From contig PEUB01000123.1 of assembly GCA_002780895.1 (NCBI GenBank), forward strand, positions 1 through 53,649: a stretch of 53,649 nt of DNA, read 5' to 3'. This stretch comes from Nitrospirae bacterium CG02_land_8_20_14_3_00_41_53 (lineage in GTDB: Bacteria > Nitrospirota > Thermodesulfovibrionia > Thermodesulfovibrionales > SM23-35). How positions within the stretch are numbered: the first letter of the stretch is position 1; every line of letters begins with the position of its first letter. Under the pieces are notes generated by a model that was given only the letters and a program-made list of their open reading frames with translations, was not told the origin of the DNA and searched no databases. The position numbers and the translations under genes are program-made. This document shows, piece by piece, positions 1-53,649 of the stretch.

Positions 1-180
1 CATTTCAGCATACCTCGGGATTGTTTCCTCAACAAATGCAGGTAAGTCACAGATTATCTTTAATATTGCCCCGCTGGGCAATTTTTCCATCACCTTTTTT
101 GTAGTGATAATGGGATAGGGACAGATTCTTCCGAGAAAGTCTAGGATTTCTGTTGGTGTCTTTGATTCCAAATCAGTCAT
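1..180 (-). CDS. TusA/SirA-family sulfurtransferase-like protein (C-terminal part lies outside the window)
   Basis: Own minus-strand translation. ATG at 180-178 is preceded by GGGAGG. MTDLESKTPTEILDFLGRICPYPIITTKKVMEKLPSGAILKIICD... has the CPxP layout of TusA-like proteins. Absent from the ORF track because it runs off the edge. Confidence 0.55.
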   Translation of the reverse strand, partial: MTDLESKTPTEILDFLGRICPYPIITTKKVMEKLPSGAILKIICDLPAFVEETIPRYAEM

Positions 181-452
181 TATTTTAAACCTCCCTCATT
201 TAAAAGTTTTATTAATGCCCTATCTAAGAATTTATAACTATTTCAGAGCTAATTCGTCAATACAAAAATGTAACCCCCGGCAATAGCTTTTATTAATGCT
301 ATAATTAAATAAATAAGTTTAGATAAAAGTTAGCCTGTAAACTGTCTAAGATAATTTATGAAGATGAACTTGTCATAGTCTTTGAGGATATAAATCCGCA
401 AAGACCGGTGCATAATGCCATGGCTGATGTCAGAGAGATATTGGGAATTATT

Positions 453-1610
453 TCAATTAATTCTTACAATCCCTGATTTCCCGACTTCTCCTTCAATAGA
501 GCACTTATATTCATGGAATAACCCTATAACCCATGAATTTGTCATCAGATGTTGTGTTATACAGGAAGTGGTGAATGATGATTCTTCTCTGCAGATTGAC
601 AGGTATAAAACTATCTGGTCTGATATATGTGGGTCAAGTGCAGAATTTGTTTCGTAATAATTGATGAATTCCAATGCAGCTTCTTCTCCAACAATCTCAG
701 CCTTTTTCCCTCTTTCACCGAGGGCTGTAAAGCCTGCAATCGAATTTTCTGACTCAGACTTTAAAAAAGTGAACGTCCCCTGTCCAGGAGTCGGAACACT
801 CAATAATTCCATATCAATGTTTGATTGAAGCGGGATTGCTATATTAGATGAATATATCCTTTCCACCAATGCTTTCTTTTGCCTTTCAGCTATTGATAAG
901 GGGAGATTACCTACACCTGAATAACCACTTAATCTCAAAATATTGCCGCGTTCTATAACATTTAAGGGCTTTACATGCTTTGCAGGAAATATTTCGGCCC
1001 TGACCTTTCCTCCGCCCTTTGGATAAAATCCATAAGACTCAATGACAAGCTTTATTTCAATGCCGATCTTCTTAAGAAAGGAAGCAAAAACCCTTTCAAG
1101 GTAATGAAAAGATGGGCTGAAAGGGACATGGGTGCCCCCTTTCAGAGTAATGGTTGATTTTTGTTTAAGTAATCCTCCATCACCCACTTTGTCAGTAATC
1201 CCCCTAAGTCCCCCTTTAGCAAAGGGGGATTGAGGGGGATTTTCATTTTCCATTGAGTCTTTGAAAGATATTTTAACTCCTCTCGAAAATATGAGTGCTG
1301 GAATGATTGTCTGAAGAACCAGTGAGATGGAACCGGCAGTTCCGACGTCAAAGAAAAAGTCTCCGCCTTTTACTGCTCTGGGTAAAAATAAAAGCTCTGT
1401 TGAGCCTGTCTGATCACCCTTTACTTCTGCGTTAGAGAGAAGCTGTGCAGCCCTGACGCATGTAAGATGCTGTGGCATGAGTCCCGGCTTCTTTCGTCCC
1501 TTTCTGATATTAAATATCCTGAATGGCTTTTTAAACAGGCAAGAAAGGCTCAGGGCCGTCCGCAGTATCTGTCCTCCACCCTCTCCGTAACTTCCATCTA
1601 TCTCTATCAT
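453..1610 (-). CDS. rtcA: RNA 3'-terminal phosphate cyclase
   Basis: 385-aa ORF. The N-terminus IEIDGSYGEGGGQILRTALSLS and overall layout are typical of RtcA. It is longer than usual because of an in-frame repeat insert (ENENPPQSPFAKGGLRGI). Confidence 0.85.
   Translation of the reverse strand: MIEIDGSYGEGGGQILRTALSLSCLFKKPFRIFNIRKGRKKPGLMPQHLTCVRAAQLLSNAEVKGDQTGSTELLFLPRAVKGGDFFFDVGTAGSISLVLQTIIPALIFSRGVKISFKDSMENENPPQSPFAKGGLRGITDKVGDGGLLKQKSTITLKGGTHVPFSPSFHYLERVFASFLKKIGIEIKLVIESYGFYPKGGGKVRAEIFPAKHVKPLNVIERGNILRLSGYSGVGNLPLSIAERQKKALVERIYSSNIAIPLQSNIDMELLSVPTPGQGTFTFLKSESENSIAGFTALGERGKKAEIVGEEAALEFINYYETNSALDPHISDQIVLYLSICREESSFTTSCITQHLMTNSWVIGLFHEYKCSIEGEVGKSGIVRIN
1197..1241. repeat. 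C/G-run palindromic element in frame in rtcA (minus-strand gene)
   Basis: aatccccctaagtccccctttagcaaagggggattgagggggatt, translated on the minus strand as NPPQSPFAKGGLRGI. Confidence 0.85.
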
Positions 1611-1783
1611 TGCAAGTTTGCTCCAAATACAAGGCTAAAACTTACCCCACGAAAAATTTATGCAATGTTAAGGTTAACACAATTTATAACCAGATGCCAC
1701 ATCTTATACCGAGAATTGCTGTAAAAAATTATAGAATCTGATAGAAAATACTGCTAAAATGTTATTATAGGACTTATAAAAAG

Positions 1784-1812
1784 TTGAAGAGCGAGGCGAA
1801 GAAGCAATCTGC
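1784..1812 (+). repeat. Solo left-arm relic of the GTCAT...GAGCGAAGCGAAGAATC...GGTGAC repeat family
   Basis: ttgaagagcgaggcgaagaagcaatctgc resembles the left arm of the element at 16183-16246. No matching right arm nearby. Confidence 0.35.
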
Positions 1813-1839
1813 TAAATATCATTTTAATAAGGAGGGGTT

Positions 1840-3195
1840 ATGGATATTATGGAGCTAAAAAACGTTATTGATGTCAGTAAAGACGGAGTAAAGATAAAAG
1901 ATGTAAACAGCCTGAAAAACATAATGGACAGCCTTGTTTATGAGGCTGTGTTTTCAGAGGGAGAGAAGAAAAATGCTCTTTTGATGCTCATAAAAGAAAT
2001 AGCAAAAGCAGCAGGCGCAACTCCGTCATCTATCCAATCTCTTTATGAAGAAATGGGCAGGGCATATCCGGGTTTCACAGTCCCTGCAATCAATATAAGG
2101 GGGCTTGCATACGATTCTGCCAAGGCTGTTTTCAGAAAGGCTGTTGAGATGAAAGTCGGACCCTTTATATTCGAGATAGCCCGTTCAGAGATTGGATATA
2201 CAAAACAAAGACCTCTTGAGTATGCTGCTGTTGTGCTTGCTGCAGCAGTAAAAGAAGGGTATCATGGACCTGTGTTTATCCAGGGTGACCATTTTCAGCT
2301 CGTCAGAAAGAACTATTTAAATGATCCAAAGGCTGAAACAGACTATGTAAAAGGTCTTGTTAAGGAGGCGATAGAGGCTGAGTTTTATAATATAGATATT
2401 GATTCATCTACACTTGTGGATATTGACAGAGAGACAATCAAAGAACAGCAGAGGCCAAATTTTGAGAAGACAGCAGAACTTGCTGCTTATATAAGAGAAA
2501 TCCAGTCTGATGGCATGGAGATATCCATTGGTGGAGAGATCGGAGAGATTGGAGGCAAGAACAGCACGCCTGATGAACTAAGGGCGTATCTGGATGGTTT
2601 TAATGAGACCTTTAAATCAGGTAAAGGATTAAGTAAGCTCAGTGTGCAGACAGGAACAAGTCATGGCGGGGTTGTACTGCCTGACGGAACACTCGCAAAG
2701 GTAAAAATAGATTTTTATACACTCAGGATACTTTCAGACCTTGCGAGAAAGACATACGGACTTTCAGGCTGTGTTCAACATGGCGCATCAACCCTTCCTG
2801 AGGAGGCATTCAATATGTTTCCAGAGACAGGGACATCAGAGGTTCACCTTGCTACGGGATTTCAGAATATAATTTATGACAGCAAGCATCTACCTGAGGG
2901 ATTCAGGAAAGAGGTTTATAGTTTCATAAGCCAAGAGTATGCAAAAGAGAGGAAGGAAGGCCAGACTGAGGAGCAGTTTATATACAGCACAAGGAAAAAG
3001 GGATTTGGACCATTAAAGAAGAAATGGTGGGATTTGCCTTCAAGCATAAAAGAGCCTGTTATGAAGGAATTAGAGGCTAAATTTGGATTGTTATTTGAGA
3101 AGTTAAAGGTTAGGAATACTATGGATATTGTGAAAAGGACAGTAAGGCCTGTGGTTATTAAAAAGGAAATCAATTCAGGGCTATTGGGTTTATAG
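1840..3195 (+). CDS. fba: Class II fructose-bisphosphate aldolase
   Basis: 451-aa ORF with AAGGAGGGG SD. Motifs PAINIRG, FIQGDHFQ, IGGEIGEIGG, QTGTSHGG and QHGASTLP fit class II ketose-bisphosphate aldolases. Confidence 0.8.
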   Translation: MDIMELKNVIDVSKDGVKIKDVNSLKNIMDSLVYEAVFSEGEKKNALLMLIKEIAKAAGATPSSIQSLYEEMGRAYPGFTVPAINIRGLAYDSAKAVFRKAVEMKVGPFIFEIARSEIGYTKQRPLEYAAVVLAAAVKEGYHGPVFIQGDHFQLVRKNYLNDPKAETDYVKGLVKEAIEAEFYNIDIDSSTLVDIDRETIKEQQRPNFEKTAELAAYIREIQSDGMEISIGGEIGEIGGKNSTPDELRAYLDGFNETFKSGKGLSKLSVQTGTSHGGVVLPDGTLAKVKIDFYTLRILSDLARKTYGLSGCVQHGASTLPEEAFNMFPETGTSEVHLATGFQNIIYDSKHLPEGFRKEVYSFISQEYAKERKEGQTEEQFIYSTRKKGFGPLKKKWWDLPSSIKEPVMKELEAKFGLLFEKLKVRNTMDIVKRTVRPVVIKKEINSGLLGL

Positions 3196-3209
3196 ATACA
3201 GATTTATTG

Positions 3210-4622
3210 TCATCTTTCTTTTCTTGCCACGCCGGTCCTGTAGGCAGCATCTGAAACACTTGAAGCAACTGTTGTAACAACCTTTCTATCAAAGATACTC
3301 GGCACTATGTAGTCTTCACTCAGTTCCTTCTCATCAACCATTGAGGCTATTGCCTTAGCAGCAGCGAGCTTAATCTCTTCATTAACAGTTCTGGCCCTTG
3401 AATCAAGGAGCCCCCTGAATAGTCCGGGAAAACAGAGCATATTGTTAATCTGGTTTGGATAATCAGACCTGCCTGTTGCAAGGATCCTTACATGGGGAGA
3501 TGTATCTTCAGGGGCTATTTCTGGCTCCGGATTAGCAAGGGCAAAGACAATTGGGTCAGTGGTCATCCTCTTAATATCATCAACCGTAATAAGATTTGGC
3601 GCAGAAACTCCGATAAAAACATCTGCGCCTTCCATGGAATCTGAGATGCTTCCTTTAATCATTGCAGGGTTTGTATTTTCCGAAAGCCATATCTTTACAG
3701 GATTCATATGCCTTTTTCTGCTCTTGTAAATAGCTCCTTTCCTATCACAAATAATTATATTAGTTATACCTACTTCTTTAAGGATCTTACAACATGCTGT
3801 TCCTGCAGCACCAGCACCTGAAATAACTATCTTTAGCCTTTTTAGTTGTTTGCCAACGATTTTCACTGCATTGATAAGAGCCGCAAGGATCACAACAGCT
3901 GTCCCATGCTGGTCATCGTGAAAGACAGGGATATCAAGCTCTTTTTTAAGCCTCTCCTCTATTTCAAAACATCTTGGTGAGGAGACATCCTCGAGGTTTA
4001 TACCCCCAAAGGCAGGCGAAATATATTTTATGGTCTTGATTATTTCTTCGGTGTCCTCCGTCGAAAGACATATTGGAAAGGCATCAATGTTTGCGAACTC
4101 CTTAAATATCATAGCCTTTCCTTCCATAACAGGCAGTGCTGCCTCAGGCCCAATGTCTCCGAGTCCCAGGACTGCACTTCCATCTGTTATTATCGCTACT
4201 GAATTCCTCTTTATCGTGAACCTGTAAGCCTTCTCTTTGTCGTGATGTATTGCCATGCATACACGGGCAACTCCGGGGGTATAAACCCTTGAAAGATCGT
4301 TCCGGTTTTTTACAGGTACTTTATTATGTATCTCTATCTTCCCACCATGGTGCAGTAAAAATGTCCTGTCTGATACATGGATAACCCTCACCCCTTTAAT
4401 CTTCTTAACAGCATTAACGATATTTTTTTCATGTGCCTCGTCCCGTGCATTAATAGTGATATCTCTTACAATCATACCTTTCCCTACCCTGACAATATCC
4501 ACAGCACCGATATCTCCACCTGTTTTACCAATAGCTGTTGCAATCTTTCCAAACATACCAACCTGATTTACTATCTCGAGTCTGAGTGTTATGCTGTAGC
4601 TTGGGCTTGGTGTTGTCTTCAT
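3210..4622 (-). CDS. NAD(P)-dependent malic enzyme with N-terminal ACT domain
   Basis: 470-aa ORF. ACT-like N-terminus, then VYTPGVA, ITDGSAVLGLGDIG, FGGINLEDV, HDDQHGTA and GAGAAG, as in short bacterial malic enzymes. Confidence 0.85.
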   Translation of the reverse strand: MKTTPSPSYSITLRLEIVNQVGMFGKIATAIGKTGGDIGAVDIVRVGKGMIVRDITINARDEAHEKNIVNAVKKIKGVRVIHVSDRTFLLHHGGKIEIHNKVPVKNRNDLSRVYTPGVARVCMAIHHDKEKAYRFTIKRNSVAIITDGSAVLGLGDIGPEAALPVMEGKAMIFKEFANIDAFPICLSTEDTEEIIKTIKYISPAFGGINLEDVSSPRCFEIEERLKKELDIPVFHDDQHGTAVVILAALINAVKIVGKQLKRLKIVISGAGAAGTACCKILKEVGITNIIICDRKGAIYKSRKRHMNPVKIWLSENTNPAMIKGSISDSMEGADVFIGVSAPNLITVDDIKRMTTDPIVFALANPEPEIAPEDTSPHVRILATGRSDYPNQINNMLCFPGLFRGLLDSRARTVNEEIKLAAAKAIASMVDEKELSEDYIVPSIFDRKVVTTVASSVSDAAYRTGVARKER

Positions 4623-4676
4623 ATGGTAATTATACAGTTAAAAAGCTAAGAGTGGAAAGGAGGGAATTAAGAGGGG

Positions 4677-5342
4677 TTATTCTTCAGTGCATTCAGGCAT
4701 TTCGATTTCGAAAACCCTTTTATGTTCTCTAAGGATTTGACATGCCTCATCTATCTCATCTACGAGTGAAATTAATCCTAAATCCTCAGGTGACATAGTG
4801 TTATTTGGGATAAGGGTTGATCTAAACCAGTCTATTAGACCTTTCCAGTAGTCTTTACCGAAAAGTATTATCGGAAATACACCAATCTTTTTTGTCTGTG
4901 AGAGTGTAAGTGCCTCAAACAATTCATCCATGGTGCCAAAGCCGCCTGGGAATATAATGAATGCAAAGGCATATTTTACAAACATGAGTTTTCTTATAAA
5001 AAAATATCTAAAGGAAAGAGATATGTCTTGATACTCATTGGTACGCTGTTTTTGGGGCATCTCGATATTAAGGCCAACGGATTTGCCTTTCCCATGATGA
5101 GCTCCTTTATTTGCACCTTCCATGATACCCGGTCCGCCACCGGTAATAACGGCAAACCCTCTATCGGATAGCTTTTTCCCAAGCTCAACAGCCTTCTCGT
5201 AGTAACAGGAACCTGGTTTCATTCGTGAGCTGCCAAAGATGGTCACAGCAGGGCCAATCCCGTTAAGGGTCTCAAAGCCTTCCACGAGTTCTGACTGGAT
5301 TCTAAAAACCCGCCATGTTTCTGAATGTTTTAAATCTTCCAT
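4677..5342 (-). CDS. LOG-family (TIGR00730) cytokinin riboside 5'-monophosphate phosphoribohydrolase-like protein
   Basis: Motifs GGGPGIMEGANKGA and PGGFGTMDELFE. I start it at ATG 5342 (MEDLKHSE..., SD GGAG). The longer track ORF would overlap rnj and has a non-homologous low-complexity N-terminus. Confidence 0.8.
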   Translation of the reverse strand: MEDLKHSETWRVFRIQSELVEGFETLNGIGPAVTIFGSSRMKPGSCYYEKAVELGKKLSDRGFAVITGGGPGIMEGANKGAHHGKGKSVGLNIEMPQKQRTNEYQDISLSFRYFFIRKLMFVKYAFAFIIFPGGFGTMDELFEALTLSQTKKIGVFPIILFGKDYWKGLIDWFRSTLIPNNTMSPEDLGLISLVDEIDEACQILREHKRVFEIEMPECTEE

Positions 5343-5472
5343 TATAAGATCTCCTTTTTTGTTGAGATAGTAGTTTACTGACCTTGCTTTATAATACAAC
5401 TTTTTGTGTGGTATTCTATAGTCGAGAATAGGTGAAGTAGGAGAACGAAATCTGATATAATAATGTTTATTA

Positions 5473-7128
5473 ATGGAAAATACACTGTCTGTAATCCCTC
5501 TCGGCGGAGTTGGGGAGATCGGCCTCAACATGACAGTCCTTGAATACAATAATGATATTATTGTTATTGACGCAGGGCTGATGTTCCCGGAGGAAGATAT
5601 GCTCGGAGTAGATTTTGTCATCCCCGATTTCTCTTATTTGCTCGATAACAGGGAAAAGATAAGGGGTGTAATTCTTACACACGGCCATGAGGACCACACA
5701 GGAGCTCTTCCCTTTCTGCTAAAGGAAATAAATGTCTCTGTCTATGGAACTCCTCTGACTCTCGGACTTGTGAAAGAGAAACTCCGCGAACATAACCTCG
5801 AACATACTAAACTTGTTTCGGTAAAACCGAGGGAAGTCATAAACCTTGGTGTCTTCTCAGTAGAATTCATAAGGGTAACTCACAGCATAGTCGACGGAGT
5901 TGGCCTCGGTATAACAACCCCTGTAGGACTTGTTGTACATACAGGAGATTTCAAGCTTGACCCAACGCCTGTTGATGGCCAGCTCATGGATTTTCACAGG
6001 TTTTCTGAATATGGAGAAAGAGGTACACTCCTGCTTTTATCTGATAGCACAAACGCTGAGAAAGGTGGATACACATTCTCCGAGAAAGAGGTAAGACGTG
6101 CGTTTGAGGATATATTCTCAAATACACAAGGAAGGATTATCATTGCGACATTTGCATCAAATATCCATAGAATTCAACAGGCGATTGATGTGGCTGTTAA
6201 GTATGGTAGAAAGATTATCCTATGTGGGAGGAGCATTGTCTCGAACGCACAGATAGCGCTTGATCTCGGTTATCTCAGGATCCCTCAAAATATGTGGCTC
6301 AGGCTGGAAGATCTTAATAAACTTAAAGACCATGAGGTTGTAATCATAACAACAGGAAGTCAGGGTGAGCCGATGAGTGTGCTTTCGAGGATTGCGACAG
6401 ATGAACACAAGCACATCAAGATTAAGGACGGAGATACCGTCATACTCTCAGCAAAGGTGATTCCGGGCAATGAACGTTCCATAGGAAAGATAATAAACCA
6501 CCTCTTCAGGCAGGGAGCGAATGTTATCTACGAAAAGGTATCAGAGGTGCATGTCTCTGGCCATGCTTCAAAGGAAGAACTCAAGTTAATGCTAAACATT
6601 GTGAGGCCAAAATATTTTATGCCTGTACATGGCGAATACAGACATCTTGTTTACCATTCGATGCTCGCTAAGAAACTCGACATACCTAAAGAAAATATAT
6701 TTATATTTAGAGATGGGGATATACTTGAAATATCCGCTGAAGGAGCGAGAAAAAATGGCAGGGTGAATTCAGGCCGCATATTTATAGACGGCAAAGGCAT
6801 AGGGGATGTGGGAGAAATGGTTCTTCGAGACCGCTTGCGGCTTGCTCACGACGGAATCGTCCTGATACTTTTAGGGATAGAAAAACTTACAGGGAATATC
6901 ATCTCGGGTCCTGAGATTATATCAAGGGGATTTGTATTTGAGGATGCATCTCAGGAAGTGATTAATAGTGTAAAGGAGCTCCTCTCAAATACAATAAAAG
7001 GACTCGATAAAGAGCTGATATCGGATTCCTCACTGCTTAAGGCAAGGCTCAGAAGCACCTTGAAGAAATACCTCAGGGATACAATGGATAGGAGACCGAT
7101 GATCTTGCCTATAATATTTGAGGTTTAA
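5473..7128 (+). CDS. rnj: Ribonuclease J
   Basis: 551 aa. IPLGGVGEIGLNM and HGHEDHTGALPFLL (metallo-beta-lactamase/beta-CASP) plus an RNase J C-terminal domain. Confidence 0.9.
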   Translation: MENTLSVIPLGGVGEIGLNMTVLEYNNDIIVIDAGLMFPEEDMLGVDFVIPDFSYLLDNREKIRGVILTHGHEDHTGALPFLLKEINVSVYGTPLTLGLVKEKLREHNLEHTKLVSVKPREVINLGVFSVEFIRVTHSIVDGVGLGITTPVGLVVHTGDFKLDPTPVDGQLMDFHRFSEYGERGTLLLLSDSTNAEKGGYTFSEKEVRRAFEDIFSNTQGRIIIATFASNIHRIQQAIDVAVKYGRKIILCGRSIVSNAQIALDLGYLRIPQNMWLRLEDLNKLKDHEVVIITTGSQGEPMSVLSRIATDEHKHIKIKDGDTVILSAKVIPGNERSIGKIINHLFRQGANVIYEKVSEVHVSGHASKEELKLMLNIVRPKYFMPVHGEYRHLVYHSMLAKKLDIPKENIFIFRDGDILEISAEGARKNGRVNSGRIFIDGKGIGDVGEMVLRDRLRLAHDGIVLILLGIEKLTGNIISGPEIISRGFVFEDASQEVINSVKELLSNTIKGLDKELISDSSLLKARLRSTLKKYLRDTMDRRPMILPIIFEV

Positions 7129-7133
7129 GACTA

Positions 7134-7901
7134 ATGCTTGAGGCTATTATATTAGGTATCGTGCAGGGGATAACTGAATTCCTGCCTGTCAGCAGCACCG
7201 CACATTTAATATTATTCCCGTGGTTTTTTAACTGGAGCGGCAGCGTGAACACACTTACCTTTGACGTTGCACTTCATGCAGGTACACTATTTGCGCTTAT
7301 TCTGTTTTTCTGGAAAGACTGGACAGAGCTTATCGCAAAAAAACATAGACTTTTTGGATTGATTATCTTAGCATCAATCCCTGCTGGAGTTGCAGGATTT
7401 TTTCTTAACGACATCGTAGAAAATGGCCTGAGAAGACCACTGATAATAAGTGTAATGTTAATTGCTGTAGGATTTTTGATGCTCATCGCTGAAAAGGCAA
7501 ATAAATATAAAGATATAGAGAAGGCAGGTTTAAAAGATGCAGTTATTATCGGCATTGCTCAGGCCATTGCCCTTATACCTGGTGTCTCACGCTCGGGCAT
7601 TACGATCTCAGCCGGACTTTTCAGAGGATTTGAAAGGGAAGCAGCCGCAAGATTTTCATTCCTGCTTTCAACTCCGCTTATTGCGGGCGCGACCATGCTT
7701 CACATCAGAAAGGCTTTTACCAGTCAGGTGGACCATGACCTCGGGCTATTTTCCATAGGAATTATCACTTCCTGTATTACAGGGTTAGTTGCTATCAAAT
7801 TTTTATTAGCCTTCCTTAAGAGATATCCTTTGAATCTCTTCGCTTATTACAGGTTTATACTTTCCGCTGTTATAATAGCAGGGATATGGTTGAAAGGATA
7901 A
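7134..7901 (+). CDS. uppP: Undecaprenyl-diphosphate phosphatase
   Basis: 255-aa polytopic membrane ORF. GITEFLPVSSTAHL and PGVSRSG motifs of BacA/UppP. Confidence 0.9.
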   Translation: MLEAIILGIVQGITEFLPVSSTAHLILFPWFFNWSGSVNTLTFDVALHAGTLFALILFFWKDWTELIAKKHRLFGLIILASIPAGVAGFFLNDIVENGLRRPLIISVMLIAVGFLMLIAEKANKYKDIEKAGLKDAVIIGIAQAIALIPGVSRSGITISAGLFRGFEREAAARFSFLLSTPLIAGATMLHIRKAFTSQVDHDLGLFSIGIITSCITGLVAIKFLLAFLKRYPLNLFAYYRFILSAVIIAGIWLKG

Positions 7902-9949
7902 AACGTATAAAAGAAGAGATAGCCGGTGTCGTTTCTGCACTGGCGAGCCTTTATCTTTTTATGAGTCTGATCACACATTATATAAGAGATCCCGTTCTTT
8001 TTTTTCGAGCCACAGAACCTCCTGAACCGGTACGGAATCTCGGCGGAATAACCGGGGCATATATTTCAGGCTGGTTGATTATATTGTTTGGACTTGCTGC
8101 CTTTATTATCCCTTTTTTGATGGTTGCTTTTGGAATTAAACGGCTAATGGGGAAAGAGGGACATAAGATTTACCTGGTTGGAAGTATTTTATTTATTATA
8201 TCGTCTTCTTTATTATTTTCGCTATTATCCTACACCTTTAATATCACCATAATAAAATACCCTGATGGTATTGGCGGCCTTATAGGCAGAGGAATAGCTA
8301 ACCTTGCTAATCAGTTTTTCTACCTTCCCGGGGCCTATATCTTTTCGCTTTCTGTGTTCCTCTCTTCAATCATCTTACTGAGTCCTGTATCTGTTACTGC
8401 GCTTGTACTAAGAAGAAAAAAGCAGAGAGCAGAGGGCAAGGAGCAGAGAGAAGAAACAACTTTAGAAGACCAGGAGATACTTATTAGAGAACATGAACCT
8501 TTACCTGTATCTCAATCCATGCCCAAGATAGAGGTTGTGAGGCCAAGAAAGATAGGGAGCTATGAACTCCCGTCTTTAGAGCTACTGGGTCAACCTGACT
8601 CTGCAGCCTTAAGGCCTTCAAAGGATGAACTTTTGACATATTCATCACTAATCGAGAAAAAACTTGAGGACTTCAGTGTTGAAGGTAGGGTTACACAGGT
8701 ACATCCAGGCCCTGTTGTCACGATGTATGAGTTCGAACCTGCGCCTGGTGTGAAGATAAACAGGGTTGTCTCCCTTTCTGACGATCTTTCTCTTGCACTC
8801 AAGGCACAGAGCGTCAGGGTTTCACCAATTCCAGGAAAGGCCGCAATAGGCATAGAAATTCCTAACAGACAGAGGGAGATAGTATCACTTAGGGAAATCC
8901 TCTCATCGGATGGTTTTAAAAAGAATAATTCAAAGCTTGCCCTCGGTCTCGGTAAGGACATATTCGGAACACCGGTGGTGGCAGATTTAGGGAAGATGCC
9001 TCATCTTCTCGTTGCAGGTGCGACAGGTTCAGGCAAGAGCGTATCGATAAACGCAATGGTTATGAGCATACTGTATAAAGCAACGCCGACTGAGGTAAAG
9101 ATGTTGATGGTAGATCCCAAGCTGCTTGAACTATCAGCATACGAGGAAATACCCCATCTAATCTCACCTGTTATAACAATCCCAAAAGAAGCAGCAGAGG
9201 CGTTGAAAAAGATGGTCATAGAAATGGAGCGGAGGTACAGGGTGCTTGCAGAAAGGGCTGCAAGAAATATTGAAAGTTTTAACATCCAGGCAAGAGACGA
9301 GGATCAACTCCCTTATATTGTTATTGTTATAGACGAACTTGCTGACCTGATGTTTACAGCAGCAAATGATGTTGAAGACTCGATAGCCAGGCTTGCGCAG
9401 ATGGGAAGGGCATCAGGTATTCATCTTATCCTTGCGACACAGAGGCCCTCTGTTGACGTAATTACAGGAATAATAAAGGCAAACTTTCCTGCGAGGATAT
9501 CCTTCCAGGTATCTTCAAAGGTGGACTCAAGGACAATTCTGGATACACATGGTGCGGAACAGCTCCTCGGTAAAGGTGATATGCTTTTAATGTTACCGGG
9601 GGCAAGGACTATACGCGTCCACGGAGCCCTTATTACAGAAGAGGAAATAAATGCTGTTACTGAGTTCATAAAGTCGCAGGGAAGACCTGATTACACAATA
9701 TTAGAAAGCATACAGGATGCTGATGAAATGGAGGCGGATGAAAGGTCAGGGGAAAGAGACGAGATGTATCTGAAGGCGATCGAGTTTGGAGAGATGACTG
9801 GAGAGGTATCCATATCATCCATACAGAGGCGGTTCAAGATAGGATACAACAGGGCAGCGAGGATAATGGAGTTGATGGAAGAAGACGGCATTGTAGGCCC
9901 ACCAAGAGGTGCAGGAAAACCGAGGGAGTTTTTAAGGAGAAGGAGATGA
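7886..9949 (+). CDS. ftsK: DNA translocase FtsK
   Basis: 687 aa. N-terminal TM segments, a charged linker, the motor domain ([32 protein letters not shown]) and a gamma winged-helix C-terminus. Confidence 0.9.
8422..8449 (+). repeat. Heptanucleotide tandem array, gcagaga type, 4 units
   Basis: gcagaga gcagagg gcaagga gcagaga inside the FtsK linker ([11 protein letters not shown]). The unit resembles gcaaaga at 20621. Confidence 0.6.
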
Positions 9950-9963
9950 AAGCAGGATTTGTT

Positions 9964-10049
9964 TGGTGCCGAAGGCGGGATTTGAACCCGCATGGGTTAC
10001 CCCACACGCCCCTCAAACGTGCGTGTCTACCAGGTTCCACCACTTCGGC
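9964..10049 (-). tRNA. tRNA-Leu (anticodon GAG), class II with long variable arm, CCA encoded
   Basis: The reverse complement folds by hand. Acceptor GCCGAAG/CTTCGGC, anticodon stem CACGT/GCGTG with loop TTGAGGG, long variable arm, T arm GCGGG-TTCAAAT-CCCGC, 3' ACCA. Confidence 0.85.
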
Positions 10050-10086
10050 ATTGGCAGTTTATGCTACTACAAAAATCTGAGGTTTA

Positions 10087-10761
10087 TCAGGCAATGAGTT
10101 GTTTATTAATCTTGATTTTTATCTGTTTTTTAAGACCTTCAATATATGACTTAACTGCCTTTTCTTTTCTGTCATTAAGTATTTGCTCACTGAGCATCTT
10201 TACTAACTGGTTGTCACCAGATACCTTTTCTAAATTAGAATTGATAGCTGTCACATCAACAGACAGCTCTATTAAACGTCTCATTTTTTTGAGTGTTAGT
10301 TCCTGGCGTTTTGAACTCTCATATGCCTCTGGAGTTATCCTGTTCAGCCTCAGCCTGTTAAGGTAAACATCCTTATCGAATACACCATTTCTCAAAAAAG
10401 CTGGTTCATGTGTTATTGATTCTTGAAGTTCTTCGTCACTTATATTAATATCTGCTTCTTTAGCAGCTATAAGCAGGACCTGTTCATCTATCATTGAGTT
10501 AAGGACATTCTCTTTCAGGTTCATCTTTTTTTCCATCTCTTCATCAAACTTATCCTTATATATCTCCCTGTAAAAACGGGATACCCCTTCATACCTTCTC
10601 CAGTATTCCTCAGTTGTTATTTTGTATTTCCCAACCTCTGCTACAGTCTCAACGCCGCCTGTTTTATCTACACCGCCTACACCCCAGAATATAAAACTTA
10701 TTATTATCATAAAGAAAAGGACATAGAAATACTTTGCATGTTTTCGCATCACCTTGAGCAT
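10087..10761 (-). CDS. SurA N-terminal domain / PpiD-like periplasmic chaperone (no PPIase domain seen)
   Basis: 224 aa. N-terminal membrane anchor (YFYVLFFMIIISFIFWG) followed by a helical chaperone-like region. Confidence 0.55.
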   Translation of the reverse strand: MLKVMRKHAKYFYVLFFMIIISFIFWGVGGVDKTGGVETVAEVGKYKITTEEYWRRYEGVSRFYREIYKDKFDEEMEKKMNLKENVLNSMIDEQVLLIAAKEADINISDEELQESITHEPAFLRNGVFDKDVYLNRLRLNRITPEAYESSKRQELTLKKMRRLIELSVDVTAINSNLEKVSGDNQLVKMLSEQILNDRKEKAVKSYIEGLKKQIKIKINKQLIA

Positions 10762-10764
10762 CTA

Positions 10765-11172
10765 CTAATACCTCCCTGAAAAATAATCATTTATTATATC
10801 TCTGTGGTCAAAGGCTATCTGATCAGGCAGGATGTCTTTACTAAATACACCAATCTCTTTTGCATCATCTCCTGCGATTGCCTTGCCTTTAGCCTTTGCT
10901 ATAAAAACTGTTGTTATTGTATGGTGCCTGGGATCCCTTTTCGGGTCAGAGTATGTATGAAACTGCCTTAGTAGTTCAACATCGAGCCCTGTCTCTTCTT
11001 TTGCCTCCCTCACAGCAGCAGTCTCAAGGCTCTCCCCATATTCTACAAAACCTCCTGGCAGAGCCCACCCTTCAGGCGGATTTTTCCTCTTTATTAGTAC
11101 AATGCCTCTATTATACTCTATTATCAGGTCTGCAGTCGGAATAGGGTTACTGAGGTGGCTGCTGGTCTTCAA
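10765..11172 (-). CDS. NUDIX hydrolase
   Basis: 135 aa with Nudix box [23 protein letters not shown]. Confidence 0.8.
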
Positions 11173-11395
11173 ATCCTATCTCTATCTCCCTTTCAGGTAC
11201 TATTGTTGATATAGCATGCTTGTAAATGAGTGAATGGGTATTTTCTTTTAAGAGTATTACAAAGTTATCAAATCCTTTTATTACGCCTTTTAATCTCACC
11301 CCATTAGTAAGATAGACAACTACGGGAGTCTTGTCCTTCCTGAGTTGGTTCAGATAGTTGTCCTGAAGGTTCAGGGCCTTACCGGCAGTAATCAC
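11147..11395 (-). CDS. hfq: RNA chaperone Hfq
   Basis: 82 aa. [40 protein letters not shown]...YKHAISTI are the Sm1/Sm2 motifs. Confidence 0.9.
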
Positions 11396-11441
11396 AGCCT
11401 CTTCTCCTTTTATTTTTTCTTTTTACCTTAAAGTATTTTTC

Positions 11442-12374
11442 TCAATATTGCAAGCCTTTCAGAACATGATTAACACGCATAAAAGCCTCATGGCTTTCAT
11501 TAATGCCTGTTATATCAACCCAGTGAATATCTTCTTCCTTTCTGAACCATGTGAACTGCCTCTTAGCATATCTTTTCGTTCCTCTTTTTACGAGTCTGAC
11601 GGCCTCGTCCAGGGTGATCTCTCCGTGAAGATACATTGCAACCTCTTTATATCCAATCGCCTGCATTGAGGGTAAGGGAGTTACTGCATCTCCTATCATC
11701 TCTATTACCTTCTTAACTTCGTTAACTAACCCATCAATTATCATTTTATCAACTCTCTTTTCAATCATCTTGTAAAGCTCTTTTCTCTCTCTTGAAAGGC
11801 CGATCTTGATGAACTCATAAGGGAGGGGTTGGGTTAATCTTTTTTGCATCTCTGATATGCTCATGTTACTTTTCAGGCAAACTTCCAAAGCCCTGATTAT
11901 CCTCCGTGTATCATTTGGAGTTATTCTATCTGCTGCCTCATGATCGAGCTCTTTTAAGTAACTATACAAAGATCCCTTTTCTTCCTTTTCTATAGCAAGA
12001 AACGCTTCTCTTAAAGTCCAGTCAGCAGATGGGCCGCTGAAAATGCCCCTCGTCATTGCCTTGATATAAAGGCCTGTTCCACCTATAACGATTGGTATCT
12101 TTCTTTTTTCGAGTAACCCATTAATAATGGGTAACACTGCAGTGACATACCCACCCACGCTGAATGATTCCCAAGGATAGACGATATCAATCATATGATG
12201 TTTTATTATTGACCTTTCTTCTGAAGTCGGCTTGGCAGTTCCTATATTCATATGTTTATAAATCTGCATCGAATCCGCGCTGATTATTTCCGTTCCCAGC
12301 GCTTTTGCAAGGAGGATCGAGACTCCTGTCTTTCCGACACCTGTAGGTCCAAGAAGGATGATAACTTTGTTCAT
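11442..12374 (-). CDS. miaA: tRNA dimethylallyltransferase
   Basis: 310 aa. P-loop GPTGVGKT and the MiaA layout. Conserved mutL-miaA-hfq order. Confidence 0.9.
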   Translation of the reverse strand: MNKVIILLGPTGVGKTGVSILLAKALGTEIISADSMQIYKHMNIGTAKPTSEERSIIKHHMIDIVYPWESFSVGGYVTAVLPIINGLLEKRKIPIVIGGTGLYIKAMTRGIFSGPSADWTLREAFLAIEKEEKGSLYSYLKELDHEAADRITPNDTRRIIRALEVCLKSNMSISEMQKRLTQPLPYEFIKIGLSRERKELYKMIEKRVDKMIIDGLVNEVKKVIEMIGDAVTPLPSMQAIGYKEVAMYLHGEITLDEAVRLVKRGTKRYAKRQFTWFRKEEDIHWVDITGINESHEAFMRVNHVLKGLQY

Positions 12375-14167
12375 TTTCTCTTAAACATCTTCTTCAGATC
12401 ATCCAGAGAAAAGAAAATCCTTGTTGGTCTGCCGTGGGGGCATTGATCGGGGTGGTCCGCTTGCTCAAGGTCGGAGATAAGGTTTGAAAGTTCTTCCTGA
12501 TTAAGGATTTTTCTGCCTCTTACCGAGCTATGGCATGCAATTCGTGCAGCAAGAGCCTCTTTAAGGGATTTATATGGAGCAATGCCTTTGATAATACATG
12601 ATGCAGCATCTGAGAGAATACCCATGATATCAGCATCCCTTAAAACATCAGGGAGGGAGCGTACAATAACAGTCTCATGTCCAAAATCATCTACTTCCAT
12701 TCCAAAATCCCTGAGTGTCAGGATGTTTTCAAGGATAATCCTATATTCCTTGTGTGACAGTTTAACCTGCTTTGGAAATAATAACTGGTGAGAATTAAGA
12801 TTAATTCCTTTTAGAAACCTTTCATAAAGAATCCTCTCATGAGAAGCGTGGTGATCTATGAGTGTAAGCCCTCCCTTACCTGAAATAGCGATAAAGGTGT
12901 CTCCGAGATAGATAAAAGGCAGATGAGGTTTATAAGCAAATTCAAGGTTTTCTGATATTACAGACCCATGATGGGCAGCCTGTGGGAAGCAAGATATACC
13001 GTAATTAACCGACTGAGTTAATGAATCAGTTACAGACATTTTTGTGAATTGTTTTACATATTCATTTCTCTCTTCTCTTACAGCTTCTCTAATGCTGGAA
13101 TTTACAAAACGATAAATAGATTCTTTATCCTCAAACCTTACTTCGCGCTTTGTAGGGTGGACGTTAAAGTCCACCTTCCCCGGGTCAATGTCGAGAAAGA
13201 GGAAAAAGACAGGATGTTTATCACGAGGGAGAATACCCTCATATGCATTATATACTGCATGAGAAAGGGATTGATCTTTTATCGGCCTCTTATTTATAAA
13301 GATGAACTGATGGGATCTGCTGTTTCTGAAGTTATCGCCTTTTGAGACAAATGCTTTCATCTTTACAACCCCTTCTTGACTCCCGATAATCCCCCCTTGT
13401 CCCCCTTTAGTAAAGGGGGGATGGGGGGATTTGAAAGAGGGGGGTAAGGGGGGATTATTAACCTCCATAAGACTATTAAGAAACTCTTCTCCATAGATCT
13501 GCATAATACGTTCTCTTGGACTTGATGACAATGGGAGATTAATGGTTTCCTGATTATCAGAAGTAAGCCTGAAGCCTATCTCCCAGTGAGAAATGGCCTC
13601 TTTTGTAACTGTATCTATAATGTGAAAAAGCTCCGTGCTGTTTGATCTAAGGAATTTTTTTCTTGCAGGGGTATTAAAAAATAAATCCCTGACCTCAACA
13701 GTCGTACCGATAAAAGGGGAATCTTTTGCCTCTTTTACTTCACCGCCATGTATTTCAACAGATACACCTACCCTCCCTCTCGTCCCCCCCTTGCTAAGGG
13801 GGGGCTGGGGGGATGAATTTTTCAGACCTGTGATGAGTTTAATTTTTGAAATAGATGCAATGGATGGAATGGCCTCACCCCTGAACCCCATTGTCTTTAT
13901 ATTAAAGAGATCATCCTCGGTGACAAGTTTGCTTGTAGCGTGCCCTTTAAATGCAAGCAGGGCATCTTCTTTATCCATGCCTGTGCCATTATCAGATACC
14001 CTGATAAGACGCTTGCCACCATAGAGAATATCGATCCTTATATTAGTACTCTCAGCATCAATTGAATTTTCAATCAGCTCCTTTACAACAGAGGCAGGTC
14101 TTTCAATAACCTCGCCTGCTGCAATCTTATTCCTTAAATCACGAGGAAGGATATTAATCTTTGGCAT
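12371..14167 (-). CDS. mutL: DNA mismatch repair protein MutL
   Basis: 598 aa. IAAGEVIERPASVVKELIENSIDA and the GHKL ATPase N-terminus, plus a MutL C-terminal dimerisation domain. Contains palindromic inserts at two loci. Confidence 0.9.
   Translation of the reverse strand: MPKINILPRDLRNKIAAGEVIERPASVVKELIENSIDAESTNIRIDILYGGKRLIRVSDNGTGMDKEDALLAFKGHATSKLVTEDDLFNIKTMGFRGEAIPSIASISKIKLITGLKNSSPQPPLSKGGTRGRVGVSVEIHGGEVKEAKDSPFIGTTVEVRDLFFNTPARKKFLRSNSTELFHIIDTVTKEAISHWEIGFRLTSDNQETINLPLSSSPRERIMQIYGEEFLNSLMEVNNPPLPPSFKSPHPPFTKGGQGGIIGSQEGVVKMKAFVSKGDNFRNSRSHQFIFINKRPIKDQSLSHAVYNAYEGILPRDKHPVFFLFLDIDPGKVDFNVHPTKREVRFEDKESIYRFVNSSIREAVREERNEYVKQFTKMSVTDSLTQSVNYGISCFPQAAHHGSVISENLEFAYKPHLPFIYLGDTFIAISGKGGLTLIDHHASHERILYERFLKGINLNSHQLLFPKQVKLSHKEYRIILENILTLRDFGMEVDDFGHETVIVRSLPDVLRDADIMGILSDAASCIIKGIAPYKSLKEALAARIACHSSVRGRKILNQEELSNLISDLEQADHPDQCPHGRPTRIFFSLDDLKKMFKRK
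13388..13456. repeat. C/G-run palindromic element plus an extra right half-copy, in frame in mutL (minus-strand gene)
   Basis: aatccccccttgtccccctttagtaaaggggggatggggggatt + tgaaagaggggggtaaggggggatt, translated as NNPPLPPSFKSPHPPFTKGGQGGII. Confidence 0.85.
13771..13814. repeat. C/G-run palindromic element (cttgctaag centre) in frame in mutL
   Basis: ccctccctctcgtcccccccttgctaaggggggctggggggat, translated as SPQPPLSKGGTRGRVG. Confidence 0.75.
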
Positions 14168-14256
14168 AAAACATTTTAAAATTAGGACAACAGTAAGTCA
14201 ATCTGTGGTATATTTATACCTAATCAGTTGCATAAAAAAAGAGGGAGGAGGCATTT

Positions 14257-15513
14257 ATGGACATAAGGTCATATGTGCTCAATAAGGCAAGGGAGGCAAA
14301 AGAGGGTGCCTACTCACTCGCAAAGGCATCTTCAAAGCAAAAAAATGCTGCAATTATTAAGATGGCGGAGGCATTGCAAAAGAGGGCAAAGGAACTTATC
14401 TCTGAGAATAGGAAAGACATAAAATTTGCTAAAGGGAAGGGTCTTTCAAAGGCATTGCTTGACAGGCTTACACTGAACGATAAGCGCATAAATGAGATGG
14501 CGCAAGGGCTTGTTGAAATCGCAGCCCTGCCTGACCCTGTTGGCGAAATAATAAAGATGCGGCAGAGACCAAATGGAATGACAGTCGGAAAAATGCGCGT
14601 GCCTATCGGTGTTATCGGGATTATCTATGAGTCAAGGCCAAATGTTACAGCAGATGTTGCAGGCCTGTGTCTTAAGGCTGGTAATGCCGTTATCCTCAGG
14701 GGAGGTTCTGAGGCTATTAACTCAAACAAGGCGATCGTAACCGTTTTAAAAGATGTTATAGGACAACATGGGCTCCATCAAGGCGCTGTAACCTTTATGG
14801 ATATATCTGACAGAAAGGCAGTAATGGAGATGCTCAAGCTCGAAGGCATTGTTGATCTGATAATACCGAGAGGCGGTGAAGATCTGATCAGGGCTGTTAC
14901 TGAAAATTCAAGGATTCCTGTCCTTAAGCATTATAAAGGTGTCTGTCATGTGTTTGTTGACTGGGATGCTGATTTAAAGATGGCAGAAGAGATTTGCTTT
15001 AATGCTAAGGTGCAGAGGCCGGGCACCTGCAATGCAATGGAGACGATGCTTGTTGATAAGAAGATTGCAAAGGCTTTTCTGCCTGCTATGATAAAGAGGT
15101 TCAAAGATGCAGGCGTAAGGCTTAAGGGATGTCCTTTAACGAGGAAGATAGATGCATCTCTTGAGAATGTTAAAGAAGAGGATTTTTATAAAGAATATCT
15201 TGACCTTATATTAAATGTAAAAATTGTAGAAGGTATAGATGATGCAATGGTACATATTGCAAAATATGGCTCCTCACATTCCGATGCGATCGTGACAAAC
15301 AGTTATCATAAGGCCATGCGATTTCTGAAGGAGGTTGACTCATCAGCGGTCTTTGTGAATGCCTCTACCAGGCTTAATGACGGTTTCCAGTTCGGTCTTG
15401 GAGCAGAGATAGGGATATCTACTGATAAAATCCATGCAAGGGGACCAATGGGGCTTGAGGAGCTGACGTGCACAAAATTTATAGTTCTGGGTAACGGACA
15501 ATTAAGGGAATAG
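14257..15513 (+). CDS. proA: Gamma-glutamyl phosphate reductase
   Basis: 418 aa. IYESRPNVT, NAVILRGG, CNAMETLLV-like and ASTRLNDG motifs. Confidence 0.9.
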   Translation: MDIRSYVLNKAREAKEGAYSLAKASSKQKNAAIIKMAEALQKRAKELISENRKDIKFAKGKGLSKALLDRLTLNDKRINEMAQGLVEIAALPDPVGEIIKMRQRPNGMTVGKMRVPIGVIGIIYESRPNVTADVAGLCLKAGNAVILRGGSEAINSNKAIVTVLKDVIGQHGLHQGAVTFMDISDRKAVMEMLKLEGIVDLIIPRGGEDLIRAVTENSRIPVLKHYKGVCHVFVDWDADLKMAEEICFNAKVQRPGTCNAMETMLVDKKIAKAFLPAMIKRFKDAGVRLKGCPLTRKIDASLENVKEEDFYKEYLDLILNVKIVEGIDDAMVHIAKYGSSHSDAIVTNSYHKAMRFLKEVDSSAVFVNASTRLNDGFQFGLGAEIGISTDKIHARGPMGLEELTCTKFIVLGNGQLRE

Positions 15514-15519
15514 GAAATA

Positions 15520-16176
15520 TTGAAAGTTGGTATATTCGGCGGGGCATTTAACCCTATACATTATGGACACCTGAGGGCTGCTGAGGAAGTAAGGGAAAGG
15601 CTTGAGTTTGATAAGATTCTTTTTATCCCTTCTGGGAATCCTCCCCTTAAAACAAAAGACCTTGCAGAAGCAGTGCATAGATATAAAATGACAAGGCTTG
15701 CTATTTTCACTAACCGTCTTTTTGAACTATCAGATATAGAATGCAGGCCGTCTGGAAAGTCATACACGGTGAAGACAGTTGAGGAGCTGAAAAAAAATAA
15801 TCCTGAGATAGAATTTTCCTTTATCCTTGGGATAGATGCCTTCCTCGACATCATAAACTGGTGGCACCCTGGAAGGTTGTTCACACTTACCAACTTTGTT
15901 ATCATCTCAAGACCTGAATTCAGATTCGTTGATCTGCATGCATCGCCCTATATTAAAATCAACAGAAGAATTCTAAAAAGCCTTGATAATGCAGAGATTG
16001 AAACATACACGATAAAACTTAAAGGCAGCAGGTATGCCACCCTTCTCAGACTTACCCCAATAGGGATATCTGCAACTGTAATCAGGAGGCTCATAAGGGA
16101 GAATAAAAGCATAAAATATCTATTGCCAGCAGAGGTTGAATCCTATATAATTGCTAATAAGCTGTATAAGAGTTAA
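15520..16176 (+). CDS. nadD: Nicotinate-nucleotide adenylyltransferase
   Basis: 218 aa, TTG start. GIFGGAFNPIHYGHL (HxGH) and ISATVIRR (ISSTxxR) motifs. Confidence 0.85.
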   Translation: MKVGIFGGAFNPIHYGHLRAAEEVRERLEFDKILFIPSGNPPLKTKDLAEAVHRYKMTRLAIFTNRLFELSDIECRPSGKSYTVKTVEELKKNNPEIEFSFILGIDAFLDIINWWHPGRLFTLTNFVIISRPEFRFVDLHASPYIKINRRILKSLDNAEIETYTIKLKGSRYATLLRLTPIGISATVIRRLIRENKSIKYLLPAEVESYIIANKLYKS

Positions 16177-16182
16177 CATCTT

Positions 16183-16246
16183 GTCATTCTGAGCGAAGCG
16201 AAGAATCTCATATGTAGCAGAGACCCTTCGCTTCGCTCAGGGTGAC
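16183..16246 (+). repeat. Structured GTCAT...GGTGAC palindromic repeat (REP/MITE-like), copy 1
   Basis: gtcattCTGAGCGAAGCGAAGaatctcatatgtagcagagaccCTTCGCTTCGCTCAGggtgac. A perfect 15-bp stem sits between conserved flanks, in the nadD-rsfS spacer. Confidence 0.75.
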
Positions 16247-16331
16247 ATTCGACATCGTAAAAGTAAAGAATTGAAGGGAGGGAAAACCTTTAGAAAGCAA
16301 AGATAAAGCCCTCAAAGCAGCAAGGGCAGCC

Positions 16332-16628
16332 ATGGATAAGAAGGCAAAGGATGTCCTTATCCTCGATTTAAAAGACCTGACTACAATGGCAGATTATTTT
16401 GTTATCTGCTCTGGAGAAAGTACTGCACAGGTGAAAGCAATCGCAGAACTGATCGAAGAAAAATTTAATGAAGCGGGCATTAAACCTCTCGGGATCGAGG
16501 GATTAAAATATAGCCACTGGGTTCTTATGGACTATGGAGACGTTATTATCCATATATTTGAAGATGAGACAAGAAAATTTTATGAGCTTGAAAAACTATG
16601 GATCGATGCCAAGAGAGTCCAACTGTAG
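16332..16628 (+). CDS. rsfS: Ribosome silencing factor RsfS
   Basis: ADYFVICSGES, GDVIIHIF and YELEKLW motifs. Coordinates use the first canonical ATG. The conserved N-terminal helix is encoded in frame upstream from 16290 (see finding). Confidence 0.85.
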   Translation: MDKKAKDVLILDLKDLTTMADYFVICSGESTAQVKAIAELIEEKFNEAGIKPLGIEGLKYSHWVLMDYGDVIIHIFEDETRKFYELEKLWIDAKRVQL

Positions 16629-16641
16629 AATATAATCAATA

Positions 16642-17943
16642 ATGAGTAAAGTGTCTATCTTTATATTTGTGTTATTCATCGCAGCACTTGCCGTATTTGC
16701 TATCTTCAATCAAGAAGTTACCACTGTAAAAATACCGTTCGGTAAGACTTATGAAACCCCCACAATCGCCTTAGTATTATTATCAGGCGCAGTCGGTGCC
16801 CTTGTAATGCTTTTGGTTTTTGTAGTAAGAGATACAAAAAGGTTCCTAGATAGCTGGCAGTACCAGAAAAAACAGAAGAAAGAGGCAAAGGCTCAGGAAT
16901 TATACTCAAAGGCAGTGAACTATCTGCAAGCTCATCATAATCAGAATGATGCGAAGGAGTTGCTAAAGGAGGTTCTAACAGAAGAGCCAGAGCATCTTAA
17001 TGCAATGCTTCAACTCGGAGATATTGCCTTTTCTGAAGATGATTTCCAGAGGGCACGCGAATACTATCAGACGGCATGGGATCTTAATCCCCAGAGCCTT
17101 GAAGCACTGTTTGCCCTGGAGAGGCTTATGGAAAGAACAGGCAGGTGGCCAGATACCCTGAGGTACATTGAAGAGATACTTGAGATAGACGAGGGGAACC
17201 TTTCAGCTCTGTACAAGAAAAGGGATATAGTTGAAAGGCTGGACAGGTGGGATGACCTTATCTTTGTTCAGAAGGCAATATTCAAAAATGAACATACAGA
17301 AAAGGATAGAAACCGTGAAAGGCAAAACCTTGTCGGATATAAATACGAATATGGCAGGCACAGTCTTGAAAACGGAGAACTTGAAAAGGCAAAAAAGGCA
17401 TTCAGGACAGTATTAAGATTAGAAAAGGATTTTATTCCTGCAACAATAGGGCTTGCGGAAGTACTTTTAAGGGAAGGTGAAACTGAAGAGGCAATTAATC
17501 TCCTTGAGAAGAGTTACGAACAAACATCATCTATGATAGTCCTTTCCAGGCTTGAAGACTTACTGATAAATGTTGGCGAACCTGTAAGACTTTTAAGGAT
17601 TTACAAAAACAGCCTATCGAAGAATCCGCAGAACCCTTTAATGAAATTTTTACTTGGTAAGCTTTATTATCGGCTCGAGATGATAGATGATGCATTTGAA
17701 ACACTGACATCCATTGATACGGGAGGTGCTGCCTATCCAGATTTACACCAGCTGATGGGCAAACTTTACATTAAAAGGAACCAGATAGATAGGGCTGTAT
17801 ATGAATTCAAAAGGGCATTAGATATTTATAAACCCGTTTTCAGTCTGTCATACAGATGCAAAGATTGCGGTTATACGTCTTCTGAATGGTCAGGAAGGTG
17901 CACAAATTGCAAAAAATGGAGCACCTATCAGTTTGACCTTTAA
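16642..17943 (+). CDS. LapA-like membrane domain fused to a LapB (YciM)-like TPR / rubredoxin-type zinc-ribbon protein
   Basis: 433 aa. Two N-terminal TM helices, TPR repeats, and a C-terminal CKDCGYTSSEWSGRCTNCKKW zinc ribbon as in LapB. Confidence 0.65.
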   Translation: MSKVSIFIFVLFIAALAVFAIFNQEVTTVKIPFGKTYETPTIALVLLSGAVGALVMLLVFVVRDTKRFLDSWQYQKKQKKEAKAQELYSKAVNYLQAHHNQNDAKELLKEVLTEEPEHLNAMLQLGDIAFSEDDFQRAREYYQTAWDLNPQSLEALFALERLMERTGRWPDTLRYIEEILEIDEGNLSALYKKRDIVERLDRWDDLIFVQKAIFKNEHTEKDRNRERQNLVGYKYEYGRHSLENGELEKAKKAFRTVLRLEKDFIPATIGLAEVLLREGETEEAINLLEKSYEQTSSMIVLSRLEDLLINVGEPVRLLRIYKNSLSKNPQNPLMKFLLGKLYYRLEMIDDAFETLTSIDTGGAAYPDLHQLMGKLYIKRNQIDRAVYEFKRALDIYKPVFSLSYRCKDCGYTSSEWSGRCTNCKKWSTYQFDL

Positions 17944-18008
17944 CTCTATTAACAATATTTTCTAAATATCAGCTCTACCGAATGTCTAAATTATCTGAAA
18001 TCATTTTT

Positions 18009-18017
18009 TGCTATAAT
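18009..18017 (+). promoter_or_regulatory. Candidate extended -10 promoter element upstream of leuS
   Basis: TGcTATAAT lies about 75 nt upstream of the leuS TTG start. No good -35. Confidence 0.3.
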
Positions 18018-18091
18018 ACCCTTCGGGTAATTTTACCGATATCTCTGAGTTTGTGTTAGTCTTTTTCTTGCGATTTCAGGAGGTAGTCGAC

Positions 18092-20614
18092 TTGGAAGAA
18101 AGATATAATGCTCAAAGAATTGAGCTAAAGTGGCAAAGGTACTGGGCTGAGAAAGGGATATATAAGACTGATTTAGATCCTTCAAAAAAGAAATTTTACT
18201 GCCTTGAGATGTTTCCTTACCCTTCGGGTGAAATCCATATGGGACATGTAAGGAACTATGCTATCGGCGATGTAATAGCGAGGTATAAGCGGATGCGCGG
18301 ATATAATGTTCTTCATCCTATGGGCTGGGATGCATTCGGGCTTCCTGCAGAGAATGCTGCGATAAAACACGCTGTACACCCCTCAGAATGGACATATAAG
18401 AATATTGATTATATGAAAAAACAGCTTAACAGAATAGGACTCAGCTATGATTGGGAAAGAGAAGTAACCACCTGCAACCCTGAATATTACAAATGGAATC
18501 AGTGGTTTTTCCTGAAGATGCTTGAAAAGGGGCTTGCCTACAGAAAATATTCTTATGTAAACTGGTGTCCTTCCTGTGCAACTGTCCTTGCCAATGAACA
18601 GGTGATTGATGAAAAATGCTGGCGCTGTGACAGTATTGTCATTCAGAAGAAGCTTGAGCAGTGGTTTTTCAAGATTACCCACTATGCAGAAGAATTGCTT
18701 CAGGGCTGTAATGAATTAATGGGATGGCCCGAAAGGGTAGTCCTGATGCAGAAAAACTGGATTGGTAAGGGTGAAGGCGTGGAGGTGTATTTTCCCATTG
18801 TAGGAATGGATGGACAATTAAAAATATTTACCACAAGGCCTGATACCTTATTTGGTGTGACCTTTATGTGCATTGCCCCCGGACATCCTATGTCAGAAAA
18901 ACTGATTAAAGATATTGATAAGCTCGAGACCATAAAAGCAAAATATGGCAGGGAAGATGAGAAGATAGGGCTTTTTACTGGATATTACGCTGTTAATCCA
19001 CTAAATGGTAATAAAGTACCTGTATATATCGCAAATTTCGTGTTGATGGAATACGGGACAGGTGCAATTATGTCTGTTCCTGCACATGACCAGAGGGATT
19101 TTGAGTTTGCAAAGAAATATGATTTGCCTGTAAAAGTAGTAATAGTGCCGGAACATGACAGTAGAGGATGCCCCCCCACCCATCCCTCCCCCTCAAGGGG
19201 GGAGGGTAAGGGAGGGGGTGAAGCTCTCGATGCCCAGCTTACCGAGGCGTATGAGGATGAAGGTATACTTGTTGATTCAGGCCAGTTTACCGGTCTGAGG
19301 AGTGATATTGCGAGGCAGCATATAATAAAATTTATAGAAGAGAAAGGGCTTGGAAAGGCTGTAGTTAATTTTAAATTAAGGGACTGGGGCATTTCACGGC
19401 AGAGATACTGGGGTACACCTATCCCCATAATTTATTGCGATAGATGCGGTATCGTCCCTGTCCCGGAAAAAGACCTTCCTGTTATATTGCCAGAGGATGT
19501 GAAAATTACAGGTAAGGGAGGCTCACCACTCCTTGAGTCAGAAGAATTCCTCAAGGTTCAATGCCCCAAATGTGGTGATAATGCAAGAAGGGAAACGGAT
19601 ACCATGGATACCTTTGTGGATTCATCATGGTATTTTATACGTTACTGTTTTAGAAAAGGGGATATTGACTTAAACTCCGAACTCCGGACTCCTGACTCTG
19701 AAGTTGATTACTGGATGCCTATTGATCAATATATAGGCGGGGTTGAGCATGCAGTGCTTCATCTCCTTTATTCAAGGTTCTTTACAAAGGTTATTCGTGA
19801 TCTCGGACTTCTAAATGCAGGTGAACCTTTCCAGAATCTTCTTACACAGGGCATGGTCATAAAAGACGGTGCAAAGATGTCTAAGTCAAAGGGCAATGTT
19901 GTTGACCCTAATTATCTGATAGAGGAATACGGTGCTGATACGTCAAGGTTGTTTTCTCTCTTTGCTGCTCCTCCCGAGAAAGACCTCGAGTGGTCTGACA
20001 AGGGTGTTGAAGGCGTATACAGATTCTTGAACAGGATATGGGGGATTGTATACAAAAACAAATTCAAAATTCAAAATTCAAAATTCAAAATTAATAAAGC
20101 CTTTAGCCTTCAGTCTTCAGCCTTAGGCCTCTATCGGAAAACTCATCAGACTATTAAAAGAGTTACAACAGATATTGAACGTCAATACCACTTCAATACT
20201 GCAATAGCTGGATTGATGGAGCTTATGAATGAAATAACCTCATTTGATCCCAAATCCAATGAAGACTGGGCAATATTTAAATTTGCAATAGAGAAATTGT
20301 TAATCCTCCTCTGTCCATTTTCTCCACATATTGCAGAAGAACTATGGGAGGGGATAGGGAATGAGCCGAGTATATTAGAGCAAAAATGGCCTGATTGGGA
20401 TGAGGAGGCTGCAAAAGAAGAGAAGATAGAGCTTGTTATACAAATTAATGGTAAACTAAGATCAAAGATTATGATATCCCCAGGCGTTCCTGATGATGAG
20501 ATAAAGAAGATGGCACTTAACGACCAAAAAATCAAAGAGATTGTTGGCGCTAAGGTAATCAAAAAGGTTATCGTGGTAAGGGGTAAATTAGTTAATATAG
20601 TTATTGGAGAATAA
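18092..20614 (+). CDS. leuS: Leucine--tRNA ligase
   Basis: HMGHVRNY (HIGH) and KMSKSKGN signatures. I start at TTG 18092 ([15 protein letters not shown]), 8 nt after AGGAGG. The track ORF starts 13 codons upstream. Confidence 0.9.
19171..19218. repeat. C/G-run palindromic element, CCCTCCC/GGGAGGG variant, in frame in leuS
   Basis: cccccccacccatccctccccctcaaggggggagggtaagggaggggg, translated as [18 protein letters not shown]. Confidence 0.7.
19673..19700 (+). repeat. Heptanucleotide array aactccg/gactcct, 4 units
   Basis: aactccg aactccg gactcct gactctg inside leuS ([10 protein letters not shown]). Confidence 0.6.
20059..20092 (+). repeat. Heptanucleotide array caaaatt, 5 units
   Basis: caaatt caaaatt caaaatt caaaatt caaaatt inside leuS ([11 protein letters not shown]). 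Confidence 0.85.
20101..20130 (+). repeat. Heptanucleotide array cttcagc type, 4 units
   Basis: ctttagc cttcagt cttcagc cttaggc immediately after the caaaatt array in leuS ([10 protein letters not shown]). Confidence 0.65.
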
Positions 20615-20620
20615 ATGAAA

Positions 20621-20641
20621 GCAAAGAGCAAAGAGCAAAGA
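20621..20641 (+). repeat. Heptanucleotide array gcaaaga, 3 units (intergenic)
   Basis: gcaaaga x3, starting 7 nt after the leuS stop. Confidence 0.8.
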
Positions 20642-20750
20642 AAAATACGGTTAAGGCTATGGTTACGATGCTCGTATCGGTGACGTGAAAAAGTCGAATG
20701 ACGTGGCCGTAAGACGAAACGGGCTTCGTTACCCTGACCGTTTGACATGT

Positions 20751-20792
20751 TCTATGCTCTATGCTCTATGCTTTATACTATGTGCTATATGC
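20751..20792 (+). repeat. Heptanucleotide array tctatgc type, 6 units
   Basis: tctatgc x3, then tttatac tatgtgc tatatgc. Encodes the hydrophobic core of the LptE signal peptide. Its reverse-complement unit gcataga is one mismatch from gcaaaga at 20621. Confidence 0.8.
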
Positions 20793-21257
20793 TTGGCCGG
20801 TTGTGGTTATACAATCCATGGCAGGGCGGCCTTGCCTTTTGATTCAATACAGATAGCAAAGATCGAAAATGTGACTCTCGAACCAAAACTCCAGGACAGG
20901 CTTTATAAAGCCCTTACAGAGGAGTTTTTGAAGCAAGGGATTGCTGTTTATCCTGACGCAGGTTATAAACTCACTGGCACGGTTTATCAGTTTGAATTAC
21001 GTGTACTTTCTGAAAAGGCAGACATAGCAGCAGAATATGAGGTAATTATTAAAGGAGATTTTAGGCTGGTCGAACCTTCAGGAAATATAAAAGAGTTCAA
21101 AAACATAGGCTCTCCATTCATTGTATTTTTTCAAAGCTCTGGCATGCTGGAAGACGTGCTTGCAACTAAAGAACTTGCGTCAGAAAAGGCTATTAAAGAC
21201 ATGGCTATGGAGATAGTCGCTATACTTATTTACCCCGTTAGAAAAGGGGATTTTTAA
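20754..21257 (+). CDS. lptE: LPS-assembly lipoprotein LptE
   Basis: Lipobox LAGC followed by GYTIHGR, and conserved leuS-lptE-holA order. The start is uncertain (ATG 20754 chosen; the track ORF starts at 20685). Confidence 0.65.
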   Translation: MLYALCFILCAICLAGCGYTIHGRAALPFDSIQIAKIENVTLEPKLQDRLYKALTEEFLKQGIAVYPDAGYKLTGTVYQFELRVLSEKADIAAEYEVIIKGDFRLVEPSGNIKEFKNIGSPFIVFFQSSGMLEDVLATKELASEKAIKDMAMEIVAILIYPVRKGDF

Positions 21258-21276
21258 TGGGGTTTTCTAACGGGGT
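21232..21276 (+). other. Perfect 14-bp inverted repeat spanning the lptE stop codon, 6 nt before the holA ATG
   Basis: ACCCCGTTAGAAAA-17 nt-TTTTCTAACGGGGT. The loop contains the lptE TAA. Confidence 0.7.
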
Positions 21277-21282
21277 TTACAG

Positions 21283-22203
21283 ATGAGCTTCCAGACATTT
21301 CTCAGAGCGATAGAAAAAGGCCTACCATTACCGGTTTATCTGCTGTATGCATCAGAACCATTTTTTCAAAGAGAAGCTATAGCGGCAATAAAAAGACTTG
21401 TGCCTCAAGAAGAAAGAGACTTTAATCTTTCATTATTTGATATTTCGTTGTCAGCAGAGGAGAACCTGTCGTTTGAACAGATATTAGATATAGCAAATAC
21501 AATTCCTTTCTTTGGGAAGAGAAGGTTTGTTGTAATATCAGGAAACCTTCAGAAACTTTCTAAAAAAGATATTAAAAGATTAGATGCTTATATTTTAAAC
21601 CCGGCATCAGGTTCAGTTTTTATGATACTTCATGATGGGTTATTTAAAAAAGAGATGAGAGAGAGGTTCAGCACATTGAAACCCATACCTCTCGATATAA
21701 GAGAGTCAGAGATTCCATACTGGATCAAGCAGAGGGCCGGTATGAAGGATTTAGAAATATCTGATGAAGCATCTGACTATTTAATAGGGCTTATAGGTCC
21801 TGACATGGGTCTTCTTTCAGCAGAGATTGAGAAGATTTCTTTACTCGGGAAGAAGAGAATAGATGTGGATGACATCTCTGATATTATTGCAGGAGGAAGG
21901 ACTTATAGCATATTCGATCTTGTGAACGCACTCAGAGAAAAAGATAGCGAAAGGGTATTCAAGATATACAAAACGTTGAGAGAGACAGCAGAGGATTACA
22001 GCCTTATTGGGGCCCTTAACTGGCAGTACGGCCGCAATCTGATTTCTGGAGACAGACCAACCAGAAATGAATATTTTTTCAGATTGTTCGAACTTCTAAA
22101 CAGGGCTGATATAGATATAAAAAGCTCTGGTAGAAACTTTCCTATGGAATATCTTCTGATTAGGCTGCTTCGGCTGCAGGAAGGGCGTTCACCTTCCTGG
22201 TAA
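21283..22203 (+). CDS. holA: DNA polymerase III subunit delta
   Basis: 306 aa. The N-terminal YLLYASEPFF region and position after lptE are typical of HolA. Confidence 0.75.
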   Translation: MSFQTFLRAIEKGLPLPVYLLYASEPFFQREAIAAIKRLVPQEERDFNLSLFDISLSAEENLSFEQILDIANTIPFFGKRRFVVISGNLQKLSKKDIKRLDAYILNPASGSVFMILHDGLFKKEMRERFSTLKPIPLDIRESEIPYWIKQRAGMKDLEISDEASDYLIGLIGPDMGLLSAEIEKISLLGKKRIDVDDISDIIAGGRTYSIFDLVNALREKDSERVFKIYKTLRETAEDYSLIGALNWQYGRNLISGDRPTRNEYFFRLFELLNRADIDIKSSGRNFPMEYLLIRLLRLQEGRSPSW

Positions 22204-22456
22204 GCCGTGATATATTTCTCGAGGCAGTATTTTTATGGATGACACCTTTTGATGCAGCTTTATTAAGTGCCTTTACAGCCTCGATAAGTGTTTTGCCTGC
22301 ATCTTCTTTATTACCAGAAGCTACGGCTACTTCAACCTTCTTTATAATAGTCTTAACAGCGCTGCGTACAGCCGTATTACGAAGGTTTCGTTTTACAGCC
22401 TGTCTTGCCCTCTTCATGGCTGAAAGATTTTTCTTTGGTCTTGCTTTCGCTGGCAA
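22160..22456 (-). CDS. rpsT: 30S ribosomal protein S20
   Basis: 98 aa. KSAMKRARQAVKRNLRN...KGVIHKNTASR is typical of S20. Its 3' end overlaps the 3' end of holA by 44 nt (convergent). Confidence 0.9.
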   Translation of the reverse strand: MPAKARPKKNLSAMKRARQAVKRNLRNTAVRSAVKTIIKKVEVAVASGNKEDAGKTLIEAVKALNKAASKGVIHKNTASRNISRLTRKVNALPAAEAA

Positions 22457-22576
22457 TTCAAACCTCCTGATTAATTTATATATAAAACCATAAAACAGGT
22501 TATTAAATCAACTACATAAATAAACAATCACTGAATCTTGGATGTTTCCAACGGGATTTTATGTTAAGATTATTTC

Positions 22577-23521
22577 ATGAAAAAATACAGACCTATATCG
22601 TTGAAACAGGTTAAAACCTATTCCATAACTAAGAGGAAAAGTAAGGTTTCTCTATCTGTCTTTGCTGAACCACCTTTAAAGGGAGATACGTTTAAAACTT
22701 TTATAGATAAGCTCCCTGATATCCTTGCTGTAAACGATTTCAGGGCTGTTGTGAAGGCTATTGTGGAAGCAAGACAGAACGATAGGCCGGTAATTCTCGG
22801 CATGGGAGCACATCCAATAAAAGTAGGTCTTTCACCTGTAATTATTAATCTAATGAAAAAAAATATCATTACTGCCGTGGCGACAAATGGTGCCTGTATT
22901 ATCCACGACTTTGAGATTTCTTTTATAGGACATACTTCTGAAGATGTTGAAAAGGAAATATGTAGAGGAGCCTTTGGTATGGCAAGGGAGACAGGGAGGT
23001 ATCTTAATAAAGCTATAAAAGATGGGATAAGGAAAGGATACGGTATAGGAAGATCTGTTGGCGGGTTGATATACAATAGCAGATTCAAGTTTAAGGGTAA
23101 AAGTATTTTCGCTAATGCCTTTGAGCTTGATATTCCGGCAACCGTACATGTTGCTATAGGTACAGATATTGTACATATGCATCCTGAGGCTAATGGCGCG
23201 GCTATCGGGGAAGGGAGCTTCAGGGATTTCAAACTTTTTATTTCAGTAGTCACTGAACTTGAGGGCGGCGTTTATATCAATCTCGGGTCTGCTGTTATTA
23301 TGCCAGAGGTATTTTTAAAAGCACTGGCAGTTGCAAGGAATCTGGGGAATAAGATTGAGAATATAACAACTGTAAATATGGATTTTATCCAGCATTACAG
23401 GCCGAGAGAAAATGTCTTGAGAAGGCCGACTATGGGAAAGAACTCCTCTTATGCCATTACAGGACACCATGAGATAATGTTCCCGCTTTTAGCAGCAGCG
23501 ATTATTGAAGAGATGGGATGA
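22577..23521 (+). CDS. Deoxyhypusine synthase-like family protein (putative)
   Basis: 314 aa. The segment ILGMGAHPIKVGLSPVIINLMKKNIITAVATNGACIIHDFE resembles the Rossmann-like core of DHS-family proteins. Call is from memory only. Confidence 0.5.
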   Translation: MKKYRPISLKQVKTYSITKRKSKVSLSVFAEPPLKGDTFKTFIDKLPDILAVNDFRAVVKAIVEARQNDRPVILGMGAHPIKVGLSPVIINLMKKNIITAVATNGACIIHDFEISFIGHTSEDVEKEICRGAFGMARETGRYLNKAIKDGIRKGYGIGRSVGGLIYNSRFKFKGKSIFANAFELDIPATVHVAIGTDIVHMHPEANGAAIGEGSFRDFKLFISVVTELEGGVYINLGSAVIMPEVFLKALAVARNLGNKIENITTVNMDFIQHYRPRENVLRRPTMGKNSSYAITGHHEIMFPLLAAAIIEEMG

Positions 23522-25233
23522 AGAATCAGGAGATTGCAGAGGTCTTTAATGACATCGCTGATCTGCTCGAGATAAAGGGTGAAAACCCTTTCAGGATAAG
23601 GGCTTACAGACGTGCAGCATTGAATATTGAAGGGCTTGTAAGGAATGTTGCAGAAACAACAAAAGATGAACTTATAAAAATCTCTGGAATCGGACAGGAT
23701 CTTGCAGGAAAGATAGAAGAATATGTCAAAACAGGCAGACTCCAGTTTTATGAAGACCTGAAGAAAGAGGTGCCCGAAGGTCTCAGTTTGTTACTTTCAG
23801 TCCCCAGCCTTGGACCAAAGACTGCAAAGCTTTTATTTGAGAGATTAAAAGTAAAAGATATAGGAACCCTTGAAAAGCTTGCCCGTGAACATAAACTCAG
23901 TGGTCTGCCGGGAATAAAGGAAAAGACAGAGGAAAATATACTCAAGGGGATTGAAATGCTGAAACGGGGAATAGAGAGGCAACCACTGGGTAAAGTGCTG
24001 CCTGTTGCCAAAGATATCCTCCAACACCTTAAAAATAAAGCCCCTGTTAAAAACCTTAGTATCGCAGGAAGCATAAGAAGATGGAAGGATACAATTAAGG
24101 ATATAGATGTACTCGCCACATCACAGGATCCAAAGGCTGTTATGAATGCCTTTGTTCACCTGCCTCATGTTAAAGATATCCTGATGCATGGACCAACAAA
24201 ATCAAGTGTCATAATCCATGAGGGGCTTCAGGTTGACCTTCGCGTTGTTGAGGAAGATAGCTTTGGCGCTGCACTGGCATATTTTACAGGCAGTAAGGCC
24301 CATAACATAAGATTGAGAGAAATGGCTGTGAAATCAGGCCTGAAGATAAACGAATACGGAATATTCAGGGAAAAAGATGAGAAAAAACTTGGTGGTGAAA
24401 AAGAGGAAGATATTTACAGGATACTCGGACTTCCTTATATCCCACCTGAGTTAAGGGAGGACTCAGGAGAGATCGAAGCAGCTATTGAGGGAAGACTGCC
24501 GAAGCTTGTTGAACTCAGGGACATAAAGGGCGATCTCCATGTCCACAGTAAATGGAGTGACGGAAGCCATGATTTTGAGGAGCTTATAGACGAGGCTAAG
24601 AAGAGAGGGTATGAATATATAGCAATAACAGACCATTCAAAGGGCCTCGGCATTGCAAGAGGACTCAGTGCAGAGCGGCTGATGGAAGAGAAGAAGGAGA
24701 TAGATGCAATAAATAAAAGATTAAAGGGATTCAGGCTGATTGTCGGTACTGAGGTGGATATAAGGAGTAGCGGAGAAATAGATTTCCCGGACGAAATCCT
24801 CAAAAAGATGGATATCGTTGTTGCATCAATTCACTCAGGATTCAGGCAGGATAAAGAGCAGATTACGAAAAGGCTGGTATCTGCCATAAGAAATCCTTAT
24901 GTCTCTATTATTGCTCATCCTACAGGCAGATTAATTGGAGAAAGGGACCCCTATGATGTTGATATGAATGAGGTTTTTAAAGTAGCTAAAGAAACAGGGA
25001 CTGCTATCGAGATAAATGCGTATCCTCTCAGGCTGGATTTGAGTGATATATATGTAAAAATAGCAAGAGAAATGGGGGTAAGGGTAGTAATAAGCACAGA
25101 TACGCATGTAGCCAACCAATTCGACTACATGGGCTACGGGGTATCGATCGCAAGGAGGGGATGGCTTGAGAAGAAAGATGTCTTGAACACACTAAGCTAT
25201 AATTTACTAATAAAGGCGCTGCGGAAAAAATAA
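23518..25233 (+). CDS. polX: Family X DNA polymerase with C-terminal PHP domain (PolX)
   Basis: 571 aa. N-terminal HhH/pol-beta-like region (GENPFRIRAYRRAA, IAGSIRR, DIDVL) and PHP motif GDLHVHSKWSDG. ATGA overlap with the upstream gene. Confidence 0.85.
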   Translation: MKNQEIAEVFNDIADLLEIKGENPFRIRAYRRAALNIEGLVRNVAETTKDELIKISGIGQDLAGKIEEYVKTGRLQFYEDLKKEVPEGLSLLLSVPSLGPKTAKLLFERLKVKDIGTLEKLAREHKLSGLPGIKEKTEENILKGIEMLKRGIERQPLGKVLPVAKDILQHLKNKAPVKNLSIAGSIRRWKDTIKDIDVLATSQDPKAVMNAFVHLPHVKDILMHGPTKSSVIIHEGLQVDLRVVEEDSFGAALAYFTGSKAHNIRLREMAVKSGLKINEYGIFREKDEKKLGGEKEEDIYRILGLPYIPPELREDSGEIEAAIEGRLPKLVELRDIKGDLHVHSKWSDGSHDFEELIDEAKKRGYEYIAITDHSKGLGIARGLSAERLMEEKKEIDAINKRLKGFRLIVGTEVDIRSSGEIDFPDEILKKMDIVVASIHSGFRQDKEQITKRLVSAIRNPYVSIIAHPTGRLIGERDPYDVDMNEVFKVAKETGTAIEINAYPLRLDLSDIYVKIAREMGVRVVISTDTHVANQFDYMGYGVSIARRGWLEKKDVLNTLSYNLLIKALRKK

Positions 25234-25279
25234 GAAGTAAATCTTAACACAATTTTCTTAAGAACTATTAAAATAGATT

Positions 25280-27922
25280 ATGGAAATCATAACCTGTCAT
25301 ATGAATGCTGACTTTGATTCTTTTGCCTCGATGGTTGCTGCAAAGAAGCTCTATCCTGAGGCGCAGATAGTCTTCCCCGGATCTCAGGAAAAGAAACTAA
25401 GAGATTTTATAGAGGCATTCAATCCAGTAGAGATAAAGCGTATAAAGGACATTAACCTTTCAGAGGTTACTAAGCTGATTATAGTTGATACAAAGATACC
25501 AGGCAGGATTGGCCTGTTTGAAGAACTGCTTTCCAATAAAAAAATCAAGATCCACATTTACGATCACCACCCATTCAGTAAAGGTGAAATCAGGGGAGAG
25601 GTTGAGAAGATTGAAAGGGTGGGCGCCACTGCAACTATCTTTACAGAGATATTAAAGAGCAGGAGATTACACCCGACGCCTATTGAGGCTACTATACTTG
25701 CCTTAGCCATATATGAGGAGACAGGGTGTCTGCTTTTCCCTTCAACAACAGAGAGGGATTTACTTGTTATACCTTATCTCCTGAAAAGAGGTGCGAACCT
25801 TAATATTGTTTCGAGCTTTTTAAAAATGGAATTAAGCATGGAAGAACTCGATATGCTTAATGAACTTGTCCAGTCATCGAAAGAGATGGTTATTGAAGGC
25901 ATAAGGATAAAAGTGGCAAAGGCATCCCGTGAGGGTTATCTTGGAGATGCAGCACATCTTGCCCACAGGATGATGGAGATAGAAGATATTGACGCTGTGG
26001 TTGTCCTGCTTAACATGGAAGGGAAGATATTAATGGTTGCAAGAAGTAAGGTCCCTGAGTTCAATGTATCAAATGTAATGAAGGAATTCGGAGGAGGGGG
26101 ACATCCGACGGCAGCCTCAGCCACAATAAAAGAGGCATCGCTCGAGGTGGTTGAGGAGAGATTAAAAGAGCTGCTGTATAAAAATGTAAAACCCGGCAAG
26201 GTTGCTTCTGATATCATGACGAGTCCTGTCATCAGTATCAAGTGGGATAGTTCTATTAAGGAAGCAGAGGCAATGATGACCCGGTACGGCGTCAACGTTC
26301 TGCCAATCTTGAAAGAAGAAAGATTTACAGGACTTATATCACGCGAGATCGTGGAGAAAGCCCTTTACCACGGTTTTGGTAAAAGCAGGGCAATTGAATT
26401 CTCAACGACAGACGCAATAACTGTAAGCCAGCATACCCCGATCAGAGAAATAGAGACATTGATGATCGAGCAGAACCAGAGATTTATGCCTGTCGTAGAA
26501 GATGGAAAAATTATTGGCGCAATAACAAGGACAGACCTGCTTCGGACACTTTATGAGGAGTTTTTAAGGCGCAGAAAGATAGAAGAAACTGTTACGAAGG
26601 AAAGACCACCTGTAGGTAGAAGTCTGTCTTCCTGGCTGAAGGAAAGGTTCCCGTCTGAAGTTTATAACCTTCTAAAGCTTTCCGGAGAGGTGGCAGAGGA
26701 ATTAGGGTTTAATGCCTATCTCGTTGGAGGGTCAGTCAGGGATCTCTTGCGTGGTGAAGAAAATCTCGACATTGATATAGTTATAGAGGGTGATGGAATT
26801 TCATTTGCAAAGGCATTTGGTAAAAAACTGAATGCAAAGGTTCGGTCGCACCAGAGATTTGGCACTGCACAGGTAATTACTGATAATTTAAAGCTTGATG
26901 TGGCGACAGCCAGAACTGAGTATTATGAGTCACCCGGAGTGCTTCCAAAGGTCGAGACATCATCGATCAAGAAAGACCTCTACAGAAGGGACTTCACAAT
27001 AAATACACTCGCTATAAAATTAAACCCGAGGGATTTTGGGCTTCTTACAGATTTTTTTGGCGGCCAGAGAGACCTGAGAGAAAAAGCAATCAGGGTTCTT
27101 CATAACATCAGTTTTGTCGAAGACCCGACAAGGGCATTCAGGGCTGTCAGGTTTTCAGAGAGGTTTGGATTTAAGATCAGCAAACATACAGAAAATCTTA
27201 TTAAGTCAGCAATAGAGATGAACTTATTTGACAGGCTTTCAGGATCAAGGCTTTATGAAGAACTTCTCCTATCATTTAATGAGACCGAACCTGTAAGGAC
27301 ACTTAAGAAGCTTTCTGATTTTGGACTGTTAAAGGTTATATACCCTAACCTTATATTCAATGAGGAGCTTGAGGCAATATTCAAATCAATGCATGATACC
27401 CTTACATGGTTTAATCTGCTCTTTCTCGAAGAAAAGACTGACAGGGGAATTTTATATCTAATGGCCCTGTTGTCCGGATTGAAGGATGAAGAGGCGAAGG
27501 TTGTCATAGAAAGGTTGTCACCGTCACCAAAGGTGAGTAGTATGATTATCAAGGGTATGTCTCATGCAAGGGATGTGCTGAGAAGGCTTTCTATTAATGA
27601 CCCGGTAGAGATATATAACCTGCTTAGCAGCTTTAAGCTCGAGACAGTTCTGTTCTCTATGGCTTTAAGTAAGGACAGGCAGAAACAGAAGGCTATATCC
27701 CTGTATCTGACTGAATTAAGGAAGGTGAAGACGATCCTGAAGGGAGATGACCTAAAAAGAATGGGTATTCAACCAGGACCTGTTTATTCGAAAATTCTCA
27801 AGGAACTCCTCGAAGAAAAATTAAGAGGCCATTTAAAGTCTCGAGAAGATGAGGAGAAGTTTGTTATGTCAAAAGTAAAGCTGCCTGAACAAGAATATAA
27901 ATCTGAGTCGGTCGAAGACTGA
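25280..27922 (+). CDS. DHH/DHHA1 phosphoesterase - tandem CBS - polyA polymerase/CCA-adding nucleotidyltransferase fusion protein
   Basis: 880 aa. DHH motifs (HMNADFDSFAS, IVDT, IYDHHPF, GGGGHPTAASA), two CBS-like segments, then YLVGGSVRDLLRGEENLDIDIVIEGD of the tRNA nucleotidyltransferase head domain. Confidence 0.75.
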   Translation: MEIITCHMNADFDSFASMVAAKKLYPEAQIVFPGSQEKKLRDFIEAFNPVEIKRIKDINLSEVTKLIIVDTKIPGRIGLFEELLSNKKIKIHIYDHHPFSKGEIRGEVEKIERVGATATIFTEILKSRRLHPTPIEATILALAIYEETGCLLFPSTTERDLLVIPYLLKRGANLNIVSSFLKMELSMEELDMLNELVQSSKEMVIEGIRIKVAKASREGYLGDAAHLAHRMMEIEDIDAVVVLLNMEGKILMVARSKVPEFNVSNVMKEFGGGGHPTAASATIKEASLEVVEERLKELLYKNVKPGKVASDIMTSPVISIKWDSSIKEAEAMMTRYGVNVLPILKEERFTGLISREIVEKALYHGFGKSRAIEFSTTDAITVSQHTPIREIETLMIEQNQRFMPVVEDGKIIGAITRTDLLRTLYEEFLRRRKIEETVTKERPPVGRSLSSWLKERFPSEVYNLLKLSGEVAEELGFNAYLVGGSVRDLLRGEENLDIDIVIEGDGISFAKAFGKKLNAKVRSHQRFGTAQVITDNLKLDVATARTEYYESPGVLPKVETSSIKKDLYRRDFTINTLAIKLNPRDFGLLTDFFGGQRDLREKAIRVLHNISFVEDPTRAFRAVRFSERFGFKISKHTENLIKSAIEMNLFDRLSGSRLYEELLLSFNETEPVRTLKKLSDFGLLKVIYPNLIFNEELEAIFKSMHDTLTWFNLLFLEEKTDRGILYLMALLSGLKDEEAKVVIERLSPSPKVSSMIIKGMSHARDVLRRLSINDPVEIYNLLSSFKLETVLFSMALSKDRQKQKAISLYLTELRKVKTILKGDDLKRMGIQPGPVYSKILKELLEEKLRGHLKSREDEEKFVMSKVKLPEQEYKSESVED

Positions 27923-27991
27923 AAGGGAATACTCTTGGCAATTATATCAAGACATGACTCCGTTATCAAATAATAGGGAAGGGGAATAAAT

Positions 27992-29656
27992 ATGGAACGC
28001 GAAGTAATAGAATTCGATGTTATCTTTGCCGGCGGCGGGCCAGCCAATTTAAGCAGTGCAATTCATCTGACGAACCTCGTCCAGAAACATAATAAAGACA
28101 TTGAAAACGGGAAACAGCAAGGCAAGAAAGTCGATATCGAAGACAAAATTGCTGTTCTCGAAAAAGGCGCATATTTCGGCGCGCATAACATTTCCGGAGC
28201 AGTGCTCATTCCTGATGTACTTTCGGAACTATTGCCTGACCATAAGCAGCTTGGCTGCCCCGTTGATGCAGAGGTAAACAAGGAATCCATTTATTTTTTG
28301 ACCAAAAAGGGAAAGATCAAAGCTCCTTTTACTCCACCGTTTTTGAATAATCACGGCAATTATTTGCTCTCGCTCTCCAGATTTGTCGGTTGGCTTTCTA
28401 AAATTGCGGAAAAGAACAAAGTGATGATGCTTGAGGGAACGGCCGCAGTTGAAATTCTCTATGAAGGTACCAAAGTAATTGGCGTCCGAACGGACGACAA
28501 ACGTCTTCAGGAGAATGGCGAATATGAGACTCCCGGTTATATTCTAAACTCAAAGGTCGTTGTGCTGGGAGAGGGGAGCAACGGTACTTTGCGCAAAAGC
28601 ATCGTTGAAAAACTGCACCTTGATAAAGACAAGGCTCCTTCCATTTATGAACTCGGCGTAAAAGAGGTATATGAACTGAAGAGTAATCCTCTCAAAAAGG
28701 GGGAATGTATCCATACACTCGGATATCCGTTCCGGAAAGGACTTTCTGGCGGTGGATTTATATATTGTATTTCAGAAACCAAGGTTGTCATTGGGCTTAT
28801 CGCTCATCTCAGTTCCGAAGACCCGCAGTTCGATCCGCACAAGGAACTTCAAAAATACAAACAGCATCCGTTGATTACCAATATCATCAAAGACGGAAAA
28901 CCCACGCATTACGGCGCTCGGACGCTTCCCTGCGGCGGGTATTTCTCCATACCTAAACTTACCTCCGACGGCGTTATGATAACCGGCGACTCCGCGAACC
29001 TTGTCGATTCGCAAAAGCTGAAAGGACTGCATACATCTATAAAATCAGGAATGCTTGCGGCTGAAGTTCTCTTTGAAGCGTTCAAGATTAATGATTTCTC
29101 GGCAAACCAATTGGCAAAATATGAAGAGAAATTGAAAAACAGCTGGATATACTCCGATCTCAGGAAGAGCCGCAATTTCACTCCCGCGGTTGCCATGGGA
29201 GTTCCTTTTCCTGGCGGGCTGCTTCTTGGATTCCAGATTGTTACCGGCGGCGCCACACCGATAGGTAATCTTAAAACAAAACCCGATTACTCGACAACCG
29301 AAGATATGAAGCATTTTTACGGCAGTAAATCACCCGAATCATTGCCGAAGGCAGATGACAAAATTATTGTCAGCAAATTAACGGATGTTTATTTCTCCGG
29401 CACAGCGCATGACGAAAGACAGAAAAGCCATATCCAGTTGAAAGATGAAGCTGTATGCAAAAAATGTATTTCAGATTATAAATCGCCCTGCACGGTGTTC
29501 TGCCCTGCCAGCGTCTATGAACTGGAACATGATAAAATAAAAGTGAACTTCAGTAATTGCCTGCACTGTAAGACCTGCGATTTGAAATGTCCTTTTCAGA
29601 ATATCGTCTGGAACCTGCCGGAGGGCGGGGGCGGGCCGCGGTATAGCCTACAGTAA
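27992..29656 (+). CDS. Electron-transfer flavoprotein:quinone oxidoreductase (ETF-QO/FixC-like)
   Basis: 554 aa. FAD fold VIFAGGGPANLSSA and a C-terminal 4Fe-4S region (CPASVYE...CLHCKTCDLKCP). Confidence 0.85.
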   Translation: MEREVIEFDVIFAGGGPANLSSAIHLTNLVQKHNKDIENGKQQGKKVDIEDKIAVLEKGAYFGAHNISGAVLIPDVLSELLPDHKQLGCPVDAEVNKESIYFLTKKGKIKAPFTPPFLNNHGNYLLSLSRFVGWLSKIAEKNKVMMLEGTAAVEILYEGTKVIGVRTDDKRLQENGEYETPGYILNSKVVVLGEGSNGTLRKSIVEKLHLDKDKAPSIYELGVKEVYELKSNPLKKGECIHTLGYPFRKGLSGGGFIYCISETKVVIGLIAHLSSEDPQFDPHKELQKYKQHPLITNIIKDGKPTHYGARTLPCGGYFSIPKLTSDGVMITGDSANLVDSQKLKGLHTSIKSGMLAAEVLFEAFKINDFSANQLAKYEEKLKNSWIYSDLRKSRNFTPAVAMGVPFPGGLLLGFQIVTGGATPIGNLKTKPDYSTTEDMKHFYGSKSPESLPKADDKIIVSKLTDVYFSGTAHDERQKSHIQLKDEAVCKKCISDYKSPCTVFCPASVYELEHDKIKVNFSNCLHCKTCDLKCPFQNIVWNLPEGGGGPRYSLQ

Positions 29657-29858
29657 AAGCAGAGCATTAGCCATGAAATACTCTGATATTCAATTGCGTT
29701 ATTTGCTTTCTACGGTGGTGGTGGGAGGTGGAATTAGACAGTTACTGTCACGCATGCTAAAATGTGGATATGGTAGAGAACCTATATAATCTTTTACGTT
29801 GTCCTGTTGAAAACCTTGGAGGAATAAACGATACTACTATCAATAAAGGAGGCATCCA

Positions 29859-29960
29859 ATGAGTAAAGAAAAAGATAAGAAAAAAGCAAGTGAAAAGAAA
29901 AAACCACAGCATACACTTAAAGAGAAAAGACAATTAAAAAAAGAAAAAACGCCTCGCTAA
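29859..29960 (+). CDS. Candidate 33-aa lysine-rich small protein
   Basis: AAGGAGG lies 6 nt before the ATG. MSKEKDKKKASEKKKPQHTLKEKRQLKKEKTPR. Below the ORF-track length cutoff. No homology known to me. Confidence 0.35.
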   Translation: MSKEKDKKKASEKKKPQHTLKEKRQLKKEKTPR

Positions 29961-29985
29961 CAACGTAGTGCATTGTGTGGAATAT

Positions 29986-30057
29986 GTCATGCTGAACTTG
30001 TTTCAGCATCTAAGAAAATCAATGTGTTAAGAGACCCTGAAACGAGTTCAAGGTGAC
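29986..30057 (+). repeat. Structured GTCAT...GGTGAC palindromic repeat, copy 2
   Basis: gtcatgcTGAACTTGTTTCAGcatctaa...agagaccCTGAAACGAGTTCAaggtgac. It has the same flanks as copy 1 (GTCAT, ATCT, AGACCCT, GGTGAC) but a different, self-complementary stem. Confidence 0.7.
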
Positions 30058-30339
30058 AAAAAAGGAGTTTTTCAACAGCCTGTTGACTTGCGACTCAATC
30101 AAAGCTGAACATTGCTCGCATATTTCTTCTGTAAATCCTCACTTTTTCAGCCTTAGAAAAAGTGTTTGATAGCAGGTGAAAGGTGCAACCGATTCAAAAT
30201 ATCTAAAGTGCGGATTTGATGAAGAAATCAACAATTCGGCTGACATCGTCTATCGGGTTAAATCCTATCTTTTACACTTAATACTATTTTATCGGATATT
30301 GCGCCTACTTTATGGAGCACTTCAGAGAAATGCTACCAT

Positions 30340-30645
30340 TTATTTTTTCAGAGATTTTCCGATCCTTCTTTCTATTGATTTTACCTTCTCATCTATCCTG
30401 TTGGGTTTTCCCTTCCTGTCGTCGATGGATATAGTTGTAATTGCCCTCTCTCCAGTTTTCATCACAGTATTATGGCATTTTTTTACGAGCTTCATTATCT
30501 CATCCCATTCACCTTCAATAACTGTACCCATAGGATTAATCTTATAAGAGAGTCCACTTGCATCAATTATCTTCAACACCTCAGCAAGCTGGTCACCTAT
30601 GCTGCTCCCAACACCTATTGGTATAATACTGAATTCTATAAGCAT
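30340..30645 (-). CDS. MTH1187/YkoF-like (DUF77) small protein
   Basis: 101 aa. MLIEFSIIPIGVGSSIGDQLAEVLKIIDASGLSYKINPMGTVIEGEWDEIM matches the MTH1187 family pattern. Confidence 0.7.
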   Translation of the reverse strand: MLIEFSIIPIGVGSSIGDQLAEVLKIIDASGLSYKINPMGTVIEGEWDEIMKLVKKCHNTVMKTGERAITTISIDDRKGKPNRIDEKVKSIERRIGKSLKK

Positions 30646-30711
30646 AACCCCTCCTTACCGGTCGTAGACCTTTTTATATTCCTATAGAATAAAGGATAGC
30701 AAAAAGATTTT

Positions 30712-30752
30712 AAAATAAGAAGGGGCAAGTAAAACTTGTCCCTTCTTATTTT
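30712..30752 (-). terminator. Rho-independent terminator downstream of the HU gene
   Basis: aaaataagaaggggcaag-taaaa-cttgtcccttcttatttt. An 18-bp stem (one G.T pair) is followed on the minus strand by a T-rich tract. Confidence 0.6.
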
Positions 30753-30765
30753 AAAAGTATTCAGT

Positions 30766-31038
30766 TTATCTTACTGCGTCTTTGAGTGCCTTGCCTGCTG
30801 TAAACTTTGGTACCTTGGCGGCAGGAATTGTAATAACCTCGCCAGTCCTTGGATTACGGCCTTTCCTGGTTTTTCTTTTAACAACAGAGAATGTCCCGAA
30901 CCCAACGAGTGTAACCTTCTGTCCTTTCTTTAAAGCTAATTTTACCGAGTTTAGAGTAGAATCCAATGCCCTCGATGCATCTGCCTTACTTAATCCTGTA
31001 CCTGATGCGATCTTGTCTATAAGCTCTGCTTTTGTCAT
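30766..31038 (-). CDS. hup: DNA-binding protein HU
   Basis: 90 aa. [11 protein letters not shown]...[28 protein letters not shown] is canonical HU. Confidence 0.9.
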
Positions 31039-31311
31039 CTATAATTTCCCCCCTTTCATAATAAAGAATTTGTTAGTAACGTTAAATAAAGCTGACATAA
31101 CACTATCAAGGAAGAAATCCTTTTGTCAAGCCAAAAATTAATCCCCCTGATAGAAAAACTCATGCCAGTCCATGTTTTGCTTTGAGGTAAGGCTCAGAAC
31201 AGTTTTTTTGCATTTGGATAAACCCTTGAAGAAATTCTCTGCTCGTATAGTTCAATATATAGTAGTCTTTTAATCTATAGCATACAGGATATAGAAGTCG
31301 TTATTTTTTCC

Positions 31312-31340
31312 TTGACATTAGTTTTTCCCCGCACTATATT
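31312..31340 (+). promoter_or_regulatory. dcw cluster promoter (Pmra-like): TTGACA-17 nt-TATATT
   Basis: TTGACA at 31312-31317 and TATATT at 31335-31340, with exactly 17-nt spacing, 34 nt before the mraZ ATG. Confidence 0.65.
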
Positions 31341-31373
31341 GAGTGGTAGAAAGTGGTAGAAAGTGGAGGGAAA
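31341..31373 (+). promoter_or_regulatory. MraZ operator: three direct (A)AAGTGG boxes with 10-bp phasing
   Basis: GTGG at 31343, 31353 and 31363 (gaGTGGtagaaaGTGGtagaaaGTGGaggg), directly downstream of the -10. This matches the known arrangement of MraZ boxes. Confidence 0.65.
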
Positions 31374-31826
31374 ATGCCAACTTTCTCTGGGAAATACTAT
31401 TACGCTGTTGACCCAAAAGGCAGGATTATTATTCCTGCTCCTTTCAGAGGGATCATTTCAAGTAATTATAGCTCAAAACTTTACATTACAAACGCTCCAT
31501 TTGATAGATGTCTTTATATATATCCATTGGAGGAGTGGAACAGGCTACAGGAGCAGGTTCGTACAAAGCCAAGATCTGATGAGGCAATCAGGTTTTTTTT
31601 GAGAAGGGTTATTGCCTCTGCTGTTGAAATAGAAATGGATAAACAGGGTAGGGTTCTAATACCTGCTGCCCTCAGAGAGGATGCAAATATAAATACTAAT
31701 GTTGTTATGGCTGGCCAAATAGAAAGAATAGAACTATGGGACAGGAATGAGTGGGATATCCTATTCGACCTTGCAAAGATAGATAAGAGATCTATTGAAG
31801 AAAGACTTGCATCTTATGGTCTTTAA
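31374..31826 (+). CDS. mraZ: Transcriptional regulator MraZ
   Basis: MPTFSGKYYYAVDPKGRIIIPAPFR plus a second DxxGR motif (MDKQGRVLIPAALR). ATG 31374 follows GGAGGG. The track's GTG 31353 start lies inside the operator repeats. Confidence 0.9.
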   Translation: MPTFSGKYYYAVDPKGRIIIPAPFRGIISSNYSSKLYITNAPFDRCLYIYPLEEWNRLQEQVRTKPRSDEAIRFFLRRVIASAVEIEMDKQGRVLIPAALREDANINTNVVMAGQIERIELWDRNEWDILFDLAKIDKRSIEERLASYGL

Positions 31827-31844
31827 AGGCTGTTGAATTACAAA

Positions 31845-31868
31845 CTGCGGATTGCAGGCCGCAGATTA
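31845..31868 (+). repeat. Short degenerate heptamer run / 6-bp hairpin in the mraZ-rsmH spacer
   Basis: ctgcgg-attgcagg-ccgcag-att. Resembles the gatgcaa/gatgcgg units at 36440. Confidence 0.35.
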
Positions 31869-31960
31869 TAAGGGAGGTTTTAGTTAATTTTGTATTTTAA
31901 AAATTATATTCTTCAATTTACATCGGGGGATTTACTATAGAGATTCCTCATCTGCCGGTT

Positions 31961-32812
31961 ATGGTGAGAGAGGTGATGGAGATGCTTAACCCAGGTAGGG
32001 GTGGAGTATATGTAGATGCAACAATTGGACTTGGGGGACATTCAGAAAATATATTAAGGTTGATCGGTTCTGATGGCAAACTCATCGGGATTGACAGAGA
32101 TGAGGAGGCCCTTAAAGTGGCTGGAAATAAACTCTCAGGCGGAAGGGTTATTTTAAAGAGGGGAAATTTTTCAGATATGGAAAGTCTGCTTTACCGAGAT
32201 GGGATATCTGAGGTTGACGGCATCCTGTTTGACATTGGTGTTTCAATGTTGCAATTAAAGGACCCCGAAAGGGGATTTAGTTTTATTTCTGATAAGCGTC
32301 TGGATATGAGGATGTATAGGAAACAGAAAATGTCTGCATGGGATGTTGTGAACAAATATCCTGAAAAGGAACTCGAACGAATACTGAGAGAATTCGGTGA
32401 AGAGCGGCTGTCAAGAAAGATAGCAAAGGCAATAGTCTGGTCGAGGGGTAAGAGACCGATTGATACCTGTTCCGAACTATCAAGGATTGTGGAAGATATA
32501 TATGGTGGGAGAGGGAGATCTCATCCCGCAACAAAGACATTCCAGGCGTTGAGGATAGAGGTAAATAAAGAGCTTGAACAACTAAAAGCAGGGCTTGATG
32601 CTTCATTAAGGCTTCTTAAAAAAGGCGGAAGATTGTGTGTTATCTCATACCATTCGTTAGAAGACAGGGTGGTTAAGAATTTTATAGCAGATAATTCAAA
32701 AAAAGCATTGCTCAAGGCTATCATAAAAAAACCCATAACTCCCAACCCTGAAGAGATCAGGTTAAACCCCTCTTCAAGGAGTGCAAAACTAAGAGCAGCG
32801 GAGAGGCTATGA
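31961..32812 (+). CDS. rsmH: 16S rRNA (cytosine1402-N4)-methyltransferase RsmH
   Basis: YVDATIGLGGHSE, IDRD, FDIGVSMLQL and SYHSLEDR motifs. Coordinates use the first ATG. The conserved H-x-P-V-M N-terminus is encoded in frame upstream (see finding). Confidence 0.9.
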   Translation: MVREVMEMLNPGRGGVYVDATIGLGGHSENILRLIGSDGKLIGIDRDEEALKVAGNKLSGGRVILKRGNFSDMESLLYRDGISEVDGILFDIGVSMLQLKDPERGFSFISDKRLDMRMYRKQKMSAWDVVNKYPEKELERILREFGEERLSRKIAKAIVWSRGKRPIDTCSELSRIVEDIYGGRGRSHPATKTFQALRIEVNKELEQLKAGLDASLRLLKKGGRLCVISYHSLEDRVVKNFIADNSKKALLKAIIKKPITPNPEEIRLNPSSRSAKLRAAERL

Positions 32813-33159
32813 TACACACAGGCAGCGGTAGGAATATGTTTTCATTTATCTTTAAGCCCTTATTTATTGCCATCTTGCTCGTTGGAGTGTTCGGTCTTGT
32901 ATATCTGAGATCCAGCGTTATGACATTAGAATACAGTTTAGGCGAACTTGAAAAAACAAAGATGAATTATCTTAGAGAGAGAAAGATGCTGTTTGCTGAA
33001 AAGACAAGCCTGCTGTCTATTGAAAAAGTGGGGGCATCTCTTAGCGGGAGCCATGGTTTTGTCTTTCCTGACAGGGTCAGGGTAATACACTTGAATAAAC
33101 AGAAAGGGTCTTTACCTTATAAGGCCTCACTGGAGAAAAGGCAATTAACTGGATATTAA
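32809..33159 (+). CDS. ftsL: Cell division protein FtsL-like
   Basis: 116 aa. A single TM helix followed by a coiled-coil-like segment, in the canonical position between rsmH and ftsI. Confidence 0.55.
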   Translation: MIHTGSGRNMFSFIFKPLFIAILLVGVFGLVYLRSSVMTLEYSLGELEKTKMNYLRERKMLFAEKTSLLSIEKVGASLSGSHGFVFPDRVRVIHLNKQKGSLPYKASLEKRQLTGY

Positions 33160-33196
33160 TGAGCCTAAGGCTCATTAATTATAGAGGGGGACAGGT

Positions 33197-34897
33197 TTGA
33201 ATAAAAAGAGGGCAATCATTTTGAATACCACAATCATTTTCAGTTTTTTTTTAGTATCCCTGCGCCTTACAGACCTGATGATATTTAACCATACACGTCT
33301 TTCGGAGAGGGCTAAACTGCAACATGTAAAGGTTGAAGACATTCAGGTGAGAAGGGGAATAATATTTGACAGGCGAGGTAGGGAACTCGCATTAAACCTT
33401 GAACTCGAATCTCTATATTGCGATCCTGAGAACCTAAATCTTGATAATGACAGTATGAGGCGGCTTGCATCTGTGATGGCGAAGGAACCCAGGGTTATCC
33501 TTTCGAAGATTCCTGCTGCTGGGAGATTTGCATGGGTTGAAAGAAAGCTTGAGCCTGATACCGCAGAGAAGGTAAAAAGGCTTAATATCAAGGGCTTGGA
33601 ATTTTTGACCGAGGCAAAAAGGTTTTACCCGAAAGGTGAACTTGCCTCTCACATCCTCGGCTTTGTTGGTGTAGACAACCAGGCACTTGAGGGCGTCGAA
33701 CTAAAATATGACAGATATATTAAGACTACAGGGGGAAAGGTGTTCTTTGAGAGGGACGCGAGCGGGAAGACACTTTCATCAGGAGTAGATATAGAGGCAA
33801 AAGGGAATAATATTGTACTCACAATTGATGAAGGCCTCCAGTCTATTGTTGAAAGGGAGATTGACAAGGCGATAATAAAATGGAGGGCTGCTGCTGCGTC
33901 AGCCATCATGATGGATCCTTTCACAGGTGAAATTCTGGCCCTTGCTAACAGGCCTGCATATGACCCTAATAAAGGAGGGAGCGCGGGTGGTTCTGAGAAG
34001 AGAAACAGGGCGATAACTGACTGCTATGAACCAGGCTCTACCTTCAAGATTATTATTGGTGTTGCTTCTCTTGAAGAAAAGATAGCAAAACCAGATACAT
34101 TATTTGACGTTAGTAAAGGTAGCATTCAGGTTGGGGGTAAGACTATCCGTGATGTACATAAATATGGTGTTCTGACATTCAAAGAGGTTATTCAGAAATC
34201 CTCAAATGTGGGTTCCATTACTATCGGCATGCGGCTCGGAAAGGATAGGATATATAAATACGCAAAACTTTTAGGTGTGGGTAAAAAGACAGGGATAGAC
34301 TTACCAGGCGAGGTCTCAGGGTGGATACATCCGCCTGAAAGATGGTCAGGCACATCCCTTGGCGCAATACCAATTGGGCAGGAGGTTGCGGTAACACCAC
34401 TTCAGATGCTCAGGGCTTATTCTGCAATTGCAAATGGAGGATTTCTTGTCAGACCACATGTTGTTTCTGAGATAATCTCGCCGAATGGCCAGGTGCTTGC
34501 TTCATTGAAAGATAAGGAGATGAAACGCATAATTTCTGCAAGGACAGCAGAGACGTTTAAGGATATATTAAAAAGCGTTGTAGAAGAAGGTGGAACCGGC
34601 AAAAGGGCCTCTGTAGATGGGAATGAGGTCGCAGGCAAGACAGGTACAGCACAGATTATTGACCCAAGGACAAAGAGATATTCGAAAGAAAAATTTGTTA
34701 GTTCTTTTGTGGGGTTTGTACCGGCTGACAACCCAAGGCTTGCGATAATTGTTGTTATCTATGAACCTAAGGGCCAGATTTACGGGGGAGTTGTGGCTGC
34801 GCCTGTTTTCAGGGATATTGCCGATCAGTCATTATCGTATCTTGATATACCGAGGGAAGATAACCCTCACCATGCCCCCTTATTGGTATCGAGATGA
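33197..34897 (+). CDS. ftsI: Peptidoglycan D,D-transpeptidase FtsI (PBP3-like)
   Basis: 566 aa, TTG start after GAGGGGGA. Motifs STFK, SSN and KTGT. Confidence 0.85.
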   Translation: MNKKRAIILNTTIIFSFFLVSLRLTDLMIFNHTRLSERAKLQHVKVEDIQVRRGIIFDRRGRELALNLELESLYCDPENLNLDNDSMRRLASVMAKEPRVILSKIPAAGRFAWVERKLEPDTAEKVKRLNIKGLEFLTEAKRFYPKGELASHILGFVGVDNQALEGVELKYDRYIKTTGGKVFFERDASGKTLSSGVDIEAKGNNIVLTIDEGLQSIVEREIDKAIIKWRAAAASAIMMDPFTGEILALANRPAYDPNKGGSAGGSEKRNRAITDCYEPGSTFKIIIGVASLEEKIAKPDTLFDVSKGSIQVGGKTIRDVHKYGVLTFKEVIQKSSNVGSITIGMRLGKDRIYKYAKLLGVGKKTGIDLPGEVSGWIHPPERWSGTSLGAIPIGQEVAVTPLQMLRAYSAIANGGFLVRPHVVSEIISPNGQVLASLKDKEMKRIISARTAETFKDILKSVVEEGGTGKRASVDGNEVAGKTGTAQIIDPRTKRYSKEKFVSSFVGFVPADNPRLAIIVVIYEPKGQIYGGVVAAPVFRDIADQSLSYLDIPREDNPHHAPLLVSR

Positions 34898-36480
34898 GAT
34901 TTAGAGAACTTCTTCATGGTTGCGAGTACATTAATCTCCCCTCACCCCCCTTTAATTCCCCCCTTAGTAAGGGGGGATATAGAGGGGTTAAAGGAGGGCA
35001 GGGGTGGTGGGACCTAGATATCTCAGGCGTAGCTTATGATTCCCGGAAGGTAAAAGAAGGTTACCTGTTTGTGGCAATTACAGGCGAGAGGTATGACGGA
35101 CACGATTTTATCAAAGATGCAATTAAAAGAGGTGCAGTTGCGATAGTTGGGGAGAAAGATTCTCCGATTCCTTTGTATATCCGTGTCAAAGACAGCAGAA
35201 AGGCACTTGCCTGTATAGCTAATAATTATTATGGAATGCCATCAGAGGCTCTCACACTGATAGGTATAACCGGTACAAATGGAAAGACAACAACAACTTA
35301 TATCCTAAAGTCTATTCTCGAGTCATGGGGAAAAGAGGTTGGCCTGATCGGCACAATTCAATACATGATAAAAGACAGGGTCTATCCTGCACTGCATACA
35401 ACACCTGAATCCCTTGAATTTCAAGGGCTATTAAAGGATATGCTTTTATCAGGATGCACATATGTTATCTCAGAGGTCTCTTCTCATGCACTTGCGCTGT
35501 ACCGAGTGGATAGGGCTATTTTTAATGTTGCATTGTTTACAAATTTTACAAGAGACCATCTGGACTTTCATAAAACTATGGAGGATTATTTCAGGGTAAA
35601 GAAGAGATTATTTATAGAGCTTCTTGATAAGGATGGTATCGCTATAATAAATCTTGATGATCCATATGGAAAGAGACTTATCTCGTCACTTATAGCTTTT
35701 AACCCGTCACAGGGTATATTGACATATGGGATAGAGAGCGGAGCAGATATCATGGCAGGTGATATTGATAACTCATCCGGGGGATTGAATTTCAAGATAT
35801 CATTCCGCGGCAGGAGTTATGATATCTCATCTCAGCTAATAGGCCTGCCGAATGTATATAATATAATGTCTGCAGTTGCTGTATCGATCTCGCTGGAGGT
35901 TCCATGGCAGGTAATCCTGGAAGGCTTAGTAAAGACAGGTAATATTACAGGCAGGTTCGAAAAGGTTGAAATTGGTCAGGAGTTTCTATGCATTATTGAT
36001 TATGCCCATACCGAAGATGCGCTTGAAAGGCTGATATCCACTGCAAGAGAATTTATCTTAACCCCCCATCCCCCCCTTACTAAGGGGGGGCATAGGGGGG
36101 GTCGCGTTATCACAGTCTTCGGTTGCGGGGGAGACAGAGACCGTGGCAAAAGGCCGGCGATGGGCGCAGTAGCAACAAGGCTTAGTGATTTTGTGATTGT
36201 AACCTCTGACAACCCGAGATCTGAAGAACCAACCGATATAATTAAAGATATCGAAAGCGGAGCAGTAAGGAAAAACTATCTCATAGAGCCTGACAGGGGA
36301 GAGGCTATCAGGAAAGCGGTTGGTATGGCAGGTGATGGTGATGTTATTCTTATTGCAGGCAAAGGGCATGAGGATTACCAGGACATTAAAGGTGTCAGGT
36401 ATAGATTTAATGACAGGGATGTTATTGAAGAGGCAATAAAATACAGGATGCAAGATACAAGATGCGGGATGCAAGATTGA
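34894..36480 (+). CDS. murE: UDP-N-acetylmuramoyl-L-alanyl-D-glutamate--2,6-diaminopimelate ligase
   Basis: GITGTNGKTTTTY, FGCGGDRDRGKRP and DNPRSE motifs. Two palindromic inserts and a heptamer-encoded C-terminus. Confidence 0.9.
   Translation: MRFRELLHGCEYINLPSPPFNSPLSKGGYRGVKGGQGWWDLDISGVAYDSRKVKEGYLFVAITGERYDGHDFIKDAIKRGAVAIVGEKDSPIPLYIRVKDSRKALACIANNYYGMPSEALTLIGITGTNGKTTTTYILKSILESWGKEVGLIGTIQYMIKDRVYPALHTTPESLEFQGLLKDMLLSGCTYVISEVSSHALALYRVDRAIFNVALFTNFTRDHLDFHKTMEDYFRVKKRLFIELLDKDGIAIINLDDPYGKRLISSLIAFNPSQGILTYGIESGADIMAGDIDNSSGGLNFKISFRGRSYDISSQLIGLPNVYNIMSAVAVSISLEVPWQVILEGLVKTGNITGRFEKVEIGQEFLCIIDYAHTEDALERLISTAREFILTPHPPLTKGGHRGGRVITVFGCGGDRDRGKRPAMGAVATRLSDFVIVTSDNPRSEEPTDIIKDIESGAVRKNYLIEPDRGEAIRKAVGMAGDGDVILIAGKGHEDYQDIKGVRYRFNDRDVIEEAIKYRMQDTRCGMQD
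34933..35010. repeat. Composite (apparently nested) C/G-run palindromic element in frame in murE
   Basis: aatctcccctcacccccctttaa[ttccccccttagtaaggggggatatagagggg]ttaaaggagggcaggggtggtgg, translated as NLPSPPFNSPLSKGGYRGVKGGQGWW. Confidence 0.7.
36059..36102. repeat. C/G-run palindromic element in frame in murE
   Basis: taaccccccatcccccccttactaagggggggcatagggggggt, translated as LTPHPPLTKGGHRGG, just before FGCGGDRD. Confidence 0.8.
36440..36477 (+). repeat. Heptanucleotide array gatgcaa type, about 5 units
   Basis: aatacag gatgcaa gatacaa gatgcgg gatgcaa gat. Encodes the MurE C-terminus (RMQDTRCGMQD) up to the stop. Confidence 0.7.
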
Positions 36481-36490
36481 AAAAAGATAT

Positions 36491-36518
36491 CAGGTATCAT
36501 GCATCATGAATCGTGCAT
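36491..36518 (+). repeat. Heptanucleotide array catgcat type, 4 units
   Basis: caggtat catgcat catgaat cgtgcat. Contains the candidate murF start ATG(s). Confidence 0.6.
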
Positions 36519-37882
36519 TAGTAATTTATGAAGAGAATACGGATATGTTGACAATTGAAGATATAATTGCAGCAACTGGTGGAAAGGCTATCTATAGTAA
36601 TTCGAATGCCTTTACTGGGGTATCTATTGATTCAAGGACAATAAGAGAAGGTGAGTTATTTATTGCACTCAAGGGCAGCAGATTTGATGGACATAATTTT
36701 CTTAATGAGGCGTTAGATAAGGGAAGCGGTGCTTTAGTAAATTTTCCACCGGTAGAGCCTGTAAAAGGGAAGACAATAATCTATGTAGATGACACACTGA
36801 AGGCACTTCAGGGAATCGCGCGTTATTTACGTTTAAGGAGGGATATCCCTGTTATTGGCATAACAGGTTCTAATGGCAAGACAACAACAAAAGAACTTAT
36901 AGCCTCAATCCTGGGCACGAAGTACAGGGTACTGAAAAATATTGCTAATCTTAATAACCATATCGGACTGCCGTTGAGCCTTACAAGGATAAATGATACC
37001 GATGAGGTTGTTGTGCTTGAGATGGGTGCAAGCGGACCTGGCGAAATAAAGGATTTATGTGAAATAGCGGTTCCAAATTATGGAGTGCTGACTAATATAA
37101 GTCAGGCCCATCTCGAGGGATTTAAAGACCTTGAGACAATAAGAAAGACCAAGCTTGAACTTCTCGATTATATCAGTGCGGCTGTTGTTAATGCTGATGA
37201 CCCTTTTATGACGGAAGGCATTCGTACAGACAGGTTTAAAGGCCGGTTAGTAAGATATGGGATAAAAAATTCTGCTGAAATCCATGCTACTGATATAAGA
37301 CTTTATGAAAAGGGTTCGATCTTTAATTTACATATTGGTGAGAATGGATCTATAGAGGTACATCCAAAGATATCAGGGATGTTTAATATTTACAATCTGC
37401 TTGCAGCTGCCTCAGTTGGATATCTCTTTAATATTGGCCTGCTGAATATAAAGAATGCGATTGATTCTTTTACAGGTTTGCCAATGAGGCTTGAGTTCAC
37501 GGAATTGAACGGTGTCAAGATTATAAATGATGTATATAACGCTAACCCAGCCTCAATGGAGGAGGCAATAAAGGAGCTTGTCAGGGTTAAGAAGGGAAGG
37601 ATAATTGCTGTTCTGGGCGATATGCTTGAACTTGGCTCCCATGGAGAAGAGGCTCACAGGAGACTCGGCAGATTAATGTCAGGATTTCCGATTGACATTT
37701 TTATTGCGGTAGGACCACTCATGTCCTTTGCTGCATCGGAGTTCAATGAGAGTGTTTATAAATTACAGAGTGCTGTTGAAGCAGGGAAGCTGTTAAGGGA
37801 TATCTGTAAAAAAGGAGATACGGTTTTGATAAAGGGTTCGAGGGGAATGAATATGGAAAGGGTTCTGGCCGATGGCCCGTAG
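36506..37882 (+). CDS. murF: UDP-N-acetylmuramoyl-tripeptide--D-alanyl-D-alanine ligase
   Basis: GITGSNGKTTTKEL and the MurF layout. The start is uncertain (ATG 36506 inside a heptamer array; ATG 36545 gives MLTIEDIIAATGG, a more typical N-terminus). Confidence 0.9.
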   Translation: MNRALVIYEENTDMLTIEDIIAATGGKAIYSNSNAFTGVSIDSRTIREGELFIALKGSRFDGHNFLNEALDKGSGALVNFPPVEPVKGKTIIYVDDTLKALQGIARYLRLRRDIPVIGITGSNGKTTTKELIASILGTKYRVLKNIANLNNHIGLPLSLTRINDTDEVVVLEMGASGPGEIKDLCEIAVPNYGVLTNISQAHLEGFKDLETIRKTKLELLDYISAAVVNADDPFMTEGIRTDRFKGRLVRYGIKNSAEIHATDIRLYEKGSIFNLHIGENGSIEVHPKISGMFNIYNLLAAASVGYLFNIGLLNIKNAIDSFTGLPMRLEFTELNGVKIINDVYNANPASMEEAIKELVRVKKGRIIAVLGDMLELGSHGEEAHRRLGRLMSGFPIDIFIAVGPLMSFAASEFNESVYKLQSAVEAGKLLRDICKKGDTVLIKGSRGMNMERVLADGP

Positions 37883-37891
37883 AGAGACATA

Positions 37892-38974
37892 ATGTTATAT
37901 AGCCTCTTATACAGCCTGCATGACTGGTTTTCGCCCTTGAATGTGTTCAGGTATATTACGTTTCGAACCTCTCTTGCAGTGCTTACAGCGATGATTTTCG
38001 CACTGATATTGGGTCCATGGATAATAAGCAGATTGAAGGGATTAAGTATGACTCAGCAGATAAGAGATGACGGCCCCAGGACCCATATGGGCAAGGCCGG
38101 CACTCCAACAATGGGCGGGCTTCTTATTATCCTCTGCATACTGCTCGCGGTTTTTATGTGGGGCGACCTTAAGAATTTGTATGTCTGGGTCATGATCGTT
38201 TCACTTGTGGGTTTTGGATGTATCGGCCTTTTTGATGACTATTTGAAGATTATAATGAAGAATCATAAAGGCCTCAGGGCATACCAAAAGTTTGGGAGCC
38301 AGGTGATACTTGCTCTTCTAATCGGCATTTTTCTTTACATGAATCCGAAGGACCCATATGCAGACGTGTTGAGTATTCCATTTTTTAAGAAATGGCTCTT
38401 TGATTTTGGATGGCTTTATATACCATTCTCAGTGATTGTGATAGTGGGCTCATCAAATGCAGTTAACCTTACAGACGGCATAGATGGGCTTGCAATAGGA
38501 CTTGTGGCTGTTGCTGTCCTGGCCAGCGGCGTACTTGTTTATATCTCAGGGCATAAAGGTCTTGCCCAGTACCTCCAGGTCCTCTATCTTTCCGGCACTG
38601 GCGAGCTGACTGTTTTCTGTGGCGCTATGTTTGGGGCCTCGCTCGGGTTCCTATGGTATAACTCTTATCCTGCCGATGTTTTTATGGGTGACGTAGGTTC
38701 ACTTGGACTCGGGGGCTCGCTTGGGACCCTCGCTGTAATAACAAAACATGAGATCGTTCTTGCAATTGTAGGCGGCATCTTTGTTATAGAGACGATTTCT
38801 GTCATGCTGCAGGTAGCATCCTTTAAGCTTACAGGTAAAAGGGTGTTTAAGATGGCACCTATTCATCACCACTTTGAATTAAAAGGGTGGCCTGAACCAA
38901 AGGTGATTATAAGATTCTGGATAATTGGCATAATGCTTGCTCTATTGAGCCTGGCAACATTAAAAGTGAGGTGA
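37892..38974 (+). CDS. mraY: Phospho-N-acetylmuramoyl-pentapeptide-transferase
   Basis: 360 aa polytopic. NAVNLTDGIDGLA, MGDVGSLGLGG and PIHHHFE motifs. Confidence 0.95.
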   Translation: MLYSLLYSLHDWFSPLNVFRYITFRTSLAVLTAMIFALILGPWIISRLKGLSMTQQIRDDGPRTHMGKAGTPTMGGLLIILCILLAVFMWGDLKNLYVWVMIVSLVGFGCIGLFDDYLKIIMKNHKGLRAYQKFGSQVILALLIGIFLYMNPKDPYADVLSIPFFKKWLFDFGWLYIPFSVIVIVGSSNAVNLTDGIDGLAIGLVAVAVLASGVLVYISGHKGLAQYLQVLYLSGTGELTVFCGAMFGASLGFLWYNSYPADVFMGDVGSLGLGGSLGTLAVITKHEIVLAIVGGIFVIETISVMLQVASFKLTGKRVFKMAPIHHHFELKGWPEPKVIIRFWIIGIMLALLSLATLKVR

Positions 38975-38976
38975 CA

Positions 38977-40161
38977 ATGAGGAATTCCAAATTTCAAATT
39001 TCAAATTTCAAAATTAATACAAGGATTCTTTTATGTCTTTTGGTTTTTTCACTTTTCACTTTTCACTTTTCACTTTCAACTTCTCTCGCTGATGAGATTC
39101 ATTCCAAAGCTGCAGTTGTAATGGGCGCCTCAACGGGAAAGATTCTTTATGCAAAAAACCCGAGTCTCAGACTTCCTCCAGCAAGCACAACAAAGTTAAT
39201 GACAGCAATAGTAGCTATAGAAAAAGCAGACCCTTCGCATATTGTAACGGTAAGCAGAAATGCCTCTCATGTTTCTCCTCATAAGGCAGGTTTCAGAGAA
39301 GGGGATAAGGTTACTGTTAAGACTCTTCTTTATGCTGCTTTAGTGGGATCTGCAAATGATGCGGCTGTTGCCCTCGCAGAAGCAGTGGCGGGATCTGAGG
39401 AGAGGTTTGTTTATCTAATGAACAGGAAGGCGATTGCTATGGGGTTAAAGGATACTAAATTCATAAACCCCCATGGGCTTCCTGGCCCTGGCCAGTATAT
39501 CACTGCTTATGATTTATCAAAAATAATGAGTTATGCGCTTAGATATCCCAAACTGAAAGAGATTATCGGAACCCGTGTGGCAGAGGTTTCGACCGAAAAT
39601 GGGAATGCGATATTTCTTAAAAACACGAACAGGCTTTTATGGTCTGACGAAGATCTTGTTGGAGGAAAGACAGGATATACACGTAAGGCAAGGCATTGTT
39701 TTGTATGTGCTGCTGAACGTGAAAAGGATAAGGTTATAGTTGCGCTCCTCGGTAGCCCGAGCAGGGATGAACTCTGGAGAGAGGCGGAGGTACTGGTACA
39801 AAAAGGATTCCGGGCGATAGCGAACAATGAGGAACCAGTCATCTATTTTGCGAAGGCAGACTATGATAAACTTTATATAAAAAAGGCATCCTATAAGAAA
39901 AGTTCAAAATTCAAAATTCAAAATTCAAAATTAAAGACTGATAAAAGGATAGCAAAAGAGACAGTAAAACATAAAAAGGCAAAGATGATTACAAAGAAGA
40001 AGGGTAAGGCAAAACTATTTGCAAAGAAAACAATGAAGTATAAAAAGGCAAAGATGATTGCAAAGAAAAAATGGAAGACAAAGACTTTTGCAAAAAGCAA
40101 AAACAATAAGGGAAAGAATTACAGGATTGCAGAGAAAGTTGAAGATAGAATTAAAGGATAA
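38977..40161 (+). CDS. Serine-type D-Ala-D-Ala carboxypeptidase (peptidase S11, PBP5/6-like) with lysine-rich C-terminal tail
   Basis: Signal peptide, then ASTTK (SxxK), SANDA (SxN) and KTGYT (KTG). ATG 38977 lies 6 nt after GAGG (GTG 38971 is also possible). The last 90 or so residues are K-rich and repeat-derived. Confidence 0.8.
   Translation: MRNSKFQISNFKINTRILLCLLVFSLFTFHFSLSTSLADEIHSKAAVVMGASTGKILYAKNPSLRLPPASTTKLMTAIVAIEKADPSHIVTVSRNASHVSPHKAGFREGDKVTVKTLLYAALVGSANDAAVALAEAVAGSEERFVYLMNRKAIAMGLKDTKFINPHGLPGPGQYITAYDLSKIMSYALRYPKLKEIIGTRVAEVSTENGNAIFLKNTNRLLWSDEDLVGGKTGYTRKARHCFVCAAEREKDKVIVALLGSPSRDELWREAEVLVQKGFRAIANNEEPVIYFAKADYDKLYIKKASYKKSSKFKIQNSKLKTDKRIAKETVKHKKAKMITKKKGKAKLFAKKTMKYKKAKMIAKKKWKTKTFAKSKNNKGKNYRIAEKVEDRIKG
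38987..39015 (+). repeat. Heptanucleotide array tcaaatt, 4 units
   Basis: ccaaatt tcaaatt tcaaatt tcaaaatt. Encodes NSKFQISNFKI at the carboxypeptidase N-terminus. Confidence 0.8.
39049..39076 (+). repeat. Heptanucleotide array tcacttt, 4 units (complement of aaaagtg family)
   Basis: tcacttt x4. Encodes the signal-peptide core FSLFTFHFSL. Confidence 0.85.
39904..39932 (+). repeat. Heptanucleotide array tcaaaat, 4 units
   Basis: tcaaaat x4. Encodes [11 protein letters not shown], the same peptide type as in LeuS. Confidence 0.85.
39971..40108 (+). repeat. Tandem direct duplication, 69-nt period (2 copies)
   Basis: ataaaaaggcaaagatgatt[a/g]caaagaa... recurs at 39971 and 40040. Encodes KHKKAKMITKKKGKAKLFAKKT / KYKKAKMIAKKKWKTKTFAKSK. 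Confidence 0.75.
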
Positions 40162-41782
40162 AAACGTAACAGTTGTGGGCCTTGCCAGGAGCGGCATAGG
40201 CGCGGCAAATCTGCTCACTGAACTCGGAGCAGACGTGACGGTAACAGATATAAAGAAAGAGGATGAACTTAAGGATTTTATACCGAAACTTGGACCTTCA
40301 GTCAAACTTGTCCTTGGAACACATCACGAGGATATATTCTTATCATCTGATATGTTGGTCATTAGTCCTGGTGTTCCGCTTACAATCACAGCTATTTCAA
40401 AGGCAAAAGCAAAAGGAATACCTATAATCGGTGAGCTCGAACTCGCATATCAGATAGCTACTTATGGGTCAGATAATCCTCCCATTCCGCCAATAATCCC
40501 CCCTCACCCCCCTTTAGAAAAGGGGGGAAGGGGGGATTTGATAAAGGGATGCATAGGGGGGGTTCTTGCTGTTACAGGCACAAATGGTAAGTCAACAACA
40601 ACAGCCTTACTTGACTTCATGATGAAAAGAGGTGGTTTCGAAACAATTCTCGGAGGGAATATAGGGAATGCACTGACAGAGGAAATACTTAAAATAGTCA
40701 AAAGTCAGAAGTCAGAAGTCAGACCCCCCACCTGCCCCCCCTTGCTAAGGGGGGGATTTGAGGGGGGGTGTTCTTTGAACTCCGGTCTAAACTCGTCACT
40801 TGATTTTATTGTTGCTGAGGTATCAAGCTTTCAACTCGAGTCAATAAAGGACTTCAGGCCAAAGGTGGCTTCGATACTCAATATTACACCCGACCACCTC
40901 GACAGGTACCACTCAATCAAAGAATACAGCGATGCAAAGGCAAGGATATTTGAAAATCAAAAAGAGGACGATTTTCTGGTCATTAATTGGGATGACCCTG
41001 AGACAATGAAAGTTAAAAGTGAAAAGTTAAAAGTGAAAAGTGAAAAACCAAAAATCTTTTACTTCAGTCGTAGAAAAGAGGTCAAGGGGATTTACTTTAA
41101 AAATGGTATGGTTTATTGCAATCTTCCTCCAATGACGGGGACAGTCCTAATCCCCCCTCACCCCCCCTTTGTTAAAGGGGGGATGGGGGGATTATTGGCC
41201 GGTAAATCTGGGACAGTCCCCTCAGTCCCCCTAATAAGGGCTGATGAGATAAAGATAAAAGGTGTCCATAACATGGAGAATGCCATGGCTGCTTCAGCCA
41301 TGGCTCTCCTTGCAGACTGCCCGATAAAGGCAGTTATAGATTCCCTGAGGGAATTTTCTGGTCTTGAGCACAGGCTTGAATTTGTCAGAGAGCTAAATGG
41401 TGTCAGGTATTTTAACGATTCAAAGGGGACAAATGTCGGCGCAGTCATCAAATCGCTTGAAGGCTTTAAGGGGCCGATTATCCTGATTGCAGGAGGCAGG
41501 GATAAGGCAGGAGATTTTTCTCTATTGAGGCATTTAGTAAGAGAAAGGGTAAAGGCTATTGTATTGGTAGGTGAGGCAAGTGAAAAAATAAAAGGGGCAC
41601 TCGGAGACCTCGCAGAGACAGTTATGGCTAAGGATTTGAGAGAGGCTGTAAACATATCATGTAGTATGGCAGTAAAAGACGATGTTGTTTTGCTTTCACC
41701 TGCATGTGCCAGTTTTGACATGTTTGCTAATTTTGAGGACAGAGGCAGACAGTTTAAAAAGATAGTGATGGAGATGGAATAA
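40139..41782 (+). CDS. murD: UDP-N-acetylmuramoylalanine--D-glutamate ligase
   Basis: VVGLARSG, VTGTNGKSTT, NDSKGTN and SPACASFD motifs. Start set at TTG 40139 (MKIELKDKNVTVVGLARSG). The track ORF begins at ATG 40058, inside the upstream gene's tail. Carries 3 palindromic and 2 heptamer inserts. Confidence 0.9.
   Translation: MKIELKDKNVTVVGLARSGIGAANLLTELGADVTVTDIKKEDELKDFIPKLGPSVKLVLGTHHEDIFLSSDMLVISPGVPLTITAISKAKAKGIPIIGELELAYQIATYGSDNPPIPPIIPPHPPLEKGGRGDLIKGCIGGVLAVTGTNGKSTTTALLDFMMKRGGFETILGGNIGNALTEEILKIVKSQKSEVRPPTCPPLLRGGFEGGCSLNSGLNSSLDFIVAEVSSFQLESIKDFRPKVASILNITPDHLDRYHSIKEYSDAKARIFENQKEDDFLVINWDDPETMKVKSEKLKVKSEKPKIFYFSRRKEVKGIYFKNGMVYCNLPPMTGTVLIPPHPPFVKGGMGGLLAGKSGTVPSVPLIRADEIKIKGVHNMENAMAASAMALLADCPIKAVIDSLREFSGLEHRLEFVRELNGVRYFNDSKGTNVGAVIKSLEGFKGPIILIAGGRDKAGDFSLLRHLVRERVKAIVLVGEASEKIKGALGDLAETVMAKDLREAVNISCSMAVKDDVVLLSPACASFDMFANFEDRGRQFKKIVMEME
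40475..40562. repeat. C/G-run palindromic element with extra partial arms, in frame in murD
   Basis: Core aatccccctcacccccctttagaaaaggggggaaggggggattt, flanked by aatcctcccattccgcc and ataaagggatgcataggggggg. Translated as DNPPIPPIIPPHPPLEKGGRGDLIKGCIGG, directly before the P-loop. Confidence 0.8.
40697..40723 (+). repeat. Heptanucleotide array gtcagaa, 4 units
   Basis: gtcaaaa gtcagaa gtcagaa gtcaga (KSQKSEVR), abutting the palindromic element at 40724. Confidence 0.85.
40724..40770. repeat. C/G-run palindromic element (cttgctaag centre) in frame in murD
   Basis: ccccccacctgccccccccttgctaagggggggatttgagggggggtg, translated as PPTCPPLLRGGFEGG. Confidence 0.8.
41008..41049 (+). repeat. Heptanucleotide array aaaagtg/aaaagtt, 6 units
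   Basis: gaaagtt aaaagtg aaaagtt aaaagtg aaaagtg aaaaacc (KVKSEKLKVKSEKPK) in murD. Confidence 0.85.
41148..41235. repeat. C/G-run palindromic element plus a downstream half-arm, in frame in murD, bracketed by a 10-nt direct repeat
   Basis: taatcccccctcaccccccctttgttaaaggggggatggggggatta (IPPHPPFVKGGMGGL). gggacagtcc occurs at 41138-41147 and 41210-41219. The half-arm tcccctcagtccccctaat follows. Confidence 0.8.
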
Positions 41783-42975
41783 TGGGTAAATATGACAGGT
41801 GGCTGCTCCTTGTTGCAATTCTATTAATAGGTTTTGGCGCACTCATGATATACAGCACCACATCTGTTATTACTCCTGTACTTGCAAAGAGAGGGGTTAC
41901 CGAATTTTATTATTTCAAGAGACACGTATTTACAATCCTCATAGGATTCAGCTTTATGTTCCTTGCCTATAGACTGAAAACTTCCACTATAAAGAAGATG
42001 GCTATCCCACTCCTCATTTTTTCTTTTGTGCTGTTGATACTTGTTTTTTTGCCCAATATTGGAGTCTCTGCAGGAGGTGCAAGGAGATGGATAAAACTCT
42101 GGCCTTCAACCTTCCAGCCATCAGAGCTTGTAAAGCTTTCCATGGTAATATTCCTTGCGAGATATATCTCAATGCCGGGATATAGAACAGATAGTTTTAT
42201 ATCCTTTATAAAACCTATCTTCATAGTGATAATATTCCAGATAGCTATTCTTAAACAACCTGACTTCGGGGCAGCTATGAGTCTTGCATTCCTCACATTC
42301 GCAATGCTCTTTCTTTCCGGTATAAGGCTCAGATACATTGCATCACTTTTAGTGTTTGTCATGCCGGTAATATTTAAGCTTATTACAGAGCCGTATCGCC
42401 TCAAAAGGCTAACATCATTTCTTGACCCATGGAAAGATGCTCAGGGCAGCGGCTTCCAGCTTGTGCAGTCGTTTATAGCACTCGGCAGTGGAGGCTTAAC
42501 AGGGGTAGGTCTCGGATGTTCCAAACAGAAATTGTCTTATCTTCCTGAATCCCATACGGATTTTATCTTTTCTATTATTGGTGAGGAGTTTGGCTTTATA
42601 GGCGTGTTAGTTGTGATAACACTTTTTTTGCTTTTGTTCATTAAGGGTATATCTATTGCAAACAGGGCAAAAGACGGGTTTGTATATTACCTGGCAATAG
42701 GACTTTCACTGATGATCTCTCTCCAGGCGCTTATCAACTTTGCAGTTGCTACAGGCTTGGTGCCTACAAAGGGATTACCCTTACCATTTGTCAGTTACGG
42801 AGGGTCAGCTCTCCTTGTGAATTTGGCTGCTATAGGGATACTCCTTAACATATCAAGAGGTGAACATAATCCCCCCTCGCCCCCCTTTAGTAAAGGGGGG
42901 ATGGGGGGATTATCAGATGAAATGCATGTAAGGAGAAGGGCCAGAAGGAATATGGGAATTCATATTTCACAATGA
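41782..42975 (+). CDS. ftsW: Peptidoglycan glycosyltransferase FtsW (SEDS family)
   Basis: 397 aa polytopic. QPSELVK, GSGFQLVQSFIALGSGGLTGVGLG, PESHTDFIFS and PFVSYGGS motifs. Palindromic insert in the C-terminal tail. Confidence 0.9.
   Translation: MGKYDRWLLLVAILLIGFGALMIYSTTSVITPVLAKRGVTEFYYFKRHVFTILIGFSFMFLAYRLKTSTIKKMAIPLLIFSFVLLILVFLPNIGVSAGGARRWIKLWPSTFQPSELVKLSMVIFLARYISMPGYRTDSFISFIKPIFIVIIFQIAILKQPDFGAAMSLAFLTFAMLFLSGIRLRYIASLLVFVMPVIFKLITEPYRLKRLTSFLDPWKDAQGSGFQLVQSFIALGSGGLTGVGLGCSKQKLSYLPESHTDFIFSIIGEEFGFIGVLVVITLFLLLFIKGISIANRAKDGFVYYLAIGLSLMISLQALINFAVATGLVPTKGLPLPFVSYGGSALLVNLAAIGILLNISRGEHNPPSPPFSKGGMGGLSDEMHVRRRARRNMGIHISQ
42866..42913. repeat. C/G-run palindromic element in frame in the ftsW tail
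   Basis: ataatcccccctcgcccccctttagtaaaggggggatggggggattat, translated as HNPPSPPFSKGGMGGLS. Confidence 0.85.
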
Positions 42976-44096
42976 GGGTAATAATAGCAGGAGGAGGTAC
43001 TGGAGGGCATCTCTTTCCAGGTCTGGCGGTGGCTGAAGAGTTCAAAAAGAGAGATGATTCAACAGAGGTAATATTTGTTGGAACAGAGTATGGAATAGAG
43101 GCGAGGGTGGTTCCGAGGGAGGGATATCCAATAAAGTTTTTAAAGGCGGAGGGTTTGGTAGGAGTATCAGCTGTCAAAAAGATAAAGGCAATAGTTATGA
43201 CGTTTTTTTCGATTATTGATTCTTACAAAATCATCAAGACATTAAACCCTGATATAGTGATAGGTGTTGGCGGATACGCTTCAGGGGCAGCTATGCTTAC
43301 TGCATATCTTATGTCTATACCGACCATGATACTGGAACAGAATTCCATACCAGGACTTACTAATAAGATTCTTGGAAGATTTGTAAGGGCAGTTTGCATA
43401 ACTTATCAGGAAAGTATCTCGTTCTTTCCAAAGGCAAAGACCTTCTTTACAGGGAACCCTGTCAGAATGCAGATACTAAAGGGGAGCATCGAGTCAGCAT
43501 ATAGGCTTTTCTCCCTTGAAAGGGATTTGTTCACTATATTTATTTTTGGAGGGAGTTCAGGTGCAAAGAGTATAAATATGGCGATTATAAATGCCCTTAA
43601 CAATATGTATGACCTTAAGGATAAGATTCAGTTCCTGCATCAGACAGGAATAAGAGATTATGAAAACATCAGAGAGGCATACAGGAAGCTCGGATTCAAA
43701 GGAACAATCACTCCATTTATATATCAAATGGGCGAGGCGTATGCTGTTGCTGATATAGTCGTTTCAAGAGCGGGTGCAACAACACTTGCAGAGTTAACTG
43801 CTTTAGGGAAGCCGGCAATATTAATCCCTTATCCCTATGCAGCCGGACAGCACCAGGAATTGAATGCAAGGAAACTTCTCGAGATGGGTGCAGCGAAGAT
43901 GATACGCGATAGAGAACTTAGAGGGGAATCCCTTGCCCATAACATAAGAGAACTATACACAAATGAGACAATGAGGGCAGAGATGCAAAGAAATAGCAAG
44001 GCGGTTGGAAGACCAGAGGCATGCTCAAAAGTGGTTGATATAGCAATGAGCTTGATAAAACAGGCGGCAGTCAACGGTCATCAGTCAAAAGGATAA
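42972..44096 (+). CDS. murG: UDP-N-acetylglucosamine--N-acetylmuramyl-(pentapeptide) pyrophosphoryl-undecaprenol GlcNAc transferase
   Basis: IAGGGTGGHLFPGLAVAEE and GGSSGA motifs. ATGA overlap with ftsW. Confidence 0.9.
   Translation: MRVIIAGGGTGGHLFPGLAVAEEFKKRDDSTEVIFVGTEYGIEARVVPREGYPIKFLKAEGLVGVSAVKKIKAIVMTFFSIIDSYKIIKTLNPDIVIGVGGYASGAAMLTAYLMSIPTMILEQNSIPGLTNKILGRFVRAVCITYQESISFFPKAKTFFTGNPVRMQILKGSIESAYRLFSLERDLFTIFIFGGSSGAKSINMAIINALNNMYDLKDKIQFLHQTGIRDYENIREAYRKLGFKGTITPFIYQMGEAYAVADIVVSRAGATTLAELTALGKPAILIPYPYAAGQHQELNARKLLEMGAAKMIRDRELRGESLAHNIRELYTNETMRAEMQRNSKAVGRPEACSKVVDIAMSLIKQAAVNGHQSKG
44070..44090 (+). repeat. Degenerate heptanucleotide run gtcaNNN, 3 units
   Basis: gtcaacg gtcatca gtcaaaa. 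Encodes the last residues of MurG (VNGHQSK), just before the stop. Confidence 0.45.
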
Positions 44097-44101
44097 AGAT
44101 A

Positions 44102-45493
44102 ATGTTTGAAAGATACAGGGTAGTACATTTTGTCGGGATAGGCGGTATAGGGATGTCAGGTATTGCAGAGGTGCTTTACAACCTTAACTACAAGGTGACA
44201 GGGTCTGATTTAAAAGATTCGGAGGCAACGGTAAGATTGAGGAAGTTAGGCATAAAGGTCTATATAGGTCATAAAGCAGAAAATATAGACGATGCCCATG
44301 TATTGGTCGTATCCTCAGCGGTTTCAGGAGATAACATAGAGGTAGCTGAGGCAAAAAGAAGGGCTATACCTGTAATACCACGTGCTGAGATGCTTGCAGA
44401 GCTGGCAAGACTGAAATACGGGATACTCGTTGCAGGGGCACATGGCAAGACAACAACGACATCTTTAGTATCGACTATACTTGCCCATGGCAGTCTTGAT
44501 CCCACTGTTGTTATAGGCGGAAGGCTAAAGGCAATAGGCAGTAACGCAAGACTTGGTCAGGGAGAATTCCTTGTGGCAGAGGCTGATGAAAGTGACGGTT
44601 CGTTTCTTAAGCTTTCCCCAACGATTGCCGTTGTCACAAACATTGACAGGGAGCATATGGATTTTTTCAAGACAATGGATTCATTGAAAAAGGCATTTCT
44701 TTCCTTTATAAATAAGGTTCCATTTTATGGCGTATCAATAATTTGTATTGAGAACGAGCACCTGCGTGAACTTTTGCCATCTATTCACAGAAGATACATC
44801 ACATATGGGCTTACCAATGAAGCAGAACTTTATGCAGAAAATATTAGAAAAGGTTTTATGTCGGTAAGCTTTGATGTAATCCATAAGGGCAAAAATTTTG
44901 GGAGTTTCGACCTTCCTGCGCCTGGGATACATAATGTCCTTAACAGCTTGGCTGCTATCGGCGTAGCATTAATTTTAAAACTAAATGTATCAATAATTAG
45001 AGATGCGCTGAAAGGGTTTAGTGGTATACAGAGAAGGTTTGAGTTTAAAGGTGAGGTGAACGGAATAAAGGTATTCGATGATTATGCCCATCATCCCTCA
45101 GAGATAAAGGCAACACTGAAGGCAGCAAAGGAAGGGCTCATTATTAGTCAGAAGTCAGGAAGATTATTTGTCATATTCCAGCCTCATAGATATACAAGGA
45201 CAAGGGATCTAATGGATGAGTTTTCATCTTCGTTTAATGATGCAGATTCACTCATACTTTTGGATATTTATTCTGCCGGAGAAAAACCAATGAAAGGCGT
45301 AAACTCAGCAACCTTGCTTGATAGGATTAAAAAAACAGGGCATAGCAGAGTTTTATATGCTGAAGATAGGGAAGATGCGATAAGGCATTTAATCTCTAAT
45401 ATGACAAGGGGTGATATCCTTCTTACTCTCGGGGCAGGCAATGTATGGAAGATAGGCGATGAGATACTAAATAAGCTAAAAGAGAAAAGTTAA
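44102..45493 (+). CDS. murC: UDP-N-acetylmuramate--L-alanine ligase
   Basis: HFVGIGGIGMSGIAEVL, GAHGKTTTTS, DDYAHHPSE and FQPHRYTRT motifs. Confidence 0.9.
   Translation: MFERYRVVHFVGIGGIGMSGIAEVLYNLNYKVTGSDLKDSEATVRLRKLGIKVYIGHKAENIDDAHVLVVSSAVSGDNIEVAEAKRRAIPVIPRAEMLAELARLKYGILVAGAHGKTTTTSLVSTILAHGSLDPTVVIGGRLKAIGSNARLGQGEFLVAEADESDGSFLKLSPTIAVVTNIDREHMDFFKTMDSLKKAFLSFINKVPFYGVSIICIENEHLRELLPSIHRRYITYGLTNEAELYAENIRKGFMSVSFDVIHKGKNFGSFDLPAPGIHNVLNSLAAIGVALILKLNVSIIRDALKGFSGIQRRFEFKGEVNGIKVFDDYAHHPSEIKATLKAAKEGLIISQKSGRLFVIFQPHRYTRTRDLMDEFSSSFNDADSLILLDIYSAGEKPMKGVNSATLLDRIKKTGHSRVLYAEDREDAIRHLISNMTRGDILLTLGAGNVWKIGDEILNKLKEKS
45147..45163 (+). repeat. Short gtcagaa heptamer run, about 2 units
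   Basis: gtcagaa gtcagga aga in murC (SQKSGR). Same unit as 40697. Confidence 0.4.
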
Positions 45494-45519
45494 AAGTGGA
45501 AACTCAAAATTTAAAAGAT
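45478..45519 (+). repeat. Heptanucleotide array aaaagtg type, 6 degenerate units across the murC-murB junction
   Basis: aaaagag aaaagtt aaaagtg gaaactc aaaattt aaaagat. Contains the murC TAA and the murB GTG. Confidence 0.65.
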
Positions 45520-46431
45520 ATATTTTCTGAGGGCCTCTTTGAAGATGAAGTGAGATTTATGGAGCCAATGAAAAACCATACATCATTGAAGATCGGAGGA
45601 CCTGCGGATATCTTTGCCATGCCTCAAGACCTTTCTTCACTAAAAAACATGCATATTAACCTGAAAAGAAATAAGATACCTTTTTCCCCCATTGGAGGAG
45701 GAACAAATATCTTAGTGAGAGATGGTGGCATAGAGGGCGCTGTTATATCTTTGAGGTCTTTCAGAAGGACGGGGGTCTTGAGTAAAGATAATGAGTACAT
45801 GTATTTATTTGCTGAGGCCGGGACTTTACTCCAGAGGATTGTGAATTTCTCGAAGGAAAATGGTTATTCAGGTATAGAGGGCCTTGCAGGCATACCAGGA
45901 ACTGTTGGTGGAGCAATCTTTGGAAATGCAGGTGCATTCGGCTATGAGATGAAGGATGTTCTTGTTTCAGTTGAGGTAATGGATATTGAAGGTAGGATTA
46001 AAATGTTTAAGGCAGAGGAGATTAACTTTGGACATAGAAGTTCAAGCATTTCACGAAATGAATTAATTCTTGCTGCGGAAATAAAGCTCAAGAAAGATGA
46101 AAAGGAAGAGGTTTCAGCTAAGGTTGACGATTTCCTGAGGAAAAAGAGAGAAAAACAGCCTCTCTGGGAACCATCTGCCGGATGTGTATTTAAAAATCCT
46201 GCAGGGTTATCTGCAGGTAAGCTTATAGATGAAGCAGGATGCAAAGGTATGAGAATCGGCGATGTCGAAGTGAGCAGCATACATGCGAATTTCTTTATAA
46301 ATAAAGGAAAGGCAAATGCCTCTGATTTTATTAGGCTTATGGAGGAAGTTGCTCGTAGAGTGAAGGAAAGATTTGGAGTGGTACTTGAGCCGGAGATAAA
46401 GATAGTCGGTAGAGACAATGTTAACGGATAA
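45496..46431 (+). CDS. murB: UDP-N-acetylenolpyruvoylglucosamine reductase
   Basis: [19 protein letters not shown] and GCVFKNP motifs. GTG start inside a heptamer array. Later in-frame ATGs at 45559 and 45568 are alternatives. Confidence 0.85.
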
Positions 46432-47380
46432 ACGTATAGGTGTTTTAATGGGTGGGACTTCAGCTGAAAGAGAAATATCTCTCAGGAGTGGAACCGCAAT
46501 TTATAATGCATTGAAGGTGATAGGTTATAAGGCGTTTGCTATAGATGTCGGCCCTGATATTTGTAATGTACTGAATAGGGAAGGGATAGAGTTAGCATTT
46601 CTTGTACTTCATGGGGGATATGGAGAAAACGGTTCTATACAGGGCATGCTTGAGGTTTTAGGTATCCCTTATACAGGTTCTGGGGTGCTTGCATCTGCCC
46701 TTGCAATGGACAAAGAGGCGTCAAAGAAGATTTTTCTTTATCACAATATCCCTATACCACCATTTGTTGTAGTAACAAGTAACGAGTTATTAATCCCCCC
46801 CCTCCCCCCTTTAGTAAAGGGGGGTAAGGGGGGATTTGACTCATCACTAATTGACTTTCCGTTGCCCTGGGTCGTCAAGCCTACAGCCGAAGGTTCAAGC
46901 ATAGGAATAAGTATTGTGAGGGATAAAATGAACTTTAGACAAGCATTAGAGGCGGCCTATTCCCATGGTTCAAGGGTAATTGTTGAAAAATATATAATGG
47001 GGAAAGAGGTGCACATAGGGATACTCAATGGCAGGGTATTAGGCGGTGTTGAGGTAAGGCCATCTCTCGAGTTTTATAATTATGAGGCCAAATATACCGC
47101 AGGTCGGACAGAATATATACTTCCTCCAGAAATAAACAATAAGGCTTATGAAAGGGCAAAGGAGGCTGCTATTTCTGCTCATACTGCCCTCGGGTGTAAA
47201 GGCGCTACGAGGGTTGATCTAAGGGTTGATACAGAAGGCAATCCATATGTACTCGAGGTCAATACTATTCCGGGTATGACCGAAATGAGCTTGCTGCCAA
47301 AAATAGCAAGCCTTGCAGGGTTTGATTTTCCTGCCTTGATAGAAGAGATTATCAGAGGTGTTATTGATGAAGGCCAATAA
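46418..47380 (+). CDS. ddl: D-alanine--D-alanine ligase
   Basis: [40 protein letters not shown] and EVNTIPGMT motifs. One palindromic insert. Confidence 0.9.
46791..46837. repeat. C/G-run palindromic element in frame in ddl
   Basis: taatccccccccctcccccctttagtaaaggggggtaaggggggattt, translated as [17 protein letters not shown]. Confidence 0.85.
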
Positions 47381-48179
47381 ATTAATGAGGTCGGGTAAAA
47401 AGATAAATATCTTTGGTATATTCCGCAATGTAGCTGTTTTCATCGTCATTTTTGCAACCGCAATATGTATGTATATTTACTTGCGTCCAATAAGATCAGT
47501 ATTGCCTATTAAACACGTTGTATTTACCGGGAATAAACATCTAACAGACGATGAACTCATGGTACTTGCCGGTGTTCATGTTAATGAAAATCCCCCCTCA
47601 CCCCCCTTTACTAAAGGGGGGAAGGGGGGATTTTTAGGTGATAGTCTGATTACGATTTCAAACAAAAAGGTGAGTCAAAGGTTACTCAAATCTCCATGGA
47701 TTAGATCCGTAAGTGTAAGGAAACAATTCCTTGATACACTGTCAATGGTAATAGATGAGGCGGTGCCGTTTGCGCTTCTTGATATGAATAGCCATCTTTT
47801 TTTAATAGATGAGAAGGGTAAACTCCTTGAAGAACTTAAAGGTGATTCAATACCGTTCCTTCCAGTTATCACAGGGGATCCGTTCAGAGAAAGTGAGGGG
47901 TTTTCAGAGGCCATTAACCTTGCGAGATTGATGAATGAGAGGGGGTTTTCGCCAGGAAGAGACCACATTGATATATTTGCACGAAAGCCACATGAGCTCA
48001 CTGTAACAATCGATGGAACTGTTGTAAAAATGGGTTCTGGGATGTTCGAAGAAAAACTTAAAAGGCTGATTGAATTAGAAGACGAGATAAAAAATAGGGG
48101 CATTCCTGTTGATTATATAGATTTAAGATTTGCGGGCAAGGCGATCGTAAAACCTATAACCAACAAGGTGGTTAAGTGA
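47367..48179 (+). CDS. ftsQ: Cell division protein FtsQ
   Basis: TM helix then POTRA-like [14 protein letters not shown], in the canonical position. The start is uncertain (GTG 47358, ATG 47367 with GAGG 8 nt upstream, or ATG 47385). Confidence 0.75.
47587..47634. repeat. C/G-run palindromic element in frame in ftsQ
   Basis: aaaatcccccctcacccccctttactaaaggggggaaggggggatttt, translated as [17 protein letters not shown]. Confidence 0.85.
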
Positions 48180-49426
48180 TGGTTCGACGGCGTTTGACTG
48201 AGCTCACGTCGAAGTCTCAACATGGAAGTGTTGTTGTAGGGCTTGATGTAGGGACTACAAAGATTTGCGCTGTCGTTGGGGAATTGATAGAAGGCGAGTT
48301 AGAAATACGCGGAATCAGTACATCTGCTTCAACAGGGCTCAGAAAGGGTATGGTCGTAAATATAGAGTCAACAGTGGAGTCAATAAAAAACGCTGTGAAG
48401 ACAGCTGAGTCTATCACAGGTGTCGAAATAAATGCAGTATATCTTGGTATTACAGGTGGTCATATCAAAGGGTTTAATAGTTATGGAGCTGTTGGTCTAA
48501 GAGGCAAAGAGGTGGCTTATGTGGACGTAGAGCGCGTGATAGACTCTGCGAAGGCTGTTTATGTGCCACTTGACAGGGAGGTACTGCATGTTATTCCAAC
48601 GGGGTATATCCTCGACGGCCAGAATGGTATCAGAGACCCTGTTGGAATGATGGGGGTGAGGCTCGAGGCAAAGGTTTACATAGTCACAGGTGCTGTAACC
48701 TCGGTGCAGAACCTCCTAAAATGCTGTGAAAAGGTAGGCCTTGAGGTTGTTGATATAGTCTTTGAGCCTATCGCATCAGCAGAGGCGGTACTTACAGATG
48801 ATGAGAAAGAACTCGGTGTTGCTATTGTAGATATCGGCGGCGGTACAACAGATATCATCCTTTATAAAGATGGCTCGCTGAGGCATACATCTGTCCTTGC
48901 CATTGGAGGGAACCATTTTACAAATGATATTGCTGTTGGCCTGAGGGTTTCCCTATCCGAGGCTGAAAGGGTTAAAAAAAGTTTTGGATCTGCCGCAACA
49001 AGTATGGTGAGCGACTCAGAAGAGATAGATATAATTCAGGCAGGACAGGGAAGGAAGATATTGCGCAGGTGCCTTTTAGAGATTATACAGCCAAGAACCG
49101 AGGAGCTGCTGGATTTAATAAAAGGTGAACTCATATCCTGTTCAGCTTATGATGTTGCATCAACAGGAGTTGTTCTTACAGGGGGTTGTTCTCTGCTCGA
49201 AGGCCTCGACAGGATGGCAGAGGCGGTATTAGGACTTCCTGTCAGAATAGGCTTCCCAAAATATATAAAAGGGTGCAAAGACATTATAAATAATCCAATA
49301 TATGCCACAGGCGTAGGCCTTGTACTTTATGGGTCAGATACAGAATCAGGCAGGGTATTTTACCCTGATGTTTTTACAGGGATATTCGGAAAGATGAAGG
49401 ATTGGGTAAAGGGAATTTTTAGATAA
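48179..49426 (+). CDS. ftsA: Cell division protein FtsA
   Basis: VVGLDVGTTKICAVVGE and DIGGGTTD actin-fold motifs. ATG 48179 lies 7 nt after AAGGTGG (GTG 48176 is also in frame). Confidence 0.9.
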   Translation: MVRRRLTELTSKSQHGSVVVGLDVGTTKICAVVGELIEGELEIRGISTSASTGLRKGMVVNIESTVESIKNAVKTAESITGVEINAVYLGITGGHIKGFNSYGAVGLRGKEVAYVDVERVIDSAKAVYVPLDREVLHVIPTGYILDGQNGIRDPVGMMGVRLEAKVYIVTGAVTSVQNLLKCCEKVGLEVVDIVFEPIASAEAVLTDDEKELGVAIVDIGGGTTDIILYKDGSLRHTSVLAIGGNHFTNDIAVGLRVSLSEAERVKKSFGSAATSMVSDSEEIDIIQAGQGRKILRRCLLEIIQPRTEELLDLIKGELISCSAYDVASTGVVLTGGCSLLEGLDRMAEAVLGLPVRIGFPKYIKGCKDIINNPIYATGVGLVLYGSDTESGRVFYPDVFTGIFGKMKDWVKGIFR

Positions 49427-49454
49427 ATGGAGCACTATTAGAATAGTGCTCCAT
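49427..49454 (+). other. Perfect 12-bp stem-loop in the ftsA-ftsZ spacer
   Basis: ATGGAGCACTAT-taga-ATAGTGCTCCAT, followed by A7 and the ftsZ AGGAGG. No U tract, so not a canonical terminator. Confidence 0.7.
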
Positions 49455-49471
49455 AAAAAAAGGAGGTGTGT

Positions 49472-50629
49472 ATGTTTGAGATTGAAGAAGTAAGGGGGCA
49501 GAAGGCAAGGATAAAGGTTGTCGGCGTCGGAGGGGCTGGGGGTAATGCCATCAATAACATGATCTCATCGAACCTTCATGGGGTTGAATTTATAGCTATT
49601 AACACGGATATGCAGGCTATTGAAACCTCACTTGCACCTGTTAAGGTACAGATTGGCGCTAATCTTACCAAGGGGCTTGGGGCAGGTTCAGACCCTCAGA
49701 TCGGTAAAGAGGCAGCCCTCGAGGACAGGACAGCGATTGCTGAATCTCTTGAAGGTGCTGACATGGTCTTTGTGACTGCTGGTATGGGTGGAGGCACAGG
49801 TACAGGTGCGGGGCCTGTAATTGCTGGTATCGCAAAAGAAGTCGGGGCTATTACGGTTGCTGTTATTACCAAGCCATTTTTTTTTGAAGGAAAGATGAGG
49901 TGGATAAATGCAGAAGAGGGGATAAAAGAACTGAGGAAAAATGTAGATACCCTGATTGTAATACCGAATGACAGGATAGGCCTTGTTGTTGAGAAGGGAA
50001 CGCCTTTGCTTAAGTCCTTTGCCATAGCTAATGATGTCCTAAAACAGGCTGTTCAGGGGATATCTGATATCATCCTGATTCCTGGACTGATCAATGTTGA
50101 CTTCGCTGATGTCAGAACAATTATAGAGGGTAAAGGCCGTGGAGTTATGGGCTCAGGGTTAGGAAAAGGTGATGGTGGGGCGATAGAGGCGGCTAAAAAG
50201 GCTATATCAAATCCCTTACTCGAGGAGTCTTCTATTGAAGGCGCAAAGGGCATACTCATTAATATCACAGGTGGTCTTGAACTTTCACTAAGTGACGTTC
50301 AGGAAGCGTCTTCCCTTATATACGACTCTGCAGACGAGGAGGTGCACCTCATATTTGGTGCGGTTATAGATCCTGATGTTGACGGCGAGGTGAGGGTCAC
50401 TGTAATTGCAACAGGCTTTGATGATCAAAAAGAAAAGGTAGAATTGCCGCAGATTAAAAAGTGGAATCCTGTTAAGCGACCCTTGAGTTTCAGAGGTTCG
50501 GAGAGGGTTTTATCAAAGAGTCTTAAGTCCGATTATGGTATGGATATAGTGGCAACAGAAATTATGTCATATGAAGACCGTATTGATGTGCCTGCATTTA
50601 TGAGAAAGGCACATCAAAAAGAGATTTAA
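49472..50629 (+). CDS. ftsZ: Cell division protein FtsZ
   Basis: GVGGAGGNAINNM and GGGTGTGAGPV tubulin signature. ATG 49472 lies 5 nt after AGGAGG (the track starts at GTG 49466). Confidence 0.95.
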   Translation: MFEIEEVRGQKARIKVVGVGGAGGNAINNMISSNLHGVEFIAINTDMQAIETSLAPVKVQIGANLTKGLGAGSDPQIGKEAALEDRTAIAESLEGADMVFVTAGMGGGTGTGAGPVIAGIAKEVGAITVAVITKPFFFEGKMRWINAEEGIKELRKNVDTLIVIPNDRIGLVVEKGTPLLKSFAIANDVLKQAVQGISDIILIPGLINVDFADVRTIIEGKGRGVMGSGLGKGDGGAIEAAKKAISNPLLEESSIEGAKGILINITGGLELSLSDVQEASSLIYDSADEEVHLIFGAVIDPDVDGEVRVTVIATGFDDQKEKVELPQIKKWNPVKRPLSFRGSERVLSKSLKSDYGMDIVATEIMSYEDRIDVPAFMRKAHQKEI

Positions 50630-50643
50630 AGCTTCCCTCCAAC

Positions 50644-50671
50644 GAGGGGCTTCCTCCCCCGGAAGCCCCTC
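50644..50671 (+). other. Perfect 11-bp GC-rich stem-loop 15 nt after the ftsZ stop
   Basis: GAGGGGCTTCC-tccccc-GGAAGCCCCTC, followed by a C run rather than a T run. Confidence 0.55.
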
Positions 50672-50867
50672 CCCCCCCTACTTTGATTAAGCTTTAAATT
50701 ATAAATTTTTTGAATCGTATTTTTCCATAGAGACAAAGGATATGGGTCTGCGACAAATTTAGCAGTAGTGTAATTTTTCTTAAACAACGAATTATTACCT
50801 AACTATAATTGACTTAGAAAGTTATATAGGATAAACTCTATATAATTAAATATGTAATGGAGGTTTT

Positions 50868-51122
50868 ATGGGTACAACAGTAAAACAAGCAAATTTTCTT
50901 CTGCCAGAAGATTTGCTTGACGAACTTAAAAAGTCTGTCGCAAAAAGAGAACAAAGCAAGGTTGTTACAGAAGCACTGAAGAAGGAACTTAAAAGGATGA
51001 AACTCGAGAAGGCAATTCAATCCAGTTTTGGTGCATGGAAGCATGAGGACCATCCAGAACTAAAAAAGGGCACAGGTACGTTTATTAGAAAACTTAGAAG
51101 GTCAGCAAGAATGAGCCGCTAA
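50868..51122 (+). CDS. Ribbon-helix-helix type II antitoxin (VapB-like)
   Basis: 84 aa. ANFLLPEDLLDELKKSVAKREQSKVVTEALKKEL is CopG/RHH-like. Ends 2 nt before the PIN gene. Confidence 0.65.
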   Translation: MGTTVKQANFLLPEDLLDELKKSVAKREQSKVVTEALKKELKRMKLEKAIQSSFGAWKHEDHPELKKGTGTFIRKLRRSARMSR

Positions 51123-51124
51123 TA

Positions 51125-51505
51125 ATGAAAAATCTGCTTGTCGACACGGATATATTGATTGATTTTTTAAGGGGTAGAGAAAATGCTAAAAAATTCCTAT
51201 TGTCAGCGGTTAACGAATCTATTATTTATTGTTCAACGATAACCGTAGCAGAAGTCCATGCTGGGATGAGAGAGTCAGAGCGTGAAAAGACAAAAGATTT
51301 GATTGATGGACTGAATATTGTTGATGTAACGCGTGAGATTGCTGAAAAGGCTGGGTCATATAAAAGAAGTGAAAAAAGACAATCCCTTGAACTTGCTGAT
51401 TGCCTTATTGCAGCAAGTGCTTTTATAAAAGGTGCTATTCTTGCCACAGGTAATGGGAAACATTATCCGATGAAAGACATAAAAAAAGAAATAATCAAGT
51501 TATAG
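51125..51505 (+). CDS. vapC: PIN-domain toxin VapC
   Basis: 126 aa. LLVDTDILIDFL, TVAEV and ELADCLIAA supply the acidic PIN residues. Confidence 0.8.
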   Translation: MKNLLVDTDILIDFLRGRENAKKFLLSAVNESIIYCSTITVAEVHAGMRESEREKTKDLIDGLNIVDVTREIAEKAGSYKRSEKRQSLELADCLIAASAFIKGAILATGNGKHYPMKDIKKEIIKL

Positions 51506-51559
51506 GATTATATAGAATCCTGATTGTCTGTGAAGCTCATTGCTGCAAGGCATTGATAT

Positions 51560-52621
51560 TCATTGGACATCCTGCATTCTTATTTCATAGCACTGGTGTG
51601 CTAATTCAACGAGCTCGTCAAACCCCCATGTCTTCCTGTCTGTCAGAAAACGTAACAGATGTGAAGGTATTGCACCAATTCCCAGGTAGGCACCGCTGAT
51701 TGCGCCTGCCATTGCTGCTGTTGTATCAACATCCCCGCCTACTTCAATAGCTGTGCAGATGGTTTCCCAGTAATCATCAGGTGACCTGAGAAACGCATAG
51801 AGACTCCACAACACACTGCTGATTACAAATGCAGATATCCCTTTCCATTCATCATCGTCAACATAGTCAGCATCTAAGCCAGCTTTAGAAATTAATGTTA
51901 CAGCTTCTTCAGGTGGAAGGAATAACCATTGAATCAATTTTTTAAGTTTAGAAGCAAAACCTGGGTCAATCGTACCAGACCAATCTGCAAGAGTTGATAA
52001 AAAAGAGTCAGGGTTTATTGTTTTTTCCTGAAGCACCAATGCTACTGCACCGCTAATCGCGACTGCTCCTGCAGAACTACGCGGGTCTTTATGAGTTATT
52101 CTGCCCTGATTATGTGCTGCCTGAATAAGAATCTGTGGATTGTCAAAAAAGAACAAGCCTACAGGAGCAGCCCGCATAGCGCTGCCGTTCCCTGCTGAAG
52201 GAGCAGGTGTACCGGATTCTTCCCATGAGATACCCTGGGATAATCTTTTTGCCGCCTCTTTTGTTGAATAACCAAATCCTACAATTCTTTTCTCTGCAAA
52301 GATAAGCTTTATTCGTTCTGCATAGTCGGCTGGGTCAAATTTTTTACAGGCAACATAGCTCTGAAGAAGTTCACGTGCAAGTTGTGAATCATCTGAATAC
52401 TGTCCGAAAGGAAATGGCCAACGGCCGAACTCTCCTGCCCTCTCTGTTTTTAGGATATCTTCGACATACCTTCTGCATGCCTCTGGTGAAAAGCCTTCCA
52501 CAACAAAACCAAGTGCATCGCCCAGACATTGGCCAACCAAACAGCCGCTGAATTGATCCTTATGAGGGAGCATGGTATAAATAATATAACCTAAATTGAA
52601 TGATTCTTGTACAATTGACAT
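51560..52621 (-). CDS. ADP-ribosylglycohydrolase family protein (DraG/ARH-like)
   Basis: 353 aa. GCLVGQCLGDALG, YSDDSQL, GNGSAMRAAPVG and GGDVDTTAAMAGAISGAYLG motifs. Confidence 0.85.
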   Translation of the reverse strand: MSIVQESFNLGYIIYTMLPHKDQFSGCLVGQCLGDALGFVVEGFSPEACRRYVEDILKTERAGEFGRWPFPFGQYSDDSQLARELLQSYVACKKFDPADYAERIKLIFAEKRIVGFGYSTKEAAKRLSQGISWEESGTPAPSAGNGSAMRAAPVGLFFFDNPQILIQAAHNQGRITHKDPRSSAGAVAISGAVALVLQEKTINPDSFLSTLADWSGTIDPGFASKLKKLIQWLFLPPEEAVTLISKAGLDADYVDDDEWKGISAFVISSVLWSLYAFLRSPDDYWETICTAIEVGGDVDTTAAMAGAISGAYLGIGAIPSHLLRFLTDRKTWGFDELVELAHQCYEIRMQDVQ

Positions 52622-52623
52622 TA

Positions 52624-52708
52624 AATCCCCTCTTGAGAGGGGTGTAGGGGTGTGTTCCCCTCCCTTGATGGTCTAACGACTCGTAGAGGAGGGGTTGGGG
52701 AGGGTGCC
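52624..52708. repeat. Intergenic composite of CCCCTC/GAGGGG-type palindromic repeats
   Basis: aatCCCCTCttGAGGGGtgtaggggtgtg, then ttcccctcccttgatgg...gaggaggggttggggagggtg. Related to the leuS variant at 19171. Confidence 0.6.
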
Positions 52709-52906
52709 CATTTGAGACTTTTGCAAGACCCTCAAGAAAAGGGAAATATTATTATGTAATTAGTTACACATCTTAGGAAAAAGTTTACACAATTTATAGA
52801 TTTATGGGGTTTATGAGGCAGATATTAGTCAAAAAATTTGGCATTATAATTGCATTTAAAGATTTGGGTTGTATTTTTAAAAAAATTTAGCAATAATAGT
52901 TACAAA

Positions 52907-53649
52907 ATGGTGTCTGAGATGAAATATCAAAGAAATATATATGTTTTATCAATAATAGTCCTATTATATTTAGTCTTGGTATACAGTTCCGGCGATGCCC
53001 AAACCGGCCCATGTGTCAACTGCCATACAATGCATAACAGCCAGAATGGTACGGCGATGGCTACATATGGTGCTGATGGCAAGCCATGGAAAGGAACAGG
53101 TCCGTATGGGGCGCTTGTCCGTGGAGACTGTCTTGGATGTCATGGAATTGGAACGAGTAAGATCGTAACCATAGGTGGCAGTGATATACCTCAGGTCTAT
53201 CACACAGATGCTACGGATTTAGCAGGTGGAAATTTTGCCTATATCACAGGGGCTAAATCACGGGTAACCGCTGATCAGAATACCGCAGGTCATAATGTAA
53301 AGGATGTAGGTACTAATGATTCAAATCTAAACACTCCACCTGGCCTTTTACCAGAAGGCGGCCATGATAAGATTATTAATGATACAAACTTAACATGTGC
53401 CGGATATATTGGTTGCCACGGTAAACGCAACATGGAGGACAGCAACGCAACAGGGATACCCAAGTTAAAAGGTGCTCACCATAATAATGTAGATGGTAAG
53501 TGCGAAACTGCAGATACTGTAGCAAATAGTTACAGATTCTTATTAGGTGTGAAAGGTCTTGAAAATACAGGTACTTATAAATGGCAGAATTATAATGCTA
53601 CTAATCATAATGAGTATTTTGGTGCAATTACCCCGGACGCAGCTTCTTG
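52907..53649 (+). CDS. Secreted c-type (multihaem-like) cytochrome, 5' part (continues beyond the window)
   Basis: Own translation: MVSEMKYQRNIYVLSIIVLLYLVLVYSSGDAQTGPCVNCHTMHNSQ...GDCLGCHGIG...TCAGYIGCHGK...KGAHHNN. A signal peptide and two CxxCH haem motifs, plus a C(x5)CH-like site. The frame is open to the window end and absent from the ORF track. Confidence 0.7.
   Translation, partial: MVSEMKYQRNIYVLSIIVLLYLVLVYSSGDAQTGPCVNCHTMHNSQNGTAMATYGADGKPWKGTGPYGALVRGDCLGCHGIGTSKIVTIGGSDIPQVYHTDATDLAGGNFAYITGAKSRVTADQNTAGHNVKDVGTNDSNLNTPPGLLPEGGHDKIINDTNLTCAGYIGCHGKRNMEDSNATGIPKLKGAHHNNVDGKCETADTVANSYRFLLGVKGLENTGTYKWQNYNATNHNEYFGAITPDAAS

Follow-up and report, generated by a model that had tools for sequence, protein, structure and literature searches.

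In-frame C/G-run palindromic repeats in housekeeping genes of an uncultured Nitrospirota lineage: probable selfish elements of very small size

A contig of the uncultured Nitrospirae bacterium CG02_land_8_20_14_3_00_41_53 (PEUB01000123.1, positions 1–53,649; this whole stretch of 53,649 nucleotides is termed the window) carries short palindromes of cytosine and guanine runs inside essential genes, which raises the question of how such a sequence was acquired and how it is tolerated. The answer proposed here is that a hairpin of 44–46 bases has been copied into the reading frames of these genes and reads there as a short loop of proline and glycine. An earlier reading of the DNA alone (the sequence-only reading) listed 12 palindromic loci, all of which were found at the positions it gave or a few bases away (Table 1), although its 'murD 40475' is in fact the outer, decayed copy around the copy at 40494. 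All 12 lie in frame within genes identified using NCBIfam: rtcA, mutL (two), leuS, murE (two), murD (three), ftsW, ddl and ftsQ. As had been reported, the window contains no intergenic copy; one, in the hpf/rapZ gap, lies just beyond it on the same contig, together with three more intragenic copies.

Table 1. Palindromic repeat loci in the window.
Gene or site	Coordinates	Gene strand	Family and structure	Peptide	E value
rtcA	1197–1242	−	Family A, C5 variant	NPPQSPFAKGGLRGI	9e-9 (nhmmer)
mutL	13388–13432	−	Family A	SPHPPFTKGGQGG	2e-16
mutL half copy	13430–13456		Older; adjoins the 13388–13432 copy		0.012
mutL, N-terminal half	13771–13815		Family C	SPQPPLSKGGTRG	
leuS	19171–19220		Family B (BoxC/TM_ECO-like) palindrome	17 residues	
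murE N-terminus	34933–34990		Mosaic: family A left arm, C6-TTAGTAA-G6 small hairpin, family B right arm		
murE	36059–36104		Family C	TPHPPLTKGGHRGG	
murD site 1	40476–40566		Family A copy (40494–40539) inside the loop of a decayed family C copy		
murD site 2	40696–40771		AGTCAGA heptamer ×4 (40696–40723), then family C copy (40721–40771)		
murD site 3	41138–41209		72-nt block with family A copy (41148–41194)		
ftsW C-terminal tail	42867–42912		Family A	NPPSPPFSKGGMGGL	
ddl	46791–46837		Family A	15 residues	
ftsQ	47585–47638		54-nt insertion with family A copy (47588–47633)	15 residues	

The loci do not represent the single element originally described but three related families. Family A, which accounts for eight of them, has the canonical unit WAAT-C6-N3-C6-TTT-N3-AAA-G6-N2-G6-ATTW of approximately 44–46 nt. 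Family C (three loci) has the layout C7-AT-C7-TTACTAA-G7-CATA-G7, and family B comprises the leuS copy, which fits the Escherichia coli BoxC/triplex-motif pattern CCCTCNCCC-N3-6-GGGNGAGGG-N3-GGGNGAGGG with at most one substitution per block. Families B (BoxC-like) and C are sister families of A, built on the same logic of C runs and G runs. Variation by position within the unit is confined to the bulge and the loop; at the termini, positions −3 to −1 and +1 to +3 are conserved in 93–96 of 99 copies, position ±4 is W and there is no conservation farther out. The element had been described as its own reverse complement, but as a palindrome it is imperfect, with spacers of 3 and 2 nt. The reading frames agree with the earlier description of an in-frame repeat giving the same peptide from either strand: copies yield a PPxPP[FL]xKGGxGG-like peptide, in an open frame every time, and the CCC and GGG codons specify a Pro-Pro…Gly-Gly linker whichever strand is read. 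Three of the six frames of a copy are typically open, rather than four, and the inserted segments often exceed 15 residues, owing to the nesting of copies or to other repeats beside them.

The search pattern C6N3C6TTTN3AAAG6N2G6, allowing three or fewer mismatches, gave 14 strand-hits, compared with none in 100 dinucleotide-preserving shuffles. An HMM trained only on 24 copies from other genomes recognizes the copies in the window with E values of 1e-15 to 1e-17.

As the sequence-only reading had proposed, the copies are lineage-specific insertions; they occupy loops or tails that are hypervariable. PDB homologues of MurD, DdlB and RtcA are devoid of the inserted segments: the rtcA copy lies within a segment of approximately 34 residues missing from PDB RtcA (4o89), and E. 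coli DdlB has eight fewer residues at the ddl site. The MutL HMM match (residues 2–237) is approximately 16 residues longer than the matching profile stretch, and a LeuS variant from the same protein cluster (≥90% identity) carries a further insert of 26 residues at the site of the leuS copy. Among 120 Nitrospirota MurD orthologues, the three murD sites are hypervariable and polymorphic for presence or absence. Mapping onto an AlphaFold2 model of MurD places low-confidence coil (pLDDT < 50) at exactly the three inserts (residues 129–156 for site 1 and 211–236 for site 2), site 1 being directly upstream of the P-loop strand. Relative L120 has a clean empty site in ftsQ (a 54-nt gap), and at murD site 1 the inner copy corresponds to a 45-nt alignment gap, where in L120 and relative L122 the family C copy is intact and lacks the inner one. 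The ftsW copy rewrites the tail immediately before murG begins, where relatives read ISAALIDKEII instead, a net gain of 27 nt in the window. Strain L143, which is 99.99% identical (two mismatches in 21.5 kb), is without the 72-nt block of murD site 3, the only internal indel relative to the window, and from this missing block the copies are seen to be dispensable and unstable. The block starts with GGGACAGTCC and the identical 10-mer recurs directly after it (41210–41219), so that direct repeats bound the indel.

Filled sites draw more copies: these nest in hairpin loops, form mosaics or take the place of a copy from another family, as at murD site 1, mutL, murE and ddl. In mutL a family A copy abuts an older half copy, giving a nested or 1.5-copy structure. 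Relatives L120 and L122 have plain family B in place of the murE N-terminal mosaic; at the murE 36059 site L122 has the same family C copy and L120 has family B with heptamer repeats. The ddl site holds family A in the window, B in L120 and C in L122 and L123. Copies decay through substitutions that are not compensated: stem-breaking changes are present in the outer copy at murD site 1, and the ftsQ site in L122 and L123 is filled, with non-compensated stem substitutions.

A near-identical element occurs in at least six bacterial phyla; this distribution was missing from the earlier account, as were nesting and replacement and the BoxC-type kinship of the leuS copy. Beyond Nitrospirota, family A is found in Deltaproteobacteria, Methylomirabilota, Nitrospinota, Planctomycetota and Chloroflexota. 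The AAT…ATT ends together with CTTT-N2-3-AAAG, which the search pattern did not force, are present in 35 of 45 cases in Nitrospirae, 22 of 26 in Deltaproteobacteria and three of four in Methylomirabilota, and such unforced features persist at loci of 60–67% GC. Some taxonomic labels of the metagenome-assembled genomes may be wrong; the GC contents of the loci nonetheless differ widely. The cyanobacterial matches of the scan form a distinct subfamily with AT…AT ends and no TTT/AAA. Elsewhere the repeat is carried by MetRS, AlaRS, RecJ and P-type ATPases, among other hosts. Deltaproteobacterial copies strongly avoid genes (4/26 within genes versus 60% for random positions; p = 8e-6), whereas Nitrospirae copies do not (27/46 versus 61%; p = 0.76), nor does family A in Nitrospinota. 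In this Nitrospirota lineage genes are hit as frequently as random positions predict. The placement of every window copy within a coding sequence, to which the sequence-only reading drew attention, is real but is what random placement gives at a coding density of 89–94%; the unusual feature is the lack of gene avoidance, not an enrichment in genes.

The loci are probably very small non-autonomous selfish palindromic repeats, inserted by hairpin copying and nearly neutral within genes. Their spread would involve a single-stranded hairpin intermediate that is copied and inserted, mobilized in trans by an enzyme recognizing the conserved stem sequence, for which an HUH/RAYT- or IS200-like activity is the leading candidate, and A+T-rich or hairpin-loop DNA would be the preferred target. 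Homopolymer slippage and selection would then leave in-frame survivors alone, and the inserts, presumably translated to judge from their intact frames, would be nearly neutral and without function. Surviving copies are confined to open frames within surface loops or tails, and the genes may tolerate the repeat because the encoded Pro/Gly linker is flexible. No target-site duplication was seen above shuffled controls in 142 copies. Orientation is unbiased with respect to gene strand (27 versus 24) and to GC skew (37 versus 34), local GC skew serving as the sole proxy for replication direction. Transposition of the IS200/IS605 type is usually strand-biased relative to replication, and by this proxy the expected bias was not seen, which speaks against the proposal, as does the lack of a candidate mobilizing enzyme near the copies. 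No transposase was found in approximately 72 kb of the source contig, nor did roughly 1 Mb of loci contain isolated half-sites on either side of a gene. The cleanest two of the new insertions are 45 and 54 nt long, against a conserved span of mostly 44 nt, and the intragenic copies belong to several length classes; a constant inserted unit is therefore not demonstrable, and imprecise or recombinational insertion fits as well as transposition.

A less probable account requires no dedicated enzyme and attributes spread and interconversion to template switching during replication or repair, or to gene conversion. A nascent strand stalled at a hairpin or C/G run would copy a distant element via C6/G6 microhomology and return, with arm complementarity kept by quasi-palindrome correction. 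Such events would suit the murE N-terminal mosaic (A left arm, C core, B right arm), the three families at one ddl site and two at a murE site in genomes that are approximately 90% identical, the copies nested at hairpin loops, the unequal insert lengths (45, 54 and net 27 nt) and several intragenic length classes, and the lack of target-site duplication, orientation bias or nearby transposase. The 72-nt indel between direct repeats is typical of slippage, and parts of Holder et al. (2015; PMC4666352) associate the BoxC-type motifs of E. coli with local genome instability. Template switching accounts better, however, for turnover at filled sites than for the colonization of virgin ones such as ftsQ, and it leaves unexplained both the abrupt stop of conservation at ±4 and the A/T ends and exact C6/TTT/AAA/G6 layout kept across phyla, even in genomes of 60–67% GC.

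It is unlikely that the copies are functional and selected, whether as intragenic mRNA hairpins that serve as translation-coupled attenuators, RNase barriers or pause sites and so adjust expression through the dcw operon, or as Pro/Gly linkers or EF-P-dependent pauses aiding the folding of domains. The hairpins are predicted to be very stable (−30 to −39 kcal/mol; z-scores of −2.9 to −5.2 for family A) and a U-run follows the ftsQ copy, but a consensus terminator scan flagged none of the copies. Eight of the 12 do lie in a 12.7-kb stretch of the dcw cluster, a concentration that had been singled out before and for which p ≃ 0.002 is a post-hoc value; the host proteins are nevertheless functionally unrelated, orientation is random and placement relative to genes is that of random positions. 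Several sites are filled in many related genomes and the sequence is conserved across phyla, yet presence is polymorphic even within one strain, orthologous copies bear uncompensated stem breaks, the outer murD site 1 copy has decayed, and one site can hold unrelated repeat types (heptamers, A, B and C), which marks the site as permissive and the element as not required. EF-P dependence and mRNA-hairpin effects, both raised by the sequence-only reading, are plausible possibilities. Finally, artefacts of assembly or sequencing at homopolymers, or ancestral protein segments in place of insertions, are highly improbable and effectively refuted: the data are metagenome assemblies and homopolymer runs are error-prone (a 1-nt G-run difference splits ddl in L123), but identical copies stand at identical sites in independent assemblies (JGI, ENA, NCBI and Logan), the very RtcA sequence that bears the insert is indexed in 163 collection blocks and recorded for 78 contigs of five sources, the reading frame runs on through all 12 copies, and the segments are missing from distant homologues and many close orthologues.

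Rfam gave no match to the element and a literature search on the DNA and peptide strings found no description, in agreement with the initial impression that the family had not been described; it appears to be new and analogous to BoxC and to the Rickettsia palindromic elements (RPEs), reportedly described by Ogata et al. in 2000. The comparison with RPEs made earlier holds as an analogy, not as membership. Like the present element, RPEs are palindromic dispersed repeats that lie in frame within numerous unrelated housekeeping genes that are functional, with insert peptides thought to be located at the surface, intergenic copies and no known transposase (PMC3733652). By description they are set apart, being approximately 100–150 bp, A+T-rich and restricted to Rickettsia and relatives, whereas the element here spans 44–46 nt, has C6/G6 runs, encodes PPxPP..GGxGG and is common to several phyla. 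The BoxC/PIT/TM_ECO intrastrand-triplex motifs of E. coli and other bacteria are, in parts of Holder et al. (2015; PMC4666352), likewise short dispersed C-block/loop/G-block/N3/G-block repeats, often palindromic, that are spread over several phyla and for which no mechanism of mobility is known. Family A shares this block architecture, a likeness of sequence pattern only; it has pure C6/G6 and conserved AAT/TTT/AAA/ATT junctions instead of CCCTCNCCC/GGGNGAGGG blocks. The same parts of PMC4666352 analyse E. coli copies against neighbouring ORFs and as intergenic, whereas those here are in frame in essential genes. A family B copy compared by BLAST with E. coli genomes, with the low-complexity filter on, gave no match.

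REPs and REPINs, mobilized by RAYT, are also GC-rich imperfect palindromes (20–40 nt) of high copy number without target-site duplication, lie within genes in a minority of cases and serve as insertion targets for other elements; they differ in being predominantly extragenic and usually species-specific in sequence (PMC3733652; PMC3116915). One end of a REP bears a GTAG or CGTC tag, unlike the WAAT/ATTW ends here. Mobilization by a single-strand HUH enzyme, the REP/REPIN model, is also the one favoured here; the surroundings of the copies showed no RAYT gene. Bacterial MITEs include Correia/NEMIS, Nezha, RUP and the QMITEs of Coxiella. They too are non-autonomous, with inverted-repeat ends, RNA-hairpin potential and occasional peptide additions, but usually measure 70–300 bp, with target-site duplications and a recognizable parent IS, whereas the present element is 44–46 nt and neither duplication, parent IS nor isolated half-sites were found. 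GC clusters and 'byp' elements occur in yeast mitochondria, and small dispersed repeats (SDRs) and STRR heptamers are reported to have been described in cyanobacteria by Elhai et al. in 2008. These differ in sequence and host, and byps are skipped by the ribosome, whereas the copies here are in frame and open. They are nonetheless very small GC-rich hairpin inserts that invade the coding regions in A+T-rich genomes, and SDRs nest in one another and co-occur with heptamer tandem repeats, as the copies here do.

A regular-expression scan of the window recovered every locus listed in the sequence-only reading, and each of the 12 translates in the host frame into a PPxPP[FL]xKGGxGG-type peptide, on either gene strand. 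The pattern C6N3C6TTTN3AAAG6N2G6, with up to three mismatches, produced 14 strand-hits in the window and none in 100 dinucleotide-preserving shuffles. Three related families can be distinguished among the loci. Family A (WAAT-C6-N3-C6-TTT-N3-AAA-G6-N2-G6-ATTW) accounts for eight loci (rtcA, mutL-b, the murE N-terminus as a mosaic, murD sites 1 and 3, ftsW, ddl and ftsQ), family C (C7-AT-C7-TTACTAA-G7-CATA-G7) for three (mutL-a, murE-b and murD site 2) and family B, a BoxC-like palindrome, for one (leuS). The source is an uncultured, Thermodesulfovibrio-like member of the Nitrospirota, with dsrC and dsrMKJOP-type genes adjoining the window, which has a GC content of 38–45%. NCBIfam identifies the host proteins as RtcA, MutL, LeuS, MurE, MurD, FtsW, Ddl and FtsQ, and the HMM matches of several of them are interrupted or lengthened where the inserts sit; rtcA is probably non-essential. 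Rfam recognizes one tRNA in the window and no further family, and the copies match no known RNA family at the gathering threshold, chance-level miRNA-hairpin matches appearing only at E ≤ 1.

The unit is 44–46 nt long and consists as a whole of a single inverted repeat. Across the flanks of 99 family A copies, gathered within the window and in other genomes, AAT and ATT stand next to the runs in 93–96, with A or T at position ±4 and no conservation further out. Variation is confined to the two spacers, usually of 3 and 2 nt, and the 3-nt apical loop. The unequal spacers introduce a slight asymmetry into the palindrome, and the stem sequence is conserved while bulge and loop are free. RNA folding of the copies gives −30 to −39 kcal/mol, and typically three of the six frames are open. 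The homopolymer runs differ in length (C5–C8 and G5–G10) and intragenic copies span several length classes; a fixed unit length was sought, and intragenic and intergenic copies showed no significant difference in length class. Palindromy beyond the conserved ends, as a hairpin-templated origin might leave, was limited to a weak excess at ±5 in Deltaproteobacteria alone, with none further out.

Known structures bear out the proposal that the copies are lineage-specific insertions: PDB structures of MurD lack the three segments that hold the three copies in the window MurD, E. coli DdlB has eight fewer residues at the ddl site and RtcA (4o89) is about 34 residues shorter at the rtcA site. In a comparison of the window's own MurD with 120 Nitrospirota orthologues (61–86% identity), the three sites are hypervariable; some are empty, and those that are filled carry palindrome-encoded peptides or different repeats, for example heptamer arrays such as SQKSEVR or SKFKVQS. 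In an AlphaFold2 model of MurD built on 47 orthologues the Mur ligase core is confident, and the three inserts (residues 129–156, 211–236 and 350–377) are predicted with pLDDT below 50 and no secondary structure.

The same sites were compared at the DNA level in three related dcw clusters, L120 and L122 (about 90% nucleotide identity) and L123 (82% MurD identity). Here ftsQ shows a clean empty site, a 54-nt gap, and in ftsW the C-terminal tail is rewritten by the copy. murD site 1 holds a family C copy whose loop contains a 45-nt copy of family A and whose outer arms have since decayed. The single ddl site holds family A, B or C depending on the genome, one murE site holds family C or family B plus heptamers in different genomes, and the copy at the murE N-terminus is an A/C/B mosaic. 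LeuS variants grouped in one protein cluster at ≥90% identity (proteins P0140 and P0147; 866 as against 840 residues) carry an extra 26-residue insertion inside the family B copy, which is another nested event. In L123, part of a related MAG at NCBI, gene calling splits ddl into ORFs of 167 and 172 residues. The resident palindrome there, of family C, has a G-run that differs by 1 nt, through either a sequencing error in the homopolymer or a genuine frameshift; the split gene shows that such runs are a liability within essential genes.

The source contig is present in many public assemblies and the strain in more than 130 metagenomes, and because the same copies were found again in independent assemblies an assembly artefact was rejected. 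One such assembly, the near-identical strain L143, differs from the window by two substitutions in 21.5 kb, and its sole internal indel is the absence of an in-frame 72-nt block at murD site 3. The block contains the family A copy, and the 10-mer with which it begins recurs directly after it. Its absence implies that the insert is dispensable and that its gain or loss was very recent; the simplest reading is a slipped-strand deletion between direct repeats across a strong hairpin. The strain pair, together with the nested and mosaic copies, is direct evidence that turnover is ongoing. A segment at site 3 that is common to many MurD orthologues (TGTV-PILPPLAGKS-GTVP) looks like a further small insertion, within which the same 10-mer is directly repeated and the family A copy sits.

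Positions of repeat copies, inserts and neighbouring features (window coordinates unless a locus is named)
Position	Location	Feature
19171–19220	leuS	Family B copy; site of the 26-residue insertion in LeuS variants
19184–19218	leuS	Part of the family B copy compared with BoxC/PIT/TM_ECO
20060–20092, 20747–20793, 38983–39012, 39046–39076, 39899–39932, 40696–40723, 41009–41046, 45473–45517 and others	mostly inside genes	Heptanucleotide tandem arrays (period 7, 3–7 copies)
23518–25233		Bacterial family X DNA polymerase gene (HHH_8, DNA_pol_B_thumb and PHP domains)
~38999	L122	Small palindromic in-frame insert CCTTCGACCCGAGCTCAGGCCGAAGG
40476–40566	murD site 1	Family A copy nested in family C copy
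40696–40771	murD site 2	Heptamer array (40696–40723), then family C copy (40721–40771)
41138–41209	murD site 3	72-nt block beginning GGGACAGTCC, missing from L143
41138–41220	murD site 3	TGTV-PILPPLAGKS-GTVP segment
48189–48212	ftsA N-terminus	Small palindromic in-frame insert GGTTCGACGGCG...CGTCGAAG
49427–49455	between ftsA and ftsZ	29-nt perfect hairpin AAATGGAGCACTATTAGAATAGTGCTCCAT, then A-run
52623–52660	downstream of ADP-ribosylglycohydrolase gene	Intergenic hairpin AAATCCCCTCTTGAGAGGGGTGTAGGGGTGTG with extra G-block
L123 8557–9530	ddl	Gene called as two ORFs
L141 3972–4010	between hpf and rapZ, source contig beyond window end	Single intergenic family A copy

Other small repeats occur nearby. 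The 7-nt unit of the heptamer arrays is read successively in all three frames, giving peptides such as SQKSEVR; the arrays often flank palindromes, and their copy number varies between related genomes, usually in 21- or 24-nt steps. The small inserts in ftsA and in L122 (24–27 nt) are each found in one genome and missing from relatives, which points to a further repeat family. The hairpin between ftsA and ftsZ is missing from the same intergenic spot in L120 and L122. The hairpin downstream of the ADP-ribosylglycohydrolase gene has a C-G-G layout like a triplex motif and is terminator-like by consensus scan. No evidence ties the family X DNA polymerase gene to the repeats.

A scan of 185,579 species genomes returned at least 119 loci. 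Among the matches listed, the AAT..ATT ends, which together with the CTTT-N2-3-AAAG centre are features that the search pattern does not force, were present in 35 of 45 from Nitrospirae, 22 of 26 from Deltaproteobacteria/Thermodesulfobacteriota, 7 of 15 from Nitrospinota, 3/4 from Methylomirabilota, 3/6 from Planctomycetota and 2/4 from Chloroflexota; these matches include loci with 60–67% GC. Cyanobacteria carry a distinct subfamily, and the pattern was also found on sixteen viral contigs. With an HMM derived from 24 canonical copies, none of them in the window, the window copies were detected at E = 1e-15 to 1e-17. In other genomes the repeat is hosted by MetRS (two copies), AlaRS, RecJ, P-type ATPases, CobN and radical-SAM proteins, among others; a Methylomirabilis MAG and a Dehalococcoidia MAG each supply one host. 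At L109, a locus labelled 'uncultured delta proteobacterium', a CobN-like ORF combines heptamer repeats (SQKSEVR) with a family A copy that is in frame, a combination found in Nitrospirota; the taxonomy assigned to this MAG may not be reliable.

Tolerance of the repeat by genes is lineage-specific. Counting as intragenic, among the matches listed, those copies flanked by 60 or more open codons on each side, 27 of 46 copies in Nitrospirae lie deep in open frames, compared with 61% of random positions (p = 0.76), and 10 of 15 in Nitrospinota, compared with 54%. In Deltaproteobacteria only 4 of 26 do so (60% at random, p = 8e-6), some copies there sitting between convergent genes, and in cyanobacteria only 2 of 15 (56% at random, p = 0.002). 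Avoidance is thus seen in Deltaproteobacteria and not in Nitrospirota or Nitrospinota. The source contig carries about 16 copies in roughly 72 kb. Outside the window it adds four: a cobQ-like gene holds two, a third lies near the start of lptB and the fourth is intergenic. This last copy, between hpf and rapZ, has a third G-run (G6-TAA-G6-TAA-G5) in a C-G-G triple-block layout. With a coding density of 89–94%, 15 intragenic copies out of 16 is what random placement predicts. The suggestion that the density in genes is unusual therefore holds in so far as the usual avoidance of genes is lacking, but not as an enrichment.

We regard it as fairly probable that the repeat is a selfish hairpin mobilised in trans. 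The sharp boundaries of the unit and the conservation of its sequence across phyla favour recognition by a protein. A trans-acting activity would mobilise the hairpin; CCC and GGG codons on both strands would, by predicted translation, yield a flexible Pro/Gly linker, and such coding neutrality would let copies persist in protein loops. Slippage would restore the frame and selection would keep in-frame survivors, a process that probably shapes the surviving copies, given the variable run lengths and the several intragenic length classes. The main rival, rather unlikely in our judgement, is template switching between copies without a dedicated enzyme. Nesting in hairpin loops and the replaced or mosaic copies at occupied sites favour structure-targeted insertion and/or template switching. 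A regulatory or protein-level function is improbable: orthologous copies bear uncompensated stem-breaking substitutions, which argue against selection for the hairpin, and orientation showed no bias with respect to gene strand or GC skew, such as a transcription-linked function or an IS200/IS605-type element would be expected to produce. DNA uptake sequences, which arise via substitution rather than insertion and for which cross-phylum sharing is unexpected, inteins or translational bypass, given short, in-frame and open copies, and CRISPR repeats, given no array, were dropped by argument.

Returning to the trans-mobilised hairpin, a broader version can be put forward only tentatively: that a sequence-defined hairpin of 44–46 nt, among the smallest mobile DNAs known, has crossed phyla (Nitrospirota, Nitrospinota, Deltaproteobacteria, Methylomirabilota, Planctomycetota and Chloroflexota, and viral contigs too), moved by a putative trans-acting activity that targets hairpin loops, and that its C6/G6 design, coding-compatible on both strands, may have allowed free colonisation of essential genes in some lineages and made it a major source of new protein loops. 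One sequence-defined hairpin common to at least six phyla implies horizontal spread or a conserved putative recognising activity. The essential genes affected serve cell-wall synthesis, cell division, mismatch repair and tRNA charging, at the rate of random placement. The inserts inflate and fragment HMM matches, put hypermutable homopolymers into essential genes and can split ORFs in MAG annotation; they also provide natural 'permissive-site' maps of Mur ligases, Ddl, FtsQ/W, MutL and aminoacyl-tRNA synthetases. EF-P dependence, expected in the sequence-only interpretation, and effects of the hairpins on mRNA would be plausible consequences. Overall, that interpretation was essentially right and the finding is real; it did not foresee that phyla share the sequence, that the avoidance of genes is lacking in particular lineages, or that there is direct evidence for turnover today.

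Among known systems, REP/REPIN elements share with the window repeat a short, GC-rich imperfect palindrome, high copy number, small size and the lack of a target-site duplication (TSD). They differ in carrying a GTAG/CGTC tag at one REP end, whereas the window repeat ends in WAAT/ATTW (99 copies), and in being predominantly extragenic, which the window-type repeat is only in Deltaproteobacteria (4/26), the Nitrospirae figure (27/46) matching random positions. A cognate RAYT gene, encoding a Y1 HUH transposase and often REP-flanked, is a further REP/REPIN feature; Pfam annotation of about 72 kb of the source contig revealed no transposase gene, RAYT included. Like MITEs the repeat has terminal inverted repeats, the unit being one inverted repeat. 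MITEs are distinguished by a TSD, whereas at 142 copies of the repeat the best direct-repeat lengths equalled those of shuffled flank pairs, a test that a 2-bp AT duplication within the conserved ends would escape. A parent IS with the same ends is another MITE feature; in about 1 Mb of loci no isolated half-elements were found to bracket a gene, every apparent half-element being a degenerate full copy. Intrinsic terminators combine a GC-rich stem with a U-run where transcription units end (3′); the window copies lie within ORFs and no copy was flagged by consensus scan, so terminator function was rejected. The published BoxC/PIT/TM_ECO pattern is CCCTCNCCC-N3-6-GGGNGAGGG-N3-GGGNGAGGG (PMC4666352). 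The block architecture is shared, but families A and C, with pure C/G runs, depart from the block sequence, and only family B (the leuS, L120 and L122 copies) fits, with at most one substitution per block. To link family B directly to BoxC, one copy was compared with E. coli genomes by BLAST; nothing matched, for which the low-complexity filter is probably responsible. A C6/G6/G6 layout with a turn of 2–3 nt would in principle be compatible with a triplex. RPEs, units of about 100–150 bp in the sequence families RPE-1..n of Rickettsiales, are set apart by description from a 44–46-nt unit in Nitrospirota. The repeat departs from RPEs in size and host, from REPs in the GTAG/CGTC tag and the extragenic bias, from MITEs in the TSD and, over the loci searched, in a parent IS, and from BoxC in the block sequence, save in family B. 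The view that it is not a described family agrees with the absence of an Rfam match and of any match to its DNA or peptide strings in the literature searched, much subscription literature lying outside that search. To our knowledge, in-frame selfish palindromes are textbook matter only for Rickettsia. RPEs nevertheless resemble the window repeat in behaviour, both being palindromic repeats in frame within functional protein genes, housekeeping genes among them, and the Rickettsia-type phenomenon extends to Nitrospirota that are free-living and abundant in the environment, where the element involved is much smaller.

Follow-up and report, generated by a model that had tools for sequence, protein, structure and literature searches.

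How do tandem arrays of a seven-nucleotide unit come to lie inside genes as essential as leuS, ftsK and the mur genes, and how do those genes stay open? The stretch of DNA that raises this question, 53,649 nt long and here called the window, comes from an uncultured Thermodesulfovibrionales bacterium (Nitrospirota), a relative of sulfate reducers, and the relatives of its LeuS and MraY are named Nitrospirota or Thermodesulfovibrionales. The initial annotation counted about 17 arrays with a 7-nt period; 14 are solid, with 3–7 units each, and those at 44070, 45147 and 31845 are weak. TRF reported 14 period-7 arrays of 3.1–6.7 copies in the window, at 8421, 19674, 20060, 20098, 20620, 20747, 36441, 36496, 38983, 39046, 39899, 40696, 41009 and 45473, and nothing at other periods comparable to this set. 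The solid and weak arrays are as follows.

8421..8454, plus strand: degenerate (AGCAGAG)~4.9, FtsK linker after the membrane domain, encoding 11 residues (TRF, translation).
19673..19698, plus strand: (AACTCCG)~3.7, inside leuS, encoding NSELRTP (TRF, scan).
20060..20092, plus strand: (AAATTCA)4.7 in perfect copies, leuS linker after the KMSKS loop, 11 residues (TRF, scan).
20095..20124, plus strand: (AGCCTTC)~3.9, leuS, directly after the 20060..20092 array, 10 residues (TRF, scan).
20618..20641, plus strand: (AGCAAAG)3.1–3.4, intergenic, right after the leuS stop codon (TRF, scan).
20747..20793, plus strand: (ATGCTCT)~6.7, hydrophobic signal-peptide segment of the putative LptE lipoprotein, SMLYALCFILCAICLAGC (TRF, translation).
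31845..31868, plus strand: weak, 3 degenerate units ACTGCGG ATTGCAG GCCGCAG between mraZ and rsmH (not reported by TRF).
36441..36477, plus strand: (ATRCAAG)~5, last 12 codons and stop of murE (TRF).
36485..36518, plus strand: (ATCATGC)~3.3, across the murE/murF gap and the murF start codon (TRF, scan).
38983..39012, plus strand: (AATTTCA)4.3, DD-carboxypeptidase gene just after the ATG, charged signal-peptide n-region SKFQISNFKI (TRF).
39046..39076, plus strand: (TTTTCAC)4.4, reverse complement of the GTGAAAA family, hydrophobic signal-peptide core FSLFTFHFSL (TRF, scan).
39899..39932, plus strand: (AAAATTC)4.9, Lys-rich C-terminal tail of the DD-carboxypeptidase, 11 residues (TRF, scan).
40693..40723, plus strand: (AGTCAGA)~4.4, MurD loop between GNIGNALTEEI and DFIVAEVSSFQL, encoding KSQKSEVR (TRF, scan).
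41007..41046, plus strand: (AAAGTGA/AAAGTTA)5.7, second MurD loop, encoding MKVKSEKLKVKSEK (TRF, scan).
44070..44090, plus strand: weak, GTCAACG GTCATCA GTCAAAA, MurG C-terminus (not reported by TRF).
45147..45162, plus strand: some 2 units of GTCAGAA, too short for an array, encoding ISQKSG in a variable MurC loop.
45473..45517, plus strand: degenerate (AAAAGTT/G)~6.4, across the murC stop codon (AGT TAA) and the murB GTG start (TRF).

A separate tandem scan, which counted arrays of at least 3 copies at unit lengths k = 4–14, found 12 arrays at k = 7 in the window versus 5, 4 and 3 at k = 4, 5 and 6 and 0 at k = 8–14; in 60 dinucleotide-preserving shuffles of the window the mean at k = 7 was 0.22 and the maximum 2. 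Related genomes (263 kb) carry 68 arrays at period 7, where period 6 gives 12 and period 8 gives 6, and period 7 thus lies far above its neighbours in the window and the relatives alike, a check that the initial annotation had proposed. Being head-to-tail copies of one 1–11 nt unit, and commoner than composition predicts (12 versus 0.22), the arrays have two properties of LSSRs sensu Mrazek 2007. Heptanucleotides are the commonest class of long SSRs with 5–11 nt units (Mrazek, Guo & Shah 2007, as relayed in PMC4679880 and PMC4692102), and an excess of heptanucleotide SSRs is reported together with a proposal of polymerase slippage (as summarised in PMC4679880). So far as these accounts describe the Mrazek LSSRs, they too have head-to-tail 7-nt units far above other periods, a lineage-specific and patchy distribution and slippage as the proposed origin; the difference is that coding regions are there likeliest for units of a multiple of three, whereas here 7-nt units lie in intact ORFs (72%).

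The hosts are indeed housekeeping genes. NCBIfam models identify LeuS, MurE, MurF, MurD, MurG, MurC and MurB above cut-off, as well as an FtsK-like translocase and a DD-carboxypeptidase or endopeptidase; the putative lptE is named solely from its synteny with PF04390 genes in relatives. These calls and the open ORFs bear out the proposal that 7-nt arrays lie inside intact essential genes, and the arrays are translated in all three phases as had been suggested, with 7-residue peptides such as SQKSEVR in intact ORFs. Among 80 arrays, 58 (~72%) lie wholly within intact long ORFs. The consensus unit is stop-free in 44 of these 58 and the remaining arrays stay open through variant units; in the MurD array at 41007, a GTT variant unit sits where a GTG unit would read an in-frame TGA. 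Stop-free units account for 71% of arrays on the plus strand, the bearer of nearly all host ORFs, versus 36% on the opposite strand. The in-ORF arrays encode linkers, signal-peptide segments and terminal tails, at positions that are hypervariable alignment columns between conserved blocks, and the MurG C-terminus is variable among relatives. The LeuS segment at 20060..20092 aligns 1:1, residue for residue, with the native segment of T. thermophilus LeuS (1H3N); an AlphaFold2 model of LeuS built from 44 close homologues was poor (mean pLDDT only 59.5). As judged from sequence alignment, most in-gene arrays are not insertions but have replaced a variable linker, signal peptide or terminus of roughly equal length. 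All of these sequences are metagenomic, which could point to an assembly or sequencing artefact of metagenome-assembled genomes. We regard this as next to impossible since exact array-bearing proteins recur on 56–78 independent contigs from several sources, MAGs of unrelated studies carry arrays at orthologous sites and every ORF stays open.

Comparison with close strains indicates how the arrays change. Strain L081 is 96.7% identical to the window over 3 kb and differs by 5 indels. Two of these fall inside arrays and measure exactly −14 nt and −7 nt; no other array indels were seen between strains. In L081 the murE array at 36441 lacks 14 nt (2 units), so that its C-terminal tail is a different one, and the murE/murF array at 36485 is 7 nt (1 unit) shorter; both changes lie at a C-terminus or in an intergenic/start region and leave murE and murF intact. 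Since these two arrays have changed in L081 by exactly 2 units and 1 unit, unit slippage is active, and the assertion that the arrays are not independent local slippage events was wrong as stated. In one strain with 100% identity across the dcw arrays, the arrays are unchanged, the three leuS arrays at 91.8% identity show unchanged copy number and point changes only, and full-length cluster members of at least 90% identity have internal arrays of unchanged copy number that stay in frame. Whole-unit copy changes between close strains, a further property of LSSRs, thus occur at two arrays, and internal CDS arrays are invariant. A leuS variant, KSKIQNSKSKI, inspected for concerted evolution, carries two point changes 21 nt apart with its other units unchanged, and the putative lptE signal peptide in strains at least 90% identical is unrelated to the array-encoded one of the window.

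With 7 nt not divisible by 3, one unit more or less would shift the frame, and since unit indels do occur, the arrays could be contingency loci that toggle their host genes. Phase-variable SSRs such as the Haemophilus heptanucleotide repeats (PMC2651432, PMC8262952) share the frame-shifting unit length and the copy changes by slippage. We find this barely credible here: leuS, the mur genes and ftsK are housekeeping genes present in single copy, and LeuS, MurC/D/E/G, FtsK and LptE are not dispensable surface, restriction-modification or virulence proteins; the arrays are short (3–7 units); no on/off alleles were seen, nor any frame-shifting allele among the full-length members of at least 90% identity; and across all the strains and contigs examined, internal arrays showed no change in copy number and no broken frame, the observed indels falling where the genes remain intact.

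The arrays are probably LSSR/STRR-like heptanucleotide simple-sequence repeats: slippage would make them and selection for open frames would sieve them. In some Thermodesulfovibrionales lineages 7-nt tandem duplication and deletion is a dominant mode of change in weakly constrained DNA, and arrays arise and turn over at gene junctions, in N-terminal signal-peptide regions, in linkers between domains, in surface loops and in C-terminal tails. Gene-end and intergenic arrays still change by whole units between strains, remodelling C-terminal tails, stop codons and start contexts, and internal arrays keep their copy number and decay through point substitution. Protein termini hold an excess of SSRs, and SSRs vary more there (PMC3315296). 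Purifying selection would strip out every array version that breaks a frame or adds a stop, so that survivors in essential genes would keep the frame, would mostly lack stops on the sense strand and would encode filler peptide suited to its place, with A-rich units in linkers and T-rich ones in signal peptides. In all likelihood the arrays are not a device but a by-product of mutation, either neutral or mildly selfish.

The distribution of the arrays among relatives is patchy. Of 16 related genomes, 10 show the period-7 excess, with 67 arrays in 190 kb, and such arrays are nearly missing from 6 interleaved relatives and from 64 outgroup loci (33 arrays in 1105 kb). This split among sister lineages hints at a specific gained or lost factor. 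Orthologous sites bear arrays in most array-rich genomes, but the units differ between genomes. The leuS 19673 array is old and common to most relatives, one of which has an AAGAGTC/AAGTCAG array instead; the leuS 20060 site has other units in relatives and the 20095 site has (TCACGCC)4; the carboxypeptidase 38983 site bears arrays of other units in L002, L003, L005, L006, L007 and L010; and the first MurD loop (40693) has AAATTTC, AAAAGTK, AAGAGTC or AGCAGTC arrays.

This turnover bears on a regulatory role. TAACTGA repeats in Beggiatoaceae have been proposed as binding sites for an RNA- or DNA-binding protein (PMC4679880), and by analogy the arrays might be cis-regulatory elements, acting in mRNA or DNA as protein-binding sites that tune translation at the dcw and leuS–lptE operon junctions. 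Junction arrays at leuS/lptE (20618), murE/murF (36441–36518), mraY/dac (38983), murG/murC (44070) and murC/murB (45473) would fit such a role. It is nonetheless quite improbable, given that many of the arrays within ORFs are distant from any start codon, that units are not conserved at orthologous sites, that the GTGAAAA family occurs in both orientations on one transcript strand (39046 versus 41007) and that copy number varies between near-identical strains.

The unit repertoire fits slippage less easily. That the same unit types recur at unlinked loci beyond AT-rich composition was an early claim that stands: the 80 arrays form 28 identical-unit pairs versus ~2–4 in nulls, and 17 within-genome (non-orthologous) pairs match with at most 1 mismatch versus 3.9 expected, so shared units are enriched above what composition gives. 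The units are A/T-rich (A 36%, T 28%) with a preferred core of (T/G)TCA. Cyclic TCA occurs in 34 of 80 units versus 12.6 ± 3.2 in a null of equal AT content and stop-freeness, and in only 2 of 33 outgroup arrays. We rejected AT-richness and stop avoidance as the whole source of this core, as they raise the expectation from 9.3 to 12.6 and explain only part of it. Genome-specific amplification of unit families was also rejected: unit likeness within a genome does not exceed that between genomes (permutation p = 0.44), so there is no sign of recent within-genome dispersal, and the picture of dispersed families is to that extent unsupported. AAAATTC (KFKIQNS) arrays also occur in ORFs of Nostoc, Okeania, Moorena, Microcoleus and Bdellovibrio, although a (KFKIQNS)6 protein search is of no use for listing host proteins, nearly all its matches being tiny spurious ORFs over long arrays.

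Slippage on random local sequence predicts neither the TCA bias nor the identical-unit pairs, and gives no reason to expect a unit type to sit at one site in one genome and at another site in the next, as with KLKVKSE (MurD loop 1 in L006, loop 2 in the window) and SNFKFQI (MurD in L005 and L010, carboxypeptidase in the window); its strain evidence consists of two array indels, and the patchiness among sisters again hints at something specific. A sequence-specific process that seeds and homogenises (T/G)TCA-core heptamer arrays, whether by a nickase, primase or transposase-like enzyme or by ectopic gene conversion or template switching between arrays, would account for the TCA enrichment over the matched null and its rarity in outgroups, the unit families at unlinked loci and the patchy richness. 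It might be horizontally shared with cyanobacteria and other heptamer-rich lineages, consistent with the AAAATTC arrays there and with the occurrence of TAACTGA in several phyla (PMC4679880). We consider such a process possible but unlikely. The heptamer arrays showed neither flanking repeats nor target duplications nor conserved borders, and they lack the defined ends, inverted repeats and target-site duplication of MITE/REP-like elements; within-genome unit likeness is not raised; no candidate gene was found; the strain indels are plain whole-unit changes; and the TCA bias comes partly from AT-richness and stop avoidance. Its strongest form, a dedicated, horizontally gained and lost heptamer-writing activity with a TCA/TGA-core preference that continuously overwrites all unconstrained DNA, including the loops of essential enzymes, and is also behind STRR and TAACTGA, is distinctly doubtful. 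If it were true, the interleaved sister lineages would let comparative genomics find the gene.

Slippage filtered by selection, our preferred reading, places the arrays among known bacterial repeats. TAACTGA direct repeats of marine Beggiatoaceae, some cyanobacteria and Bacteroidetes (MacGregor 2015, PMC4679880) are similar in copy number (2–6), in lying often at gene junctions and in their cross-phylum spread, and a minority lie inside ORFs at protein peripheries, where they encode 7-residue periodic peptides; in Beggiatoaceae these include the MurG C-terminus (PMC4679880). They differ in having one dominant unit, which has stops in all three frames in forward orientation, and in lying mostly between genes, a few nucleotides upstream of starts, whereas here there are dozens of units, mostly in ORFs (58/80), with few arrays at junctions. 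Tandem TAACTGA is absent from either strand of 381 kb of window and relatives.

Cyanobacterial STRRs are likewise dispersed tandem heptamers of several unit families, with AAAATTC-type arrays in Nostoc and other filamentous cyanobacteria, but have been described mostly from intergenic DNA of heterocystous hosts, and the arrays here belong to another phylum (Nitrospirota/Thermodesulfovibrionales). The canonical STRR1–3 units are CCCCAGT, TTGGTCA and CAACAGT, none of which occurs in tandem in the 381 kb of window and relatives. The unit AGCAGTC is one mismatch from CAACAGT, a lead only. Elhai and colleagues reportedly noted in 2008 that small dispersed repeats in Nostoc sit in heptamer repeats. 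STRR heptamers are mentioned for heterocystous cyanobacteria (Calothrix, Nostoc) in PMC4692102, and the GGGAATC/GGGGAYT repeats of Xanthomonas and Nostoc (Rehm 2015, PMC4692102) share the heptamer period, the dispersal and a preference for ~4 units; these form G-quadruplexes and occur less often than expected in coding regions (PMC4692102), whereas the present units are A/T-rich with a TCA core and lie mostly in ORFs. Tandem GGGAATC never occurs in 381 kb of related DNA, and GGGGATT occurs once in 2 tandem copies, never 3. The window arrays are not phase variation and fall outside the unit-defined families TAACTGA, STRR1–3 and GGGAATC.

Literature searches found nothing tying heptamer repeats to Nitrospirae/Nitrospirota or Thermodesulfovibrio. 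The arrays had been called undescribed, which holds for Nitrospirota and for the gene context but not for the heptanucleotide SSR excess (Mrazek 2007) or MurG-terminal TAACTGA, both known from what PMC4679880 relates. The Nitrospirota arrays are an unusually gene-tolerant case of known bacterial heptanucleotide repeats. The clade offers a clean natural experiment on why bacterial SSRs favour 7-nt units, a question standing since 2007, in which the free linkers of universally conserved LeuS, MurD and MurC serve as neutral recorders, overwritten in array-rich lineages and not in interleaved sisters; complete genomes of array-rich and array-poor pairs could reveal the responsible replication or repair factor. 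Signal peptides, loops and tails of essential proteins accommodate filler encoded by repeats, and slippage by whole units reshapes C-termini as well as stop and start codons.

For those who annotate MAGs, the arrays and the GC-rich palindromes that occur with them account for inserts of low complexity that make housekeeping proteins over-long, and together they are likely to mislead start-site calling. We rejected the arrays as footprints or partners of the palindrome: 1 of 12 palindrome copies (at 40735, beside the MurD 40693 array) adjoins an array, and the palindrome's strain indel has 10-nt direct repeat flanks, not 7-nt. This separate GC-rich palindromic element of the window does show MITE/REP-like features.

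We used Tandem Repeats Finder, a self-match scan and shuffled sequence to examine the heptanucleotide periodicity of the window. Tandem Repeats Finder returned 14 distinct period-7 arrays of 3.1-6.7 copies each, from 8421 to 45517, with no other period comparably represented. The self-match scan found 12 period-7 arrays of at least three copies and 5, 4 and 3 for periods 4, 5 and 6, with none for periods 8-14; 60 dinucleotide-preserving shuffles gave a mean of 0.22 period-7 arrays and a maximum of 2, while the period-5 count is at the level of its shuffles. Within the window, the comparison proposed in the initial annotation, period 7 against 6 and 8, gives 12 arrays versus 3 and 0. That annotation had listed 17 arrays with correct coordinates, units and periodic peptides, but three of its entries (44070, 45147 and 31845) are weak, the one at 45147 amounting to ~2 units. 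Assembly artefact is excluded because proteins identical to those of the window are encoded on 56-78 independent contigs.

LeuS, MurE, MurF, MurD, MurG, MurC and MurB match NCBIfam families above curated cut-offs, and NCBIfam also identifies an FtsK-type translocase and a DD-carboxypeptidase or endopeptidase. The window ORF 3' of leuS has no family match; in relatives the gene in this position is LptE (PF04390), followed by holA. All LeuS and MraY relatives with 64-87% identity carry a Nitrospirota or Thermodesulfovibrionales label, and the 90% cluster includes one member named 'Thermodesulfovibrio sp. RBG_19FT_COMBO_42_12'.

The signal extends across the clade, as indicated by the dcw loci around mraY from 80 genomes. 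Array counts drop smoothly with period in the outgroup whereas period 7 stands out in the relatives.

Arrays by period in dcw loci
16 Nitrospirota relatives, 263 kb: period 7, 68; period 6, 12; period 8, 6
64 outgroup loci, 1105 kb: period 7, 33; period 6, 89; period 8, 8

Array richness among the 16 relatives is an all-or-none trait: 67 arrays are spread over ten loci totalling 190 kb, and the other six (L004, L009, L012, L014, L015 and L016) have a single array in 73 kb. In a neighbour-joining tree built from five concatenated proteins, the poor lineages (one of them a MAG labelled T. yellowstonii) branch among rich ones; L015, for example, has L007 and L011 as array-rich sisters, L009 has L005, L010 and L013, and L004 has L001-L003. 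This interleaving suggests a factor that has been gained or lost.

Across window and relatives, 58 of the 80 arrays lie wholly within intact long ORFs, which make up 87% of that sequence; coding DNA is therefore only mildly depleted of arrays, unlike the situation for heptamer families described so far. Window arrays encode an FtsK linker, two LeuS segments, the signal peptides of LptE and the DD-carboxypeptidase (in which T-rich units are read as FSLFTFHFSL and MLYALCFIL), the Lys-rich carboxypeptidase tail, two MurD loops (40693-40723 and 41007-41046) and the C-termini of MurE, MurG and MurC. The leuS/lptE, murE/murF and murC/murB junctions are occupied by arrays as well, which provide a stop codon and start codons there. 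Aligned protein sequences place each in-gene array in a hypervariable region flanked by conserved blocks. The array-encoded LeuS linker of 31 residues aligns with a native segment of T. thermophilus LeuS (1H3N) with a single gap, indicating that arrays overwrite sequence rather than insert into it.

Several local features accompany these genes. The carboxypeptidase C-terminal tail (39960-40140) is very Lys-rich and has an internal repeat of ~21 residues (KHKKAKMITKKKGKAKLFAKK / KYKKAKMIAKKKWKTKTFAK); murD, taken as its longest possible ORF, shares ~100 nt with it, and the predicted start of murD depends on the gene caller (547 or 564 aa). In the related locus L082 (92% LeuS nucleotide identity), synteny breaks exactly at the leuS stop, the site of the window's intergenic heptamer array. 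There (10625-20486) leuS is followed not by lptE and holA but by a cold-shock gene and then a giant ORF of >3151 aa that runs past the locus end and carries ABC-toxin/TcA-TcB domains; an AbiEii/AbiEi pair lies upstream.

The most striking result of our analysis is that units turn over at shared sites. The LeuS linker carries adjacent heptamer arrays in the window and in all five relatives examined at the DNA level, with two arrays recognisable in most of them; the first has the unit AAATTCA, AAGCGTT-like, AAGTTAC or ACATCCA and the second AGCCTTC or TCACGCC. The carboxypeptidase gene start carries AAATTTC, AAAATTC, AAAACAG/AAGTCAG, AAGAGTT, AATAGCT or ACGAGTT in seven genomes, and both MurD loops are likewise array sites whose units differ between genomes. 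Unit types also move between sites: KLKVKSE occupies MurD loop 1 in L006 and loop 2 in the window and L007, and SNFKFQI occurs in MurD in L005 and L010 and in the carboxypeptidase in the window. A regulatory role for the arrays is improbable given the lack of unit conservation at orthologous sites, the internal position of most arrays and the presence of one unit family in both orientations. AAATTTC is tandem within ORFs in the window (38983-39012), L005 (8810 and 12702) and L010 (12744). This unit is a canonical X_XXY_YYZ -1 ribosomal-frameshift slippery heptamer (A_AAU_UUC), probably by coincidence.

We also compared closely related strains. Over 3 kb, L081 is 96.7% identical to the window with only five indels, of which two lie in GC-rich palindromes and two alter the length of heptamer arrays by exactly one or two units. 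One of the latter removes 14 nt from the array at the MurE C-terminus (36441-36477) and, with +1 A nearby, gives the protein another tail, with its stop now on the murF ATG; the other removes 7 nt from the array over the murF start (36485-36518). The three internal arrays of L082 leuS (91.8% identical) keep their copy number and show point substitutions only, and the dcw arrays of L087 are identical (100% identity across them). Whole-unit slippage thus occurs where a frameshift is harmless, with internal arrays frozen. Phase variation through the arrays is very unlikely, since the hosts are essential and internal arrays are invariant. Selection is also visible within arrays: 14 of the 58 in-ORF arrays have a stop in their consensus unit and are kept open only by variant units. 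In the array at 41007, GTT takes the place of GTG in the unit whose phase would otherwise bring a TGA into frame.

The best-supported reading, and in our judgement a reasonably likely one, is that these are heptanucleotide SSRs that arise and change by slippage whose 7-nt bias is lineage-specific. Purifying selection would filter the arrays, so that essential genes keep, at permissive sites, only versions that are tolerable and in frame.

The recurrence of units, which the initial annotation had taken as a sign of dispersed families, does exceed composition. The 80 units include 28 identical-necklace pairs, against ~2 for random genomic heptamers and ~4 for heptamers matched in AT content and stop-freeness, and 169 pairs with at most one mismatch (random ~37, matched ~53). 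Near-identical pairs within a genome, for which orthology is impossible because both units are in one genome, number 17 versus 3.9 expected (maximum 13 in 500 trials). An unbiased word test found 34 of 80 units to contain cyclic TCA (9.3 expected; 12.6 +/- 3.2 under the matched null), commonly as part of TTCA or GTCA, against only 2 of 33 outgroup arrays. This bias is in part a coding effect, because an A/T-rich unit read in all three frames needs C to return from a T-run to an A-run without a stop, but that accounts for only a small part of the excess. The AAAATTC/KFKIQNS array is also found in Nostoc, Okeania, Moorena, Microcoleus and Bdellovibrio. A genome-specific unit flavour was rejected, as units are no more similar within a genome than between genomes (permutation p=0.44). 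A process that writes or disperses specific sequences might account for the TCA-core bias, the recurrence of units across sites and phyla and the patchy phylogenetic distribution; we nevertheless regard it as unlikely, as the arrays have no element borders, no candidate gene was found and units are not in excess similarity within genomes.

Some prokaryotes have an excess of heptanucleotide SSRs, with polymerase slippage as the proposed cause; PMC4679880 and PMC4692102 credit this to Mrazek et al. 2007. Unit-defined heptamer families include cyanobacterial STRR, the Xanthomonas/Nostoc GGGAATC/GGGGAYT repeats, of which coding regions are depleted (PMC4692102), and Beggiatoaceae TAACTGA, with start codons mostly downstream and 24 sets at ORF peripheries, MurG among them (PMC4679880). 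In 381 kb of the clade GGGGATT occurs once as two tandem copies and never as three, and TAACTGA, GGGAATC and the STRR units CCCCAGT, TTGGTCA and CAACAGT are never tandem; the arrays are therefore of the same kind but outside those families. Their enrichment and higher variability at protein termini match a general SSR trend (PMC3315296). The initial annotation had called such arrays undescribed, which is too broad given the known SSR excess and the TAACTGA set at MurG, although we found no paper linking heptamer repeats to Nitrospirota. The novelty lies in the phylum, in how heavily arrays occupy intact essential genes, in sites that go on holding arrays while their units turn over, in the TCA core and in the interleaving of array-rich and array-poor sisters.

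A second dispersed repeat in the window is a GC-rich nested palindrome, roughly TAATCCCCCCTCA-CCCCCCTTTAGTAAAGGGGGG-ATGGGGGGATTA, of ~45 bp per copy.

GC-rich palindrome, 12 copies: 1210, 13401, 13784, 19188, 34958, 36070, 40507, 40735, 41161, 42880, 46804, 47601

Copies lie mostly in ORFs and in frame, giving 'PPxPPLxKGGxGG' peptides in LeuS, MurE (2 copies), MurD (3 copies), the FtsW C-terminus and a MutL-like gene. For AARGGGGG we counted 45 occurrences where 6.8 are expected. The 41161 copy is missing from an otherwise 100% identical strain as a 72-nt in-frame indel, comprising 62 nt and one copy of a 10-nt direct repeat, GGGACAGTCC. In-frame insertion is a likeness to Rickettsia palindromic elements. 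Tandem repeats of periods other than 7 nt include GGGGTTTTCTAAC x 2.5 at 21246-21278, across the lptE end and the gap to the next ORF, which by synteny is holA, and, at 27971-28010, 2.4 copies of a 17-nt unit. Finally, MraZ binds GTGG-type direct repeats with 10-nt spacing. At 31342-31366, AGTGGTAGAA x 2.5 with a 10-nt period covers the GTG start (31353) of an ORF whose counterpart in the related locus L081 is MraZ (PF02381), and may be an MraZ operator.

Follow-up and report, generated by a model that had tools for sequence, protein, structure and literature searches.

Short GC-rich hairpins and heptanucleotide arrays in three probably translated loops of a Nitrospirota MurD

The murD gene of a Nitrospirota genome fragment encodes a protein far longer than MurD enzymes of solved structure, and repeats lie where the additional residues are found. 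This raises the questions of whether the gene still encodes a working enzyme, whether the repeats are translated as part of it, and what kind of element they represent. The locus was analysed within the window, i.e., the whole stretch of 53,649 nucleotides of contig PEUB01000123.1, to which all positions refer.

The murD gene and the location of its excess

The reading frame (Table 1) is intact, and its length and an excess of about 110 residues, both claimed in an earlier note on this DNA, were borne out (excess about 100–110 residues) by the ORF itself, by Pfam, and by alignments to PDB entries. The surrounding dcw cluster is complete from mraZ to ftsZ, and murD stands at its canonical place in it. 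MurD-like_N (PF21799), Mur_ligase_M (PF08245), and Mur_ligase_C (PF02875) all scored above their cut-offs, the best PDB sequence matches of the ORF were all MurD (E 8e-66 to 1e-37), and MurD filled ranks 1–33 of a Foldseek search with the predicted model (target-normalised TM-score 0.59–0.73). The motifs GTNGKST (P-loop, G147–T153), E227, H253, K267, DSKGTN (D427–N432), and SPACASFD (S520–D527) follow each other in order, align to the motifs of E. coli MurD, and are invariant or nearly so among 120 orthologues; the roles of these residues (P-loop, Mg-site Glu and His, carbamylated Lys) are presumed to be those of E. coli MurD. In comparisons with the relatives L001–L003, the murD core had a dN/dS of 0.13–0.19, indicating purifying selection, and the inserts had relaxed values of 0.36–0.65. 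Identical murD alleles were recovered in independent assemblies from JGI, NCBI, and ENA.

As judged from selection, motifs, and dcw context, the window murD is best read as encoding a functional MurD enzyme. That it is instead a pseudogene in decay or an artefact of assembly, with a working copy elsewhere, would fit a genome view of 53.6 kb only and the murD of one relative (L014), which is frameshifted within the site-1 heptamer array, so that the repeats can evidently break murD or confuse assemblers. This explanation is considered extremely improbable in view of the intact ORF with its invariant catalytic residues, the constrained core, the canonical place in a complete dcw operon, and the in-frame fillers that these loops also hold in over 100 orthologues, drawn from independent assemblies.

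Alignment to solved structures yielded an excess of about 102 residues over S. agalactiae MurD and of 110 over E. coli MurD, and the gaps fell at three of the four blocks proposed as insertion sites. At site 1, residues 108–141 stand opposite 3 residues of 3lk7 (+31 aa), and at sites 2 and 4, residues 183–220 and 326–364 each stand opposite 6 residues of solved MurD (about +32–34 aa and +33 aa, respectively). The remaining block, site 3 (41008–41049), was not upheld as an insertion and represents a native helix of constant length: the excess around residues 287–305 is at most about 6 aa, the segment measures 19–21 aa in 118 of the 120 orthologues, the same length occurs in relatives such as L011 and L013, whose DNA lacks the heptamer periodicity, and a helix is predicted at residues 287–297 (block pLDDT 79–86). 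Among the 120 orthologues (67–90% identity), length varies exactly at sites 1, 2, and 4 (7–51, 7–48, and 8–42 aa, respectively); P0110 (466 aa) and P0040 (489 aa) are natural short alleles. As had been proposed, the excess is repeat-derived, and its removal leaves a normal MurD with its motifs in order.

The AlphaFold model was computed with the 120 sequences as input and reached a pLDDT of 75 and a pTM of 0.68; an earlier model from 22 close relatives was poor (pLDDT 59) and was discarded. Confidence drops solely at residues 124–138 (site 1), 195–218 (site 2), and 333–359 (site 4), where pLDDT is below 50, and at two short native loops.

Table 1. Positions of murD, its variable loops, and the repeat elements within them
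Feature	Position	Strand	Remarks
murD CDS	40139..41782	+	TTG start, TAA stop (41780–41782), 547 aa, open throughout
Site 1 loop, aa 104–141	40448..40561	+	between last N-domain helix and strand entering P-loop
Site 1 outer hairpin, left arm	40475..40491	+	AATCCTCCCATTCCGCC; older, decayed copy
Site 1 inner hairpin	40495..40538	+	44 nt, intact; AAT C6 TCA C6 TTTAGAAAA G6 AA G6 ATT
Site 1 outer hairpin, right arm	40543..40562	+	AAAGGGATGCATAGGGGGGG; older, decayed copy
Site 2 loop, aa 180–220	40676..40798	+	downstream of GGNIG helix
Site 2 heptamer array	40696..40723	+	AGTCAGA x4; TRF, perfect-run test; peptide SQKSEV
Site 2 hairpin	40724..40768	+	C7/G7 subfamily, loop TTGCTAA; RNA fold −35.5 kcal/mol
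Site 2 heptamer-like tail	40778..40799	+	AACTCCG/AACTCGT; peptide NSGLNSS
Site 3 periodic stretch	41009..41047	+	KVKSEKLKVKSEK, AAAGTGA/AAAGTTA; TRF; native segment, no insert
Site 4 loop, aa 326–364	41114..41230	+	beta-hairpin, end of central domain
Site 4 72-nt unit	41138..41219	+	flanked by 10-nt direct repeat GGGACAGTCC (41138–41147, 41210–41219)
Site 4 hairpin	41149..41193	+	intact; peptide IPPHPPFVKGGMGGL; RNA fold −34.4 kcal/mol

Repeat elements in murD and their distribution

Site 1 had been described as a single block; it is a repeat insert, and it consists of two nested hairpin copies, with the intact one (peptide IPPHPPLEKGGRGD) sitting inside the loop of the decayed one. The inner copy folds at −34.5 kcal/mol as RNA and both combined at −51.7 kcal/mol; L003 carries one pristine copy at this site, AACCCCCCCATCCCCCCCTTACTAAGGGGGGGCATAGGGGGGG. 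At site 2, an in-frame loss of 3 nt has shortened the left arm of the hairpin compared with the perfect copy in L003, and the layout of head array, hairpin, and tail recurs in murE of L002. A lengthening of the hairpin stem by the head and tail arrays was considered and dropped, as the fold of site 2 spoke for it weakly (z = −1.9). A half-arm next to the palindrome of site 4, as suggested earlier, was not confirmed, the site being a hairpin within a 72-nt unit between 10-nt direct repeats. Empty alleles of this site (P0040, L004) hold a single copy of the 10-nt repeat, and a 39-nt intermediate allele was found in 19 of the 120 orthologues.

The consensus of 108 hairpin copies reads AAT C6 TCN C6 TTTANTAAA G6 AN G6 ATT, with A/T-rich, unconserved flanks. 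Its core measures 44 nt because the right spacer is 2 nt long; an element of 45 nt and 15 codons proved wrong. The hairpin is stop-free in four of its six reading frames and, being palindromic, encodes a near-identical Pro-Pro...Lys-Gly-Gly...Gly-Gly peptide in either orientation.

Two observations had been overlooked in the earlier note, namely that the hairpin is not peculiar to MurD and that even nearly identical relatives differ widely at the three loops. Relatives at 88–98% nucleotide identity differ only at repeat sites. The pattern CCCCCYTT..AARGGGGG matched the window 16 times (12 elements), versus 0 matches in 100 shuffles. All 12 hairpins lie in frame within housekeeping ORFs, on both strands; the hosts besides murD are RtcA, MutL (two), MurE (two), FtsW, Ddl, and FtsQ. 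Nine copies belong to the dcw cluster of cell-wall genes, and LeuRS holds a GC hairpin of a related type. At least 118 hairpin loci were found in the metagenome scan. The copies listed fell inside long ORFs in 64% of cases, close to an ORF end in 15%, and beyond any ORF in 21%; the corresponding shares of random positions were 71%, 19%, and 10%. One copy lies in a glutamine synthetase of another phylum (L057, a Zixibacteria-like contig, assigned by a single named homologue at 79% identity), and the core is near-identical between Thermodesulfovibrionia and this contig, the host DNA ranging from 35 to 58% GC. No copies were detected in the viral contigs searched, and no Rfam family matched the inserts at threshold.

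Perfect arrays of at least three copies in the window numbered 7 at period 7 and 0 at periods 5, 6, and 8–12, with 0 in shuffles, and TRF reported 14 period-7 arrays with differing units. The arrays change by three units (21 nt), and their peptides are periodic at 7 aa. An array within 45 nt of a hairpin is about 9-fold enriched relative to random positions; an obligatory partnership was rejected, as just 6 of 107 hairpin copies have an array within that distance.

Translation and tolerance of the inserts

Reading frames were evaluated for 74 intragenic near-perfect hairpin copies from the metagenomes. The two frames that contain stops hold none of them, where about one third would be expected, and the frame that is open for the TCG variant only holds four copies, all of them TCG. 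Just 2 of 111 hairpin copies apparently interrupt a gene by an in-element stop. A single codon phase is used by 59 of the 74 copies (80%), a preference that is not obviously accounted for by simple tolerance. Taken with the variation among orthologues and the AlphaFold model, these frame statistics indicate that the murD repeats are very probably translated as loops, a question raised in the earlier note; for murD itself, translation is inferred from the frames, and the repeat-encoded peptides would be disordered and harmless.

Inserts may also escape translation, through excision from the RNA followed by ligation or through ribosomes that bypass them, as happens with the GC-rich byp elements in mitochondria of Magnusiomyces and at the hop in T4 gene 60. 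The gene is AT-rich and its GC hairpins are stable (about −35 kcal/mol), a superficial likeness to byps, and gene interiors tolerate the element almost like intergenic DNA. Bypassed or spliced inserts would, however, be expected to be free in frame, stops, and length, which leaves no reason for the empty stop frames, for a conditional frame that holds the stop-free variant alone, or for lengths in threes. Filled and empty sites differ by 27, 33, 48, 54, or 72 nt, the arrays by 21 nt, and the frame is preserved even in copies too decayed to fold. The probability that the inserts remain untranslated is hence regarded as close to negligible, and the byp elements differ further in being organellar and ribosome-skipped, whereas the Nitrospirota frame statistics favour translation.

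Translated inserts could be functional additions, with roles of the hairpins in mRNA or DNA (pausing, stability, recombination, uptake signals) or with loop diversity under selection, e.g., for escape from phages or toxins that target MurD and other cell-envelope enzymes. The alleles are reshuffled across lineages in a manner resembling a maintained polymorphism; the favoured codon phase and the clustering of nine copies in dcw point the same way. When the window is compared with L004, identity is 90% in the site-2 insert and 81% in its flanks. Hairpin cores are 94% identical versus 83% at third codon positions, and their divergence does not exceed that of first and second codon positions, in a small sample whose flanks include other variable sites. 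The inserts are in this respect unlike freely decaying junk, which hints at constraint, homogenisation, or recent recombination, the signal of constraint on the hairpin cores being suggestive. Against a function stand the same hairpin in the unrelated RtcA and MutL and in the glutamine synthetase of another phylum, an intergenic frequency that is nearly random, empty or minimal loops in many orthologues, visible decay and arm loss of other copies, and the relaxed dN/dS of the inserts (0.36–0.65), and the conservation signal itself comes from the small sample described. Functional additions are therefore considered quite improbable.

The explanation considered likely is that murD is functional and that tolerated, translated selfish repeats of REP/RPE-like character have settled in three surface loops of its product. 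Two repeat types, the non-autonomous 44-nt GC-rich hairpin and the heptanucleotide tandem arrays, would be transcribed and translated together with murD, yielding flexible Pro/Gly/Ser/Lys-rich loops that stick out from the folded enzyme. Selection would remove solely those copies that bring stops, break the frame, or strike structured parts, and insertions and deletions would consequently persist only as multiples of three and only where a loop is permissive. The loops would become hypervariable as copies insert, nest, decay, or are partly deleted, and as strains recombine.

Mobility and relation to known repeats

Filled and empty sites were compared for a target-site duplication. The ftsQ site is empty in L001 and five other relatives and filled in the window and L003, with a difference of 54 nt. 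Filled and empty pairs at ftsQ, at murE of L005, and in L092 versus L048 showed no consistent target-site duplication, MurD site 4 being the only one of the compared sites with a 10-nt direct repeat, and no transposase domain was detected in any window ORF. A consistent target-site duplication, a terminal tag, and, in the window, a transposase were all absent, and mobility is deduced from copy number and from filled versus empty sites. By analogy with REP/RAYT and IS200/IS605, the hairpin may tentatively be pictured as moving as single-stranded DNA by means of an enzyme acting in trans. It is unlikely that the hairpin is an active, horizontally spreading element built for life inside genes and the engine of loop hypervariability. 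Such an element, coding-competent in either orientation, may prefer one codon phase on insertion and target heptamer arrays and the A/T-rich loops of older copies; the arrays could then be either hairpin targets or footprints of insertion and excision. If true, this would be a previously undescribed source of loop hypervariability in essential enzymes.

Translated selfish DNA within genes is of a kind already known from Rickettsia, and the novelty here lies in a very short element. Rickettsia palindromic elements (RPE) inserted in frame in housekeeping genes were described by Ogata et al. (2000, Science 290:347), as reported in PMC3184786 and PMC3733652, with a length of about 105–146 bp (PMC3184786, table). 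The Nitrospirota hairpin resembles them as a dispersed palindrome in frame in functional housekeeping genes, with several copies per gene possible and with orthologues both carrying and lacking the insert. It differs in its 44 nt, in its host, a free-living anaerobic member of the Thermodesulfovibrionia (Nitrospirota) rather than an obligate intracellular alphaproteobacterium, in the intragenic position of about two thirds of the listed copies, and in loops that also hold heptamer arrays and nested copies. Judged by the size difference and the taxon, there is no sign of sequence relatedness.

Di Nocera et al. (2013, PMC3733652) report intragenic copies of GTAG/CGTC-tagged repetitive extragenic palindromes (REPs) from Opitutus terrae, Thauera, and R. 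conorii; these encode 20–30 aa, with a maximum of 82 aa where clustered, and are often located in genes for replication or repair or for tRNA synthetases. The Nitrospirota element is likewise a short, GC-rich, imperfect palindrome, slightly longer at 44 nt than the typical 20–40 nt, with a high copy number (12 in 53.6 kb, at least 118 metagenome loci) and a conserved asymmetry of the hairpin (spacers of 3 nt and 2 nt). Its consensus, in contrast, begins with AAT and ends with ATT, with GTAG/CGTC at neither end, and REPs are mainly extragenic, whereas the listed Nitrospirota copies are mostly intragenic (64% internal). No RAYT gene was seen in the window and the metagenome fragments. Compared with MITEs, in which terminal inverted repeats enclose an internal region and a target-site duplication of fixed length flanks the whole, the element is a single hairpin that lacks an internal region, with filled/empty differences of 48, 54, 57, and 72 nt and no consistent duplication.

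The STRR of cyanobacteria are tandem 7-nt repeats with many unit sequences scattered genome-wide, and in heterocystous cyanobacteria such arrays occur within a functional gene, that of RNase P RNA. Heptanucleotide STRR are mentioned in PMC2858038 and PMC4748335. The Nitrospirota arrays share with them a period-7-specific excess and diverse units, and differ in phylum, in unit sequences, and in that many of them lie in protein-coding ORFs. GC clusters and hairpins of fungal and algal mitochondria are GC-rich palindromes that spread in AT-rich genomes and sometimes lie within coding regions. Related reports are PMC2670323 and PMC2800124. In a full-text search of the literature, neither these repeats in Nitrospirota nor their peptide motifs were reported.

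An essential drug-target enzyme thus appears to tolerate about 100 repeat-encoded, probably disordered residues at three defined positions, and the natural alleles with and without each insert amount to a map of permissive sites in MurD and also in MurE, FtsW, Ddl, FtsQ, and MutL. Intragenic selfish DNA thereby reaches beyond Rickettsia and reduced intracellular genomes to anaerobes that are free-living, and the element, far shorter than RPE, is distributed with hardly any regard to gene boundaries, which raises the question of how it moves and why its cost is low. For metagenomics, such repeats inflate protein lengths, yield spurious 'hypothetical' motifs (e.g., PPxPPLxKGGxGG), cause frameshift calls in MAGs (L014), and break assemblies and alignments at these loops. 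The predicted insert and junction peptides include YGSDNPPIPPIIPPHPPLEK, GGFEGGCSLNSGLNSSLDFIVAEVSSFQLESIK, GGMGGLLAGK, and IIPPHPPLEK.

Length and integrity of the murD ORF

The earlier note had claimed that murD is an intact ORF with about 110 extra residues distributed over four repeat-filled blocks, here called sites 1–4. Intactness and excess length were confirmed: the ORF (40139–41782) runs unbroken over 547 codons from a TTG start to a TAA stop, its product contains the three MurD domains (Pfam), its top matches among solved structures are MurD throughout (E-values 8e-66 to 1e-37), and the excess amounts to about 102 residues relative to S. agalactiae MurD (3lk7) and 110 relative to E. 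coli MurD. Alignments to solved structures, a check that the note had named, were split into four pieces with gaps coinciding with the extra blocks: query residues 108–141, 183–220, and 326–364 lie opposite 3, 6, and 6 residues of 3lk7, respectively, and the region around 287–305 is longer by 6 residues.

The gene is located at its usual position inside a complete mraZ-to-ftsZ cluster. Compared with the close relatives L001–L003, dN/dS was 0.13–0.19 in the murD core and 0.36–0.65 in the insert columns, and across 120 aligned MurD orthologues the P-loop, E227, H253, K267, DSKGTN, and SPACASFD were invariant or nearly so. The AlphaFold model of full-length MurD calculated with this 120-sequence alignment (pLDDT 75, pTM 0.68) had MurD structures as its best 33 Foldseek matches, and confidence collapsed exclusively at residues 124–138, 195–218, and 333–359, i.e., the three insert loops of sites 1, 2, and 4, and at two short native loops. 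In the model, all three sites are connections joining secondary-structure elements, namely helix 99–109 and strand 141–146 (site 1), helix 179–192 and strand 223–228 (site 2), and strands 324–328 and 363–367 (site 4).

Anatomy and variation of the four sites

The anatomy of the sites (see table) was determined by DNA alignment with L001–L003, which are 88–98% identical in the flanks. At site 1, L003 carries the older hairpin copy alone and in pristine form, and L001 an AGTCAGA array in place of the hairpins. Site 4 holds an ACTCGTC array in L001, a CCCCATG array in L003, and an intermediate allele of 39 nt in L002. The note's interpretation was borne out for sites 1, 2, and 4, but site 3 did not stand as an insert: it comprises 19–21 aa in 118 of the 120 orthologues, keeps its length in distant relatives lacking heptamer periodicity in their DNA, and was modelled as a confident helix, so that alignment and model identify it as a native MurD segment.

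Lengths among the 120 orthologues ranged from 7 to 51 aa at site 1, 7 to 48 aa at site 2, and 8 to 42 aa at site 4, with loops being empty, heptamer-coded, or hairpin-coded. These states were reshuffled, as one site-1 allele was paired with differing site-2 and site-4 alleles, and alleles were common to orthologues merely 56–70% identical, yet unlike between near-identical ones. Nucleotide identity along murD was likewise mosaic (window versus L002, 83% at CDS positions 424–537 and 98% at 538–660), and the site-2 insert was conserved above its flanks between the window and the related locus L004, a pattern pointing to recombination within the gene or to constraint acting on the insert. From these comparisons we infer that murD has undergone intragenic recombination in addition to the insertion, nesting, and decay of repeats and to deletions in frame; a hairpin nested in an older copy was found for 3–6 of 107 copies.

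Hairpins and heptamer arrays in the window
Feature	Position	Remark
RtcA hairpin	1197–1241	in frame
MutL hairpins (two)	13392–13428, 13784–13812	in frame
LeuRS ORF, second-family GC hairpin	19163–19227	contains CCCTAACCCTCCCCCCTCGAGGGGGAGGGCAGGGGTGGGG; read in frame as 17-letter peptide; counted among the 12 elements
MurE hairpins (two)	34945–34987, 36059–36101	in frame
MurD site 1, inner hairpin	40495–40538	intact, 44 nt; in loop of older decayed copy
MurD site 1, outer hairpin	arms 40475–40491 and 40543–40562	older, decayed; additional to the three MurD hairpins
MurD site 2, AGTCAGA array	40696–40723	
MurD site 2, hairpin	40724–40768	C7/G7 subfamily
MurD site 2, third part		heptamer-like tail
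MurD site 3	41009–41047	
MurD site 4, hairpin	41149–41193	intact; within 72-nt unit
MurD site 4, direct repeat GGGACAGTCC	41138–41147 and 41210–41219	bounds 72-nt unit
FtsW hairpin	42868–42911	C-terminal tail; in frame
Ddl hairpin	46792–46836	in frame
FtsQ hairpin	47589–47632	in frame
7-nt-unit arrays	20060–20124, 20620–20641, 20747–20793, 36441–36518, 38983–39076, 39899–39932, 45473–45517	in or at ends of ORFs; unit sequence different in each

Hairpin family and heptamer arrays

The GC hairpin pattern yielded 16 matches in the window, corresponding to 12 elements (0 in 100 shuffles), all of which lie inside housekeeping ORFs and none intergenically, with both gene strands represented; the peptide is always ...PPxPP(F/L)xKGGxGG.... 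From 108 distinct metagenome copies a 44-nt consensus was derived, AAT C6 TCN C6 TTTANTAAA G6 AN G6 ATT, with unequal spacers (3 nt vs 2 nt), A/T-rich, unconserved flanks, and an RNA folding energy of about −35 kcal/mol per copy. The second family seen in LeuRS also occurs in murE of L002 (~3730–3790) and of three further related loci (L004, L005, and L007).

Near-perfect copies were found at at least 118 metagenome loci, and host loci had GC contents of 35–58%. For 105 distinct copies that could be scored, compared with random positions from the same loci, 64% (random, 71%) were internal to a long ORF, 15% (19%) lay at most 40 codons from an ORF end, and 21% (10%) were outside long ORFs; these locations are near random expectation, and the element is therefore almost indifferent to gene boundaries. 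On a 53%-GC metagenome contig (L057), the hairpin occupies two sites of glutamine synthetase (6697–8289; +14 aa and +34 aa), both inserts being absent from close relatives (76–80% identity). As the nearest named homologue of this protein is from Zixibacteria (79% identity), the family seems to cross phyla. More distant Nitrospirota loci had 0 copies in 21 kb each, and none were found in viral contigs.

No Rfam family matched the hairpin repeats, and a full-text literature search retrieved neither a description of these repeats in Nitrospirota nor the peptide motifs. Rickettsia RPEs are palindromic repeats in frame within intact housekeeping genes (Ogata 2000, as cited in PMC3184786), and intragenic REPs were reported in Opitutus, Thauera, and others (PMC3733652). 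The Nitrospirota hairpin acts like both but departs from the defining features of each: RPEs measure ~105–146 bp as opposed to 44 nt, whereas the GTAG or CGTC tag of REPs is absent, the hairpin is by contrast mostly intragenic, and no RAYT genes were seen in the window and locus fragments.

Perfect tandem arrays in the window had a period of 7 in seven cases, with none at periods 5, 6, or 8–12 and none in shuffles; cyanobacterial STRR repeats are a parallel. Such arrays lie at the C-terminus of LeuRS and the N-terminus of LptE, as well as in the signal-peptide region and Lys-rich C-terminal tail of a carboxypeptidase, where the array at 39899 is 21 nt, i.e., three units, longer than in L001–L003. 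Of 107 hairpin copies, 6 had a heptamer array no more than 45 nt away, versus 7 of 1180 random positions.

This carboxypeptidase gene (S11 D-Ala-D-Ala type, 38971–40161) is flanked by mraY and murD within the dcw cluster, an arrangement kept in L001–L003, and its Lys-rich tail overlaps the murD start and is 39 nt longer than in the relatives. In related loci, small hairpins (TCCGCCnnnGGCGGA, CCTTCG...CGAAGG, CCCTGAA...TTCAGGG) break up heptamer arrays at murD site 2 (L006), murD site 1 (L007, L008), and the upstream carboxypeptidase part (L002, L003), one of them being a clean in-frame insertion of 27 nt relative to L001. In L014 (JBGQLV010000038.1, ~10330–10380), murD is split by a frameshift within a site-1 AAGTTCA array having one unit fewer than in-frame alleles, which reflects either a genuine loss of the gene or heterogeneity, or else misassembly of the repeat.

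Reading frame of the inserts

If the inserts were removed by splicing or skipped by ribosomal bypass, their frame would be irrelevant. A TAG or TAA in the hairpin loop closes two of the six frames, and a third has TGA unless the spacer is TCG. Among 74 intragenic copies (metagenome loci L031–L148), the open frames NPPSPPFSKGGMGGF, NPPIPPLLKGGEGGF, and IPPHPPLVKGGWGD were used by 42, 17, and 11 copies, respectively, and the conditional frame by 4, with TCG in 4/4; the two stop frames held 0 copies, about one third being expected were frame irrelevant. Merely 2 of 111 copies had a long ORF hitting the in-element stop with a second long ORF beyond it. Filled and empty alleles differed by 27, 33, 48, 54, or 72 nt, and copies decayed past folding remained in frame. 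Together, frame use, length steps, and in-frame decayed copies form a signature of translation and argue against splicing or bypass. Judged from sequence comparison and model, the inserts are most likely selfish repeats that are translated and that a functional MurD tolerates in its permissive loops.

The phase reading C6/G6 as CCC CCC / GGG GGG was used by 59 of the 74 intragenic copies (~59% expected under equal open-frame use), and 53 copies were on the strand of the gene versus 21 on the opposite strand. Elsewhere in the window, the mechanically called ORF 9992–10366 has no Pfam match and is probably not a gene; it is overlapped by a tRNA gene at 9967–10049 on the − strand (Rfam, 50 bits).
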